From the NCBI GenBank assembly GCA_977017575.1, contig CDRNVI010000178.1, positions 129,755 through 193,754 on the forward strand: a stretch of 64,000 bases of DNA, given 5' to 3'. How positions within the stretch are numbered: the first letter of the stretch is position 1; every line of letters starts with the position of its first letter. The notes beneath the pieces are model-generated. The model was not told the DNA's origin. It searched no databases and worked only from the letters and a program-made list of their open reading frames with translations. The position numbers and the translations under genes were made by a program. This stretch comes from Paramoeba atlantica (lineage: Eukaryota > Protista > Discosea). Shown one piece after another: positions 1-64,000 of this stretch.

Positions 1-531
1 CATTGTTTCATGTTTGAACAGGAAGGTCATCAATAATGAAGAACCAGAGTCCTTGGGAAAACCCCTTTCCAATCTTGACCATGGTGAGAATCTCTTCATT
101 AATCACAACTTCAGTTGAGTTTCCCACTTTGATTTGAAGCTTATCAGCTTGCCATCAGTTCAGGATCTCAAATCCAGGACACAAAAGTTGCTGACAACTG
201 ATTGCATTGATACCAGATCCTATGTCTATACAAGTAGTAGTTGCTAATCCACCCACCTGAGACACAACTTCAAATGCACAACCAAATCCTGGCTTTCCAC
301 ATTGATTACTAAATTTGGAAGAACATTGATCACATGATCTGAAGGAAGGTTGGTATGGGATGATGAATCAGCCTGAACATGAACATCAAAGTGTTTCAGA
401 GGTTCTTGAACATGAGTGTTGGACTGACTCAGAAGTTCTTTGAATTCAGTTGAGCAACTAGATGAAATTGAAGAATACAATACAATGGGTTCAGAGCAGT
501 AGAAAAACCCAATGGGAAAACTAGTACTCAA
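1..531 (-). pseudogene. LTR-retrotransposon aspartic protease remnant, running off the window start
   Basis: Minus-strand translation gives ...TTCIDIGSGINAIS (degenerate DTG/DSG motif) and later ...WFFIIDDLPVQ, with in-frame stops. Confidence 0.6.
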
Positions 532-1269
532 AGTTAAAAAGAAAAGAAAAGTAGCTTGCTTAAAAAACCAATTGGTGGAAAAATAGTCAACTCAAAAAGA
601 AGATAAACAATTGAAAGTAAAAGATCAGTTGTTGTGAGGAAACCTGGCCTTCAGGAAAAAACCTCACTTGAATGTTTGTTTGCAAAAACAAGGCTCTGTT
701 GTTGTTTCAATTCAAAGAACAAATGTTCAATCTCAATATTGAAAGTGAGTGTGAGTTCTGAAAATTAAAACCAGCATTGCCAATGAACATGTTTACTTTG
801 GTACAAACTAAAGAAGGTGTGTTAGAAATATTTTGAATGGACAACTGAAGAGCAGTTCTTAGAAGTCTCGTGAAAAAGTGAGAAACTTTCTGATGACATC
901 ATCAATAGTATTCTTTATTTAGATTCACAGAAGGTCAACTTGGAGGAGACCAAGGGTCAACTTGAAGGAGATTGGGAATTGACTTGGAGGAAATCAAGAG
1001 TTAGATCAAACAAATAGAGCAAAAAGCCAAGTGTCTTCAAAGTTGTGCACATTGCTCATGTGCACTCCAAACAACTTTTATTTTTTTAAGAAAAATGGAA
1101 ACCTGTTTTGTTTGTTTTGATTCAACTTGATTATTCTTCAAACATCTTCCCTATCATTGGAGACTCTGTGAAGAGATGCTTCTCATCCCCTGGGAGGATG
1201 CACAGGAGCTCTGTGCTCCTTGTGGATTGTAACAAAACAACAAAGTTGATTTTAGTGCTTCAAATTTAG

Positions 1270-2260
1270 CATGCTTGTCTGAGTTGCACTTTTATGGTCT
1301 TGACTTTCTTGTCATTAGCCAAGATTCCATCCTTTGTTGCTGTATACCTAAGTAATGTGAAAGATCTTTGACAAAGCTTCACCTTATTCAGATTAATTCA
1401 CAACTTGTTTTTCTTTAATTTATCCAGTACTCTTTCAAGTGATTGAACATGTTCCTCAAAGATTTCTGAGAAAATAACTATGTTATCAATATAGTTGACA
1501 CATATATGCCACTGTAAGCCAGCAAGTATTGTATCCATGAAATGCTGCTGTGTTGCTGGAGCATTTGTTAATCCAAACAGTATTGAATTCCATTCCCACC
1601 ATTCAAACTGTGAAGCAAAAGCTATTTTTTCCTTGTCCTCCTCCTGAATTAGGATTAACTAAAATGCTTTAATTATATTCAATGTTGAGAAGTATGAAGA
1701 TCCACCCAGGTATGATAACACATCATTAATTTTTGGCTCCATTTCTTAATCTTTTCATTTAATTCTCTGTAATCCACATAGAATTGGACTTTACCATTTA
1801 TCTTTGCCACCAATATAATTGGACTTGTATATGGTGAATTTGATGGTGGATGACTCTTCTCTTAGCCATCTTTTGAATTTGTTTTTCTTCAATTGTCCTT
1901 TTAACCATATCTTTTGTTCAATAAATACATCTAAAAGGCTTTTGGTCTTTGTTATTGAGTTCAATTCTAAACTCAGTTGCATTTGTGTGTATAATTGAAG
2001 CATTATTAAGTATGTTCCACATTTCTTTGTATTTCTCAAAGAGTTTATAAAGTTGAATTGTCTGATCAAGATTGAGGTTACTAAAGGTAAGGCCAGTTTT
2101 CTTTGCAAACTCCTCATATTCCTCTGGAATTATTTTTTCAGCTTTTTCCAGATTTTTCTGATCATCTCTCAACAGAATATTTGCAAATATAAAGAGCATT
2201 GTACACAAAATACTATTTCCCCTGAGAATTCCTGATTCCTTTGGTTGCACATGTGTTTTG
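1270..2260 (-). pseudogene. Ty3/Gypsy reverse transcriptase remnant
   Basis: Manual translation: KINDVLSYLGGSSYFSTLN...DKEKIAF...FGLTNAPATQQHFM...VNYIDNIVIFS (YxDD degenerated to YIDN). The NAPATQQ motif is shared with the 34.6-45.3 kb element. Several stops. Confidence 0.88.
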
Positions 2261-2679
2261 CCATTCCATAGCAGTTCTCTTGAGGCTGTAGTTCTGGATT
2301 GACCAATTTGTCTTTATACATTCCTTTGTCTGACTTCTTTTGGTGAAGTTTTTTTAATAATTGTTCAAAATATTCACCAACTAGTCGTTTGTTAAGAGGT
2401 TTTGCAATGGTTTGTTCTGCATTCTCCTCTGTAACATAAGTATGTTTTGCAACTGTTGATCTTTTTTCAAATGAGAATGAGGTATTTCTGTCAAAATCCT
2501 AGTGTGAACTGATTCCATGCTGTGCAAATTAATTTGTTTCTCTTTGTACATCACTGTGCTCCCCTGTTGTGTGAATATCCCTGATGAACATTTGTAAAAC
2601 TGTACAAACTGTTCTGATTCTACATGTATTCCTGTCTCTCTCATTTGAGCTCTTCTCACCCAGTTCTCACTCTGAATTC

Positions 2680-3070
2680 AAATTGTTTCCTTAATATTTT
2701 TTCTTTGTTTTATATTATCTTTACATCAATTAATTCTATGTTCTGTAACTTTTATCTATGATTTAATCTCTCTGCTGTGTCCTTTTTCTTGTGTGTTTTT
2801 GTTTTTCATTCTGTTTTGCTTCTTATCAATTCCACACTTGTTATATTTGTTGTTCCATATGAATACTCCTTTTGTTTGTTGGTAAAAGAAATAAACTTAC
2901 TTGGTTAGTTTCCTTTGTGATACATCACCAATCTTTTCCATGATTTGCTCTTGACTTTTCTCTTTCTTTTTTTTCCCTTTCTTTCTTTCCTTCACCTGCT
3001 CACTCTTTCCTTCCCCAAACTCCTGGCCACTTCACAGATTAAGAGTTTAGGCTTCCAGCCTGAGTTTTGA
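2680..3070 (+). mobile_element. Copia 5' LTR end plus PBS remnant, related to the 53801-61630 element
   Basis: 3027-3063 ccacttcaca|gattaagagtttaggcttccagcctga matches 54318-54354 ccacttgaca|gattaagagtctaggctctctgcctga. The upstream GT-rich sequence resembles the Copia LTR. Left boundary approximate. Confidence 0.6.
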
Positions 3071-5667
3071 GAAAATCTGTTTGTTGTTCTGTGAACTGAG
3101 CATCAAAATTGGAAACCATTTTTCAATTCTTGTTCTTTGTTTCAAATCAAGGAAACCAAGTTCTTTTGGTCTTGTTTTGAATGAAGAAATTCTTCTCAGA
3201 AAATTTCTTTGCACCTCTAATCCTTGTTCCCATACTTTTACACTTTAAACCTATTTGTTTTGTTTTTGGTCTTTTGTTTTTGTACTTTTGGATTGAGACT
3301 TTGTCCCTCATTGTCTCACTTTACCCTTTACATTTTGTTCATTGCTCTCAATGATCATTCTATTGTTTGTTCATCTTGTTGAATCTCTTGGTATGTTTAT
3401 TTGTTGGTTTTGCTCCTGTCTTGAAATGTTTTCAATAATTCTTCATTTTATGAAGTGCATGTCTTGTTTGTTTATTGTGTTCATAATATATTAAAAGAAT
3501 TTTTGATCTTTCTTTTGTGAAATGTTTTTCCTGTTTGGATTTTATGTTTTGAACAACAATTTTGTTTGTCATTTTTGATTTTATAGCTGTGATTAAGCTT
3601 CCCATTTTGGTTTTTGGATCTTTCTTGTAGATGATCCTGATTATTGATTTTTTAGCACTCTTGGTGTGGATAATTAACATTTTTTTGTTTGTTTTCATGA
3701 TACAGAGCTGGTTATTCTCTTTTATCCTTCTTCTTTTGATTTATGTGGACACACCATCTCTTCTATCCTCAGTGATCCTATTATCACTTATTCTCCCCCC
3801 TTCTATCAACTTTGATAAGACATCAACTTTTTAGCTTTCAGTTTATAATTTTATACTGGTGTGCACTGTTTTAAATTATATTTCTGGCAACCATCTTTGA
3901 CCTAGCACATGGTTTTTTAATAAGCACAGTTCTGATCACACCTATTTTTGTTTTTCTCCTTATGTCATGAAAAATTCATGTTATTTTTCTTGTTTCTTGG
4001 AGATTATTCTTGTATTTGTTAATGTCTTTCTTTGCCTGTCATAACACTCTGTTTTGACTCTGTTTTTGTTTTGTCCAACTGTTCTTTTGGTTCTATTCCT
4101 GTTTTATGGATTCTCTCTGCCTTTGATTTGCTCAAGATGATTTCTTGTTGATTTCCATACTTCATTTTTGTTGGTAAATCTATTCAGTCTTCTTGCTCAT
4201 TGTTTGTTTTGGTTATTTGTCTTTGGCTATGCTTTTGGAACAGCATATTGTTTGAAATTAACATTCTGGACAACTTCAGTTTATACAACACTGTTTCCTT
4301 GTATAATCTTGATTTGAGTTTTGTTTGTCAACATTTCTTCATGTTCCTCAATCTCTTCTTTGTGTTGGATATTGTGATTGTTGGTTTTATTTGAAAATTT
4401 TTGTGATTCTTTCTGTTATTTCAATTGGTCTTTGTTGATGTTCATCTCATGCTTACAAACTGCATTTTGATGATTATTTTATTGTTGATTTTGAGTTGAG
4501 CCTTGATCAAACTTTTTCTCTTGATTCAATGAAAGTTTATTATCTTTTGTATTGATTAAATGATAGTTGTGTAGTTTTAATACTCATTTTTATTTCATCT
4601 TGGATTCATGGATTTGTATTTTTGAATTTTTTGTTCCTCAACTGCCACTTCTAATTGTGAATTTTATGATTGTGGATTTGCCTGATTGAATTTATTCTTA
4701 TGTTTGATGATTTTTCATTTTATTTTATTTTCTCAAAGCTTGATTGGATTTTTCTCTCTGTCTTGATGATGTTTTTAAAAATTCCTGATATCTTTAAAGT
4801 AATTCTGGATTGAATTTATACTTCTTGAATCTGAAGGTACTCTATTGTTAACTTCTTTGAATTTTTTACCTTGTTATTTCAAATTCCCTGCCTGTGAATT
4901 TGAATTCTTATTTTTGATTGAATTCATCCTTGTATTGATTTTATTGAAGAAATAATTGATTCCATCTCCTTGTTTTTCTTGTAATAATGTTATTTTAAAT
5001 TTGTTATTCTTGGATTGATACCTTGGGATGATTTTTCTTGTTTTTTTGTTTTTGGTTGATGATGGAAATTCTCCTGATTTCCTTTTTTACTTTGAAATTG
5101 TTAGATTTTTTCCTTCTTCTTACCTTTTGTGATTTCAATTTTAAACTTTATTTTCACTTAGATTCCTTTCTTGAATATTCCTACTTGAATTTTGAAATCC
5201 ATTTTAGTGTTGGAAGAGTGTTCCATTAAAAAATTGTTTTTGTATTATTTCAGATGTACCACCCCTGAAGCTGTTTTGATTTTGGTTACTGCACTTTCCC
5301 TCAAGTTTTGACCTTTTTAATTTGATATGTTTGTTTTGAAGTTGATTTGATTGCTGATGCTTCTTTCTTGTCATTGATACTCTCTGTTCTAAGTTTCTTT
5401 TCTCTTTGAGAAATCTCAATTCACATTTTTCTCTGTTATAATTTTATATTTTTGTTTATTCTCTAGTAATGATGCTGATTTTTGAATTTGATTTGTAATA
5501 GCTTTATTTTCAACAAGTTCCATTGAGCATCTTGCACCATTTATATTCTCTAATTATTGGTTGATTTATTGGAATTAAATCTTTTCTTGGTCTTTAATAA
5601 GTTGATTTTGGATTTCCTTTGTTGATTTGATTTTGTGATTTGATGATTAATACTTTCTCTTGTTTTG

Positions 5668-6060
5668 GGGTTGATGTCTATAGTTTAGTTGTAAATTCAA
5701 CTATGTCCAACTTTGGGGGGGTAAGTTTAAATTCTAGTTTTTCAATATTATAGAAAATTGTTCTGATGCTGTAGAGTGATAAAATCGGAACAAGTTACAT
5801 CTCAGCCCTGTTTGCTAAAAAGTTGAGGATAAATTCCCTTGAAAGGAGTTTTGGATTATTTTCCCTTCTGATGTGCATTCTCCAGCCTGAACTTGTAGAA
5901 GTTCTAAAGTTCAGTATAAAGACCAACTGAACTAAACTGAAGTTTAAAACTTTACCTTTTATTAGAGGTTAAAAAAACAAACATAATTTAATGTAATTCA
6001 AATGGCTTAAATTAAAAACTACTAATTGAATAAAGTTTGTTTTAAAAAAAAAAAAAAAAA
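5668..6060 (+). mobile_element. tRNA-derived SINE, family A
   Basis: A-box-like tagtttagttg, degenerate B-box and poly(A) tail. Imperfect 16-bp TSD: actttctcttgttttg (5652-5667) / actctttcttgttttg (6061-6076). Homologous to 14235, 14551 and 21512. Confidence 0.8.
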
Positions 6061-7652
6061 ACTCTTTCTTGTTTTGAAATGCCCTTATTGTAATGAAATC
6101 AAAATATTAAATTGAAAGAGAGTGTTTGTGTGACTTGTAACTAATTTCTTGGCTTTACCTAAAAATATTTTGATATTATTTGATTTCTTTTGTTATTCTC
6201 CATAGTTTATTCTCATCAAATTATTGTTGTGCAATTTAATCTTTTGATTTAATTTTCACTCTCCAATTCTTTCTTGTTTTATGGTTGATTATGAATATTG
6301 TTTCTTTTTCCTTTGTTTTAATATTATTATTTTTGGAAATTGCTATTCCATTTCTTTCTGTTCTGCCTGCAATTTAATGACTGCTTTTGTCTTTGCAATC
6401 CTTTAAACAATGCTTTCTAACATCACTTTCCTTTTGAAACACCTGTTACCTTCAAAGGGAGTTCTCATGTCTCCTCTTTGTTCTTTTAAGGGAGTTTTGA
6501 GTTTTATTTTCTCTGATTCTTTGAGTCTTTGTTTTTCTTACCTTTACAATGGATTTTCACTGGTCCTGTAACATTTTTTCTTTTAACTTATATTCTTCTC
6601 ATCTCTTTTCTCAAATCTCAATGCAATTGTAACATTTGTTGATTTGATCAACATTTATCTTTTATGTAACAACATATTTGTTTTTATATACATGATGTGT
6701 AATTTATTTTTGAAAATTCATCTCTTGAACTTTGGAAATACATACCTGAAATGCTTTGCCTCTGAACCATGTTTTCAGCACTATTTTGGATGATTTTTTT
6801 TTGTTTTTTTTATTGCTGTTGCACTCTATTCTTGTTGCTCTCTGTTCAATGTTCTTCTCACCTGTTCCCAATCATCTTTGAAGCTTGTAACACCTTGATA
6901 ATTTTTGCTGGACTTTTGATTTCTTTATTTTTATTGAAATTATTTTGATTTTCTACTCTCAATCTCACTGGTTCATCTTATAATGACTTGTTTTGCTTTT
7001 CTTTGAAAAATTCTTTTTTTCAACATCTTCAGCACCTTCCTCTCTCAATGATGAGTAAATGTAGCATATCTAGAGGAACTATGCAATAATAATTCCTGTT
7101 AAACACTTATCCTTTCTCCCTTCCAATTTTCACTCAATAATAAGTGAATATAGCATTTCTAAGGATTCAATACACCACCTGTATCTCCAGTAGTGAACAT
7201 AAATTCCTCTCTTCCTATTTCCTGTTGTTTTTTGTTGAATTGACTTTTTTTTCCCTGGGTTGTATTATTTTTGAATTTCTGAATTGAATTCTTTTGTCTT
7301 GTTCTCTATGTCCATGCCTTAAGTTCTCTGATTATCTCTTGTACTCTTGTATCAATCTTTCTTTTGCTTCAAAGTAATATGTTTTGGATTATTGATTGCT
7401 TTTGCATCAATTTCTTATGTTTTTCCATTCTGTTCCACTGATATTTGTTCCTGTGATTTTGTGATTTATTTTGATTTCCTTGATGGCTTGATATTTGGTT
7501 CAATGATGAGTTTCTATTTGTTCACCTTATCTTGATTTGTTATGCTAAATGTAAATTTCACTTGCTTCAGGCATGAGATTCCCTTCACATACCCATCTGT
7601 ATCTGGAATAGGTTTGCTTTCAGTCTGACCTTGACTGTTGTAAATTGTAGCA

Positions 7653-7977
7653 TTTTTTTCTTTTTAACACTAGACTTTATTAAGTGATGGCCTAACCCAA
7701 AGCCACTAATTTTTTAAGATTAAAAATAATAAGGATAGAGTTTCACCTCTTTAGATTCAAATGGTCCAAAGACCTTTAATTCACTTAAACTCCTTTTTAA
7801 GGAATTTATTCTCTGCTTTTTAGTAGATAGAGCAGAGAATAATCTGTTCTGTTTTTCACATTCAAGTGAGCAAGAAGAGAAAATAATATTTTTAATATTT
7901 TCCTCTTTAGAATTTGAACCTACAACCCCAAATTGAAGCAATAGCTGTTTTACCAACTAAGCCATCATGCTACAATT
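7653..7977 (-). mobile_element. tRNA-derived SINE, family B
   Basis: Reverse complement of the family B consensus: head tggcttagttggtaaa ... ggttcaaattc, tail gtgttaaaaagaaaaaa. Confidence 0.85.
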
Positions 7978-8010
7978 ATGCTTTGGCATTTTCTTTCCTT
8001 ATATTGTGGT

Positions 8011-8343
8011 AAATTGTGGTATGATGGCTTAGTTGATAAAACAGCTATTGCTTTAATTCAAGGTTGTAGGTTCAAATTCTAAAGAGGAAAATATTAAAAA
8101 CATTATTTTTTCTTCCTACTCACTTGAATATGAAAAACAAAACAGATTATTCTCTGCCTTGTCTGCTAAAAAGCAGAAAATAAATTTCCAAAGAAGGAGT
8201 TTAAGTGAATTAAAGGTCTTTGAACCATTTGAACCATTTGAACCTAAAGAAATGAAACTCTATCCTTGTTATTTTTAACCTTAAAAATTAGTGGCTTTGG
8301 GTTAAGCCATCACCTAATAAAGTCTAGTGTTAAAAAGAAAAAA
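8011..8343 (+). mobile_element. tRNA-derived SINE, family B (head-to-head with 7653-7977)
   Basis: A-box tggcttagttgata, B-box ggttcaaattc, A-rich tail. Confidence 0.85.
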
Positions 8344-8349
8344 CCTTAA

Positions 8350-9480
8350 CTATTGAGATTGATCTTGGATCCAATTTTGTTTGTGTAGTTGTTTTTAATT
8401 CTTTAATCTTTCTAGAATTGAGAAGGAGTGCCTGAATATAAGCCCCATTTCAGCCTTTGATTACTGGATATTTAATTGTTTTATTATTTATCAATTGTTG
8501 AAATTCAATGTGTCTTTCATCAAAGTTAAGAACAGCACTGATTTTTAACAAAAATGAAGTTCCAAAGATAATATCTAATGAAAGATCATCAAATACAACA
8601 AATCAGTACCTTTTTCTTCTTCCAGAGATGTTAATTTCTAGGAAAACTTCCTTAATTGGCAATACTGATGATTTGTTAGCCAAGAAGATGTAATTTCCTC
8701 TGTAAAGTCTTTGAAGTTTAGGAATTGCTTTGTTCAGAAATATTCTTATCCTGCAAACTCCAGAATTACATAGTGTTTGTGTATTGATATTATTAACCAT
8801 GTAAGGAATAGTGAATAATTTATTTTTTATTTGGTAAATTTCAAGATTTAAGTCTCTGACTAAGTTACCAATAGAGATTGTGAAACCTTTTTCATCCATT
8901 TTGATCATTACTTTATGGTTCTGCTGCCCAATATTATGAGTAAAAAATTAACAAACCATTTCCTTGATTTCTGAGCTCATCCAAAGTCATTTTTCCAGTC
9001 ACCAAATCTTGAAGAGTATTCTTCAATTTTCTTCTCTTTTCTTTTTCCTTCTCTTGAGGGACTTCTCTTCCTCTTTTCCCTAGAAGTTTCTTATTCCAAT
9101 CAACAAATTTCATACAATTGTATTTTCAAGCTGCAGACTCACCATAACAAGTCACAAATGATCTTCCACAAGTTTAATTTTTCTTTTTGTTATAAATTTC
9201 ACAACACTTAACCAAAGACACTCTAAGCTCTTATGGTCACATCTTCCATAAAGAAAACAGTATTCCCTTCTAAGGTGGTTAATACCTTTTTATTTCAATT
9301 CATTCAGAATATAACATTTTTTAGGGAAATAACTACTCTAATAAAAGAAGCAGGTAATAAATCTTTCTTGACCCCTCCCCAGCCTTTCCTTTGTCCTTTG
9401 GTATTCATCTGTTTTTCTCATAAACAATTTGTTTAGACCCTAAGGATTCACCACAACTTGGATGAATTTGTTGGAATAAG
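8350..9480 (-). pseudogene. LTR-retrotransposon gag/protease remnant
   Basis: Degenerate knuckle CFLYGRCDHKSLEC (~9200-9240) and a retropepsin-like C-terminus FVVFDDLSLDIIFGTSFL (~8550-8600). Confidence 0.55.
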
Positions 9481-9489
9481 CTGAGTGGT

Positions 9490-9637
9490 TGTTTTTTTTT
9501 TCTTTTTAACACTGGACTTTATTAGGTGATGGTTTAACCCAAAGCCACTAATTTTTTAAGGTTAAAAATAATGAGGATAAAGTTTCACCTCTTTAAATTC
9601 AAATGGTTCAAAGACCTTTAATTCACTTAAACTCCTT
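9490..9637 (-). mobile_element. SINE family B, 3' fragment
   Basis: tttttaacactggactttattaggtgatgg... is the reverse complement of the SINE B 3' half. Confidence 0.8.
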
Positions 9638-9644
9638 CTCAGTT

Positions 9645-11760
9645 AAAAAAAACCCTTAGGAAACATCTAAAAGACCAAAAAATTCATCTGAATCAATACT
9701 TTGATCAAAGCCAAGTGTTCCATTTGGACACCAACCTGACTATACCACCTCTTCATTGAGTGCCCCCTCTGTAGGGTGAACCATCTTACAAGCCTTACTT
9801 ATACTGTGGAGATCATTTGGAAACAAGGAGAAGATGCCATCAACAAGCTTTTTGAAGAAGAGCAACAAAGCCTTAGTCTTGAGAAAAATCAAATTGTGAT
9901 CACAAACACAAAGAAGTATGAAGGAATGAAATTTATTTACAAAAAAGAAACACCAACTAATGAATGGATCTCTAAGGAAAAAGATGAAATTGCTGAAACA
10001 GAGAGTGAGGAGGAAGGAATGAGCAATGGCTCTGAAATGCAAGGTAAGAATGAACAAGGAAAGAGGGAAGTGAACGAATAGAAAAGAAGGGATGAAGATG
10101 GTGATAGAGATATAATTATAATTGGAGGGAGAGAAGCTAACAGTGAGGAAGAAAACAAGGAGAAAGGGAAGAGTGATAGGTCAGTTACAGTGAAAATCCC
10201 TTTGGAAGGAGGAATGATTGAAGAAATGAGTTTTGGTATGAGTGAGGAAGCTTGAGTGTGGCTGGGGAATCTCTCAACCAAATTCAGGTAAAAGTAGGAA
10301 ATGAAAGAACTTAAAAAAATGGTTACAAATCTTGAAAACAGGGAATATGAATTATCAAACGAAAAGCTTCAACAAGTTTTGATTGAAGTAATTAAATTTA
10401 TTATTTCAAACATATCTAAATTTAGGAAGAGACCATGACAATTATCAGCTGAAGAAACAAGGGAAATAATTGATAAAGGTAAGGAAAAAGTGAGGCAAAG
10501 CAAAAAGAAATTGAAAGGTGAGAAAAAAAAACCTTTAGGAAACATCTGAGGGTTCTTTTTTACTGATATCTTCCCTTTCTCAAGTTAGCTGTGGTAGAAG
10601 ACCACTCCACAGGGAGCTGAGCATATCTGCTGATAGCTTTCAACTTACTCTATCCAATTATGTCTTCTAGAAGCTCTGACTTGTCTTTCAGCAGAGTTGC
10701 TAGAGAAAATGCTAATTTAGCACTACTATTTTTGAAAAAAGCAGTCCCAGGTATGAACCAAACAATTGCTAAGCTTTGAAAGATGATTGATATTAAGAAT
10801 GCCTCCCTTTCCACTTGCCTTGCTACTAAACTCAACCCATCTCTCATCAAAGGAGTCAGAGTATGCTCCCTTTTTCCAATAGGAGCTTTTGCCTTATTCT
10901 TACCTTTCCCAACTTCCTGAGAGCTATTGAAAGCCAAACCAACCTCAAGGGAAGCATTAGAGTGGAGGCAAGGGCCAAACACTATGCCATCCTTGCCCAC
11001 AAGGAGGAAGATATTCTCACAATCCAATCTACTATTGAAGAGAAAGGAAACCTGATTGCCAACCAACTTGAAAGTTCTTGTATCTGGAGAATCAATCATG
11101 GTGCTCATTTGTGGGGGATCAAGATCAAACTCCCCTTTCAAGTCTCAGAGAATGAATGGATTTACAATTTATTCAATGGAAAGAACTGTCTTCCCTCTCT
11201 CAATCTTAAAGAAGTGGTATGAGTCTTGGATGACTACATCATCATCTTCTACAAGTCCATCCTCCTCTCTCTAATCCATCTTATTGCCTTGATCAAAGCC
11301 AAGTGTTCCATTTGAACACCAATCCAACCATATCACCTCCTTATTGAGTGCCCCCTCTGTGGGGTGAACTATCTTGCAAGTCTTACTTGTACTGTGGAGA
11401 TCATTCGGAAACAAGGTGAAGATGCCATTAGCAAGCTTTTTGAAGAAGAGCAACAAAGCTCTAGTCTTGAGAAAGACCAAATTGTGATCACAAACACAAA
11501 GAAGTATGAAGGAATGAAATTTATTTATGAAAAAGAAACACCAATTGATGAACAGGTTCTCAAGGAAAAAAATGAAATTGCTGAAACAGAAAGTGAGGAG
11601 GAAGGAATGAGCAATGGCTCTGAAATGTAAGGTAAGAATGAACAAGAAAAGAGGGAAGTGAATGAACAGAAAAGAAGGGATGAGGATGGTGATAGAGATA
11701 TAATTATAATTGGAGGGAGAGAAGCTAACAGTGAGGAAGAAAACAAGGAAAAAGAGAAGA
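9645..11760 (+). repeat. Two head-to-tail copies of a decayed element; possible non-LTR ORF1 remnant
   Basis: Both units start aaaaaaaaaccYttaggaaacatct (~9645, ~10525), and ~9700-10185 is repeated at ~11290-11760. The ORFs are broken and E/K-rich; the ORF1 assignment is weak. Confidence 0.5.
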
Positions 11761-11763
11761 AAT

Positions 11764-12065
11764 AATTGTGACATGATGGTTTAGTTGGTAAAACAGCTAT
11801 TGCTTCAATTTGGGGTTGTAGGTTCAAATTCCAAAGAGGAAAATATTAAAAATATTATTTTCTCTTCCTACTCACTTGAATGTGAAAAATGGAACAGATT
11901 ATTCTCTGCCCTGTTTGCTAAAAAGCAGAGAATAAATTCCCTGAAAAGGAGTTTAAGTGAATTAAAGGTCTTTGGATCATTTGAACCTAAAGAAGTGAAA
12001 TTCTATCCTTATTATCTTTAACCTTAAAAAATAACACTGAACTTTATTAGGTGATTTAACCAAAG
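11764..12065 (+). mobile_element. SINE family B with its last ~45 bp inverted
   Basis: Normal head and body. 12030-12065 taacactgaactttattaggtgatttaaccaaag is the reverse complement of the family 3' end. Confidence 0.8.
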
Positions 12066-12873
12066 GATTTTCAATCCTTTCATCAAAAAAGCAAAATCAA
12101 AGGAGATGAAAACCTTTCTTTGAGTTTCAAAGGGAATCTCTTGGAAGTAACAATCCAAGTAGAAATGTATTCAACATGCAATCATGTGATTGGATGTGAA
12201 AAGATGGCCTTGAAAACAAATCCCACTTCCTTCAAACTCAAGAACACCATGGTTTCCTTCACTTTTCTCAATTTTTAAATTTCAAATTTTTGATTAGATT
12301 TGCTTTGATAAGTTTTCCTAAAAAATGTTTAATTCTTGTAAAATCTCACAAGCACTTTGAAAGTGGCCCATTTTTCTCAAACTTCTCAAGTTTTTTACCT
12401 TGCTTGCCTGCTCCACAAATTACATTTGAGATATTTAGCCACTACTCCTTTTTAAAATTTTTCAACAACAAAAAAATTCAAAAAGTTTCTCAAATTGAAC
12501 TTTTTGAAATGTTGAAATAAAAAAAGAGTATTTTTGCTTTTCCATAAAAAAAAAAGTTTTTATAGAAAAAGTTTTAAATCTTCAATAAAACTAAAAAATC
12601 TTTTTCACAAAGAGTTTAATTCATTTGAAATATTTAGTTACCACTTCTTTCTAAAATTTTTCAATAATAAAAAAATTCAAAAAATTCCTTAAATTGAACT
12701 TTTTAAAGTGTTGAAATGAAAAAAGAGTATTTTTGCTTCCCTACAAAAAAAAGTTTTTTTATGGAAAAAGGTTTCAACCCTTTCTTTCCTCAGTTTTCCA
12801 CTTTTATTTTCTTTTTTTCCTTTCCACAATAAAGTGTTTATATTGCAATTTTAAGCTTCAAAATGGTTCAGTT

Positions 12874-13499
12874 TGTGAGGAGGGGAGCAGGATCAACAGA
12901 GAAAACAAGAGAAAAGAAAGAGAAACAGAAACTCTGGATCAAAACCTTTATGGGAAAGATCCCCAGCCAACACAAACAGAACAAGAAAACAACAACAAAG
13001 AAACAAAAAAGCAAGAAGAAGAACAACAAAAAGAATCACAACTGAGAAAAGCACAGAATCACCGAAACTCAACTCAAATCAGAATCCCAAGTCTATACAG
13101 CAACCAAAGAAGGAAGAAAGCAACAAAAAATGATGACAACAAAAGAAAAGAACAGAAAGCAAGCAAGGCAAGCCAAAAGATCACAAAGGAAAGCAAAGAG
13201 AGAGAGAGAGAGCAACAAGAAAGCAGAAAGAAAGCAGAAAGTGGCAAAGCGGCAAGAAAAGGGGGGCAAAAACACGAACGCAAAAACTGAATAAAAAGAG
13301 CGCTAAAAATCTTGTGATTTTAGCTAAAATCACAATAAAATGGCACGCGGCTGTCTGTGAGGCTCAGGGCTCTCCAAAAGGACCAAAACTCATGATAAAA
13401 GGCATCAAGGAAGCTCAGGGAAGGCTCAGGGAGGCTCAAGGAACTGAAAAGGCACTGAAAGGCACAACTTCTGTGTTGGAAGCAGGTCTCACCCCAACA
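12874..13499 (-). mobile_element. Solo LTR of the chromovirus family (626 bp)
   Basis: Near-identical to 34582-35206. TG...CA termini and a 4-bp TSD AGTT (12870-12873 / 13500-13503). Confidence 0.95.
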
Positions 13500-13891
13500 A
13501 GTTCATTATTGTTTCAAATGCAATGTCTCTTTTCATAGAAGTTGTTTATCAAAAGAAAAGATTTGTTCAGCAAAATGTTTCCTCCAACCATTTTTCTAGA
13601 ATCAAAACTCAGACTTCATCAAGTTGAAACCTACAACCCTAACACAATTTGTCTTTGGAAAGAAAGATGTTTATTATCAATGCTTTTTTTCTAAGGAGGA
13701 AGATTACTTATTTTCCACAATCAATTTTGGTTCAGTGGACAGGATTGAATAAGACACATTTTCCCTTTCCTAAGTGGATTGAAAAGCGTTTAATTATTGT
13801 GATTGCAATGCAGCATTTTGCTCAAGTTATATTAAATACTTAAATTATTATGGTGGTTCTTATATGGATTTTTTTAAGTGAATATTGTGGT

Positions 13892-14217
13892 AAATTGTGG
13901 CATAATGGCTTAGTTGGTAAAACAGCTATTGCTTCAATTTGGGGTTGTAGGTTTAAATCCCAAAGAGGAAAATATTAAAAACATTATTTTTTCTTCCTGT
14001 TCACTTGAATGTAAAAAATAGAATAGGTTATCCTCTGCCCTGTTTGCTAAAAAGCAGAGAATAAATTCCCTGAAAAGGAGTTTAAGTGAATTAAAGGTCT
14101 TTGAACCATTTGAACCTAAAGAAGTGAAACTCGATCCTTGTTATTTTTAATCTTAAAAAATTAGTAGTTTTGGGTTAAGCCATCACCTAATAAAGTCCAG
14201 TGTTAAAAAGAAAAAAA
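13892..14217 (+). mobile_element. SINE family B
   Basis: Full head tggcttagttggtaaa, B-box variant ggtttaaatccc, tail gtgttaaaaagaaaaaaa. Confidence 0.85.
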
Positions 14218-14234
14218 CATTGATTTTGCTTCTT

Positions 14235-14901
14235 AGTGATTTGATTGGAGTGAGGAGCTTTTGAAGAAGTGTGAAAATCAGAACAGGTTACATCTCAGCC
14301 CTGTCTGCTAAAAAGTTGAGAATAAATTCTCTTGGAAGGAGCTTTGGATTATTCTCCCTTCTAATGTGCATTTTCCAGTCTAAACTTACAGAAGTTCTAA
14401 AGTTCAGCATAAAGACTGATTGAACTAAGCTAAAGTTTAAAACTTTACCTCTTATTAAAGGTTAAAAACAAACATAATTTAATGTAATTCAAATGGTTTA
14501 GATTAAGAACTACTAATTGAATAAAATCTACCTCAAAAGGAAAAAAAAAAGTTTTTCAATATTTTAGAAAATTTTTCTGATGCTGTAGAGTGATTTGATT
14601 GAAGTGAAGAGCTTTTGAAGAAGTGTGAAAATCAGAACAGGTTACATTTCAGCCCTGTTTGCTAAAAAGTTGAGGATAAATTCTCTTGAAAAGAGTTTTA
14701 AATTATTTTCCCTTTTAATATGCATTCTCCAGCCTGAACTTATAAAAGTTCTAAAGTTCAGCATCAAGACTGACTAAACTAAACTGAAGTTTAAAACTTC
14801 ACTTCTTGTTAAAGGTTAAAAACAAATATAATTTAATGTAATTCAAATGGCTTAGATTAAAAACTACTAATTGAATAAAGTCTGCCTCAAAAAAAAAAAA
14901 A
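14235..14901 (+). mobile_element. Two tandem 5'-truncated SINE family A copies (14235-14550, 14551-14901)
   Basis: Each matches the 5668/21512 body and ends in an A-tract. Confidence 0.85.
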
Positions 14902-15552
14902 GGTTTGAAAATCATCTTGTTTATTTATGATTTGTGAATTATTCACACCTTTCCAATGTGAAATTTCAAATGGGGTTTCTTGATTGTTGCTCTGGTTAGT
15001 TGTTCAGTTTAATTACAAAATCAAAAATTAAAAAAAACACCAAACTTGTCACCAATTATCTTGTTGGAGTCTTTAATATTTCTAAGGAGTTCAATTATTG
15101 TGATTACAATGCAACATTTTGTTCAGGTTATATTGAATACTCAAATTATTGTGGTGGTTCCTATGTGGATTTTTTGAAGCAAACATTGTGGTTGGCATGA
15201 GTCTCCCCCATCTTCAAAACCACAATAAAAGTGGACACAAACTCACCTCAAATTGACTATAAGAAAAACAAATATTTCAACTTTAGTGGACAAACAAAAA
15301 AGGAAATTACTTTTTTTTTATTAGTTTGCTGGAAAGTCAACTTAAGAATTGGTGAGTCTTCAATTTACCACCCTCAGTTTTGGATTTGAGAAGAGGTTTT
15401 TGAAGAAAGTTTCTTTTGGTATTTGAATCTCAGAAAATTACAGAATTTGCAAAACAATAAAATTTTTTCTCCCCTTTTAAGGCCTCTTATCTTTAACAAA
15501 AAAAAACCACTTGTTGGTCAAGTTGAAATCTTCTGTATAACAAGAGTTTTTA

Positions 15553-17854
15553 TCAAGCCCATGGGACTTATTCTGTACCCAGCAATTTTTCAACAAGAAA
15601 GAGTGAGTTAGGGCACTAAAATAAACAATGGTATTCTTGGTGTCACTTTTAGAAAGTTAAAATTTTTATTTAAAATAGAATATAGTCCTCTAAATTTTTG
15701 TTAGCTTTACTCTTTCATTTTCTATCTCTCTCTTCCTCATTTTTGGATTGCTTTTCCTTTCTCCAAAACTTCTCTTCTTCACTATTTTCACTTTTCTCTT
15801 CACTTTTATCTTCTTCAACACTTGCAAGTTCCTCTAATTTATAATCAAATCCAGGGTACTCCAGGAGCCTCCATCCAGATTGGTCCTTGCATACAGATGG
15901 GATGGAAAACAAGGAGTAGAAATAAGATGGGGTGTCAGCAAGCCAAACATCCATTGTATCCATCATGAGGTTCTTCCTTTCATTCTCTATCAGTTCAGTG
16001 AAGTTTTTCATTATCTCTTTTAAACTCTTGTCTTCACTCTCATCTTCACTCTCATCTTCTTTCCTCTCATCTTCTTTGCTCTCATCTTCCTCCTCTTCAC
16101 CACAATTTTTTTTCTTTCTGTTTTAATGAAGGACTTTCACCAATTCTTTGTTTGTCAGCACAATTGAGTGGATTGGAATCAAGTGTCTTTGCTGTTGTTT
16201 CAGTTTGGTCTCTTCAACATCTGCCACTATCAGGGTGGCCAAAGGTTTGCTTGGATCAACTGGTGAAATCCTGCTGAAGGCAAAGGAACTCTCAATATTT
16301 TCCTCAAAACATGCAAAATACAGAGAATGATGGCATTCACAAAGAATTTGTTCCTGTTGCTCATTCTTTGTGGCCCATTGATTTTTTTCCACCTCTTCTT
16401 AAGTTCACTTTTGAAAACTTTGAAGACTGTCTGATCAAGTGGCTGGAGAAGGTGTGATGTGTGAGATGGCATTGTAAGCACAACAACATTGTTTTTTCAC
16501 AACAATTCAATAGTTTCAGGATTTCCACTCTTTGTGATTTTATCTAAGAGAAGAGGCCAATTCTTTAAAGGGAAAACCACCCCAGGAACATTATAACTTC
16601 TATTAGCCTAAATAAATTGAAGTAAAATGATGTGTTCCTTATTTTGAATTACCTTTTTGACAACTCTCTTCTTATCATGTGGTGAGATCACTTGAAACTT
16701 TTGTGTTCCTGGAGCAACCATTGTTTTATCAAAATTCAACAGAAACTTCAAATCAATGGATTTAAAGAGTTTTTGATGTTTTTCAAACCACTCAGTAATA
16801 ACTTTTTTTGAAATGATCTGTTCTTCTACAACTATTTGAGGAAAAATGCTTTGAATTGTTTGTGCAATGGCCCAAGAAAGACCAAAGTGATGTAAGAGTT
16901 TTCATTCTATCTTTTGTGCCATGAGTATAAGTTTGTTTCAGGTTGGGTATTCAAGTAGATTCACTTGGATAATTTGATCAATCAAATCTTGCTTTTGATT
17001 GAGATTGAGGTAGGTGGGTTGTCTTCTCTTTCCAATCTCATGATCTTCCCTCATCACTTGCAATGCTCACCTGATTTTTAGTTTTGGAATATCAAAAATA
17101 ATTTCTGCTGCTCTTTGAGAAAGCAAGTTCTTCTAACAACATAAAGCTGCTTTTTTAACTGATGAGAATTTAATAAATTCTCTTTTGCCCTTGATTTTTT
17201 CATGAAAAATTTTTGGATCAAAGTTTTGTGAAGAAACATAAAGCTTCTTTTTAATTGTGGCATGATGGCTTAGTTGGTAAAACAGCTATTGCTTCAATTT
17301 GGGGTTGCAGGTTCAAATTCCAAAGAGGAAAATATTAAAAATATTATTTTCTCTTCCTGCTCACTTGAATGTGAAAAACAGAACAGATTATTCTCTGCCC
17401 TGTCTACTAAAAAGCAGAGAATAAATTCTCTGAAAAGAAGTTTAAGTGAATTAAAGGTCTTTGGACCATTTGAACCTAAAGAGGTGAAACTCTATCCTTA
17501 TTATCTTTAACCTTAAAAAATTAGTGGCTTTAGGTTAGACCATCACTTAATAAAGTCCAGTGTTAAAAAGAAGAAACATAAAGCTTCCTATAAGAAAAAG
17601 AGGGTTACTTTCCTACATTAACAGTCTCCTCATAAAATTTTATCTGATTCCATTTCTTTTTCATCAAACCAATAGTTTCCTCAAAGATTTCACTTTCATA
17701 CTGTTTCTATAGAAAATGGCAACTGACAATAAAAATAAATTCCAAAAAAAGGATAACTATGATAACACCAAGAACATCATTATTTATTTTAGTACCCTAA
17801 TTCACTCTTTCTTGTTGAAAATTGCTGGGTACAGAATAAGTCCTATGGGCCTGA
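15553..17854 (-). mobile_element. pogo-like (DDE_1) DNA transposon with ~95-bp TIRs and a decayed transposase
   Basis: 15553-15645 is the inverted repeat of 17760-17854 (tcaagcccatgggacttattctgtacccagcaatt...), flanked by TA. The minus strand encodes LLNFDKT and PSHTSHLLQPLDQTVFKVFK, followed by an acidic tail. Confidence 0.88.
17248..17570 (+). mobile_element. SINE family B inserted in the pogo element
   Basis: Perfect 17-bp TSD aagaaacataaagcttc (17231-17247 / 17571-17587). Confidence 0.92.
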
Positions 17855-18008
17855 TATAACCCTTAGATTTTAGCTTTAGTTTCAGTTCCTCAACCACTTG
17901 ATAATAATGTAGCTAAGAAAGTTTGTATCAAAACTTGATTCTTATTTAAGTTATCCTTTTTCCAACTTACTTTTCAACTTTCTAAGGTTATCTTCAATCC
18001 TCTCCCAC

Positions 18009-21000
18009 TGTTAGGTTGTGAGAGTGTTTCAACTCTTCTTATTGAAGATGCTTTTCAATTTGGTGTTGTTTTGTTATTTCTTTTATGTTTTCCTGATTAA
18101 GAAGTGTTTTGTTTTGCTTAAATTTGTGTTTCATCACAAATTTGATTTGTATTGCTTTTGTTGTGCTTTAAACAGAAGTTGTAGAAAACATAGTAAATTT
18201 GTTCTCAAATGTTGAAAACAGGAGTTTTTAGTATTATTACTTGTTTGAAGCAATTTCTGAAGATTCAAAGTTAAATCTTTAGAGAATGGATTACTTTACT
18301 ATGGGTGTTTCTAATATTATTACATTTTTGTTTCAAGATAATCTTGGTGCTGAGTGGCAAGAAAAAATTCATGTAGCTGCAAAGGATGTGAAACAAAAAC
18401 CTTTTAAGAAAATCAAGCCATTTATGAATTGGCTTGAGATGTATTTAAAGGTATTGAATATAGAACTTGATTCAGTTGATGCAAAGAGTATTCTGTATCA
18501 TGCTCTGATTTCAAAATATTGTGATGTTTTTGAAAGTAAGTTTAAAAATTTTAATCTTAACAAAACACCTTGGTGTTCTCTAGAAGAATATGACTTTCAA
18601 ACAGAATTATTTTACAGTTTTGCAAATGTAAGTTCTGGATCTGGGGGCTTGAGGAAGTGTTATTATTGTGGAAAACATGGTTATGTTCAAAGCAATTGTC
18701 CATCTCAGAGATTGAAGAGTCCATCTGAGAAAATTTCATCTGAGAGAGTCCCATTTGAGAAAAGAGTGCCTTATGAGAAACAAACTTTATTACAGGAAGG
18801 AAAATGTTTTAACTGTCAGAAAACTGGACATATGATGAGAGATTGTTCTGAAAAGAAGTCAATGATTGATTTGGGGGGTGGAAACTCTCCAGTAAATTTA
18901 TCAAATTATTTGAAAGAAAAATTTGATTCTGATTTGTTCTTGAGTAAGGTTGAACTTGCTTTTGAGAAATTTGATGGTAGTATTCCTATTTGTTCTCCAG
19001 CAATAATGATTTTGTGTTGTGACTATAAATTATGGAAAGGTTTGGAGGGTGAAGTTGGAATAGGTAAAACTAATTTGATAGGGATTGGGGGTAAATCATT
19101 TAATTTAATGAAATTTAAATAGGTTTATGGGTATACTCTTATCTATTAAGTGAAAATTAAAATCTGGAGGAATGTTATATTGGGTGGAAATCAAATTGTA
19201 CTCAAGGCAATGGGCTAAATTTAGCACCAGTGGGCCATTATTTGCCTTCACTTTTTATTGCCATTTTGTTTTTGGATTCATGAATGAATTTAAAAGAAAT
19301 GTGAAAGTTTATTCTTCAAGGTCCATTGAAAGTAGCCAATTTGTTGCTTCTTTTATGAGAGAATCAGAAGGAACTCTAAAAGTCAGGGAAGAATCACATG
19401 TGGCTGTGCATTTTTCAGGCCTTTCTCCCCATGTTTCTTTCACATTTTTGGACCCAGACTTTGCAGTGAAAATCGGTTTTTCACTGTGACCCATTTTTAA
19501 AAAAGCTTCAAGCAAGCCATACATTCAGGTGAAGTGAGGACTCGAACTTGCTTTGTTCTAAAAATTATCTTTCCTCCAGCTTCTTTTCTTTGTTCTTTTT
19601 CTTCTTCCAACTTCTTCTTCTTCTCATCTCTTTCCTTTACTGCCTCCTTGATAGCATTGATTTTCTTTTGCTTTTCTTGATCTTGTTCTTGGACTTGAAA
19701 CTTTTTAACTTCTGCAATCATTTTCAACAGCTCCAATGGAAAAAGACTGACTTGTTTCCAGGAATTTTCAACCACATGACTCATATTCTCTTTTTTCAAC
19801 ACTTGAGCAACAAAGCAGGTGATATCACAACTTTTGACCACAAGTGAGAAGGCAACATAAGATTGCAAATCTTGATCCAAATTAATTTTGAATTGTTGAT
19901 TGACTGACCAGTCATTTGGTTGCAGAATGCTCATTGTGTAGGAAGGAAGACAGACATGTGAACTTTTCGAATGTTCATGACACTCTGCTGGAGTGTACAG
20001 TTGACAGTTTGACAACTTACAAGAGGCAGATTGGGCTTATTGGAAAATTTTTGCATCCACTCAGTGACCTCTGTTCTGGTGAATTGGGTGTCTGTAGAAC
20101 TTTTGACTGAGAGCATAAAAATTTCCAAATCTTGTTGATTTTTTTTCAAAAGATATCATGGTTTTCCAGGACTGAGAGGCCCCCTCTGATGAAACCTTTG
20201 CAGTGTGCCATGATTGACTTGAAACTGAGTTGCTACTGCTCTTCATGAATCCCCAGTTTTTTGCTTGTAAGCAATTGCTGCAGCTAACTGGTTTGTTTTT
20301 CCCATTTTTTATCTTTCAATAAACCTTTACAAAAGAGAATTGATGTTTATTCTTCTCTATTTCATTGAAAAGGGGAAAGAAAATGGAAAGAAAGGTGGGG
20401 TGACTGAACAAGAATTTTTCAAGAAAAGTGGCAGCAAATAATGGTCCACTGGTGCTAGATTTAGCCTGTCGCCCTCAATCAAGATGATACTAAGAAATTA
20501 AGAATCTCAGTTGAAGGTGTTCATTCAGTTTTTTCCTTTTGAAAAATAAGTTCCTTTAGGGATAATCATGTTTGATGTGAAGAGGAGGAAGTTTCTATAG
20601 ATGAGATCCAGTGGGAGAAAAAGAAGGTTGATATACTTCTTCAGAGTGTTGAAAGTGCTTTGGATGTGAATGCTAAGCTTCCAACAAGCAGTTTTTGTAA
20701 TTTGATTAATTCAGAATTTCAAGTTGTTCTTAGAGATTCTGATCCTGTGTATACTCAACAATATCTGATTCCCTGGAATATTCAGCCTGCAGTTTGCCAG
20801 AGAATCAAAGAATGGGTGGACAATGGTTAGGTTAAGAAGTGAAATAAGAATTCAAAAAATGTTTGGAATTCTTCTCTCCTGGCAGTGCCAAAACAATCTA
20901 ATGGTGTGAATGAGGCTGATGATATAAGATTGTGTATTGATTTGTGAAAAGTTAATTCAAAGTCAAAGGAACCAATTTATACTTTGCTAACACCTGTTGA

Positions 21001-21511
21001 AAAGTTTAAAACAGTTGGTGATGCAAAATTTTTCACTGAAATTGATTTGTTTAGTGCTTACCACCTTATTAAAGTGGAGGAAGATAGTCAACCTCTGCTT
21101 GGTTTTGTTGATCCTTAAGGAATTCAGTATGTTTGGATGAGATTACCTTTTGGTCCCAAAGGTGCAGTTACCCATTTTCAGGCTTAAGGTGAGAGAATGA
21201 TTTTAGGAATTGAAGATGTGATTTCTTACTTGAATAATTTTTTAGTTGCCTCTCAAATGTTCAAATCTCACTGTGAAAGTGTAAAAAGGGTAATTGAAGC
21301 ATTGACAGAGGTGGGTTTTCCAATCAATCATAAAAAATGTAAGTTTCTGATGAAAAAATTGAAATTTATGAGTCATTTAATTGATGGTAATTCTTGCTTG
21401 ATTGACAGTCACAAGATTAAAGTGGCTGCCAAGATTGCTTGTCCAGTTACTAGGAAACAAGTGGAACAAATGTTGAGTTTTTTCAATTTTTTGAGAGACT
21501 TTATTTCAAAT
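18009..21511 (+). mobile_element. Ty3/Gypsy 5' half: partial LTR, gag with two CCHC knuckles, protease region, RT
   Basis: LTR start tgttaggttgtgagag is homologous to 22329-22626. ORF 18286-19122 contains CYYCGKHGYVQSNC and CFNCQKTGHMMRDC. RT motifs: RLCIDL, LPFGPKGA, YLNN, FFNFLRDF. Confidence 0.88.
19213..20466 (-). mobile_element. Internally deleted pogo-like element with ~33-bp TIRs, nested in the Gypsy
   Basis: Left TIR ggctaaatttagcaccagtgggccattatttgc; right end (reverse complement) ggctaaatctagcaccagtggaccattatttgc. Minus ORF contains LPSYTMSILQPNDWSVNQQFK. TG flanks both ends. Confidence 0.85.
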
Positions 21512-21934
21512 GAGTTGACACCTGTAGTTTAGTCATAAATTCAACTATGTTCAACCCCAGGGGGGTGAGTTCAAATCCCAGTTTTTTAATATTTTAGAAA
21601 ATTTTTCTGGTGCTGTAGAGTGATTTGATTGGAGTGAGGAGCTTTTGAAAAAGTGTGAAAATCAGAACAGGTTACATTTCAGCTCTGTTTGTTAAAAAGT
21701 TGAGGATAAATTCCTTTGGAAAGAACTTTGGATTATTCTTTCTTTTGATGTACATTCTCCTGCCTGAACTTGCAGAAGTTCTAAAGTTCAGCATAAAGAC
21801 TAACTAAACTAAACTGAAGTTTAAAACTTCACCTCTCATTAGAGGTTAAAAACAAATATAATTTAATATAATTCAAATGACTTAAATTAAAAACTACTAA
21901 TTGAATAAAGTTTGCCTCAAAAAGAAAAAAAAAA
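21512..21934 (+). mobile_element. tRNA-derived SINE family A, full length
   Basis: Head gagttgacacctgtagtttagtc, B-box gagttcaaatccc, poly(A). The right TSD copy is partial (agacttta). Confidence 0.88.
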
Positions 21935-22328
21935 AGACTTTAAACAGATTATTGCCATGTTGTTGTAATGTTGCATTTTGTTGCAAGACAAAGTGGCAAG
22001 CAGTTCATACATCATCACAAGGAGACAACAAGCCAATAGAATGAGAAAAACTTTAAAAGAAAGGTTTCAATCCATTTTAGTCATTTAGACAATTCATTCT
22101 TCTGCTAGCCACATCATTTCACTTGATCAGTACATCAAAAACCCTGACAATTTCTCAAGAAGATATAGTAGATTTTCTTAAAAACATTGTTGCTTAACCT
22201 GATGCTGAGAAGGGGGTTATTATAATTGAGAATGAGGATGAGGCTTCCTTGGACTTGAACAAACCTCAGTTCTCATCTGATCCAATTTCTGGAAGCAAAT
22301 GGTCAATAACTATTCACAACACCAAAAC

Positions 22329-24670
22329 TGCTTGAAAAATCCTAGATGGGATGAATTTCCAGTGTAAGTGGGAGTATAGAGTGGTGCATCTCTACTACTA
22401 ATCCAAACAGAACAAAGAAATGGATCAGTTTAAATTTCTTAAATTTACTATGTTTTCTACAACTTCTGCTCAAAGTACAATAAAAGCAATACAAACCAAA
22501 TTCATGATGAAACACAAATTTGGACAAAACAAAATGCTCTCTAATCAGAAAAACACAGAGGAAACAACAAAACAACACCAAATCAAGAAGCATCTTTGAG
22601 AGTCAAAACACTCTCACAACTTGACACCCCCCACAAGTGTACATTTCCACTGAAAATTACATGACAAAACAAAAAATCACAACAAAAAAACAAAAATAAA
22701 ACTTCCAACAACCACTTACAACAACATCACAGAACAGAAATAATCACTTCTTTTGATAAAAGTTATATTTCTTACTCTTTGAAGCCTCTAGATAATATTT
22801 TCAAATCAAATCATCAGCAAAAAAGTCAGTTGCAGAAATCCACAACTTTTCATCAAACCCTTTCCATTTAACTTGATATTCTTTCTTGCTAACATTACCA
22901 CAATCTTCCAAAATTTTCTCAACTTTATAAAGTTCATCAACTTTAACTTCAGCTTTTACCACTTTCAATCAAGAAATTGAAACCTTGTTAGCATAGGGAG
23001 TCTCTATCAAATAAATCAAATTATAACCCTTAGTCTTTGAATCATAACTTTTAATTTTAAAAGATCCTTCCCATTCCTGTTGCCATTTCATCTCTTTCAT
23101 GTATACTTTTTTCATCACAGTTGTTCCAACTTTCAAAGGTTTGTCTTTGAGAATTTTCTTTTCCTTTCTCTTAGAATTCTTTAACTTACAATTTAACTTT
23201 CCTGAAGCAGCAGAAAGTCTTGCAAGGGCTGGATAAACCATATGAATCAAATTTCAATTCCTTTCAAGTAAATTGTTCTGGAGTCATGACTTTCAGTTCA
23301 ATCTTTTTATAATTCCTCACTTGATTCACTTTTCAACTGAACATACAAGCAAATGGCATTGACTTGTGATGAGAAATATATCAATCATTCAGTAAAAGTT
23401 GAATCACAGGTAAAATTTTTACCTAATAAGTACCCTTACCATGCATCATCTTTTTTAATATATTATTAACTTCCTTAACATACCTTTCAACCATACCATT
23501 TTAAGCTGGGAAATATTTCAGAACTTTTCTAGAATGAGCTTCAGTGAGTTCTTTAAACTTATTCATTGATTTGCTCATAAATGATGGATCTTGGTCACTT
23601 TGAATTTCCCAGGGAAACCCAAAATTACAAAACACTTCCAATAAAACTTCAGCAACAGCTTCTAAAGATTTTGATTTCAATGGATGCAAAAATACAAAAC
23701 AAGTCACACAATCAATGATAATAAGACCCACAGTAAAACCATTTAATGTCTCAGGAAGACCACAAATAAAATCAATTGCTATCAAGTTCATCAGGAGAGT
23801 GACAGAAACTGAAGTCAATAGATGAAAACCAATCTTTCCAACATAAAAGTGAAGACACTCCATACAACCAACACAAACTTTTTCTACCATTTTTCATATA
23901 TTTGACCAATAATACCTTGAGCAAAACAAATTGTTGAATGTTCCAAACACTTCCATATGACTTTCATTATATTTGTTTTGAACTAAAGACAATTTGTTTT
24001 TATCAATGGGTTCACATTTATCAATCACAGAATTTAAAAATTCCTCAAGTCTCTCTTTTGTATACACTCCTGGTTCAGAATTACAATTGACATTTCTAAC
24101 ATCCAACCCAACCAAAGGTAACTCATACTCCACAGGAACTTCTTCTTTAACACAACAACAGGAAAGAAAATCAGGTAAAATATTCTCTATTTCTTTAATA
24201 AAGACAATGGTAAAATCATACTGAAGAAGAAAATCAAACCAGTCAAGTATTAGAAATAAAGTTGATGAATTCAAATATGTTAAAGCTTTGTAATCAGTTT
24301 CCACAACAAATTTTCTTCTCAAAAGATAATATTGAAATTTTTTAAACAAGAAAACAATTGCTAATAGTTCCCTCTTAGGAGTAGAATAGTTTCACTGACC
24401 TGCTTGAAGAGTCTTCAAGCATAGCATAACATATTTCTTCAAACCATTTTCAATTACTTGATACAAAACCACATTAACAGCTTTTTGTGACACATCACAA
24501 GCTACCTGAAATTCCAACTCCTAATCAAGTTGAGACAGAACAAGCACATGTTCTACCACATATTTCAAATCTTGGAAAGCTTTCTCTTCAGCTTCCCCCC
24601 AAGGAAAAGTAATTTTTCTCAATTTTCTTAACTTCTCCAATGGGGATGCTATTGAAGCAAAATTTGAAAT
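22329..24670 (-). mobile_element. Inverted Ty3/Gypsy 3' half: RT end, RNase H, integrase, PPT, 3' LTR (22329-22626)
   Basis: Minus translation: SNFASIASPL...ACDVS...NYSTPKRELLAI...VETDYKAL; integrase AIDFICGLP, QSDQDPSF. A G-rich PPT (gggggg) abuts the LTR TGTCAAG...TCAAGCA. Confidence 0.88.
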
Positions 24671-24848
24671 TCATCTTTCTTTCCAGAGAAGGTCCACTGG
24701 AGTTTCAACTTTCCCACAAGAGACTCAGCCATAGAGAGCTCATTAAATTCTTAATCCAAACAAATCCATGAACAACATAGCCACACAAACATAATTTGGT
24801 ACAGAGAATTTACAGACTGATTTATTGATAAGAGAATAGCAATCAAAA

Positions 24849-27650
24849 ATGGAACAAAGGATTGATGAATTTGGGGCTTTGTTGTGCTTAACAGATGACT
24901 TCAACACAGGTGTGGAAGCTGAGGTAATAAGAAACAGAAAGTGTGTTTATGAGTTTATTCTAAACTCAACTGAAGGGAATGCCTTCTCTATTGTCAATAA
25001 TAAGAAGAATGTTCAAGGCAATTCTAAAAAGGTGTGGACTGTTTTAAAAACAAAATAAGAACACAAAGGTGCTGCTGAGGCTCAGTTATGGATTGTTAAG
25101 TTTAATTCCTTGTGGTATGAACCAGGTATAAGTGCCACTGATTTTATTAACAAAATTGATTCAGTTCTGATCCAAGTCCAAAAACATGATGGTGTGATTG
25201 AAAATTCAACAATCATACACAAGATCCAGGCAACATTTCTCCAACATCAAAACTACAAAGCAACAATTTCAATATCCATGACTACTCCAAACCTGCCATA
25301 TAGTGAATTGAGAAAATCACTTTTGAATGTTGATTCAGTCTTGAAATCCTCCCTGGTGCTCAAACATTCATACCAACCTCAGATTGATCCATCCCAAGAG
25401 TCAAGAGAAGAGGAGATTGCTTGTTGCGCATCAAGAAGATTCCCATATAACTGCTTCCATTGTGGAAGGTTTAACCATTGAAAATCTGAATGCTGGTCTT
25501 GACATCTTCCTCAAAACCCTAGAGCAAAAGCTGCTGAGGAGATGTTTCTTGCTTTTCAAAACCAATCCACATGTTGAGCAACTGGTGATGAGCAATACCA
25601 ACTTTTACTTCAAATAAGTGAAATTTTGAATAAAATGACCAAACCCTATCCTCCTTTGATAGTTGATTCTGGCTCCTTTCCCTCAATTGTTCCTCCACAC
25701 CCAAATCTCTCAGATGTTTGCAAAATTCCTTTAAAGAATGCCATTCAAGCTAATGGTTCTTTGTTGCACATTGATGTGAAAGCAAAATGTGATGTATTTC
25801 CTTTTTGCCTAAATTTGGAAGTATTTGTATCTCCTAATGTGAACAAACCTTTGCTTTCTGTTTCTCAATGTTGCCAAGATTTGAAGCTTTCTGCAATTCT
25901 GAACTGGAAAGGGGTTTGATTTGTCCAAGAAGAAATTTCTTTTGTTGAAAACAAGATTGTAGGATGTGGTACCTTACAAAACAGAAGTTATATTTTTGAT
26001 CCAGCAAATGTCCTTGGAGAAAATGGTCAAAATCAAATTCCAGAAGAGAAACACCAAGCCCATTGGAGTGAAATCCAAGAATCGATTGAATCTAAGTTGA
26101 ATATGAAATCTTGAACCAAGAAACAGGCTCCCTTCATGTTTGATTGATCATTGGAAAATGAAGAGAATACCTGGCACAACCATTGTGGACATTTCTCTAA
26201 TACCTTGACAACTTTGAAATCTAATGCTGTAATTGAAGCCCCTGAACTTATTTTCCCAACCAAAAGAAAATCCTGTCTTGCATATATTGCTAGTAAATTG
26301 AAACAATGTCCTTACAACCAAAGAATTGAGAAAACTGAGTGGTTACCTGGTGAATCACTTTGTATTGATCATTAGATGATAGAGATTCCCTCTCTTGGAG
26401 GTGCAAGATATGAATTTAATGTTTATGATGAAGGCTCTGAGAAAATTCTTGGTCTCAGCTCAAAGGACTGAAAATCTGCAGAAAACCAACTTGCTCAAAT
26501 TGTTAAAACTGTGGAATGACAAACTGGGAACAGAATAAAAAGAATTGTTTGTGATAATGCAAGCAAATTTGTGGGCAAAAACTCTGACTTAGGAAAGCTA
26601 ATCAAAGAAACTGGAATTCAGCTCATTTTTTCTGATGACTACACTTCAAATGAGAATTTGAAAGCTGAGAATGCACATAAAATGAGAAGTAAGATTGCTC
26701 AAATGATTTGAATTTATACTCAACTCCCAAAATCCTTTTGGGCAGAAGCAAGTCAGATGATGAAAATTATTAAAGGTATAATCCTGACCAAAGAACAAAA
26801 CCAAACACCTGATAAAAAATTTTATGGAAGAAAATCTGATATTCAAATCCTCCATGCTATGGTTTTGCTTGGGTCCCCAAAGAGTTAAGAAAGAAACAAG
26901 ACATTTGAAGTTGCCCTGGAATTTACCTTGGACCTGGCTTGCCTACACAAGAACATTGACTGTGGGACCCATTAACAAAAACAGTTTTTCAAGCAAGTAC
27001 TATTCTATTTGATCAAGTCTAGTGATGAAGAACTGATTGATAACTTCTTTGATATGAACACAGTGTATGGTACAACTGAAATTTTTAATGTTAATCCAAT
27101 GCCAAAACATAAAATGATTATTAGTAGAAATAAATCAGATTCAAAGTATCCTTGTGTATCTATTACTTGGGGGGATAATGAAGTTGATGTATAGACTGTT
27201 TTGAATATGAGGTGTTATCTTACTTTTATGAACAAAGAGGTGTTTAACAAAATTGATGGTGAGAAATTTCCTTTCAAAAAGAGGGTGGTGGACTTCAATG
27301 AGCAAGATTCAAAGGAAGTGGTTCTCAATGCTGCAAAGTTTGTTCCAGCAAAAACTATGAATGGGAGTGCTAAGTTAATGGTTTGGTGCTGTTTTGTCCT
27401 GCTGGAAAATCGAATTTTGATGTCACTATGAGATGCTCAGAGGCTGGGGATCCATCTTGAAGGAATTTCTATTACTTTCTGCCATCAGAAAGAAGATTTT
27501 ATTGAAGCTGATTAATCATTATCTGAGAAGATTGAGGGTCCTACTGGTGAAGAAACTCATTCAGAAGAGATGATTCAAAAAATTCAGGATGTTGTTGCTC
27601 TAGAGCTTGAGGAAAACTAGAAGTTACCTGTGAATACCAAATGTTCTCTT
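24849..27650 (+). pseudogene. Ty1/Copia gag-protease-integrase remnant, truncated before RT
   Basis: Knuckle CFHCGRFNH*KSEC, protease IVDSGS, GAG-pre-integrase WHNHCGH, integrase IVCDNASKF and LPKSFWAEA. Many stops. Confidence 0.85.
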
Positions 27651-27669
27651 GTCAACTTGTTGTTTAAGA

Positions 27670-29600
27670 TTTTTCTTTTTTTTTTTTTAATTTTAGACAT
27701 CAGAGATGCCATTTATTGAAATGAAGTGTAATCTGGACACCCAAGAATACACTTAAATTAAATTATTATAATCAAGTAGGATCAACCCACTTCAGTGCCA
27801 ACTTAGTGGCCAAAAGCTCTAATGTTTCTTTTTATTTCTCATTCAAATCTCTTTCAAAATTCTTTTCTTCTCAACAGCCTTAATAGGCCTAATAATCTTC
27901 CTTACAATGGAAGGTCTCATTGCACTCTTCAACCAATGGTTCCTTGCTTGCTCATACTCCTCTCTCCATTTCTGGTTTTCTTTTTCAACAAAACTTTCTA
28001 ACATCTCTCCAGGTGCAGCTCTTTCTGGAAACCACTTGACAATATCATCTGAAATGAACACAGGAGAAATCATCACCCCATCCAGTGCAGCTTGTACTGG
28101 GAAGTAAACATTATTAGTTGTAATCACCTTGTCCTTAAACCTCCTCTTAAACTGAACTTTCTTCACAGGGAAGCTCCAATCCAAATCCAATGGTTCCATC
28201 ACCCACTTCCACAGCTTGGAATTCTCAATAATCCATTCCTCACTGGTTGTTGCTAGTTGTTTCGATCTTGGATCCCAGTTCCTATCAAACACAGCTTCCA
28301 TCCCATCCTCTTCCAAGTGACTTGCTGCTGTTGCAATCGCATCTGACCTCTTGTTGAATTCGCGATACACATGAGTGTACTTCACTTTAGCAAATTTACT
28401 CTCAGCAATATTTCTGATCTTAGATAGGATCTCATTGAGCTCAAAGTTATCAATCGGTTTCGTCTTAGGTGCTGCCTCAGTCAGAATTTTACAATCTCCC
28501 ACCATCTCTACATGTTGCCCAAAGCCAATAACTTGTTGTAGACCAGCTAAGCATCCTGAAAACTCACCCAAGTTATTTGAGCCTAGTGGGATTGTTTCAA
28601 ATCCACCTCCAACCTCCAAACCTTCTCTTTTACCTTTGGGGGGAGCCTTTCTTATAGTTTGTTTGGGGATCATCTTGTTTGTCTTAGCAATTTCATCAAA
28701 AATTTTAACAGCAAAGCTTGGGGACTTCGATCCTTCTGCACATACAGTGATTCACAAGCTCAATAGGGCTGCACTCACTGCAGATGCTTCAGCCTTCTTT
28801 AGATACTGGTTCGTAAATCCACACACAAAGTCAGCACTCTCCCACCCAGGAATCTTTAAAACAAAGCATCTCCTCCCAATAGTTTTCAAAATTGCCTTAG
28901 CTTTCAGACATTCTTCAAGAAGGTGCACCCTTGACTCTTTGGCTTTCCTACACAGCCAACAAAGTGGACTCACAGATATAAAATAGGCAATCTTATCCAC
29001 AGTTGGAAGACCCCTCAAAAAGAATTTCAAAAGGTTCCGCTTAATCTGGGGTCTTTGTGGAAGAGACAAATTATAGATCACACATTTCAAGCACCCATCC
29101 CCCACATAGAAATTCTCCACTCCCACAGAAATGTTCCGAGAGAGGAGAGAGAAGGATCTCTTGGTTTTGGAGCCCATCCTCACTTGTTCTGAGATAGCGC
29201 CACTAGCTTCCAAAGCATCAATCCTCATGGCCCCAATGGACAATGGATTCCTATAATGATCTTGGAGAGGTTTCCTCAATATCAGCAGAGCCCAGTTAAA
29301 CAGAATAGGGTGTCTAACTTGAGGTTTTTCAAAGAAGGGGGGACAAAGGGAGGTCATTACACAGGACTTTAGATTTGTATATGCACCTAAGGCTGAATGA
29401 ATGGCCTTCCACATCTTCGAGGAGACAGCTTTCGAGATAAGCTTAAATCTTGCCAAATAACCCACAAGGAATAAGGTAAGTATTGATCATCCAAACTCTC
29501 TCATTGAAGCTGCCTTTTCTTTGCTTAATTGCTGTTCCAACCTTCTGCATTTTCTTGATCACCCCTTCCCAGTTATATTATAAGCAGTCAAGGGAATTTT
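27670..29600 (-). mobile_element. 5'-truncated L1-like non-LTR retrotransposon (RT thumb, zf-RVT, partly deleted RNase H, C-terminal domain, 3' UTR, poly(A))
   Basis: Poly(T) at ~27670-27688. Translation: ERVWMINTYLIP, CWLCRKAKESRVHLLEEC, NNLGEF...GDCKIL...HVYREFNKRSD. Same family as 46052 and 55335. No TSD found. Confidence 0.9.
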
Positions 29601-30149
29601 TAAAAAAAGATCATGGGCAATCTGATCAAGCTCAATAACAATAGAATCAACAATTGTATCACATGAAAACTTGCTTGCAATATCACTCTCCAAAAAAGAA
29701 AGAGCACAAGGAAGATACTTTTCTTTTTGGTTTTTTTTTTAGTTTTTAGTTTTTAGTTTGTTTACACTTTGATGTGATGAGGGTTCAAGAGAGATGTAGC
29801 AATATAGAACAGAGTTTTCTCTTTTAAAAAAAAATTCATCTGCCTCAAGGAGTTTTCAAGAAGGAGTTTGGGTCTAAATAGAGTGAGCAGTTTGTTCAGA
29901 CCTTTGAGAAAAAATAAAAAACAAAAAATAAAAAGTAAAAAAAAAACAAAAAAAAAAAATAAAATGCTTGAATAAAATCATTTTGGCTGTATTTTTCTAC
30001 TAAAAAAAAAGAAAAAAAGTAATTTAAAAAGAATTCAATACAAAAATTGCTACTTTCTTTCCTTTCTTTCAAATTTTTGATTCTTTTTTTTAAAATGCTC
30101 ATTAAATTCAATCTCAAAAGAAAAAAACAAATTCAATCAGAAAGAAAAA

Positions 30150-31494
30150 AAAGAAAGAGATTAAAAATGAATGTTTTGCTCTGTCAATCAATTACTTATG
30201 ATTTTTTCTTTTCTTCTTCATGGACATTATTGCCAAAAAACCCTTTTCCTCTCTCAACATTATTGTTACTTCCTGTTTGTCTTTCAGAACCATCATATGA
30301 GAATAGTTTCTACTCTCCTCCTTCACTTTTATTATTTGATCATTTTCATTTTCAGACTATAAGAGAATTTGTAAAAACAAATAAGAGCTTAGTGTCTTGG
30401 AAAGTGGTTCATATGGACTCTCAAAACCAATAGATTATTCAAAACCAAGATGATCATATTATTCTAACAAGAAAACTGGAGAGAAAGCACTGTTGTTGAT
30501 GAGAACTTATTTTGAAACCAAATCAGTGGAGCCAGTTCCAGTTCTTTTTAAATTTTTTGAAGTTCCAAAACAAAATTCTCAAACAACAACAATTCTCTTT
30601 GATGATGTGAACAGGATTCCATTAGATCACCTCTCAGATTCAAGCTGGAAGGCTCATTTTCTTGGTGCCACTAAAGATTTTTATCAAAAATTGGCAAATC
30701 TAAGTTGTAATACCCAACAAAACCTTTTGAAAGATGAGAATTTATTGAAGAAATTGACCAGAAATGTTTATTTTAAATTGGAGAATGGCTTGAAGGATAT
30801 GTTTTGGTTGGAATTAGTTGAATCTCCTGAAGAGGTATATGAACTCTCAATTCTTCAATGTTTTATATTTATTCTATTATTATATTATCAAACAAAGAGA
30901 AATTATCAAGGATGGTGTTTGTTAATGATGGAAATTCATGTAAAGCAAGCAAATCCAATTCAGGAATATGTTCAAGCAAGTCAAACAAATGATATGATTA
31001 TTTCATTTGTGGAATCTTTTTTTAGAGGATATGTGATCTTTGAGTTATATTTCAAAAAATGAATTTCTTCAACAATCAAAGAGATATCTTCATCTTCCCC
31101 ACCTCCATCAATATTTGATAAACAGAGAGAATGCATTGAAGACATTTACAAAAAGTTTAATGTAACTGGACAGCAAATAACTCTTTCAACACAGATTTTC
31201 CGCTTGATTGAAGAATTTTGGCTCTTAATTGCTTGTGGGATAGTTTTTCATCATCACAAAAAAGACATTGGGCTTTCTTTTCTCTTTTATTTAGGATTTG
31301 GATGGGAAAATACACCTAGTTTTGGACTTACTGAGTTGGGTTACATTTGAAAACACAGTTTTGACTTTGTTGCTGGTATTCGAGCAGCAATATATTATTA
31401 TATGTCTTTGAAAAATGAAAATAGATTTTGAATTATGGGTGCTGGGTTTGTGAATTCAATATCTAAAAAAAAAAAAATAAAATTACCACCTTAA
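30150..31494 (+). pseudogene. TET-1: putative TET/JBP-like 2OG-Fe(II) dioxygenase pseudogene
   Basis: Reading through TGA at 31060, 31348 and 31429 gives ...IACGIVFHHHKKDIGLSFLFYLGFGWENTPSFGLTELGYI*KHSFDFVAGIRAAIYYYMSLKNENRF*IMGAGFVN, colinear with TET-2. The 5' end is uncertain. Confidence 0.55.
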
Positions 31495-31559
31495 CAACCA
31501 TCAAAAAGTTGCTTACAACACCTTTAAATACTAGATTGTTACCAAAAAAAATAGACCTA

Positions 31560-33230
31560 AACTTTATTTTTTCAATTTATATTTTTTCAAAAATTGGATG
31601 TAGTGTACAGGTCCTGATGATCATCAATATATGTGGGTTTGTATGTTTTTTGGTCCAAAAGGAGCTCCAACTCATTTCCAGAAAATTATAGATCAAGTGG
31701 TTGTTGCTTTAATTGAATTTGTTCAAATGTATGTTGACAATCTTTTGATTCATTTGAAAACTTTGAGTGAATATATTGATCACTTGAAGTTGGTTATTCC
31801 TACTCTGATGAAAGCTGGCCTCTAACTCAATTTGAAGAAATGCAAGTTTGGGTACAAAAGAATCCAATTTATGGGGTTTATTATTGATGCACAGAAAAAC
31901 TATCCAACATTAAAGCAAGAATTATTGGCAATCTTACTGGCTTTGAAGAGGTGGAATTATGTGTTATATGGACAAAAATTTGTTATGGAAACAGACCACC
32001 AAGCACTAACTTACTTAAACAAGAGTGAAAGTTATATGGTAAGAGATTGACTCTACTATTTTCTTGGGTATGATTTTATGATCAAATATAAAAAGGGAAT
32101 TGAACATATTCTTCCAGACATGCTTTCTTGGTTGATCACACTACCTGAAGATGGAAGTATGGTTGGAGAACTTTCAGACTTAAAGATTGATGATGCAATT
32201 CAAAAAAGTTTTTAGAATCAAGTCCAAGGGATGATTGTTGAACTAATGGAGAAATTTGAACTTCCAAATGATCAGAAAGAAGAAGTCATCAAGAAGATCC
32301 ACATAGAAAGTTATATTGGTCCAATAGGGTTATGCATTCTTACCTTTCAAAAGGGTTATTATTGGAGAGGTATGAAAAAATTGTGTGTGAAGATTGCTCA
32401 AGGTTGTCAAGAGTATCTGTTTTTTAATGTGGGAAGGAGTGGATTTCATCTAATTTCTGCAGTTCTGGCACTCTTACCTTTTAATTATATTGCTTTTGAT
32501 TTTATTGGCTTATTCTCAGAAACAGCTGAAGGTTATAAGTATGTGCTGATTATTGTGGATGTAGTGACTTAATTCATCATTTTGAGATCTCTGAAGATGA
32601 AATCATCAAAAGAGGTTGTTGGGGTGAGACCTGCTTCCAACACAGAAGTTGTGCCTTTCAGTGTCTTTTCAGTTCCTTGAGCCTCCCTGAGCCTTCCCTG
32701 AGCTTCCTTGATGCCTTTTATCATGAGTTTTAGTCTTTTTGGAGAGCCCTGAGCCTCACAAACAGCCACGCGCCATTTTATCGTGATTTTAGCTAAAATC
32801 ACAAGATTTTTAGCCAAATCTCTTGTTTTCTCTGTTGATCCTGCTCCCCTCCTCACAAGGTAGCTTGAGTTTTGTTGAATGTCTTTGCAAACTTTGGAGT
32901 TCTAAAGATGATCCAATATGATCAAGATTCATTTTTTATGAGCAGATTGATTTCTGATTTTCATGAAGCTGCTGAATTTCTTCCAAAAGCAATTTTGAAG
33001 TATTCTCCTTCAAAGAATGGTATAGCTGAAAGATTTGTGGATGAGGTAAAGATAATTATGAACAAATTGGGTAAGTAGCAGATGAGGGTTTCGATCCATT
33101 TTTCTTGAGAGTTTTCATTTTCACCTAGACACAAGCATTACATTTTTCGATCACCCATTCAATATCATTTAAGAAAACTTTTTGGATAGAATCACTCTCC
33201 ATGGCATATATCAGTTGATGAGGGTTAGCT
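31560..33230 (+). pseudogene. Degenerate Ty3/Gypsy pol with an internal RT-RNase H deletion, plus integrase
   Basis: FGPKGAPTHFQ, YVDN, KKCKF, NYPTLKQELLA, ETDHQAL, AFDFIG, QYDQDSFF, NGIAERFV. Related to 18-24.7 kb. Confidence 0.88.
32617..32857 (+). mobile_element. Internally deleted solo LTR of the chromovirus family
   Basis: Both LTR termini intact with ~385 bp missing. 4-bp TSD AGGT (32613-32616 / 32858-32861). Confidence 0.92.
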
Positions 33231-33258
33231 AAACCTAAGGAACAATGCAGATTTATAA

Positions 33259-34110
33259 TTGAAGAAAATCAAGAAGAGTGACATTACAGAATTTTTGTAT
33301 AGTGCTAACATATCAATATTTGATTGGTTAAAAAATAAATTGAACTTTTTTTCATTTTGTTCTCTGTTTTTGATTCTGGCAATGAAAGGGAATGAGAAAC
33401 TGCCAAAACAAACACCAAAAGAACCTCCAATCTCATTAGATGAAATTATAGAAATTGATTTCATTACTGAGAAAATTCAACAAACAAAAAAGAGGAAACA
33501 AAAAACTGTTAAGAAGTGAAGAAAATGCCAAAAAAGAGGAGTGGAAAAAACACAGCAGCTGTTGCTGATGGAGACCATTCCTGTTGATGAAGAGAGTTTT
33601 AATTTGAATGAAACAAAGTGATGGGTGAACTCTATGATTCTTCTTGAATTTGAAAAGCAACTTGATTTTGCCTTGAAAAAACAAATTTGATTTTTTCGAA
33701 TTTAGCTACCATTGCCAAAACAAATTTTCTGTAAGATTTTTTGGGAACCATTGAAAAAATTTGAAAAAGTGAAGTTTCAAGTTGATAAATCAAGACAATG
33801 TGCTCGAATCTATTCTCAAGACAATTTAAAAAAACTGGATTCTTGCTTTTTGAACTATTTTGAATGGCAAACCAAAAAGATTTTCTTGCAAAGTTCTTGC
33901 AGCAATATTTTTTTAAATGAGGAGGTAAATATTGTTCTTTATCATTGGATTGAATTTGATGTTATTCAAACTGATAAAAATTGAATAATCAAGTGTGAAT
34001 CTGAGTTGATTTTAAAATTTACAAAAAAAAAAAGTCAATTTGAATGCTGTGGAATCATTGAAGTTACAAATGCATCTGGCTTTTGTTGCACTTGAAAGAA
34101 ATTATTTGTT
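33259..34110 (+). pseudogene. ORF-Y: orphan decayed ORF, function unknown
   Basis: ORFs 33259-33519 and 33712-33984 share a frame and are joined by a few TGA/TAG stops. No motif recognised. Confidence 0.4.
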
Positions 34111-35208
34111 GAATTATTTTGAAACAAAATTAAATTTATTTTACAAAAAAATCTTGAAAAAAATGAAACTATTTTTTAGATTTATTTCCATTATTAGTAA
34201 AATGTTAAAAAAAAAAGAGGAAAAAATTTAATTAGTAAATGAAAAAATTAACTTTTTCAGTTTGTCAAGTTTTTGCTGCATTTGCCTTTGATGTAAAAGA
34301 ATTTGATTCATCTGAATTTTGAAAAAAATGGATTAATAAAAAATATTAATTGAAAAAAAGAAATATTCAAATCCAAAAAAAAAAAAATACTTGGGTTTGT
34401 GAGGATGTGTTATTACCACACATTGTTGATAGTTGGGGATTTTAAAGTGGTTGTAGGTTTGCTACTGCTGTTGATTGATATATTGGTTGTTGAGCCAATC
34501 CATAAATTTGTGAATTGCCATTTTATTGAAATTGGATTTGAGGTGAAGGATTAAAATTTTGTTGGAATTGTTGGGGTGATTTGTTGGGGTGAGACCTGCT
34601 TCCAACACGGAAGTTGTGCCTTTCAGTGCCTTTTCAGTTCCTTGAGCCTCCCTGAGCCTTCCCTGAGCTTCCTTGATGCCTTTTATCATGAGTTTTGGTC
34701 CTTTCGGAGAGCCCTGAGCCTCACAGACAGCCGCGCGCCATTTTATCGTGATTTTAGCCAAAATCACGAGATTTTTAGCGCTCTTTTTATTCAGTTTTCG
34801 CGTTCGCGTTTTTGCTTCTTTTTCTTGCCGCTTTGCCGCTTTCTGCTTTCTTTCTGCTTTCTTGTCGCTCTCTCTCTCTCTCTTTGCTTTCCTTTGTGAT
34901 CTTTTGGCTTGCCTTGCTTGCTTTCTGTTCTCTTCTTTTGTTGTCATCATCTTTTGTTGTTTTCTTCCTTCTTTGGTTGCTGTGTAGACTTGGGATTCCG
35001 ATTTGAGTTGAGTTTCGGTGATTCTGTGCTTTTCTCAGTTGTGATTCCTTTTGTTGTTCTTCTTCTTGCTTTTCTGTTTCTTTGTTGTTGTTTTCTTGTT
35101 CTGTTTGTGTTGGCTGGGGATCTTTCCCATAAAGGTTTTGATCCAGAGTTTCTGTTTCTCTTTCTTTTCTCTTGTTTTCTCTGTTGATCCTGCTCCCCTC
35201 CTCACACG

Positions 35209-35223
35209 TGGTGCTCCTGGTGA
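35209..35223 (+). promoter_or_regulatory. Primer-binding site, probably tRNA-Ile(UAU)
   Basis: tggtgctcctggtga, 2 bp after the LTR. It differs by one base from the complement of the eukaryotic tRNA-Ile(UAU) 3' end as recalled (TGGTGCTCCAGGTGA). Confidence 0.6.
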
Positions 35224-38200
35224 CTTCAGTGAGACTGATTGCGCTCCGATTTATCAAGGATTGTTTTTCTTGATCCTTCTCCTTCTAAAGCAGCTGTGCG
35301 TTTTTCGGGCCTTTCTCCCCATGTTTCTTTCGCGTTTTTGGACCTGGATTTTGTGGCGAAAATCGGTTTTTCGTTTCTCTTGATCTTTCTTTTGCTTTTT
35401 CTGCTCTCTTTTCTTTCGTTTTACGATTGAATTTGGTTGTTGGTGAATCCTGCCCATTTTCCCCGACCGATTTTGGATTATTAGCGAGAAAGTTCCAGTT
35501 TTTGTGATTTTTCCCTCCTTTTTTTTAAGGTGGTGACTTTCAAACCTCTTCTTTTGTGACTCCTTTTGTTTCATTTCATCCCTTTGTGACTCTTGAGGAT
35601 ATTTGAGACCCAAATAACCGGTTTGGAAACTTGTTTCTCTTTTCTTGGCTCTGTTTTGGTCAATTTTTGAGAAAAAGAACCCTGATTTGAAGCACTTGTG
35701 TTTTGGAATCGATTTTTGCACCGATTTTGCGCCCCATTCTCTTTCCTTGTTGATTCTCAAGGTTATTTAAAGCTTCAGACAAATTTTTGGAAATTTATCT
35801 TGATTTTTGACCTTGTTTTGTTGGAATTTCCGAAATTTTTCCTCTCTTTGGGCGAATTCTGTTCCAAGGCTGTTTTCTTGTTGGTTCTCCCTCTTTGTTT
35901 GTCTTTTATTGATTCTCAAGGTGATTCAAAGCTTTTGACGAATTTTTAGAATTCAATTCCCTCTTTCGACCTTGTTTCGGTGGAATCTCTGAAAAAAGAA
36001 AAATACTCTTAATTGAAACAATTGAGCTTCAAAGTTGTTTTCTTTTGATTTTGCTTTTCGACCTTGCTTTTTGACGATTACTAGAACAATTCAAAGTCCC
36101 CTGCGAATTTTCAGAATTTGATTCTCTCTCTAAACCTTGTTTTGAATTGGATTCCCCTTTTGACCTTGTTTTTGCAGAATTTGCAAAAAGACTTATTTGA
36201 ATCAATTGTGTTTCGGACATGTGTTCTCAACAGTCTTCTCTTCTATTTTGTTGTGGGCGATTCTTGAAGTGTTTGGAAGCTTTTGGTGACCTTTCAGAAA
36301 ATTTATTCCTCGTTTCGACCTTGTTCTGGCGGAATTTCTAAAAGATTTCTCTCTTTGAGTTCTTGTGTTTTGGAAGATTTCTCTCTTTGAGCCCTTTGTG
36401 TTTTGGAATTGTTTTTGGACAGTTTCTTTTCCCTTTCTTCTTTGTTGGCGACTCTTGAGGTGTTTGGGAGTTACCAAGTGGCTTTTCAGAAGGTTATCCC
36501 CTATTCTGATCTTGTTCCGGCGAAATTTTCAAAGAACCTCTGTTTTAGACAATTTGAGACAATTATATTTGGACTTGTTTTCTCCAGTGATTTCTTTCCC
36601 TTTATTTTGTCCCCTGGCAATCTCCAAGACATTTCGAACAATCCCTGTAATTTTTGGAAATTTATCCTCCTTTCTGGGCCTGTTCTCGTGGAAATTCGAA
36701 AACTTCCCCACAGTGATTGGATCTTGTTTTGAACTGTTCTTTTGAGTGGTTTTCTCTTCCCTTCTCTTGCTTTTCGACGATTCTAGTGGCAACCTAAGAC
36801 TCTTAATAATTTCTGAAGTTTTGTTCCCTTTTTGAAGTTGTTTGAGCAATATTTTGGAAACACCCCGTTTTGGCTGGTTCTGAGCGAGGTCATCCGGATC
36901 AGTTCTATTCTGTGGTTTTCTTTCCTCTTATTTTGTTCTTAGTTGATCTTTGAAACATCTTGAACAATCCCCATAATTTTTGGAAATTTACCCACTGTTT
37001 TGTGCCCTGTTTGCGGAATTTTTGAGAACCACACATTGACTGGATCGCCCTCTGAATTGCTCCGCTTAGTAGCTTTATTGTTTTTGTTTTGTTCTTTGAC
37101 GATTCTATTAGCATTAAAAGGTTTTCAACAAATTTGAGAAGTTTGTTCCCCTCTTTTGAGCCTGTTTGAGTGACACTCCAGAAATACCCTGTTTGGCCGA
37201 TTTTCAAGTTAATTAAATTTGAAGTCATTTCCTTTAGTGGTCTTTCAGTTCTCTGCTTATTCCTTTGGTGATTTGCAAAACATTGTTACTCCTTTTGACA
37301 ATTTCTTAAGAAATTACCCTCAATCTCAGTTCTGTTTTGGTGGTATTTCGGAAAGTTTTGTTTGTGTGACTGTGAGGATTCCTGATTTTTCTTTCGTGAC
37401 CCGCTGACTTTGAGTGTGTTCTCCCCTTCATCCTTGAGTTGAATTTGTGGACAACCTTCCTTGTAGAATTTTGTGGGACGGGAAAGACCTTTCTGAGATC
37501 ATATTCTTTCTGAATCATTTTTGAGCCAATCCTTGGATTCTCAAATATTTCATCTGATTTCCTGAGTTTGCAATCAAACCTTGCATTGTTTGAGTCAGTA
37601 TTGGCGACAAATCACTTCTAAATTTATTGAAGTTCTCTCTTGGATTGGACCTTCTTCAGAAACAATCCCTTTGTTGGTTATTCTGGACTCTCATTGTTCC
37701 GTGGGCTCCAAGTTTCGGATATTCTCTTGTATTTTCCACCAGAGTGACTCCCTGTTTTTGCATTTGGATTACTGAGTTCTTTTGTGGCCTTGTTTGCTCC
37801 TTACCCAAGCAAGACGACAAGACACCCCTCTCTTCTGAACTCTTTCCTGTTGTTTTAGAGTGGAAGTTTTGGAATTTCTCACTGTTTTTCGGCCCCGAAA
37901 CCTTACAGTTCCATCCTGCTTGGCAATTTTCGAGTTTCTGGCATCTTGTTCCCTTTTTTCTTTTGAATTGAGTGACAACATAAGACATTTTTGAATTATT
38001 GCTGTTGGATAATCATTTGTTTGCTGGGATTTTCTGGGATTATTTTTTTTCTTGATTCCTTTGATTCCTTCTGTGCTGTTTCCAGTCGCCGAACTTTCCT
38101 GTATTTCTCTGATTTGTTCATTATTGGAACTGTTTGTGACAAAGTCCTTTTGAACTCCTTCTGTTTTTTGGATTTTGCGGATTTTTGAGCATCCCAGAAG

Positions 38201-38363
38201 TCTAGTTCTCTTCAACCAGTATTCATTCCGGCGAAATCCCTTGAATCTTTGTGGTCCAATTCCTTTGCCTGGATTGAGGAATCAAATTTTCTGGAAATCT
38301 TCCTTGAAATTACCGGCTTATTGTGTGGAGAATCCTTTGTTTCGATTTCTTTCTTGAGTTACC

Positions 38364-41300
38364 TTGCCTGACTGGACCAACCTTGAATTATACACTGTAT
38401 TTTGTGACTCTGGGACATCTTGTTTTTCGTCCAGCCTGAATTGGATCTGTGACTTCTGTGACTTCTGTGACTTCTGTGACTTCTGTGACTTCTGTGACTT
38501 CCATGACTTCTGTGACTTCTGTGACTTCCGTGAGTTCTGTGACTTCTGTGACTTCCGTGAGTTCTGTGACTTCTGTGACTCCTGTGACTATACGCAACTA
38601 TTTCGTTTGTTTGGAATCTTGGATCATATTTTTTTTTCAGGAGATTATCATACGCCCTTATTGGTGAAAGGAAAATTGGGGAACAAAGAAGTGGTGTTTG
38701 CAATCGATTCTGGAGCGACAGTTGACTGCATTAGCGGTGATTTTTACCAGAAACATTTTAGTCACTTAACCTTAGAAAAAGCGAGACATTCGAGTTGATT
38801 TCTCTCTGCTGGTGGTGATGCTTTACAATGTTTGGGGAGAGTAGCCTTGCCAGTTGTTTTGGGATCTGTGAAGAGGAACATTTATTTCTCTGTCTTGAAC
38901 AATTTGACTTTGGATGTGATTTTGGGCCTGGGTTACCAAGTTGATGTGGGTTTGGATATTATGAACAGCCGTGGATTTGTGATTCCTCATGGTGGTATTC
39001 CTGTTCCCTTCTCTGTGAAAAAGAAAAAGGAAACTGTCATTGCAAGCGTGGTTCCCAATCCTCGACCTGTCGCTCTTCTTTACCCACAAGCTGTGAAAAT
39101 CCCACCCCGTTCAAGAAGAGTTGTGAAATTGAAAGTTTCTGAAAAAATGTCCAAAGATACAAATTACCAAGGCAAAAGTGATGGTTATGTCATGCCAGTC
39201 CATAGATATTGTCGAGATCTCGTACTCCAAGAGGGCCTAGTAAGAATGGAGGGTGGAGAATCTTATGTTGCCATTTCGAATCCTCGCTTTCGAGAAGTCC
39301 GATTGGACAATTCCAAGCCAATTGCTCGTGTTGTTTATTGTGAGAAAAGTGATTTTGACAACATTATAATTACTGAGATCCCAGACTCCAATCTTTTCCA
39401 AGAGCACACCCCCGAGTCCATTGATGATCCCAATGAGACTAGTCCCATTGATGATTTCAAGAATTTGAAGAGTGTACTGGTGGAAGATGATGATGATGAA
39501 ATGACTTTGGAAGATACCAATATTCTGAATGCAATTCTTGTCAAAAGAGCCACTGCTGCCAGAGATAGGAGTGACAAGGGTGTCACAAAGGAAGAATTGG
39601 AAGATTTTCATGCCGATTTTCCGAAGATCCTAAATGAATTCAAACTGGAGGGTTGTGTTTTGAAGCCTGACAAGTTGAAAAAGTTGATGCAAACCTTGAT
39701 GGACTATGAGGATGTTTGGACTAAACAAGAGAAACTCCAAAGAACAACCTTAGCCGAACACCCAATCGAGGTGGAACCTGGCACCCAACCAATCAGAGAA
39801 AGAGTGAGGAAGACGACTTTCGCTCAAGACCAATTGATTCATGGCCATATTTCGGATATGCACAAAAGAAATGTGATTGAACCCTCAAACTCTCCCTGGG
39901 CAGCCCCAATCCACTTGGTTGATAAGAAAGACGGAAAAATTCGATTTTGTATTGACTATCGATGCCTCAACAAAGTCACCAAGAAAGATGCCTATCCTTT
40001 GCCTAGTTTGAATGATATTTTGAACACCTTGGGGAATGCAAAATATTACTCAACTGTCGATCTGAGCTCTGCTTTCTGGTCCATTCCAATCAGTAAGGAA
40101 GATAGAGAGAAAACTGCTTTCATTTCGAAATATGGTCTTTGGCAGTGGATCAGTATGCCTTTTGGTTTGACTAATGCTCCTGCAACTCAACAAAGATTTA
40201 TTGAGAAAGTCTTGGATGGAATGCTTTGGGATTGTTGTATGGTTTATGTTGATGACATTGTTATTTTCTCCTAAACGGAAGAAAAGCACATCGAAAAATC
40301 AAACAATTGCTCCAGAGATTGCGAGATGCGGGCCTTACGGTGAATACTAAGAAATGTTCATTTGCTCAACCTGAATTCGAGATTCTCGGACACATCTGTT
40401 CTGGTGATGGTGTTTCTCCAAATCCTAAGAAGGTGTCTGCAATTCTTGATTACCCAATGCCAGAGGATCGACCTGCCTTGCACCGATTTTTGGGACTCGT
40501 TACCTGGGTTGCAAAATTTATTCAGAATACTTCATCAAAAACAATTAATCTCCAGAAGTTGTTGCATGAGAAAGAGCCTTTCAAGATGGAAGAAGATCAC
40601 ATTGAGGAATTTGAATCTATCAAGAAAGCTTTGGCAGAACCTCCCATGTTGGCTTACCCTGAATTTGAGAAACCTTTCCATGTTCATGTTGATGCCAGCA
40701 AGAACGGTTTGGGCGCAATCCTTACTCAGTTGGATGAAAATGAGCGTCACAGAGTGATTGCCTTTGCAAGTGCTCTCCTCAAAGTTGCACAGAAGAAGAC
40801 GACAGCTTCTGTTTTGGAATGTATTGGTGTTGTTTGGGCTGTTACTTATTTCAGACAGTATGTCCATGGGCGCTCTTTCTATGTGTATACAGACCATTTG
40901 GCTTTGGTGACAACATTTAAGACTCCTTCAACAAGTCAGACACTTGACAAATTAGCCACTCGCCTGTTGGGTTATGATATGCACATTATGTATGCTCCTG
41001 GAAGTAAAATGACCAGTCCTGATGCATTGAGTCAAGCCAAGTATGTGAAATATGAAGGTGATCCTCCTGAATATTGTGGGAAGATTGGTGATTTGCCTCT
41101 TCAATTTCCAGACCAAGGAACTGATGTGGATGAACGAGTTGGTAACCTCAGAGGAAAACTGAACCGTACAGTTAACTCTATTGTGGAAAATCAGCCAATA
41201 ATGGGATATGATTTGGTGGTGAGAACTTCAAGTGATGGAAGTTGTACAGAGTGGATATTTGAACCTGTCTCAGAGAAGAAAAGTGGTATGATGGTGAATG

Positions 41301-44062
41301 CAATTTCTGCAAAGAAACCAAGAAGAAAAAAGTCAATCCAGTCAGAAGAATTGAGAGATAAACCATTAGAAGAAACTCCTTGCTCTCCGGAACTTGTTGG
41401 GTCTTCTAAACCTGTTTATAGTAGCGAGAAAGATGATGTTCAAAAACTTGGGGAAAGAAGTCTGTGCATTCAAGATTTGAGAGTAAAAGTCGGTCCTAGA
41501 GAACGCAAGATTCAGGATTTGTGTGTCCAGAGGCCAACAACAAACCAAGAGTCCTCAGGTCAATCATACTCTGAACTCCAGATAATTGAGGATTCAAGTT
41601 CAACTGAATTGGGGATTATGAATGGCTCTTTGACTGGAGACCCTTTATTTGATCTAATGAAGGAGAATGAGATGAATCAAGGGTCTGATGGGAATCCTGC
41701 TTTGGGTGATGGAGACTGTATTTCAGTCAATCCAGTTTCTGTTCTCCAAGCACATAAGGAATCCAATGTTGATGAGGACTCAAGGGAAGTTGAAATGGAT
41801 GCTCAAGTCGATTGGAAACGTTCTGGGAAACGATATGAGATAGACGGAAGAGAATTTGTGTTTGGCACAGCCCCTCTTCCAGGTTTGAGAGTGGAAGACA
41901 AAGTCCTGGGACCGGCAGTTCAAGAATCATTGTGTGATTTGAAAAAGAAAACCCATGTTGATGGTATGAAATGGTGTCCATCCGGTGGAGATGGATGTAG
42001 AAGCCTACCCGACGATGGTAGCCGTTCTGTTGAGACAAGCGATAAGCCTGAGAGTGTCAATATTCATGATGTACAAACCCTTGCTGGTTTCAATTCTGAA
42101 AATTGTTCTTCTCAGTTGGTTAGTGGAGATCCTGATACTCAAAATCTTTATGAGAATCCTGATACTCACAAATTGCGCTGTGAACATACGAATGTGTTGT
42201 CTGAGCCATGCCAGCCTGTCCAGGAATCTTCCGAAACCGTGACTCACAGATTGAGAACTAGAAAACAGAAGGAGAGAGTGGAAAGTAAAGGAATGGAGAT
42301 AAGTGAAGAAGAACAAGATTCAGAATCAGGAAAAGGAAAAGATTCAGAAGAGGAAAGTGAAACTAACAAACCATTAACAGATTACAAGAGCAAACACCCA
42401 TCAGAATTCTTAATAGATGATAGGAAACTAATCAAAGAACAGGATAAGGATAACTGGATCAAATCAATTAAGAGAAGATTGGAAACAGGAAAATGGCCAA
42501 AAGATAAGAATGAGAAGAACAGATTGCAGAGAAAGGAAGGAGATTTTTACCTTGCAGATGGGATTCTTAGAAAAGTAGACCCAAGTGTCCTCCCAAATGC
42601 ACTTCCACCAGCAGTACTTCCCGACCATTTAATAGGTGCAGCACTTCTCCAATTTCATGTTGACCCAATTGCCGGACATCTTGGAGGTTTATTAACTTAC
42701 TTAAAAATCAAATCCAGATTCTATTTCCTAAAGATGTACACTGTGGTGCGACAATTTTGCAGAACTTGCCTAACTTGCCAACTCAACAAAACTGGAAGAG
42801 TGGACCAACCTCCAGCTGGAGAAGAAATAGAACCAGAGGGATTTCCAGGAATCATTTTGCATGTTGATAACACCCGAGTCAGCAGGACAGCCTGAGGCAA
42901 CAACCACATTCTAAATATTTCAGACAGGTTCACAAAATTTCACAGATTCTATGCAACAAAAGGAGTTTCGGCCATTCTTACTGCAAACAAACTGCTGGAT
43001 TATGTCTGTACTTTCGGCTGCCCAGTGAAGATTATTTCAGATCAGGGATGTGAATTTGATGCAAAACTGACCACTGAGTTTGGAAAGATGATGGGAGTGA
43101 ACCTGAAATGCACAACTAGTTTCAACCCAAGAGCAAATGGAGCGGTCGAGAGACCCTGGAGAACACTCAAGGACATGTTCAAAGCTTATGTTAACACAAG
43201 ACAGGATAATTGGGACACATTCTTACCGCTTTTGCAGCTTGCATTCAACACCGCCCAGAGTTCAACAACAAATTTCACTCCTTATTTTCTAATGTTTGCA
43301 AGACAGGCCATATTACCCTTGGAAGTTCATTGGGACATTGCATCCAGACCCACAATGACAAGAAGCAAGTATATTAAATCTTTACAACAGGAATTGCCTG
43401 CGATTTTCGAATTAGTTAGGGAACATGTTAGTTCTTCAAGGAAGAAATCACAGTTGGATCAGGAGAAAAGAAACCCTGTGAGAGAAACTTTGCTGGTCGG
43501 AGATTTAGTTTTGTGTGAGAGGAAACTCAAGAAGAAAGGCCTCAACCCGAAATTATTACCAAGATATGGGAATGTAATTTACCAGGTGGTAGAAAAGCCC
43601 AATAATCATGCTGTTGCCCTCAGAAACATCCATTCTCAAGAAATGCTGCCGCACCTCATGAATGTCAGAAGAGTTAAGAAATGTAGAGTCACAACTTTGT
43701 GAGATGTACCAGGAGTTGAGATAACAAAAATACTTGCTGAAAGAGGTAATGAGAAAAAAGAATATTTAGTTGAATGGTTAGGTTACAGCCAAAAGAAGAA
43801 TTCATGGGTTGGAGCAGCTTCATTGAAAGGAAATCACCTTCTTTTCCAGTTTAGGAGAACAAATGCAATCACTTCAGCAGTAGGTAGAGAAGAAGAATCA
43901 AGTTCTGATATTGAGTTGGAAGAGGAAGATTCAAGATTTGAGGGAGAATTAAGTGAAAGAAAAGAAAGTCCAGATTCAGAAATGGAGACAAGTGAAAAGG
44001 AAAGTTTTGAGTCGAACGGGCTGGTATTGGACAAGGACTCGGATTCAGACTTTCTGGGATGA
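38364..44062 (+). pseudogene. Chromovirus pol: protease, RT, RNase H, long spacer, integrase, chromodomain, acidic tail
   Basis: Motifs: AIDSGA; RFCIDYR/YVDD; VDASKNG/TDH; GHLG...CLTC, HVD, SDQG, NGAVER; ITKILAERG...EYLVEWLGYSQKKNSW. Stops at 38796, 40272, 42893 and 43700; one frameshift near 40298. Confidence 0.95.
38447..38588 (+). repeat. 9-bp tandem repeat (TGTGACTTC)x~16, in frame with pol
   Basis: Read directly. Encodes (CDF)n just upstream of the protease. Confidence 0.95.
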
Positions 44063-46051
44063 GAAACTAACTTTCGTGGTTGGATAACCCCTATTGCTTC
44101 TCTTTATTGAGTTGTTTCCTTTCTTTTGTTGTTTGAGATTTGGTTGTCTTTGCTATTAATCAATTTCGAAGATTGTTTTGACTATGTGACTGGTTCGGGA
44201 TATTGGTTTCAAGAATTGCAATCCTGTTATGCTTCCTTCTGCCCTGGGAGACTGTAAATATTGTGAATGCTGTAAATATGATGAAGATTTGGGTTTACTG
44301 GTTTCCCTGGACAGAGGTCCTAAATATATCAAAACATTTTTTTTCAAGTAAGTCCCCAGCCATTGTGTTTTGTGTTTGTTCTCTTTTCTGTGTTTTGTTT
44401 TGTGTTTTGTTTGTTTTATTCTCCTGTCATCCCCCTTGGTGAGCTGCATTTTACGATTTGTTGACACCCCGAATTGATTCCTTGGGTCTTCTGCTGCTGA
44501 TTCCCTTCTTTTGATTGCTTGGTCGGAGAATTGATTCTGATTTTGTGGATTCCCATGGATTTCTTTCATCTTTTTGGACCCTGTTGAGTTTCTGGCCTCT
44601 TTTCTCTTGGTGCCTGCAACCCCACACTCTTGTTTTGTTTCAAAGGGGGAGGTGTTGGTGAGACCTGCTTCCAACACGGAAGTTGTGCCTTTCAGTGCCT
44701 TTTCAGTTCCTTGAGCCTCCCTGAGCCTTCCCTGAGCTTCCTTGATGCCTTTTATCATGAGTTTTGGTCCTTTCGGAGAGCCCTGAGCCTCACAGACAGC
44801 CGCGCGCCATTTTATCGTGATTTTAGCCAAAATCACGAGATTTTTAGCGCTCTTTTTATTCAGTTTTCGCGTTCGTGTTTTTGCTTCTTTTTCTTGCCGC
44901 TTTGCCGCTTTCTGCTTTCTTTCTGCTTTCTTGTCACTCTCTCTCTCTCTCTTTGCTTTCCTTTGTGATCTTTTGGCTTGCCTTGCTTGCTTTCTGTTCT
45001 CTTCTTTTGTTGTCATCATCTTTTGTTGTTTTCTTCCTTCTTTGGTTGCTGTGTAGACTTGGGATTCCGATTTGAGTTGAGTTTCGGCGATTCTGTGCTT
45101 TTCTCAGTTGTGATTCCTTTTGTTGTTCTTCTTCTTGCTTTTCTGTTTCTTTGTTGTTGTTTTCTTGTTCTGTTTGTGTTGGCTGGGGATCTTTCCCATA
45201 AAGGTTTTGATCCAGAGTTTCTGTTTCTCTTTCTTTTCTCTTGTTTTCTCTGTTGATCCTGCTCCCCTCCTCACAGATTGAATAGAAAGTATTTGATAGG
45301 AAGTTTGGTTTTGTGGAATTGATTGAAAATTGTAATTTGGTTGGGTTTGAGAAGATTGAGGAAGTGGAAGTTGAATTATTGTTTGTGGAGTTGAAAATGT
45401 TTCATAAAAAGTTGGTTTTTGTTGAGGAAAAAATGGGTTGGATTGAATTTGAATAACTTGAGGTATTGATGGTGGTTGATTTTGAATAAAAAGATAGGAG
45501 TTTGTTGCTCTTTCTTTGAATGGAATGGAGGTGGAATTTGATTGAAAAGACTGAAGTGGTAGTTGTTGAATTATAGATTTGTTTTGATTTATTGGATTGG
45601 AGGAAGTGGAATTAGAGTGGAATTGTTGAATGTGATCAAGTGTTGGTATGTTTGAAATCATTGGCTCAAAAGTTAGTGGATTGATGTTTAATTGTGATTG
45701 TTTCATTTTTGTTGAAGAAGAGTGGAGTATTAATTGACTGGAGATAGGTTTTTCAGGTTGTAAGGATTGGTCAGTTTCAATTGGTGAAGGAGATTGTTGA
45801 AGTTTTGGTGATTGGAGAAGTGGGGAACCTTGTGGAGATGAGGTTGCTGGTAATGAGTGATCAGTTTCCTTATTTGTGTTGGCTTTTTTTTGCTTTTTTT
45901 CATTTGGGAGGGAATTGAAAATGTAATCTTCTAAATGGTTGTGTCGTGTGGGACGCAGGGAGGGTTTTGAAGTTTGTTTCTTATTATTTTGAGGATATGC
46001 AGTTTGAGATTGCTTGGGGATCATTGAGGGAAGAGGAGAGGTTTCTTGGGC

Positions 46052-47129
46052 CCCCCCAAAGGTAAAAGAGAAGTGAAACAACCAAAGTTCAAGTACCCTG
46101 CCTTGCAAGTGTTTTATGATGGCTCTGGGCATGTAGACCCTCACATCGGGGGATCTGGGTATGTGATTATTAAGGAAGGTTTGGAGGTTGGAGGTGGATT
46201 TGAAACAATCCCACTAAGTTCAAATAATTTGGGTGAGTTTTCAGGATGCTTAGCTGGTCTACAACAAGTTATTGGCTTTGGGCAATGTGTAGAGATGGTG
46301 GGAGATTGTAAAATTCTGACTGAGGCAGTGCCTAAGACGAAACCGATTGATAACTTTGAGCTCAATGAGATCCTATCTGAGATCAGAAATATTGTTGAGA
46401 GTAAATTTGCCAAAGTGGAGTACACTCATGTGTATCGTGAATTCAACAAGAGGTCAGATGCGATTGCAATGGCAGCAAGTCACTCTGAAGAGGATGGGAT
46501 GGAAGCTGTATTTGATAGGAACTGGGATCTAAGATCAAAACAACTAGCAACAACCAGTGAGGAATGGATTATCGAGAATTCCAAGCTGTGGAAGTGGGTG
46601 ATGGAACCATTGGATTTGGATTGGAGCTTCCCTGTGAAGAAAGTTCAGTTTAAGAGGAGGTTTAAGGATAAGGTGATTACAACTAATAATGTTTACTTCC
46701 CAGTACAAGCTGCACTAGATGGGGTGATGATTTCTCCTGTGTTCATTTCAGATGATATTGTTAAGTGGTTTCCAGAAAGAGCTGCACCTGGAGAGATGTT
46801 AGAAAGTTTTGTTGAAAAAGAAAACCAAAAATGGAAAGAGAAGTACAAGCAAGCAAGGAATTGTTGGTTGAAGAGTGCAATGAGACCTTCCATTGTAAGG
46901 AAGATTATTAGGCCTATTAAGGTTGTTGAGAAGAAAAGAATTTTGAAAGAGATTTGAATGAGAAATAGAAAGAAACATTAGAGCTTTTGGCCACTAAGTT
47001 GGCACTGAAGTGGGTTGATCCTACTTAATTATAACAATTTAATTTAAGTGTATTCTTGGGTGTCCAGATTACACTTCATTTCAATAAATGACATCTCTGA
47101 TGTCTAAAATTAAAAAAAAAAAAAAAAAA
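46052..47129 (+). mobile_element. 5'-truncated L1-like copy with archaeal-type RNase H
   Basis: YDGSG...NNLGEF...GDCKIL...HVYREFNKRSD, poly(A). 16-bp TSD gagaggtttcttgggc (46036-46051 / 47130-47145). Confidence 0.93.
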
Positions 47130-48339
47130 GAGAGGTTTCTTGGGCTGATTTTTCCTTCCTCTTGCGCTTTGGCATTTTCTTTCCTTGCTGAAACTCCTTT
47201 GAGGCTTTTTGGTTGGTTGATTTTTGCCAAGGGAGATGATGGTCAGTGTTCAAGGCCTTGATGAAGAGGTAATCAGAACTTGGAAAAAGAGAATCTACTC
47301 TGTTCAATTGAATCTTTTCTTTAATCAACAGTGTTGAGTGAATGAGTTCAAAAACATTCCTTGAATTGAGTGGTTTGGAGGGGTTCAACTTCTCTAAAAT
47401 TGCTTGGTTGGTTGTAGGGAAATTATTTTCTCAAATAAAAATGAAAACTTCATTCAGCAATGAATCAAGGAGTTTTTTCTTACTCAGAACCAGCAAATAA
47501 TCCTTTAGAAGTAAAAGTGGGCACAGAGTTAGTGATGTTGATGGATTCCATGGTTTATCATAAGAATTACTTCTAATGAAAAGGTTCCCTTGATTTGGAA
47601 AGGGTAAGCAGAGTTGGAGCAAGCAGGAATATTCTTATTTCCTCTGACTACAGAGGGTTTCAACTTAACCAACAAGTGGTTTCTTTTCATCAAAGATAAG
47701 AGGCCTCAAAAGGGGAGGGAAAGTTTTGTTGCTTTGCAAATTCTGTAATTTTCCAGGATTCAAATACCAAAAGGAACCTTCTTCCAGAACCTCTTCCCAA
47801 ATCCAGAACTGAGGGTAAGTTGAAAACTCACCAATTCCTGAGCTGACTTTCCAGCAAACTGATGAAAAAAAAGTAATTTCCTTTTTTGTTTGTTCACTAA
47901 AGTTGAAATATTTGTTTTTCTTATAGTCAATTTGAGGTGAGTTTGTGTCCACTTTTATTATGGTTTCGAAGGTGGGGAGACTCATGCCAACCATAACATT
48001 CACTTCAAAAAATCCATTTTGGAACCACCACAATAATTTGAGTATTCAATGTAACCTAGGGCAAAATGCTGTGTTACAATCGAAATAATTGAATCCTTTG
48101 GAAATATCAGAGACTCCAACGAGATAATTGGTGACAAGTTTGGTGTTTTTTTCAATTTTTGATTTTGTAATTAAACTGGAAAACCAACCAAAGCAACAAT
48201 CAAGAAACCTCAATAATAAACTGAACTGTTTTGAATCTCAGAATTGCAATATAAACACTTTATTGTGGAAAGGAAAAGAAGATAAAAGTGGGAAACTGAG
48301 GGAAGAAAGGGTCAAAAGATCTTTTTTATAAAAAAACTT

Positions 48340-50099
48340 TTTTTGCTCTTTCATACTGTTTTTCCTCAATTCTTGAATTTATTGAATTATTTGAATCACA
48401 AAACACAGCCTTTTTTTCCCCTTTTTCAGTGCTTTATGGCTCATAATGCATAGAGGGAAAAAAAAACCCACAAAGCACCAAAAAAAGGCAAAAAAAGGCA
48501 AAAAAAAGTCATGCACCAGTTTTTATTGAAATTTCAAAAAACACAAAAAAAACAAGCTTAAAAAAATCAAACAAGCAGCCCTGTAAATGTGCTGTGGACC
48601 ACTTCCATGGTTGACTGGAGCACCAGAAGATGAGGATAAAGAGGATGAAGAGGAAGAAGAGAAAGAAGAGGATGTGGAACCATACATCAACTGGGTGGCT
48701 CTTTGTTTTTGAGCAGTTGTTGAATTTGCAATGTAACCTTTTGCAATCTGCAAATTTTTTCAATCCCCAGCATTCATTAAGTCCAATTTCATAGCTTCTG
48801 AATTGACTATTTCTGTTGCTTCTGTTCTCCAAAATGAATGTCTACTGTAAGACACTTCTTCTTGTGGCAATTCAAGGAAATCTACCATCTTCTGGACCAA
48901 GTTTGCAATGTAGTTTCTTCCAATTGAACTCTTGTTGAAAATTTGGTTCTTTGTACTGAAACTATTCCAGAGATGAGTGTTCTTTCTGAAATCTTTTCTG
49001 TGTGATTTTTCAAGGAGACCAAGATGCTTTTTCCAGAGTTTTACAACATTTGCTTTTCCTCCATGAATAATGTAAGGGTGTGTTGTGAGTCCACCCTTCT
49101 TGTGTTGCAAATTGATCACCAAATGGTCATCTTTTAGCACCACATCTTGAACTTTTAATTGAAAAACCTCAATGGCTCTCCTCAAAGTGAAATAAGTACA
49201 AAGAGTGATTAAAGAATCTTGTTTTGCTTTGGCTTCATTGAATATGGGTGCTTTTTGACAAAGAAATTCTTTAATTTCAAGCCAAGTGAAAACACCAGCT
49301 TTCTTTTTCTTGTACTTCTTTTCAAATTTTTGCATCAACACATTCACATCATGCAATTCCTTCAAGTTCACCCCATGAGCAAAGAGACAAAATTTCTTCA
49401 CATGTGAAATTTTTGGAAAGAAGGAGCCAAAGGAAAGAATACACTTGCTGGTTTTTCCACTCAGAGGATACAAAAATTCTTTAAAAAATCGAAAAATCAA
49501 CTTCTTGGAGAAAACCACTTCCTCTTGTTGGTCCAACCAGTATTGAAATCTACTGATTGCAATTAAAAACGGTCCAACAGATGTGCTTTCCTTCAGTTGA
49601 CAAACACTTGGCTTTTTTTTGTTAAAAAACAGCACTTCCCAAGTGAGATGAGGGATGTTGATTATTAGTAGCAAATCCACTTTTTGCTTTGCTCTTTTTT
49701 CTTTCTTTCTTGAAGTTGCAGTGTCATTTTCATCATGCTTTTGTTTCACACCCTTGCTCTCCATCCTTAACAAAAAAGAAAAGAGTGACTTCTTTTTTCT
49801 TATTTTACTGTTACTTTTTTGAATTCAAATTTTTTGAATTTTCATTTCATTAAAAATAAATTGAAGGTTCAAAAAACAGAATTGAAGAAAAAACAACTTG
49901 CAATATAGCAAAAAATGTTGTTTACAACAAGTGTGCATTATAAAAACAGAATTTAACTCATTCCCTTTCTCAGCTTTCAGGTTTTTTTTATACCTTCAGG
50001 CTAGAGGCCCTCAAGTCTAAAAGAAAACCCTCAAGCTTTGAAAGGAAACAAGTGCATTATGGTTCATAAGGCACACCGGTGCAAAAACAGCTATTTTTG
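48340..50099 (-). mobile_element. Crypton-like tyrosine-recombinase element bounded by TTTTTG direct repeats
   Basis: TTTTTG at 48340-48345 and 50094-50099. The paralogous locus has a single copy (caaaaa, 12744-12749) with both flanks joined. Confidence 0.7.
48523..49773 (-). pseudogene. Tyrosine recombinase (one internal TGA at 48760-48762)
   Basis: KKAGVFTWLEIKEFL, TLRRAIEVFQLKVQDV, SRHSFWRT (HxxR-like), AGD*KNLQIAKGY (catalytic Tyr near 48734). Confidence 0.9.
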
Positions 50100-50615
50100 T
50101 GGGAAAGCAAAAATACTTTTTTTTTATTTCAACACTTCAAAAAGTTCAATTTGAAAAACTTTTTGAATTTTTTTATTGTTGAAAAATTTTAAAAAGAAGT
50201 AGTGGTTAAATATTTCAAATGAATTAAACTCCCTCTGAAAAGGATTTTTTAGTTTTATTGAAGGTTTAAAACTTTTTCTACAAAAACTTTTTTTTTTGTG
50301 GGGAAGTAAAAATACTCTTTTTTCATTTCAATACCTCAAAAAGTTCAATTTGAAGAATTTTTTGAATTTTTTTATTGTTGAAAAATTTTAGAAAGAAGTA
50401 GTAGCTAAATATTTCAAATGAATTAAACTTCCTCTAAAAAAGATTTTTTAGTTTTATTGAAGGTTTAAAACTTTTTCCACAAAAACTTTTTTTTTTGTAG
50501 GGAAGCAAAAATACTCTTTTTTTATTTCAACACTTCAAAAAGTTTAATTTGAGGAACTTTTTGAATTTTTTTGTTGTTGAAAAATTTTAGAAAGGAGTGG
50601 TGGCTAAATATCTCA
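50094..50615. repeat. AT-rich tandem array of ~200-bp units (~2.5 copies)
   Basis: Unit anchor gggaagYaaaaatac recurs at ~50101, 50301 and 50500. About 1.6 inverted units occur at 12430-12760. Confidence 0.9.
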
Positions 50616-50619
50616 AATA

Positions 50620-51834
50620 CAATTTGTGGGGCAGGCAGGCAAGGCAAAAAACTTGAAGAGTTTGAGAAAAATGGGCCACTTTCAAAACGCTCGTGAGATT
50701 TTACAAGAATTGAACATTTCTTGGAAAACTTATCAAAGCAAATCCAATCAAAAATTTGGGATTTAAAAATTGAGGGAAGTGAAGGAAACCATGGTGTTTT
50801 TGAGTTTGAAGGAAGTGGGGTTTGTTTTTGAAGCTGTCTTCTTGCACCTGATCACATGATTGCATGTTGAATGCATTCTACTTGGATCATTACTTCCAGG
50901 AGATTCCTTTCGAAGCTCAAAGAAAGGTCTTCACCTCCTTTGATTTTGCTTTTTTGACAAAAGAATTGAGAGTTAAATAATAAATGGGATCAGAAAGGTT
51001 GGTTTTGAATCTATCCAGAATTGAATGATAGACCCAAAATTTTGGAACAACTTTCAGATCAATCAGGTGGGTTTTTAAAGCACTTGAATTTATTGGTTGA
51101 GGAAAACTTTTTAAATGTCATTTCTGGGGATTTATACATTTCATCTCAGAGTGGTCATAATGACACATTTTTTTTATTCCCAGGTAGCTTCAGAAGAGGA
51201 GATTTACAAAATGTCAATTTTTCAATCTTTGCTTCTCTCTTTGAACCCCCTTCTGCCAAAATGTAAGCAGAATGCTCAGGGGTGGAACCTCATAGCTCTT
51301 GGACTTCACAAAATTCAAAACTCTTTAATGAAATGGGTTCAAACTCAACATCTAACAGATGACATGAAGAAAATTCTTTTGTCCCTTTTAATTGTATATG
51401 AGATAAGAGAGTATTGCTTGATGAAGTGGATAATTGGATTAAAAAAGAATTCAAACTTTTTTGCAGAACAAATTGGGATGTATGAGAAATTTCAAACAGC
51501 TTGGAAGGAAACAGGAAAAGATATGAGAGTTCAACTTCCAATGAAATGTACTCAACAAATTTGGATTGGAGGAGGCTGTGGAACCCTCCTCCACAAAGAT
51601 GCTTCAAACTTCGGTTTGTCATTTTACCAATATTTGGGTTTCAATTGGGGGGAAAGTGATTGTGGTGTTGGTCTCCCCAAACTTTGAATCCTTTGGAAAA
51701 ATTCACCAGAATCTGCAATGGCTATTTGTGCTTGTTGTTACTTTTACATGAGTTTGCCACTTGATTTAGGGTTGAAAATGATAGGTGTGACTTTTGTTAA
51801 TCATAAAAAAAAATCAAATCCTCTGAAAAACTAA
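50620..51834 (+). pseudogene. TET-2: putative TET/JBP-like 2OG-Fe(II) dioxygenase pseudogene
   Basis: ...QQIWIGGGCGTLLHKDASNFGLSFYQYLGFNWGESDCGVGLPKL*ILWKNSPESAMAICACCYFYMSLPLDLGLKMIGVTFVN, with HxD at 51592-51600. Several TGA stops and a frameshift in the T-run near 51170. Confidence 0.62.
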
Positions 51835-51911
51835 ATAAAAGGAAAGCAACACACAAACCAAAGCCCTCAAAAAAATTGGTTAAAGTGAAATTGATAAAAA
51901 ACTTGTAAATT

Positions 51912-53800
51912 TTATTTCTCATCACCATCTTTTTTCAAAGAAATTTCAGTTTTGAGATTGTACATTCATGTGAGGAAAAGGTCTTCCTGAGCAGCTCAAA
52001 TCAATTTTGGGTTTGTCACCACTTCACTTCTTTGATTTAAATTTGTTTGGGTTGCTCGAATTTCTTGTGGGATATCCAAAGAGGTTTGATATTGATTTGC
52101 TAAAGAATGGCTGTATCAAAAACAAAATCCAGTTGTGAGAACTTTAGTGTTCAGATTTGCAGAACCTTGTTGGCTACTCCAATAGAAGTGCATACAATCC
52201 AAGTAGTGGACCTGCTCCCCAGCTTCTGCTACCCAAGGTTGCAAATTCCCAAACTGATAATACGTATCTGTTGCATGAGCTTCCAGAATGTGGAAATAAA
52301 TTCACCAGGTGGAACCCATCTCCCCTCCCCAATCTATGAAGCTTTCCTTCCAAGAACCAATTTTTTTTTCAAAATTAATAGTGATTACTTCATGATTTGA
52401 CCCTTTTGAAGGGTCACTTGTCAGCATTTGAAAACATTCTCAAAAAATAACCCACAATGATGTTGTGGATGGTCAATTTGGATTGCAATAAAAGATTCTT
52501 TTGACATTTTCCAATACTTGCTGCATTTGAGTGCCCATGTATTGCCCCAATTTCCAATTTCCATCATCACCAACTTAGAATTGAAAAGAAATTTTGCATT
52601 TAGAAAACACAAAAACCAGCAACTTCAATGATTTGGTTTTCAATGAGTAATTCTTCTCAAATTGTTCTTTTGTGGAGCTTTTCTCATATTTTTCCTCCAG
52701 ACAAGATTTCAACAAAAGGAAAAAGGAAGGTGAAGAAGAAGAAGATGAAAAGGAAGAGGAAGAGGAAGAGGAAGAAAATGAAGATGAGGAGGATAAGAAA
52801 GATGAAGGTGAGTTCAACAATGAGGATGAAGGTGAGTTCAACAATGAGAATGAACATGAAGAGAAATCTTGAAAGTCAGCCCACCACTTTGCCATTAAAT
52901 CAATTCTCAAGATTAAATGAACTGAGTTCTTTGGTATCTTTTACTTACAAAAGTTTGATTTCCATTTGTCCTGCAATGACTCACTGTTCAATCCTTCCAA
53001 CCATTTTTCCTCTTCTTGAAATTGTATATTCTCATTAGAATATTGATAAAAAAGCAAGAAATTAAGTTCATCATGGCATTTCTGTTGAGACCTCCCCCAA
53101 CCCCAATCTGAAAGTGTACTTTTTCTGGCATCCACTTATTTTCCTTCAATTCATTTTGAATTTGAGTTTTGGCAAATTCATCAAGAACAGTTTCAACAAT
53201 ATTCATTGCAGTCTCAAATTTTGTTTCAAAAAAGCTTCACTTTAAAATGACATAATTTATCCACAATTCAAGAAATTTCATTCCATCAAATGTTTCATGG
53301 TCACAAAAAGCTTTCATCATATTTAGCAACCATTTTTATCCATTCAAGGTTTGAGGTGGGTTTGGAGGCAATTGATTCTTTTTGCTTATATTTTGTCCAC
53401 TTTCCAAAAATCTTTGCTCTTCTTCCAAATACCTTCCAAAATATCAATTTTCAGCTTCAAATTCAAAGAGAAAATCCTTCAAAAACAAAATTGACTCTTT
53501 GTTTTCAGTGATTGCAAGTAGTTCACACTGTTTTTCTTCTTCTGACAACATCCCAGGAAGAGAATATATCTTTTTTTTGTTTTCAATTTCAATATTTAAT
53601 AAACAAATTCATTCTTTCAATGGAGATGAGTAACTGCCACTTTGAGATCACAAATTTTTAAGAGTCAATTGAACTTGAATGTTGAGCTTCTGATAAACAA
53701 GATGACAAGCAGTTTTGTGAAAGTTTTGAATTGCCTCAATCTTCCCCTTAACTTGGAAAAAATGAGATGAAAAGGTATTTGCTGGGTTCTTGGGGAAACC
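51912..53800 (-). pseudogene. DDE transposase of the RAG1/Transib/Chapaev type (N-terminus continues at 61631-61810)
   Basis: ETFDGMK (~53285), HFQIGVGGGL, VHLILRI, CKISFQF, YFHILEAH (H-x4-H, ~52275-52298), WVAEAGEQVH. Stops and at least one frameshift. Confidence 0.65.
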
Positions 53801-54327
53801 TGTTAGAATATCAGTATTCTTGGTTTGAAGAATGTTTGACTTAATGGAGAACATCATTTGTGAATTCTATGATCACGAGTTATGCTATCCTGAAGCGCCT
53901 CATCTTCCTCTTTCGAATGGTGCTAGTCCCATCTGAATCTGACAACTACACACCGAGATATTGATCAATCATTGAATTGTGCCTTCAAAAATACCTTTGC
54001 CCTATTTCAGACCCAATTTGATTGCATAGTTTATTCTCCATATTCTGATCTTTCAGCCTGTGAATTTATTTGTGCTGACGTCATCTGTTGTTCCCTTCCT
54101 TAAACTTGTTGTGTCTTTGTGTCTCTTATGTGTGCTTTTATTTGTGTGTGTTTCTCTGTTTTTGCACTTGGTGTCACATTGTTAAATATGTGCTTGAAAC
54201 CTGTTCATAAATAAACACATGAGAGACTTTGTTTTTTTCACGTTTCTGGCTCTCACCATGGAATGAAGTTTGCACCTTTCTTTTCTTTTCTCAGCAATCT
54301 TCTTCCACCAAACCCCACCACTTGACA

Positions 54328-54339
54328 GATTAAGAGTCT
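54328..54339 (+). promoter_or_regulatory. PBS complementary to the tRNA-Lys(CUU) anticodon arm (half-tRNA priming)
   Basis: GATTAAGAGTCT directly after the LTR; its complement AGACTCTTAATC is the Lys-CUU anticodon stem-loop. Confidence 0.7.
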
Positions 54340-55334
54340 AGGCTCTCTGCCTGATCTTGTCATCAGTAGAACTTCAGTGTTTTACACCTTTTTTTGTTTT
54401 ATTTTTTGTTTTATTTTTGTTTTATTTTCTGTTTTTTTGTTTTTTGTTTTTGTTTTTGTTTTCACTCATTCGCACCTGTTCTCTCATTCGTTCAACAACT
54501 TCACTCAATTTCTTTTTATTGCTCTTGCTCTCTTGTTCCTTTTGCCTGTCTTTCTGTTTGTTTTAATTATGTGTTTTCACAATTTTGTGTGGTTTTCGCA
54601 GTTTTTCTTGCTCATCTCCTCCTGTTGCTGTTTCTTGCCTTTCTCTCTCACTCTCTTACATTCGCCACATCCTCAACTATGGAAGATGATTACAGAGTAG
54701 TAGATTGGCCAGAGTTTGAACCAAAGAACAAGACATGGAAGGGTGCACTTGAGATTAATAAACTCAAAGGTGAATCCACCATTGAATTCATGCTCTGGTG
54801 AAAAGAGATGCTCATTCGGCTCAGCACCCAAAATCTCATTCATCATCTATTCCTCAATAAAGTTCCTACAGGTGAACCTGTTCTAGTCAAGTTTGAGGAG
54901 GAGCTGGAGGAGGTTACAGAAAAAATGGAAGAAGCTGAGAAGAAAAGAATTTTGGCAGAAAGAAAGGAGTTGGAGGCAAGACACAAAGAGAAATTGGAGT
55001 ATAAGCAGCAAATTAACCAAAGACGTTTTGATGACCATATGGACAATCAAATGAATCTTACAAACTTACTGAATAAGGTGTGTGTTGGTCGAGCAAAGGG
55101 GTATCTCAGTGATTTGAAGAGAAGAACACCAAAAATTATTTGGGACACATTGATCTTAAATCTGAGTACTGTAATTGTTCACAATGTAAAGGAAGTGAAA
55201 AGTAAGTTAGAGGATTGTTGTATCAGAGAAAATGAGACAATCTCTAGTTTTGAGTTGAGACTGAAGGAGTTATTTCTTCACGTTGAAGCGTTGAAAGGGA
55301 AACTGATACCAATGAACAAGAAATTGGGTTACAT

Positions 55335-56521
55335 AGCTTGTGGATCACTGTATGTGCAGAAGGATCGAAGTCCCCAAGCTTTGCTGTTAAAATTTTTGAT
55401 GAAATTGCTAAGACAAACAAGATGATCCCCAAACAAACTATAAGAAAGGCTCCCCCCAAAGGTAAAAGAGAAGTGAAACAACCAAAGTTCAAGTACCCTG
55501 CCTTGCAAGTGTTTTATGATGGCTCTGGGCATGTAGACCCCCACATCGGGGGAGCTGGGTATGTGATTATTAAGGAAGGTTTGGAGGTTAGAGGTGGATT
55601 TGAAACAATCCCACTAGGCTCAAATAACTTGGGTGAGTTTTTGGGATGCTTAGCTGGTCTACAACAAGTTATTGGCTTTGGGCAACGCGTAGAGATGGTG
55701 GGAGATTGTAAAATTCTGACTGAGGCAGCACCTAAGACAAAACCAATTGATAACTTTGAGCTCAATGAGATCCTATCTGAGATCAGAAATATTGCTGAGA
55801 GTAAATTTACCAAAGTGGAGTACACTTATGTGTATCACGAATTCAACAAGAGGTCAGATGCGATTGCAACGGCAGCAAGTCACTCTGAAGAGAATGGGAT
55901 GGAAGCTGTGTTTGATAGGAACTGGGATCCAAGATTGAAACAACTAGCAACAACCAGTGAGGAATGGATTATTGAGAATTCCAAGCTGTGGAAGTGGGTG
56001 ATGGAACCGTTGGATTTGGATTGGAGCTTCCCTGTGAAGAAAGTTCAGTTTAAGAGGAGGTTTAAGGACAAGGTGATTACAACTAATAATGTTTACTTCC
56101 CAGTACAAGCTGCACTGGATGGGGTGATGATTTCTCCTGTGTTCATTTCAGATGATATTGTCAAGTGGTTTCCAGAAAGAGCTGCACCTGGAGAGATGTT
56201 AGAAAGTTTTGTTGAAAAAGAAAACCGGAAATGGAGAGAGGAGTATGAGCAAGCAAGGAACCGTTGGTTGAAGAGTGCAATGAGACCTTCCATTGTAAGG
56301 AAGATTATTAGGCCTATTAAGGTTGTTGAGAAGAAAAGAATTTTGAAAGAGATTCGAATGAGAAATAGAAAGAAACATTAGAGCTTTTGGCCACTAAGTT
56401 AGCACTGAAGTGGGTTGATCCTACTTGATTATAACAATTTAATTTAAGTGTATTCTTGGGTGTCCAGATTACACTTCATTTCAATAAATGGCATCTCTGA
56501 TGTCTAAAATTAAAAAAAAAA
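55335..56521 (+). mobile_element. 5'-truncated L1-like copy with archaeal-type RNase H, nested in Copia gag
   Basis: Open ORF 55338-56381 and poly(A). 17-bp TSD aagaaattgggttacat (55318-55334 / 56522-56538). Confidence 0.94.
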
Positions 56522-59500
56522 AAGAAATTGGGTTACATTCGAGATTCCATGCCGCAACAATGTTGGGAAACCTTTCGAGGATTGCTTAGAGTGGGAGAGT
56601 GGACAGTGGAGAGTGCTTTCTTAGAGTTAAAAGAAATCAAAGGTAGTCACTCCAGTGCCAACAAGAAAAACAAGCCTTGAAGACCAAGGAGAACACCGCT
56701 GCTTATGTTGCTTTTCGGAAGAAGAATAACCCTGCTGCCAATCCTAATCAACAAGGAAATGTTGCCCCTCCTCGCCAAGGAAGACAAGGAAATGGCCCTC
56801 CTCACCATAGTCCTCTAATTCCTTCTCCTCAAACATGCAACCAATTTCAAAATTACCCTGGATGGGAAGATCCTCCCACCCCTCCAGCTAAAGCCTGTTT
56901 TCGTTGTAGTGCCACCAGTCACATTGTGAAAGGTTGCAACACAAACCCAGCAAACCAAAGTGTTGTGGGATAACAAGCCAAGGTGAATTTCGATGCTTTT
57001 GTTCAAAAGATCAACACTTGGAAGATGAAAATGAATAAAATCAATATTCCTGTTTACTCCTGTTGTGTTTCTGCTCTCATTTCTTCTTCTCAATCTTCGA
57101 TTCAATCTGCTTTTGTTGCAAAACAATCAAATGGAGCAACTGCTCTTGCTGATTCAGCTTGTTCAAATACAATTGCGAATGATCCAAATCTTACAACAAA
57201 AAACGCTCCACCCGCAATGACCATAAGCATCAAGCAAGTGAATGGTGATCTGATTCCTGTTACAATGCAAGGTGACTTGGCAATTCATTCTGATTTGCCG
57301 CCTCTTCAAGACGTCTCTGTAGTCCCCAATTGTGAAATGAATCTTCTCTCTGTGGCTCACATGTGTGAAACTTGGGATGCTTCTGTTGTTTTGGATTCTG
57401 ACCAAATTTGTGTGATGAAAAAGAAGATCAATTTGAGTGATTCCCAGACGATTTTGAGTGGTCCACAGAACAATGGCTTGTATTATTTGGCTTTACCCAG
57501 TCGAACCAACCATCAACAATCTTATATTGCTGAAGAAGTTACTCACCCAAAAAATGAAACCCCTGAGGATGCTTCTTCATCTCAACCTCTCCACAAGAAA
57601 AGAATCTGTAGAACCCTCTGTCCGACCCATGAGAAAGAATGGAAATATTGGCATAATAGACTGTGTCATTTTTCTGGTTTGAAGAGGACTATTAATGCTC
57701 ATGCGGTTGATGGTTTGCCCCTGCAATATCACAGATTGAGAATGGATCAAAATGTTTGTACTGCTTGTGAGTTGGCCAAAGCGAAAAAGAAGAGTCATAC
57801 CCCTGGTACGAGAACAAAATGAAAACTCAGTGAAATGTTGCACATTGACAACCATGAAAAAAATATACTTTCTTATCAGAAGAACAAATACTCTCTCTCA
57901 GTTGTTGAAGACTACTCCAAGATGGATTTATCTGAATTCCTCAAGAAAAAGAGTGATGCTGGCGAAGTGCTGATCAATCTGATTGCAAAGCTTCAAAGAC
58001 AATTGGATGTGAAGGTCAAAATCATTCAATGTGATGGTGCTTGAGAATTTGTCGGTCCTGCAACGAAAATTGGACAATATTGCGCTGAAAAAGGAATTCA
58101 TATCAGATTTTCTAGTAGAGATGATTCTGCTGAAAATAGTGTTGCTGAATGTGCAAATGAGACTCAATGGAACACTGCTCAAGCAATTCGAATCCATGCT
58201 GGATTGCCTGAACAATTTTGGGATTATGCTGAAAAACTTGCAAGTGTTGTAAGCTCCTACATTGTGAAAGAAAAGGTGAAGAGATTTCCCCCTTCCAGAA
58301 GCTGTATGGTTGCAAACCCAATATTGAGTTGATCCGCCCTTTTGATTGTCATGCTTTTGCACACATTCCCCAAAAGAACAGAACCAAACTGATGCCTAAA
58401 GCGTGCCCTGTGATCTATCTTGGCCCCTCAGAAAAAATTAATGGTTATATTTTGTATGACCCTGTAAAGAAAACTATTTTTGAAAGTTCAAGTATAGTAT
58501 TTGATGAATATGTCTTTGGTGTTTTGAACCTGTTGAAGCATATTGATAGAGGGAATATCCCACACTATTTTGACACTTATTTGAATGAAAAATTCATTGA
58601 TTTTTCAAAATTATCAGACTGTGACGACGTTCTGAGTACGAACACAAATCCTGTAGATTGTGTACATGAGAATCCTGATGATTCTGCCAAAATTGTAATT
58701 GATGATGATTACCCTGTTGATGTTGAATGGGAGAACAGAATAGGCCATTCCACTCCTGCTCCTGTAAACTTACATTCAAAACATACTGCTTTGAATGAGA
58801 AAACCCACAGTACAGATGTGTACAGTGATGATGATGATGATGAGATGGTGCTTCTCAGTATGCCTCCTCCCGATTTTACTCAGAGCGATGGTTCTTACAC
58901 ACCTACATCTTCCTCTTGTTCCTCTTGCTCCTCTTATAGTTCCTCTTCTTCTCCAATTGTTGATTCTGCTCAAGCTGCTGCAGCCCCTGATTCTGAAATT
59001 CTCTCTCAAATGACAGAATTAGATATGAAGGATGAAGAAAGTGAAGGAACTGATTATGACTCTGCTGATGAAAATGAATCTGAATTGCCAATTGACCTCG
59101 ATAATTATGAAATGTTCAATTACCCACCAGATGATCATGATCCTGACCCTTATGACCCTGCAGACCAATCTGCATCTCCTTACTCTTCCTCTACATACAA
59201 CTCTGAAACTGATCCTGAAGTTGATTTCAATCTTGTTACTCAATTTCAACCTGATGATGAAATTAACATCTCTGAACCAAATGAATCTGATGATGCAGCT
59301 GAAGAAGTAAGACACTCTGCTCACTTCCAAGACCCTGACTACCAACATAGCGCCATTGGAAAAGCGTTCAGTGCCCTGAAAATACCTTGGAATACATTTG
59401 GTGAACCTGGCCATGGTTACAAAGATCTTAATTTCTTTGACTATGCCTTCCATGCTGACCAAATTGTTAATAACAAAGTTACCCCTCGATCCTACAAGCA

Positions 59501-61630
59501 AGCTGCTCGTTCAAATGAAAAAGAAGAATGGAAACAAGCCTGCAAAAGAGAATATGATGCTCATATTGAAAATAAAACTTGGGAATTGGTGCCTCCTCCC
59601 CTAAAGTTCCCCAAGGATGGAAAGAAACACATTATTATGCAAGGCCTGTGGCGATTTCGAATTAAGACTGAAAATGGTGTAATATCCAAGTTCAAAGCTC
59701 AATTTTGTGCAAATGGTTCTTGTGTAAAACATAATCTTGCGAAAGATCCCAATTTTGACCAAGAAGATAATTATGCTGGAACTGCAACCACTGAATCTCT
59801 CAATTTGACATTTGCTATTACCACTATGTTTGACCTTGATGTGAATTCTGGAGATGTTCCAAGTGCCTATATCCAAGCTGACATTCCTGATGGTGATATC
59901 GTTTATTATGTCACTCAACCCAAAGGTTTTGAAGATCCTGAACATCCTGAATATCTCTGTTGATTGAACAAAGCTCTCTATGGTGTGCCAATTGCTGGAC
60001 AATGTTGGAATCTGACTTTTTGAAAATTTCTTATTGAAGAGCTGCAATTCCATTGTCTGACTGCTGATCCCAATCTCTACATTCGTATTGAACCTGATGG
60101 AAACTTCTGTTTATTCCCAACTGTTGTTGATGATAATTTGGATGTTTGTACTTGTCCAAAGCTCCGTGAAGAGATTTACTCCAAACTGATTGAAAGATTC
60201 AAGTGGAAGCCTAGTGGAAAATGCTCCTGGTTCCTTGGTTGTGGTGTGAAACAAAATCACAAAGAAATTTCTCTCAATCAGTGTGCCTTCCTCAACAATT
60301 TATTGGAGAGTTTTGACTGCCACAAAATAAGAAAGAGTGATACTCCTGCTGTGAGTAAAGTTCTGCCTATGCCTAAGCCTGACAAACCTTCTACTGATTT
60401 TCCCTATGCAAGTCTTGTTGGTTCTCTAATTTGGTTGATGAAAACTCACCCTGATATTTCATATGCTGTTTCCCAATGCTCTCGCTTCTTGAACACCCAC
60501 ACTGAAGATTATGACAAAGCTGCTCTGCGAATTCTCGGTTATCTTGCCAAATATCCTGATTATGAATTGGTGTTTCCCAAATCCAAATCTGAGACTAAAG
60601 AACTTGTGATTTCTGCCCAAGCTAACTCAAGCCATCAAGATGTTACAGAAGACAGATCCTCATCTTACAGTTTTGCTATTTTTGCAAATGGTTCCCCCAT
60701 TTCCTGGTGTTCCAAGAAATCTCCTCAAGTTTGTTGGTTCAGTTGTGAATCTGAATACCATGCCCTTGCTGAAGCATCCCGTGAATTGAAATTTGTTGAT
60801 AACATTCTCTCTGAGTTGTGCATCCCGTACAAAAGACCTTTCTTGCTCCAATCTGATTCTGAACCTGCGATGGCTATTGCAAAGATTCCCTGTGTAAACC
60901 AAAGAACTAAGCAAATTGAAGCTTTTGATCATTACACAAGAAAAGCATTGGAAGATGGCCTGATTGAGTTGGATTATGTGCCCACTAAAGATAACCTTGC
61001 CGATATTTTTACAAAACCCCTTGGACCCAATGTGTTTACACCTTACCGGAATAATCTTATTCATCCCTGTTGCTCTGTGAATTAACTTCATGATGAAAGG
61101 GAGTGTTAGAATATCAGTATTCTTGGTTTGAAGAATGTTTGACTTAATGGAGAACATCATTTGTGAATTCTATGATCACGAGTTATGCTATCCTGAAGCA
61201 CCTCATCTTCCTCTTTCGAATGGTGCTAGTTCCATCTGAATCTGACAACTACACACCGAGATATTGATCAATCATTGAATTGTGCCTTCAAAAATACCTT
61301 TGCCCTATTTCAGACCCAATTTGATTGCATAGTTTATTCTCCATATTCTAATCTTTCAGCCTGTGAATTTATTTGTGCTGACGTCATCTGTTGTTCCCTT
61401 CCTTAAACTTGTTGTGTCTTTGTGTCTCTTATGTGTGCTTTTATTTGTGTGTGTTTCTCTGTTTTTGCACTTGATGTTACATTGTTAAATATGTGCTTGA
61501 AACCTGTTCGTAAATAAACACGTGAGAGACTTTGTTTTTTTCACGTTTCCAGCTCTTGCCATGGAATGAAGTTTGCACCTTTCTTTTCTTTTCTCAGCAA
61601 TCTTCTTCCACCAAACCCCGCCACTTGACA

Positions 61631-61810
61631 AAACCTAATGTTAAAGAAACACAAAACAAGTTTCTTTCAAGGGTTTTGATCATTTGTTCCTGCTCCACTT
61701 TTTCAACTGATCCTTGGTTTTCACTTTTTCATTTTTGTTTTTGACTTTTTTCTTCCTTCTTGAAATGAATATGACTATTCTCATCTTGAGCAAACTCAAA
61801 AATTAAATTG
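61631..61810 (-). pseudogene. N-terminal piece of the transposase-like ORF split by the Copia
   Basis: Joining across the AAACC TSD reads in frame: ...RNLFCVSLTLGF|PKNPANTF... Confidence 0.6.
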
Positions 61811-62149
61811 TTCATCTTCACTTTCTCAACAAATCAAAAACAAAACCAATGCCACAAAAGAAGGAGAAAGGTTCCACTTTTTGCTTGTTTAAAATTAAAT
61901 TGTTCTCTGAAGTTTGTATTTAAAAAAGCACTTTTTTAAAAGTCATACATTTAATTTTTTATGTACTTTAAAGGATCAAATGTCTTTTTGATTTCAAGGT
62001 TTTTTTTCAAACTTTTCTCCTGTATTTAGAAATAAAAACCCCTTTTTCTTTTAAATTAAAACAAAACCAATCAAATATTGATACATTGGTACCATACAAA
62101 AATTCTATAATGAGGGTGAGAGTAAGAGGTGAAAAGCCAAGAGGAAGAA

Positions 62150-64000
62150 GATGATGAAGAGGAAGAAGAAGAAGAAGAAAGAGGTGGAGCAGGGGACTGA
62201 TCTGCAAGGAGCCAACCATCTGGAAGACTGATATTGATGCAGTAGAGGTTTTGAACTTTCATACCAATTGCTATCAACTCATCATTGTAATACAGTTGAC
62301 ATCCAGTCTTCATAAAACATGTGGATACATCTTTCTGGGCCAGCTGGCTCACAGAAATGAACAACTCAGACACCTCAGGGATAATTGTTACATCCAACAG
62401 TGTTACTTGATGTTTAGTACCAGTGGAGGTAAAAGTAATCTTTGCAGCATGTGTAGAGGTGTATCTTTTGTTGTCAAGCAAACAGATCATTCAGGGATGA
62501 ACAGAATGTTCATCATGTACAGCATGTAATAGATTCGCACCAACAATATGTCTTGTGCATCTGCTATCAACAATAAAGTTCAACTCATTTGATGTGGGGG
62601 ACTCACCAGAGAAAAGGAAACAATGGGATTGAGAACCCAGGTGATTGGAGGAACCAGAGGAGGAGGGATTGCGAGAGTGAGATTGGTTAGATCTGCACTG
62701 ACCATTGGTGTGTTGTTGTTGGTTGGGACAGCCTGAATCGAAACGACTAGGACCAGTACTCGGGCCAGAACCAGGACCAGAGCCAGAGCCAAAGCCAGAG
62801 GAGCCAGAAGAACCAGAAGGAGAACATGAAAAAGAATGTGTTAAGGTGGAATTTCCTAATTTGGAACCACCTTTTTGTCTTTTTCTTCTTTTTCTGTGTG
62901 AGGATCAATTTGCAAAGAGTTGATTGTTCAACTCAAATGTATTGGAAGCATGCTCCATAACATGGTTTTGTGTTGGGTTGTCATAGTTGGTTTTGTTGAC
63001 TTTGTCGTTTTGTTGGTGAGTGGAAACACTGAACTGTTTTGTGTGTGTTTTCTGATTGTGAATAATTGTAAATTATTTGTTGCCCTTTTTTGTACAAAAG
63101 AGGTTTTGTTCTTTGGACCCATTTGTGGGTGAAAGAGTGTAAACTTTCTTTTGTTCTTTTTGGCTTTTGGAACGCATTTGATAAAAGACATTGAACCAAG
63201 CTTGTTTTTTCTTTGTTCTTTGTTCTTGTTCTCTGTTCTTGTCTCTATCTCCATACTATTCCGTAGAGGACTCAACTTTTTGAGCTTCAGGGAAAGTCAA
63301 ATGACTTTGTTCAACCAGATAATTGTATACAGCTTCATAGCAGTGGTGAATAGAAGTGAGGAGGACCAACAACATGTCATCTTCCATGATCAAACCAGTG
63401 CCAACAAATCCAAATGTCTCCAAAATTGGCTTTGCAAGATCCAGATGATTGACCAGAATATCAATCAGTATCTCCTTGATATCTTTTTGAGTAATCTTCT
63501 TCTTTGACTTGAAAGTGGTTGAGCCCAGGGAAGAGTGAAGAGTGAAGTCACTTCCAGTAGTGGAACCAAGACCAGAGGATGAGGAGGATTTTGATGACAA
63601 TGAGGGAGGAGGAAAAGCAAACTGCAGTTTTTGAGCCTGTGCTTCATGCATCTGGTGAAGATGCTTCTCAGTGATGGCATTAGCTTTATCAGCAGATGTC
63701 TTGAGACAGGTGAGAAATTGGTCGGTCAACTCTGTGTTATCAAGCTGGGTGGAGTAGAAGCTGGCCTTTAAGTTGTGGCAATTAGAAGTGGTTGGGGGGT
63801 TGTGCTTCTTCTGCAATAAGTTCCAGAGAATGTGGGGGTTACAAGCTTCCTGAGAGGCAATGGAGGGCACAAGAACTTTCTTGTTTTTAGCATCCACATT
63901 GCAGTAGATGGCAGCAGTGACCTGGGCAGAAACAATCTGTTGCTCAGGAATGAGATCCTCATGAAGGGAAGTAACATACTTTCTTCTATTGATGGTGTCA
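62150..64000 (-). pseudogene. Ty1/Copia gag-protease remnant, truncated after the protease
   Basis: UBN2-like LWNLLQKKH, LNFIVDSRCTRHI, LLDVTIIPEVSELFISVSQL, QNLYCI. Confidence 0.82.

Follow-up and report, generated by a model that had tools for sequence, protein, structure and literature searches.

A decayed, insertion-split TIR transposon in Paramoeba atlantica with a RAG1/Transib-like transposase remnant and a putative TET/JBP-type cargo gene

Positions 33282-62112 of the window (the whole 64,000-nt stretch of Paramoeba atlantica DNA that we analyzed) are one old copy of a DNA transposon bounded by terminal inverted repeats (TIRs), split by four nested insertions. For the whole, the explanation that we favor, and consider probable, is an old CMCT-type TIR transposon with a deleted transposase and a divergent TET/JBP-type cargo that counters silencing. 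CMCT is the EnSpm/CACTA-Mirage-Chapaev-Transib clade, in which transposases have the layout D...D...C(2)C...H(4)H...E (PMC12730594). The features of the window are:

12054..15537, no strand assigned: second, fragmentary copy of the element center, with the TET-2 5' end, the array and the gene C N-terminus (blastn, tblastn)
30457..31549, plus strand: TET-1-like gene, outside the element (tblastn of the intact C177 copy, 79% identity)
33282..33329, plus strand: left 48-bp TIR, starting CATTAC (homology end in six copies)
33283..33981, plus strand: gene D (ORF-Y), small basic orphan in two pieces of about 112 and about 120 aa (tblastn, C209 copy, 82-90% identity)
34388..34579, minus strand: C-terminal end of gene C (ORF-X), severed by the Gypsy insertion (tblastn, residues 623-686)
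34582..45275, no strand assigned: nested LTR (Gypsy) insertion, foreign to the element (flanks adjacent in C209, C155, C140 and C154)
45275..46051, minus strand: low-complexity middle part of gene C (tblastn, residues 365-623, 89% identity)
46052..47129, plus strand: nested LINE fragment that includes an RNase H (RVT_3) domain, foreign to the element (Pfam RVT_3, E 2.4e-13)
47131..48237, minus strand: globular N-terminal part of gene C (tblastn, residues 1-369, 82% identity)
48345..50093 (to about 50099 as excised), minus strand: nested recombinase (Crypton-like) cassette, foreign to the element (absent from the C209, C155 and C140 copies)
50094..50618, no strand assigned: tandem array of 199-bp units, 2.6 in number, upstream of TET-2 (TRF)
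50852..51831, plus strand: TET-2-like gene with frameshifts and decay (tblastn over three frames, 80-89% identity)
51999..53803, minus strand: remnant of gene A, the RAG1/Transib-like transposase, short-form residues 60-653 (tblastn)
about 53802..61630, plus strand: nested Copia insertion inside gene A, foreign to the element (flanks adjacent in all other copies)
61624..61815, minus strand: N-terminal 64 residues of gene A (tblastn, 83% identity)
62065..62112, minus strand: right 48-bp TIR, ending GTAATG (homology end in six copies)

The two TIRs are perfect inverted repeats of the form 5'-CATTAC...GTAATG-3'. Homology among six copies ends sharply at them, the left end being the reverse complement of the right end, and the same termini are present in 6/6 full copies. 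A genome search with the TIR pattern gives 15 matches, versus 0 for the reversed control pattern. After removal of the insertions the unit has 7,264 bp, and the genome includes approximately 6 full copies. A first-pass annotation of this DNA had proposed a unit of 9-10 kb and reported its termini as unfindable; the actual size is 7.26 kb from TIR to TIR, with the 48-bp TIRs bounding it at 33282 and 62112. The four insertions which that annotation had excised are true insertions, as their flanks are adjacent in other copies (blastn), with an overlap of approximately 16 bp in the case of the LINE fragment. Window segments 33281-34581, 45276-46051, 47130-48344, 50083-53802 and 61631-62115 follow directly on one another in C209, C155, C140 and C154, and are partly contiguous also in C140b, C153 and C203; altogether the backbone is unbroken in at least five other genomic copies (blastn). 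The proposed gene order ORF-Y(+), ORF-X(-), array, TET-2(+), transposase(-) holds (tblastn), the partial second copy reported at 12-15.5 kb is real, and the search for syntenic copies finds the genes together, with shared termini, in at least five other copies.

The young copies in C209 and C155 are 99.7% identical and have unrelated flanks. Comparison of both flanks in the five informative copies reveals no match as long as 2 bp; any target-site duplication does not exceed 1 bp. One paralogous empty site differs in length by a single base. The flanking bases of the element are A|element|A(G/A)(G/A). A genome search for empty sites with the C209 flanks returned those flanks alone. The family is supported as a mobile, TIR-bounded, multicopy unit. 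Copies with a single end are also seen, on C206 and C218.

Amongst the other parts of the element, gene C is a 691-aa orphan, intact in C209 and C155, for which we find no Pfam family and only weak Atlas leads. Gene D has no Pfam family either. Each unit of the 199-bp array holds a 17-nt inverted repeat (in the C209 copy), and the number of units varies between element copies. The nested recombinase cassette has a weak Pfam match to Phage_integrase (E 0.028).

Gene A includes the motif YFH-x4-H-x13-WA-x-E-x2-E, which in a profile alignment has the spacing of RAG1 H937, H942 and E962. When the family profile is compared with PDB, the top 15 matches are all RAG1 (E 0.008-0.19), aligned over the same three residues, and the Atlas neighbors include RAG1_ZnH2. 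The Pfam RAG1 models do not match the transposase, and the profile of the C(2)C region alone finds nothing in PDB. For a homologue, P0012, the structural model has a pLDDT of 63 with low-confidence RNase H and ZnC2 parts; its top 12 Foldseek matches are RAG1, and HzTransib appears at ranks 14, 17 and 27, with E values of 0.8-3 that are individually non-significant. The longest VIA-align alignments are to HzTransib and BbRAGL, with a Z of 6.2 over 121-126 residues that is not outstanding. A long decayed copy in C140 reads WKLHLD ... CGD-x19-(Y)PCC ... YFHILEAH ... WAAEAGE in one frame, and there the CMCT layout is complete. A single frame of this copy, and likewise of the metagenomic homologues, holds WKLH[LAT]D, CGD-x19-CxxC, LHC, H(4)H and E, with an intact CP[CY]C in homologues P0012, P0014 and the L050 ORF. 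We conclude that the ancestral element was approximately 8.8 kb long, with a predicted transposase of approximately 1,165 aa in the CMCT-clade layout. The layout, together with RAG1 as the best, if weak, match of both profile and fold, supports the earlier assignment to a RAG1/Transib/Chapaev-type transposase.

Mapped against the long C140 copy, an in-frame deletion of 509 codons is common to all copies but one, including the window copy and the young copies. In the window its junction is near 53172, within the remnant at 51999..53803 that holds the H(4)H-E motif. With this deletion go the two catalytic Asp residues and the C(2)C motif, hence their absence from the window copy, and the window and young copies are therefore non-autonomous. 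The window copy, with its internally deleted ancestry, further decay and split by Copia, encodes no working transposase. No intact autonomous copy is found in the assembly; movement of the short-form copies would have required, in trans, a full-length element of which no intact copy is left there. Gene A contains two in-frame stops, for which we considered introns and rejected them. Both stops are in GT(A/G)AG-like sequence, yet there is no frame-preserving acceptor, older copies have GAA or AAA in place of the TAA, and the long copy and the homologues read through in one frame. The idea that gene C supplies the N-terminal half that the transposase lacks was rejected, as there is no similarity. 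The metagenomic transposase relatives L048-L052 have no TET-like neighbor.

Two TET-like genes occur in this region, and the first-pass annotation had gathered TET-1, ORF-Y, ORF-X, the array, TET-2 and the transposase into one 9-10 kb mobile unit with two dioxygenases. TET-1 is a 35%-identical paralogue of TET-2 and in the window it is only 1.7 kb from the element, but the composite is hardly tenable: TET-1 ends to the left of the left TIR at 33282, no other element copy has TET-1 adjoining, and TET-1-like genes are found at other loci without the element. TET-1 is outside the element, a member of a separate repeat family with copies on C177, C149, C143 and C207. As for TET-2, its ORF is intact (337 aa) in the young copies C209 and C155, and the pattern LH[KRH]D ... 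Y[FY]HM ... [KR]-[MI]MGA[SG]F is invariant in the TET-2-like and TET-1-like subfamilies. The conserved residues are an HxD, a distal His at a distance of 50 residues and, 10 residues beyond that His, an R/K, a basic residue that may bind 2-oxoglutarate; the HxD...H spacing we take to match that of JBP1 and NgTet1. Amongst the Atlas (protein-language-model) neighbors, 70/100 are Tet_JBP clusters (score 0.96). With hhalign, the HKD and the distal His fall in register with the canonical Tet_JBP domains of this genome (P 0.05, probability 1%), where the PF12851 model finds four canonical genes, one of them fused to an SNF2 helicase as in the JBP2 architecture. On the opposite side, the intact TET-2-like and TET-1-like proteins have no Pfam match at E<=1, PF12851 included, their C-terminal domain has none at E<=10, and PHROGs and PDB sequence searches of the proteins and of that domain are blank, lax thresholds included. 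An AlphaFold model of the TET-2-like protein from a six-row alignment is mostly helical and unusable (pLDDT 36), and its Atlas recognition value (2037) is below that of most known-family proteins. Word-based searches with the TET-2-like protein, the TET-1-like protein and the L047 neighbor ORF return near-identical proteins or nothing, two metagenome scans with TET alignments return nothing, and no homologues of the TET-like protein are found outside the source organism or sample. As Pfam and PDB fail and there is no usable fold, the identity of the TET-2-like protein rests on motifs, language-model neighbors and a weak profile alignment. The blank profile searches, the helical model, the hhalign probability and the low recognition value would all suit an orphan accessory protein with a coincidental HxD...H, for instance a DNA-binding factor for the palindrome-bearing array. 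We regard this as doubtful, given that motif residues and spacing are invariant across subfamilies so far apart and that the language-model neighbors are mostly Tet_JBP; moreover, equally undetectable "PE-type" TETs on transposons have been recognized by structure alone (Kojima 2025, PMC12730594). For the TET-2-like protein, the most likely identity is that of a 2OG/Fe(II) dioxygenase of the TET/JBP type, though very divergent. The earlier claim of a dioxygenase cargo keeps its hallmark motifs and neighbors, without the PF12851 and PDB matches.

What the dioxygenase would act on is a related matter. Between C209 and the window copy, 402/422 differences are C>T or G>A, CpG positions mutate approximately 5 times faster than other cytosines, and CpG o/e, 0.70 in young copies, is down to 0.03-0.08 in the old. 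Old copies have undergone massive C-to-T decay, and the strong CpG decay that had been noted for this DNA is in them extreme. No C5-DNA methyltransferase domain (PF00145) is found in the 45.7 Mb assembly, even at E<=10, in an exon-by-exon search that can miss genes; the lack of such a domain weakens the idea of 5mC as substrate. It also favors a reading in which the enzyme acts on thymine (JBP-like, to 5-hydroxymethyluracil) or another base, with a cargo purpose other than methylation escape, as does the presence in the genome of the Tet_JBP-SNF2 helicase fusion. We judge this reading unlikely: the CpG mutation rate and depletion are the usual footprint of 5mC, and methyltransferase genes may have escaped the exon-wise search. 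In the explanation that we favor, the TET-like cargo may have an anti-silencing role. The element has three accessory genes, of which the TET-like one adjoins the 199-bp array with its palindrome in each unit. On the DNA of the element itself, the enzyme would oxidize a modified base, either 5mC or, like JBP, thymine; this oxidation would counteract silencing, in line with proposals for TET-bearing transposons of fungi and for the red-algal Plavaka PAG3. Intact, expressed copies had been sought: the TET-2-like and gene C ORFs are intact in C209 and C155, but no RNA run with the element was found. One 178-nt perfect contig in gene C comes from a putative RNA run, and beyond it the contigs yield no information on splicing or expression. 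The host telomeres are of the Arabidopsis type (CCCTAAA), which probably sets the host apart from the fungi with TET-bearing CMCT elements.

A bolder reading, which we consider improbable, is a separate non-fungal CMCT lineage, nearer to Transib/RAG1 than the described TET-bearing elements, with unstaggered insertion at A|AGG-like sites that leaves a duplication of 0-1 bp, and with an orphan dioxygenase targeted to the element's own DNA via the palindrome-bearing array. If true, such an eraser of base modification would be aimed at the element itself, perhaps in a genome without a canonical C5-methyltransferase. Transposons with their own DNA-demodifying enzyme would be a direct counter-move against genome defense, and the P. 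atlantica family is a further example, probably outside fungi, with a cargo protein too divergent for standard annotation. Its clear termini, near-intact young copies and natural series of long and short deletion forms make it a tractable case for asking what such cargo oxidizes and whether its recruitment goes through the adjoining array. For the spread of RAG1/Transib-like cores in protists, the zinc and Glu motifs, spaced as in RAG1, are a data point. Extreme C-to-T decay with no detectable C5-methyltransferase is a separate puzzle.

The first-pass annotation knew of no pairing of TET with a RAG/Chapaev-type enzyme; such pairings are published for fungi (PMC12730594) and red algae (10.1101/2025.02.11.637652). 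Kojima 2025 describes fungal TET-bearing EnSpm, Plavaka (PlavakaB) and ESTA elements in the CMCT clade, of which ESTA is RAG1-like by HHpred; these CMCT elements have 5'-CA...TG-3' termini and target duplications of 2-5 bp (TA for ESTA), and some of their cargo TETs (the PE type) are undetectable by sequence profiles (PMC12730594). Plavaka is credited there to earlier basidiomycete work for its first tie to TET/JBP (cited in PMC12730594). The P. atlantica element is similar to these fungal elements in the transposase layout, in a TET/JBP-type cargo inside the TIRs with extra accessory ORFs, in its CA...TG ends (CATTAC...GTAATG, where PlavakaB has CATCA...TGATG), and, as in the PE type, in a cargo protein missed by sequence profiles. 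It differs in having no 2-5 bp target duplication, and its TET-like protein, unlike the fungal cargo TETs, has no detectable relative. Plavaka termini are CATCA...TGATG or TGT...ACA with 2-3 bp duplications; compared by description, the P. atlantica termini equal PlavakaB in the first three bases only. In the red alga Bostrychia, Plavaka elements of 17-19 kb have a CACTA/Plavaka-type transposase and PAG1-3, with an accessory gene for a putative 2OG-dependent oxygenase next to inverted repeats in tandem arrays, a ParB-like N-terminal domain in PAG3, and adenine-methylase and SET domains in PAG2 (10.1101/2025.02.11.637652). Three accessory genes and an oxygenase-like gene beside an inverted-repeat array are alike, again by description; the P. 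atlantica element has 7.26 kb, and Pfam detects in it no ParB-like, adenine-methylase or SET domain. With Transib, RAG1 and ProtoRAG it has in common H-x4-H-x20-E with WA-x-E-x2-E, and D-x19-CxxC after the second Asp, and in profile and fold its transposase matches RAG1, HzTransib and BbRAGL best, though the matches are statistically weak. Unlike Transib and RAG1, it has no 5-bp target duplication, no initial CACWRTG heptamer in the TIRs and no RAG2-like partner that we could see, and its transposase has a long coiled-coil N-terminus and a low-complexity insert. Kyakuja-Dileera-Zisupton (KDZ) elements are also DNA transposons with TET/JBP cargo, with an unrelated transposase family and 7-8 bp target duplications (PMC12730594). 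Judged by its predicted proteins, the P. atlantica element would add a further family to the known TET-bearing CMCT-type transposons.

The window carries a real, well-delimited copy of a RAG1/Transib-like (CMCT) transposon, non-autonomous and locally wrecked, with a probable TET/JBP-like cargo. The window comes from contig C178 in a 45.7-Mb eukaryotic assembly, and we compared it by blastn with other loci bearing the TET-2-like gene. Window segments 33281-34581, 45276-46051, 47130-48344, 50083-53802 and 61631-62115 are contiguous in copies on four other contigs (C209, C155, C140 and C154); a second copy on C140, as well as those on C153 and C203, shows the same for part of the backbone. The first-pass annotation had excised four insertions from this backbone, correctly, since the flanking segments join directly in the other copies. 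Homology between copies ends abruptly on either side, and the element ends form a perfect 48-bp terminal inverted repeat (TIR) that starts with CATTAC and finishes with GTAATG:

window 33282-33329, left TIR, 48 bp
window 62065-62112, right TIR, 48 bp

A 34-nt TIR pattern has 15 matches in the genome, as six pairs and three single ends, versus 0 for the reversed control. The element is 7,264 bp long in C209 and C155, the two youngest copies, which are 99.7% identical in unrelated flanks. About 9 kb separate the C209 copy from a chromosome end; CCCTAAA arrays of about 740-800 bp, the Arabidopsis-type telomere repeat, stand at the starts of C209 and C153. In another assembly, an ENA contig (L045, ERZ24900291 ctg3419c) has two element copies with a spacing of 7.7 kb; they match C209 at 98-100% identity, and GGAGAG flanks the right end of the first.

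The C209 and C155 copies have four genes, none of which matches a Pfam family:

gene A (transposase), 653 codons with two in-frame stops
TET-2-like ORF, 337 aa, convergent, L007:1354-2364 (minus strand) in the C209 copy
gene C, 691 aa
gene D, about 230 aa

Upstream of TET-2 stands a tandem array of 199-bp units, each with a 17-nt inverted repeat; the window has 2.6 units, C209 about 2 and C154 more.

The C-terminal 200 residues of gene A have metagenome homologues at 38-48% identity, and include the motif YFH-x4-H-x13-WA-x-E-x2-E, with exactly the spacing of RAG1 H937, H942 and E962. When the PDB is searched with the family profile, the leading hits are all RAG1 (15 chains, best E 0.008) and align on this H/E motif; RAG1_ZnH2 clusters appear among the language-model neighbours of gene A. 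The AlphaFold model of the metagenomic homologue P0012 has pLDDT 63 and is good over residues 111-230 and 300-450. Its top 12 Foldseek matches are RAG1, with HzTransib at ranks 14, 17 and 27 (E-values 0.8-3), and its longest VIA-align alignments are to HzTransib and an amphioxus RAG1-like protein (121-126 residues, Z 6.2, not clearly above background). Together these profile and model comparisons are evidence that the gene A family is RAG1/Transib-like.

Longer homologues (P0012, P0014, P0018, and the ORFs of L049 and L050) carry upstream motifs WKLH[AT]DG, CGD-x19-CxxC and FCTLHC, in that order, which are absent from the short gene A. Searching the genome with these longer homologues found a long form of the element:

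C140 69084-77277, second C140 copy of the element, with an extra 1.5 kb

In this copy a single frame, interrupted by about 20 decay stops, covers the full D...D...C(2)C...H(4)H...E protein (about 1,165 aa); the copy has lost most of gene C. All other copies, the window's included, share a net in-frame deletion of 1,527 bp (509 codons) that takes out the two Asp residues together with the C(2)C, with its junction near window 53172. In gene A, the TAA stop of the young copies is a true nonsense change, because older copies read GAA or AAA there; the TGA stop is common to all copies. As the assembly has no intact autonomous copy, we infer that the near-identical C209 and C155 copies must have been mobilised in trans.

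The TET-2-like protein is 35% identical to the TET-1-like protein of 364 aa, and both keep G-T-x-L-H-x-D, G-L-S and Y-L-G-F-x-W invariant, with a His 50 residues past HxD and an R or K ten residues further on. The distal His had been thought missing; this holds for the decayed window copies only, and the alignment of the two proteins keeps it invariant. Of the 100 nearest Atlas clusters (protein-language-model neighbours) of the TET-2-like protein, 70 are Tet_JBP (score 0.96). Hhalign against the genome's canonical Tet_JBP domains puts HKD/HTD and FH/FH in register, with P-value 0.05 and probability 1%. Searches of Pfam, PHROGs, PDB and homologues and two metagenome scans were all blank for the TET-like proteins, and fold prediction gave no usable model. 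On its conserved residues and cluster neighbours, we consider the TET-like protein a likely dioxygenase. In an ENA assembly, a related element (L047) has a long transposase of the gene A family and a divergent ORF ending ...AYHRDPND at the contig edge, which as a parallel pairing is suggestive only. A canonical Tet_JBP domain on C39 and C40 (L003, L004) shares one long open frame with an SNF2-type helicase, a fusion of JBP2-like architecture, and a second canonical pair, on C3 and C30, is without helicase. The members of each pair are near-identical, suggestive of haplotigs or recent duplication.

The element had been proposed as a 9-10 kb composite with two dioxygenases. In that respect the proposal was wrong, because TET-1 lies beyond the left TIR, in a different repeat present on C177, C149, C143 and C207:

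window 30457-31549, TET-1, outside the left TIR
C177 279917-281770 (L040:1917-3770), minus strand, two consecutive ORFs of 301 and 316 aa with one stop between, just upstream of an intact TET-1-like gene
C177 about 283000-284500, minus strand, decayed piggyBac-like transposase remnant with the motif DE-x-L-x-P-x-KGR ... KPH-x-x-GIK

Motifs of the C177 ORF pair (YHCHFLPIGDL, PLHGK, SCQSGELRN) recall the element's transposase type, so a second, older element of this clade may be the carrier of the TET-1-like genes. Hhalign of the pair recovers the expected order for two short segments, at non-significant E-values of 0.08 and 0.32.

In five informative copies of the element, no matching flanks of at least 2 bp were found; in the sixth (C154), the left TIR abuts a 5'-truncated SINE. 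A paralogue of the insertion site of the second C140 copy lies near window 9345; its length and that of the joined flanks are one base apart, consistent with duplication of a single A or with no duplication. The flanks read A|element|A(G/A)(G/A). The SINE, about 420 bp, begins in a tRNA-like 5' head, ends in a poly(A) tail and is flanked by target duplications of roughly 15 bp; it has repeatedly inserted into transposon copies and has many copies in C154, C140, C209 and C153:

window 5665-6061, SINE
window 14235-14901, SINE
window 21511-21935, SINE

From C209 to the window copy, 402 of 422 substitutions are C>T or G>A toward the window copy. CpG positions changed at 50% per position and other cytosines at 8-10% in every context, and CpG o/e stands at 0.70 for C209 against 0.08 for the window copy. 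Across transposon copies, CpG o/e is as low as 0.03-0.08, with decay almost purely C>T/G>A in all contexts, and reads from other samples have the same bias. PF00145, the Pfam C5 DNA methyltransferase family, has no match in the genome even at E<=10.

The element is odd in three ways: a target duplication is missing, its cargo is an orphan, and no methyltransferase was detected. The CMCT clade is reported to make 2-5 bp target duplications (PMC12730594), whereas the few copies here indicate 0-1 bp. A RAG1-like transposon with TET-like cargo is a kind already published: TET-bearing fungal transposons comprise eleven lineages, including EnSpm, Plavaka and ESTA of the 'CMCT' clade, of which ESTA resembles RAG1 in HHpred, and it takes structure to recognise some of the cargo TETs (Kojima 2025, PMC12730594). 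Given its CCCTAAA telomeres, the host of the present element is probably none of these fungi. Red-algal Plavaka elements carry three accessory genes, one of them a putative 2OG oxygenase beside tandem arrays of inverted repeats (10.1101/2025.02.11.637652), a layout very close to that of the TET-2-like gene and its array.

What the first reader, a model, noticed from the sequence alone, without database searches (positions are those of the whole stretch)
48340..50099. Crypton-like recombinase cassette with filled and empty sites both in the window
Filled site: ...aaaaaacttttttTG|ctctttcatac...YR gene...aaaaacagctaTTTTTG|tgggaaagcaaaaatac. The paralog (reverse complement of 12721-12790) reads aaaaaaacttttttttg|tagggaagcaaaaatac with a single TTTTTG. 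An inverted octamer lies just inside the ends (CTGTTTTT 48356-48363 / AAAAACAG 50083-50090). A CpG-retaining palindrome CACCGGTG is at 50074-50081. Short direct repeats without TIRs are the known Crypton signature. The YR gene is therefore probably a separate 1.75-kb element that inserted (or excised) at the edge of the array between ORF-X and TET-2, not a fixed part of the composite. If excision were programmed, it could act as a switch on the divergent promoter; that is speculation.
Basis: partly seen in the sequence, partly recalled or inferred. Interest (0 to 1): 0.75.

Follow-up and report, generated by a model that had tools for sequence, protein, structure and literature searches.

The report
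Dead Crypton transposon with empty sites
A 1.75-kb jumping gene that encodes only a Cre-like recombinase sits in one copy of a repeated element whose six other copies lack it; this fixes its ends to the base, but the gene is broken and cannot act as a switch.

Summary
Window 48346-50093 (1748 bp) is present in one copy of a repeat that has at least seven copies. It is absent from six other copies, including the one at 12.7 kb. TTTTTG lies on both sides of the insert and once in each empty site. The contiguous state also occurs at the internal unit boundaries of the adjoining 199-bp array, so this is an insertion, not a deletion.

The insert carries one intronless gene for a Cre-like tyrosine recombinase. 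It has no reverse transcriptase and no terminal inverted repeats. That meets the structural definition of a Crypton.

This copy is dead and single-copy. The catalytic Arg of HxxR is now Trp, the conserved Trp is now an in-frame TGA, and CpG is almost erased. The excision-switch idea is therefore not supported. The inverted octamer and CACCGGTG are no more than chance would give.

New here: an ~80-nt hairpin upstream of the gene is homologous to one in an intact paralog at 34% protein identity, and its motif occurs only at these two places in 45.7 Mb. Two paralogous cassettes also have empty sites.

Other reports of this scan already described hairpin-ended Crypton-type elements elsewhere in this genome.

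The parts
48340..48345 (+). Left copy of the 6-bp direct repeat TTTTTG; it is the end of a T7-G run of the host repeat
48346..50093 (-). Body of the insert (1748 bp), absent from six paralogous sites. It is a Crypton-type cassette with its gene on the minus strand
48526..49764 (-). Former reading frame of the tyrosine recombinase, about 413 codons. ATG is at 49764-49762. The frame is interrupted once and then stays open to the stop at 48525-48523
48829..48831 (-). TGG (Trp) where all relatives have the catalytic Arg of HxxR: HSFWR here, HSFRR in the others. Fits CGG>TGG at a CpG
48760..48762 (-). In-frame TGA where relatives have the conserved Trp (Cre W315 position). The catalytic Tyr (KGYI) follows in the same frame
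48408..48499 (.). Long hairpin starting 23 nt after the former stop codon; site A is embedded in it
   Evidence: RNA -46.4 kcal/mol, z -6.2; DNA z -3.7 and -5.5
48430..48450 (.). Site A: a 21-bp near-palindrome (9-bp arms, 3-bp centre) that matches site B at 18 of 21 positions
49964..50045 (.). Hairpin about 200 nt upstream of the start codon. It is homologous to the hairpin upstream of the intact paralog (L054:8531-8616)
50053..50073 (.). Site B: a 21-bp near-palindrome. The arms of A and B that face the gene are identical; the outer arms differ at one base each
50081..50099 (+). Element end plus repeat: GCAAAAA-CAGCTA-TTTTTG. Joined to the left end's first base (C) it makes 7-bp inverted arms around a 6-bp centre. 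It resembles the target CAAAAAC-Tn-G
50094..50099 (+). Right copy of TTTTTG; also the first bases of the host's 199-bp array
50094..50618 (+). Host 199-bp tandem array (2.6 units). Its internal unit boundaries repeat the uninterrupted target sequence
12721..12790 (-). Empty paralogous site inside the window
47130..51600 (.). Minimum extent of the host repeat around the insert. It is 90-93% identical to four other copies over about 2.7 kb once the insert is removed

Best explanation
Window 48346-50093 is a fossil Crypton-type DNA transposon: one intronless gene for a Cre-like tyrosine recombinase, with short non-coding ends that carry structured DNA.

It entered one copy of a multi-copy, TET-bearing host repeat, at the oligo-T/G boundary of a 199-bp array unit. 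The likely route (inferred, not shown) is the one proposed for Cryptons. A circular copy recombines, through its own recombinase, between a short sequence on the element (GCAAAAA-CAGCTA-TTTTTG-C across the joined ends) and a look-alike target (CAAAAAC-Tn-G). This leaves TTTTTG on both sides.

After insertion the gene decayed by transitions: the catalytic Arg became Trp, the conserved Trp became a stop, and CpG was almost erased. The element is now immobile and has no copy able to move it.
For: Insertion and its ends:
- There are six empty sites and the insert is single-copy.
- The 6-bp boundary repeat has p about 0.003-0.005.

Polarity (insertion, not deletion):
- The uninterrupted sequence recurs at the internal boundaries of the 199-bp array.
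- Host copies form a star-like tree on which the filled copy is one terminal branch.

Recombinase:
- An intact paralog passes Pfam PF00589 (31.9 bits against a cut-off of 27.1).
- The window protein matches that paralog at E 3.8e-55.
- A profile of the family hits Cre recombinase best in the PDB, aligning the Arg-I region and the H-R-W-Y region.

Only one gene:
- No other ORF in the insert has a family hit, and there are no terminal inverted repeats.

Decay:
- HSFWR against HSFRR, and TGA against Trp, seen in seven relatives and in a 54%-identical relative.
- CpG observed/expected is 0.06 here against 0.89 in the intact paralog.

Standard genetic code:
- In another paralog family the TGAs sit where intact copies have CGA or TGG.

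Mobility of the group:
- Two paralogous cassettes also have empty sites.

Target mimicry:
- CAAAAA-N4-9-TTTTTG occurs in the window only at the right junction and at the two array-unit boundaries.
Against: - There is no second copy with the same ends, so the ends are defined by one event.
- TTTTTG lies in a T-rich context, and T-run length varies among the empty sites (8-10 T). A true duplication, a shared crossover sequence and microhomology therefore cannot be told apart.
- The two 21-bp near-palindromes lie inside the insert (84 and 20 nt from its ends). They look like hybrid att sites, which the simple model does not explain.
- Circle formation and recombinase-mediated integration are inferred from the literature, not shown here.
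- The arms-plus-spacer reading of the junction was found after the fact.
Confidence: 0.75

Rival explanations
1. The true recombination unit is the inner 1.62 kb between the two 21-bp near-palindromes. Site A would be attL and site B attR. The outer 84 + 20 nt would be remains of an earlier target that travelled with it, or of a small earlier insert at the same spot.
For: - The arms of A and B that face the gene are identical (TGCATTATG). The outer arms each differ at one position, as expected for hybrid sites after a palindromic circle site integrates.
- The degenerate pattern matches exactly only at these two places in 45.7 Mb.
Against: - All six empty sites lack the outer 104 nt as well, so two events at one spot are needed.
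- The outer-left segment pairs with inner sequence in a strong hairpin that spans site A (z -6.2). That argues for one coherent unit.
- The outer segments occur nowhere else in the genome.
- A 3-bp centre is too short for a tyrosine-recombinase crossover region.
Confidence: 0.1
2. The cassette arrived without its own recombinase. It could be a linear or circular fragment captured at a double-strand break by microhomology-mediated repair, or a retrocopy.
For: - 6 bp of T-rich microhomology is compatible with end joining.
- The element is single-copy.
Against: - The inserted piece is a complete gene with the same upstream hairpin as an independent cassette that also has empty sites.
- Both cassettes end in AGCTA next to an oligo-T run.
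- There is no polyA tail and no parent gene in the genome.
- Microhomology of 6 bp or more is rare in simulation.
Confidence: 0.1
3. The filled state is ancestral, and the empty copies descend from one microhomology deletion or from precise excisions.
For: An unrooted tree with one filled tip cannot by itself exclude a root on that tip's branch.
Against: - The uninterrupted junction is repeated at the internal unit boundaries of the 199-bp array, in the filled copy itself. It therefore predates the array.
- The six empty copies are 88-99% identical to each other and spread in a star-like tree.
Confidence: 0.03
4. The cassette is a working, programmed excision switch on the divergent promoter between ORF-X and TET-2.
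For: Only its position between two divergent host reading frames.
Against: - The catalytic Arg is lost and there is a stop before the Tyr.
- CpG o/e is 0.06.
- No helper copy shares its sites.
- A separate follow-up reports that the neighbouring TET-2 copy is dead (s1-405758, not checked here).
Confidence: 0.02

Closest known systems
Crypton DNA transposons (Goodwin et al. 2003; Kojima & Jurka 2011, PMC3212892), including CryptonF-1_cRei, seen moving in Chlamydomonas (PMC9977147)
   Same: - Encodes only a tyrosine recombinase.
- No TIRs or LTRs.
- A 4-6-bp direct repeat at both ends that equals a single target copy at the empty site. In Chlamydomonas the end motif is CACCG and the target is CAYCG, and clean excisions leave only the target.
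   Different: - Very compact (1.75 kb).
- No GCR1_C domain, no DUF3504 match and no second ORF.
- Carries structured hairpins and two 21-bp near-palindromes near its ends. The papers I read here do not describe such features.
- The target is an oligo-T/G run.
- Placement among the named Crypton groups could not be tested because no reference sequences were available.
Cre recombinase of phage P1
   Same: - It is the best PDB match to the family profile (E 6e-8).
- Both share the Arg-I region and the H-x-x-R ... W ... Y pattern, with Trp instead of the second His.
   Different: - The relationship is distant: only two short stretches align.
- No 13-8-13 lox-type site is present.
- The host is a eukaryote and the element is a transposon, not a plasmid-resolution system.
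Other Crypton-type cassettes of this same genome (notes s1-389384, s1-369963, s1-405731; here L052 and L054)
   Same: - Same protein family (29-34% identity).
- Same order of parts: gene start, hairpin, element end.
- Empty sites exist for each.
- The hairpin of L054 is homologous to the window's.
   Different: - In L052 and L054 the joined ends form a long hairpin far beyond chance (0-1 of 80 random partners). In the window element the pairing across the junction is not significant (7 of 80).
- L052 uses a different target (about ATWAWAGA) and lacks the AGCTA end.
DIRS/Ngaro-type tyrosine-recombinase retrotransposons
   Same: They are eukaryotic mobile elements that use a tyrosine recombinase.
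   Different: The insert has no reverse transcriptase, RNase H or terminal repeats.

Membership tests
Crypton | Encodes a tyrosine recombinase with the catalytic R-H-R-Y set | tested here: met
   Met for the family: an intact paralog passes PF00589, the profile matches Cre, and R, H, R, W and Y are conserved in relatives. This copy itself has lost Arg-II and has a stop before Tyr, so it is a dead member.
Crypton | No reverse transcriptase or other transposition protein in the element | tested here: met
   The 1748-bp insert holds one long ORF; the short overlapping ORFs have no family hit.
Crypton | No terminal inverted repeats and no long terminal direct repeats | tested here: met
   The very ends (CTCTTTC... 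and ...CAGCTA) are not inverted repeats. The only notable repeats are sub-terminal.
Crypton | Short (4-6 bp) direct repeat at both ends, single at the empty site | tested here: met
   TTTTTG lies on both sides and once in each of six empty sites; p about 0.003-0.005.
Crypton | Several copies sharing the same ends (evidence of repeated transposition) | tested here: not met
   The insert DNA is single-copy in 45.7 Mb. Only diverged paralogous cassettes exist; two of them have their own empty sites.
Crypton | Recombinase groups with named Crypton clades (F, S, A, I) rather than with DIRS/Ngaro or phage integrases | not testable with these tools
   No reference Crypton sequences were available. 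The nearest named relatives are uncharacterised stand-alone recombinases of insects. There was no DUF3504 hit.
Crypton | Excision as a circle and re-integration | not testable with these tools
   Needs reads or experiments.
DIRS/Ngaro retrotransposon | Reverse transcriptase/RNase H together with the recombinase | tested here: not met
   None in the insert.
Cre/lox-type site-specific system | Core site of two inverted arms around a 6-8-bp crossover region at the point of exchange | tested here: inconclusive
   The joined ends give GCAAAAA-CAGCTA-TTTTTGC (7-6-7) and the target has CAAAAA...TTTTTG. This was found after the fact and the sequence is A/T-rich.

The most novel reading that the evidence does not exclude
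These compact Cryptons may form a lineage whose cis-acting site is a conserved, structured hairpin next to the point of exchange.

What supports it:
- The hairpin is about 70% identical between cassettes whose proteins are only 34% identical. It has 4 compensatory and 3 compatible pair changes and no broken pair.
- In intact members the joined ends extend it into a long hairpin of more than 200 nt.

If so, the recombinase may act on a folded or cruciform DNA substrate. The precedents I know from memory, not tested here, are the integron integrase on attC and XerCD on the CTX phage. The empty sites found here for three cassettes would then give exact substrates for testing how Cryptons move.
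Probability: 0.2. Interest if true: 0.6.

Novelty: new member of a known kind. Interest (0 to 1): 0.4.

Why it matters
Crypton ends are hard to define, and their mechanism is still a model. Activity was first observed only recently, in Chlamydomonas (PMC9977147).

Here an element's ends are fixed to the base by six empty sites, and two paralogous cassettes in the same genome can be bounded the same way. Together with a hairpin conserved across deep divergence, this gives concrete substrates (end, target, hairpin) for a recombination assay with an intact relative.

For the window itself the result is sobering. The cassette is a dead passenger inside a dead host repeat, not a regulatory switch.

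Tried and rejected
- TGA read as Trp: rejected. In a multi-copy paralog family the TGAs align with CGA or TGG of intact copies.
- Inverted octamer and CACCGGTG as end signals: within chance.
- Helitron, DDE transposon or retrocopy: no TC...CTRR ends, no TIR, no polyA tail and no parent gene.
- Split hairpin across the joined ends of the window element:
  - The first fold showed 6 pairs across the junction.
  - A wider fold showed 26.
  - Random partners did as well in 7 of 80 trials, and the genomic continuation gave 24 pairs. It is not significant here, though it is in L052 and L054.
- Similarity of the left and right ends between the window element and L054, beyond the hairpin and AGCTA: not significant.
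- Paralog family C (L029-33, L045-51) as a guide to the ends: useless, because its gene lies in a repeat of more than 10 kb.
- L052 and L053 are 97% alike over 8 kb, so they are not independent.
- Word-index protein search with the window protein: no hits.
- Metagenome scan: one weak locus.
- Scan of bacterial genomes for the hairpin motif: chance-level hits only.

Because of this, the empty sites of L054 and L052, the five places that repeat a site-B-like 21-mer, and the ENA contigs of the 54%-identical relative could not be read.

Full report
**What is there**

The window is G000:C178:129755-193754, from a 45.7-Mb, AT-rich, CpG-poor eukaryotic (protist-like) assembly.
- The left flank ends c-T7-g at 48337-48345.
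- The insert runs from 48346 to 50093 (1748 bp).
- TTTTTG at 50094-50099 follows, then tgggaaagc.

**Filled and empty sites**

A DNA search of the whole genome with the insert plus 100 nt on each side found the two flanks next to each other at six places. No other copy of the insert interior was found. The only other match was a 55-nt hit to a low-complexity coding stretch.

In the alignment, all six empty sites read aaaaaaac-T(8-10)-g-tgg. With the insert removed, the flanks align to four other copies over about 2.7 kb at 90-93% identity (window 47130-51600). The insert therefore lies inside a multi-copy host repeat.

In simulated random insertions, a boundary ambiguity of 6 bp or more arises in 0.3-0.5% of trials.

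**Insertion, not deletion**

- The 199-bp tandem array starts exactly at 50094. Its internal unit boundaries (50281-50298 and 50480-50497) carry the same uninterrupted CAAAAAC-Tn-G sequence. The contiguous state therefore predates the array.
- The host copies form a star-like tree on which the filled copy is one terminal branch of 0.07-0.08 substitutions per site.

**The gene**

The minus-strand frame starts at the ATG at 49764 and is open to 48526, apart from one TGA at 48762-48760.
- Pfam gave nothing for the window protein at E<0.01.
- It matches a 445-aa intact paralog (C149, L028/L054) at E 3.8e-55 and 34% identity. That paralog passes PF00589 (31.9 bits against 27.1).
- A profile of eight relatives matches Cre recombinase best in the PDB (E 6e-8). 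It aligns the Arg-I region and the H289-R292-W315-Y324 region.
- An exhaustive profile search found 9487 relatives. The top named ones are uncharacterised stand-alone recombinases of wasps and beetles, and all ten proteins scanned are PF00589.

**This copy is dead**

- All seven aligned relatives read HSFRR; the window reads HSFWR (TGG at 48831-48829). That is the catalytic Arg of HxxR, and the change fits CGG>TGG.
- The TGA replaces the conserved Trp. The nearest outside relative (P0159, 54% identity) reads AGEWKNSKIARGYIAQSTAAQ where the window reads AGD*KNLQIAKGYIANSTTAQ. The frame clearly continued through the catalytic Tyr.
- TGA is not Trp in this organism. In a multi-copy paralog family the TGAs sit where intact copies have CGA or TGG.
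- CpG observed/expected is 0.06 in the insert (three CpGs) against 0.89 in the intact paralog gene.

**Classification**

The insert has one gene, no reverse transcriptase and no terminal inverted or long direct repeats. It has a 6-bp direct repeat that is single at the empty site. This is the published structural definition of a Crypton (PMC3212892). It also matches what was seen for an active Crypton in Chlamydomonas, where the end motif resembles the target and excision leaves one copy (PMC9977147).

Two membership features could not be met or tested. There are no further copies with the same ends, and placement among the named Crypton clades was not possible.

**Ends and target**

The element's right end plus the repeat reads GCAAAAA-CAGCTA-TTTTTG. 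Joined to the left end's first base (C), it gives 7-bp inverted arms around a 6-bp centre. The target also has CAAAAA and TTTTTG arms.

In the 64-kb window the pattern CAAAAA-N4-9-TTTTTG occurs only at this junction and at the two array-unit boundaries. I take this as a plausible core-type site that mimics the target. It was noticed after the fact and is A/T-rich, so it remains a hypothesis.

**Sub-terminal features**

- Two 21-bp near-palindromes (48430-48450 and 50053-50073) match each other at 18 of 21 positions. Their gene-facing arms are identical and their outer arms differ at one base each. The degenerate pattern is exact only at these two places in the genome.
- They look like hybrid att sites. 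But the empty sites show that the outer 84 + 20 nt came in together with the rest. The outer-left part also pairs with inner sequence in a strong hairpin (48408-48499; RNA z -6.2). Their role stays unexplained.
- A second hairpin (49964-50045, z about -3.1 to -3.6) lies upstream of the gene.

**Family context, tested here**

The upstream hairpin is homologous to one upstream of the intact C149 paralog (L054:8531-8616).
- The two align well. By my reading of that alignment they are about 70% identical over about 80 nt.
- All 24 predicted pairs are kept, 4 through changes on both sides and 3 through one-sided changes.
- The motif GGCCCTCAAG-N8-16-CCCTCAAG occurs only at these two places in 45.7 Mb, with none in the control.

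Both paralogous cassettes have empty sites:
- The C149 cassette lies beside a tRNA-Lys gene. It is missing from at least five copies of its host repeat. Its right boundary falls at AGCTA|T8, the same pentamer next to an oligo-T run as in the window.
- The C144/C170 cassette lies between tRNA genes. It is missing from two copies, with an 8-nt boundary overlap of about ATWAWAGA and different ends.

With these boundaries, the joined ends of both intact cassettes fold into a long hairpin far beyond chance: 0 and 1 of 80 random partners did as well. The window element does not (7 of 80).

Earlier notes of this scan (s1-389384, s1-369963, s1-405731) had proposed such split-hairpin ends. I confirm the layout for two loci and do not find it significant in the window copy.

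**Verdict**

The finding is real and correctly read as a Crypton-type insertion with filled and empty sites. The copy is dead and single-copy, so the switch idea fails. The kind of element is known. The conserved hairpin and the exact boundaries are the useful additions.

**Limits**

- As a result, the empty sites of the paralogs and the contigs of the closest outside relative could not be read.

Noticed in passing
P0159 (ENA protein, 243 aa): The gene model of the closest outside relative runs from a C-terminus like the window recombinase straight into an N-terminus like the C144/C170 cassette protein (NNCGFDQSRR...TPAPTRRAV). This suggests two Crypton-type genes in tandem, or one nested in the other, in that assembly.
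   Followed up: no
L045-L051 (C177, C184 x2, C141, C182, C144, C167): A third recombinase family (29% identical to the window's) has seven copies. They are embedded in a repeat of more than 10 kb with 91-95% identity. Several copies carry 1-4 TGA stops at former CGA or TGG codons.
   Followed up: partly
window 21510-21935, 5666-6064, 14550-14901, 14235-14550; L045:8000-8430: A short repeat of about 430 bp (83-91% identity) is inserted in one copy of the large family-C repeat and occurs four times in the window. It looks MITE-like.
   Followed up: no
G000 C26:98284, C39:721434, C42:174857, C59:1144, C147:63472: Five identical copies of a 21-mer (TGCATTATGGAACATAAGGGA) match site B at 18 of 21 positions. 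None lies near a detected recombinase gene. The flanks could not be read.
   Followed up: no
L054:6656-6728; L052:6161-6510 and 8402-8487: The two intact paralogous cassettes sit in tRNA gene clusters: tRNA-Lys directly beside one, and tRNA-Ile and tRNA-Ser around the other. These clusters belong to multi-copy repeats with 25 or more copies.
   Followed up: partly
window 34589-35178, 44658-45247, 12902-13492; L045:2244-2589: LTR-like segments (72-79% identity) recur in the window and in the family-C repeat. One abuts the empty paralogous site at 12.7 kb.
   Followed up: no
window 1-64000: CpG observed/expected is 0.18 over the whole window, with an excess of TpG/CpA (1.27). Unique regions around the intact paralogs have 0.4-0.9. 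This fits methylation-driven decay of this repeat-rich region.
   Followed up: partly

Follow-up and report, generated by a model that had tools for sequence, protein, structure and literature searches.

TET-type enzymes oxidise methyl marks on DNA. We know of no case in which one of them, NgTet1, is carried as the cargo of a transposon. In fungi, TET genes are found in DNA transposons of the Kyakuja/Dileera/Zisupton, EnSpm, ESTA and Plavaka groups, among others (PMC12730594). The enzymes encoded by these fungal elements have been proposed to counter both the methylation-based silencing of repeats and their C>T hypermutation (PMC12730594). The locus analysed here lies in a window of 64 kb (C178:129755-193754) from a protist assembly of 45.7 Mb in 248 contigs. 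The window is AT-rich, with a G+C content of 32-41%. Its segment 50671-51834, which we refer to as TET-2, is very probably a pseudogene of a divergent TET/JBP dioxygenase that travelled as cargo of a 7.26-kb transposon bounded by terminal inverted repeats (TIRs).

The arrangement has much in common with the TET genes of fungal transposons and with their relative CcTet of Coprinopsis cinerea. The enzyme has one domain, measures about 350-400 aa and is embedded in a multi-copy DNA transposon with TIRs, the repeats undergo C>T decay, and many of the copies are dead. The differences from CcTet are a sequence identity of about 10%, the failure of Pfam Tet_JBP to recognise the family and the host, a protist rather than a fungus. 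It also differs from the fungal TET elements in the sequence of its ends (CATTACGG...), in that no DNA methyltransferase (DNMT) was detected in the assembly and in a stop codon that is common to the aligned copies. In the comparison with NgTet1 of Naegleria gruberi (PDB 4LT5, 5CG8 and 5CG9), the HKD motif, the distal His and the Arg/Lys position are aligned, and the spacing from HxD to the distal His, about 48-50 residues, is similar. The identity, however, is 11%, and the family possesses an additional helical insertion some 70 residues long (~173-230 in the model).

The original prediction for this region proposed that a dioxygenase of about 400 aa was hidden at 50620-51834, split over several frames, and could be read through TGA codons and one frameshift in a T-run. 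Under the standard code, the list of open reading frames indeed contains only fragments there. A three-frame reading placed the catalytic motifs in the frame that ends at the TAA at 51832-51834. From the ATG to this TAA the window gene comprises 388 codons, and the 51 nucleotides at 50620-50670 are 5' of the ATG and outside the gene. The C140b copy stays in one frame over the 1197 nt that lead from ATG to TAA, or 399 codons including the stop, from which an ancestral TET-2 product of 398 aa is predicted. The proposed length was thus close, and the proposed interval began somewhat upstream of the ATG. The HxD-x2-N, G-x-G-L-P-x-L, P-E-S, x3-P and basic-residue motifs were all recovered in frame at the places that had been assigned to them, with GL following the Asn. 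The proximal iron ligands are set in G-C-G-T-L-L-H-K-D-A-S-N-F-G-L-S; G-V-G-L-P-K-L is present in the same frame, and S-P-E-S stands where the family consensus is SPGS. The distal ligand position falls in Y-F-Y-M-S-L-P, and the basic residue, in G-L-K-M-I-G-V, directly precedes a hydrophobic strand. In a working version of the enzyme this Lys would bind 2-oxoglutarate. The coordinates of the gene, its lesions and the surrounding element are listed in the table.

Table. Features of the decayed TET-2 gene and of the element that carries it. Positions are those of the window unless a copy is named; copies are named after the contig on which each is found.
Feature	Position	Strand	Remarks
Whole decayed element copy	33282-62112		Colinear with C155 and C209 at 92-95% identity
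TIR, end far from the transposase-like region	33282-33327	+	Matches a 46-nt TIR probe (beginning CATTACGG) with 5 mismatches
Third frame, 691 codons	45276-46051 and 47130-48344; C155 copy L022:2394-4466	+ (C155 copy)	Other side of the TET gene
199-bp tandem repeat	50094-50618		2.6 units, 91% matches; directly 5' of the ATG; belongs to the element
Decayed CDS of the TET/JBP-fold Fe(II)/2-oxoglutarate dioxygenase	50671-51834	+	ATG at 50671, TAA at 51832-51834
1-nt deletion, private	50722-50723	+	G present in 5/5 other copies
In-frame TGA, private	50829-50831	+	C>T at 50829, CGA>TGA; C209 reads Arg
In-frame TGA, codon 67	50868-50870	+	Common to every aligned copy; Lys in distant relatives; ATG directly after
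32-bp deletion, private	50968-50969	+	The 32 bases are present in 5/5 other copies
In-frame TGA	51006-51008	+	CGA in four copies; independently TGA in C140a
Run of eight T with private +1 T (frameshift)	51168-51175	+	One T fewer in five other copies
His-Lys-Asp (CAC AAA GAT), proximal iron ligands	51592-51600	+	Intact in the window copy
In-frame TGA, private	51685-51687	+	C>T at 51685; CGA in C209, C155 and C154; CAA in C140a and C140b
TAC (Tyr) at the distal iron-binding His position	51745-51747	+	CAC in 5/5 other aligned copies
Lys at the 2-oxoglutarate-binding basic position	51775-51777	+	Counterpart in the alignment: Arg in the GWRIG segment of NgTet1
Remains of a second gene, transposase candidate	51915-53802	-	Convergent with the TET gene; continues in 61631-62112
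Other TIR	62067-62112	-	5 mismatches; also found by the whole-genome DNA search

About ten copies emerged when the genome was searched in six frames with the gene's largest fragment. Two of these, C209:11689-12699 and C155:43713-44723, keep an uninterrupted frame of 337 codons, to which the window gene is 95% identical. Upstream of this frame is a segment of 66 codons that starts with an ATG, equivalent to 50671 in the window. Its translation from the C140a copy matches distant relatives at colinear N-terminal positions (blastp E 1e-4 to 1e-3) and reached a profile score of 13.6 bits, as compared with 4.3 bits for the best of 500 shuffled versions. The 199-bp tandem repeat that precedes the ATG recurs in further element copies and may act as a promoter or as a regulatory array.

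The assignment of the family rests mainly on its fold and its catalytic motif. Neither the pieces of the window gene nor the open paralog nor any of 16 family members matched Pfam. For the 16 members, the Tet_JBP model (PF12851) gave no match at E values up to 10, and a six-frame scan of the genome with this model matched no member of the TET-2 family. A word-index search returned near-identical proteins only. When 1.84 billion representative proteins were searched exhaustively with the profile, 33 relatives were found, several of them with 31-43% identity; those whose contigs were looked up are located on short metagenome contigs that offer no useful context. In the 16-sequence family alignment, G161, Q217, T255, H258, D260, S267, Y271 and G273 are invariant. 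H258 and D260 are the H and D of the HKD motif, and they align with the HKD of NgTet1. Of the 15 sequences that extend over the distal position, 14 have His there, and at the basic position 13 of 15 have Lys or Arg. The distal iron-binding His is therefore a ligand that the family has kept and the window copy has lost. Against PDB sequences, the top matches of the profile were the NgTet1 entries, with E values of 0.28-0.42 that are not significant alone, and this alignment brings the HxD, distal His and basic residue into register. The Tet_JBP genes that Pfam does recognise in this genome (C3, C30, C39 and C40) belong to the same superfamily but are much longer (893-1048 codons, Pfam E 1e-35 to 1e-39). 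When their Tet_JBP domains were compared with the family by hhalign, the same residues, including the HxD and the distal His, were aligned with an E value of 0.0017 and a probability of 16%, a marginal relation. Each of these sequence-level links to TET is weak on its own.

The structural comparisons point in the same direction. An AlphaFold2 model was made for the open 337-codon paralog with the family alignment rather than for the broken window copy, and it shows a confident double-stranded beta-helix (pLDDT 82.4, pTM 0.83). In a Foldseek search of the PDB, CcTet (E 3e-9) and NgTet1 (E 1.4e-8) were followed by CMD1 and human TET2. Pairwise alignment with VIA-align yielded Z values of 20.9 for NgTet1 (226 of 265 residues), 20.5 for CcTet (272 residues), 16.4 for TET2 and 16.0 for CMD1. 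In the ESM Atlas, one neighbour cluster consisted entirely (100%) of Pfam Tet_JBP proteins. The TET/JBP identity that had been proposed from the sequence is thus supported by the modelled open paralog, for which a beta-helix is predicted and the top structural matches are all TET-type enzymes. Taken together, model and alignment support the view that the family is a divergent TET/JBP member, though it fails the Pfam model.

The TET-2 gene is the cargo of a 7.26-kb DNA transposon. The C155 and C209 loci share 7,278 bp at 99.66% identity between unrelated flanks, and the element itself spans 7,264 bp between 48-bp TIRs starting CATTACGG. The TET gene occupies positions 2437-3447 of the element, between the two TIRs. 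About 8-10 copies of the element are present, and a DNA search of the genome found about eight TIR ends. Four copies were inspected for a target-site duplication, and none was seen. In the window the element is broken into five fragments (33282-34581, 45276-46051, 47130-48344, 50261-53802 and 61631-62112) that are separated by four nested insertions. One of these insertions contains a 337-codon open reading frame at 48760-49773 on the minus strand with a weak match to Phage_integrase (E 0.028), below the Pfam cut-off.

Two further frames accompany the TET gene in the element. In C155 and C209 the transposase candidate corresponds to an open frame of 306 codons. It showed no match to Pfam, to PDB sequences, to a genome paralog or in the word search, and its single-sequence AlphaFold model reached a pLDDT of 35. 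The frame contains H-x4-H followed by Glu at +17 and +20 (C155 copy L018:8929-9546, plus strand; window 51915-52574, minus strand), and a C(2)C motif was not found in it. Among named language-model clusters, those of RAG1 ZnH2 fragments lie closest to this frame (0.92), and no alignment method produced a significant match. The H-x4-H...E pattern and the RAG1 ZnH2 similarity hint at the CACTA/Chapaev/Transib group as described in PMC12730594. The 691-codon frame has a Cys-rich N-terminal half and a tail rich in Gln, Pro and Ser, and it has no Pfam match.

The decay of the element was quantified by aligning the window copy with the C155 copy (7,286 positions). Of the 440 substitutions in the window element, 400 are C>T or G>A. 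Half of the CpG sites (50%) and about 10% of the other C had changed, as compared with 0.5% for T>C. Per site, C>T occurred about 20-100 times as often as T>C. The CpG observed/expected ratio, 0.68 in the young copy, drops to 0.08 in the window copy and to 0.18 over the whole 64 kb, and CpG sites were affected with all four 5' neighbours (31-59%). A loss of C that strikes CpG first is the classic footprint of CpG methylation.

A working enzyme of this family would bind iron through H-x-D and the distal His, and 2-oxoglutarate through the downstream Lys or Arg. It would oxidise a modified DNA base, most likely 5-methylcytosine. By analogy with the fungal TET transposons, such an oxidation may shield the element from methylation-linked silencing and from C-to-T decay. 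The substrate may of course be another one: the family could be genuine TET/JBP but act as a thymine hydroxylase of the JBP type that produces 5hmU, or as a 6mA demethylase, with a role in DNA hypermodification rather than demethylation. A six-frame scan of the assembly at E values up to 10 detected no C5 cytosine methyltransferase domain (PF00145, TIGR00675), as would be expected if 5-methylcytosine were not the target. Thymine is the substrate of JBP, CcTet acts on 6mA too (PMC12730594), and one of the top structural matches is CcTet in complex with 6mA DNA. On the other hand, DNMT genes that are split by introns can escape a six-frame search, and the repeat zone, with its CpG-first loss and its observed/expected ratios of 0.08-0.18, looks as CpG methylation would leave it. 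We therefore regard a substrate other than 5-methylcytosine as unlikely, though it is the most durable of the alternatives that we weighed, and keep 5-methylcytosine as the probable target.

A second alternative questions the family itself. A double-stranded beta-helix and an HxD...H triad are common to all 2-oxoglutarate oxygenases of this kind, the Pfam Tet_JBP model does not recognise the family, and FTO, ALKBH3 and prolyl hydroxylases are also found among the structural matches, with Z values of about 12-13. The enzyme might accordingly be an AlkB/FTO-like or prolyl-hydroxylase-like oxygenase acting on RNA, protein or alkylated bases. The best of these non-TET oxygenases, however, reached a Z of at most 12.7, and the TET/JBP structures exceed all other families by between 3.3 (CMD1) and 8 (NgTet1) Z units. 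Their alignments cover most of the model (226-272 residues), including its N-terminal part. NgTet1 supplied the sole PDB sequence matches in which the catalytic residues are aligned, and the gene is situated inside a transposon, as are the fungal TET genes (PMC12730594). An oxygenase of another family is thus quite improbable, and the TET/JBP assignment is retained below.

The condition of the window copy becomes clear from a codon-by-codon comparison with its paralogs, in which it was aligned with C209, C155, C154, C140a and C140b. Private substitutions of the window copy were C>T or G>A in 55 of 57 cases. In total it contains four in-frame stops, three private indels and the His-to-Tyr change at the distal ligand. 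Relative to C209, 38 of its codon changes are nonsynonymous, including two that create stops, and 15 are synonymous, which is what decay without constraint would produce. The original prediction had pointed out that the Tyr codon is one C>T step away from CAC, and the homologs bear this out. It had likewise located a single frameshift in the T-run, which proved to be an extra base with no counterpart in the five other copies. An intron in place of this frameshift was considered and rejected, as no GT-AG interval fits in length and phase and the other copies read straight across the T-run. The reading through TGA codons followed the right frame for the most part, but the TGAs are nonsense mutations and the stretch 50871-50968 is the sole out-of-frame part of what otherwise appears as a continuous frame 0. 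A 1-nt deletion common to a clade of copies adds to the private loss of 32 bp after 50968; with 33 nt gone in all, frame 0 is restored, which is why the gene could be read as one continuous frame.

These data bear directly on whether the copy could still work. It might be argued that TGA encodes an amino acid in this organism and that the T-run is a site of programmed frameshifting. When TGA was treated as sense, the number of open reading frames of at least 150 aa in the window rose from 33 to 128, and a public ENA protein (P0002, 429 aa) reads across the same TGAs as Trp. Removal of TAA and TAG instead gave 110 open reading frames, nearly the same rise, so that the increase is a chance effect of fewer stops in AT-rich DNA. 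The N-terminal 100 residues of P0002 read several TGA as Trp and look like the artefact of a metagenome gene caller. A code in which TGA specifies Trp is contradicted by the CGA codons of the younger copies and by the long genes that are open under the standard code, namely the Pfam-positive TET genes of the genome with their 893-1048 codons. With three in-frame TGAs aligned to CGA in younger copies, a T-run that is one T longer and a mutated catalytic His, a working gene at this locus can hardly be entertained. The window copy is a dead pseudogene whose stops arose by C>T decay and do not reflect a variant code. The hidden dioxygenase that had been predicted is thus real as a family, but the gene itself is a dead copy and transposon cargo.

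The more intact copies are themselves compromised at the N-terminus. The TGA at codon 67, with the ATG that directly follows it, is found in every aligned copy of the gene, and one T is missing eight bases after this TGA in C209, C155, C154, C140a, C153 and the window. C209 and C155 have an extra 4-nt insertion upstream. As a bridge across the stop or frameshift near codon 67 an intron was also rejected, for no GT-AG interval of fitting length and phase was found. With a stop common to all aligned copies and, in the youngest clade, a frameshift just behind it, an ATG-started frame of full length survives in none of the copies of the assembly. Even the best copies may therefore be inactive. The TET-2 family may have been already non-functional while still transposing, and the element may have gone on moving although it encoded no functional TET itself. 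That the youngest copies have an open frame of 337 codons may likewise be a sign of youth and not of selection.

The window contains a second decayed gene of this kind, TET-1, at 30150-31494, which belongs to a different repeat family. TET-1 represents a sister subfamily of TET-2, with 33-35% identity (E 1e-27 to 1e-42) and the same motifs. Unlike the TET-2 copies, the relatives of TET-1 have an ATG-started N-terminus in one frame. Compared with an open relative of 364 codons in C177 (L034:1426-2517, minus strand), 86 of the 99 substitutions in TET-1 are C>T or G>A. The lesions include CAT>TAT at the distal His, CGA>TGA at the basic residue and a change of the HxD Asp to His. Because TET-1 shows the same C>T pattern and a CAT>TAT change of its own, the loss of the distal His that it shares with TET-2 stems from two independent C>T hits, not from an ancestral trait.

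The window copy would then be one that lost the contest between the element and its decay: the gene collected stops, indels and the His-to-Tyr change, and the element around it was split by four later insertions. It is a relic without a function of its own, an ordinary dead copy of an element that is itself of moderate interest. The natural occurrence of inactive His-to-Tyr variants beside an open copy is nonetheless convenient for assays. A bolder reading, which we offer as a doubtful one, is that TET-1 and TET-2 stand for a deep lineage of TET/JBP enzymes that live on transposons and are invisible to Pfam, and that enzyme and mutator are parts of a conflict between transposon and host which builds on an unknown DNA-modification system. 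If true, that system would be an unrecognised methylase, or it would involve a modified base other than 5-methylcytosine. The arrangement of a TET gene inside a transposon, known from fungi, is now seen in a non-fungal protist and with a divergent enzyme, which suggests that this form of transposon counter-defence arose or spread more widely than known.
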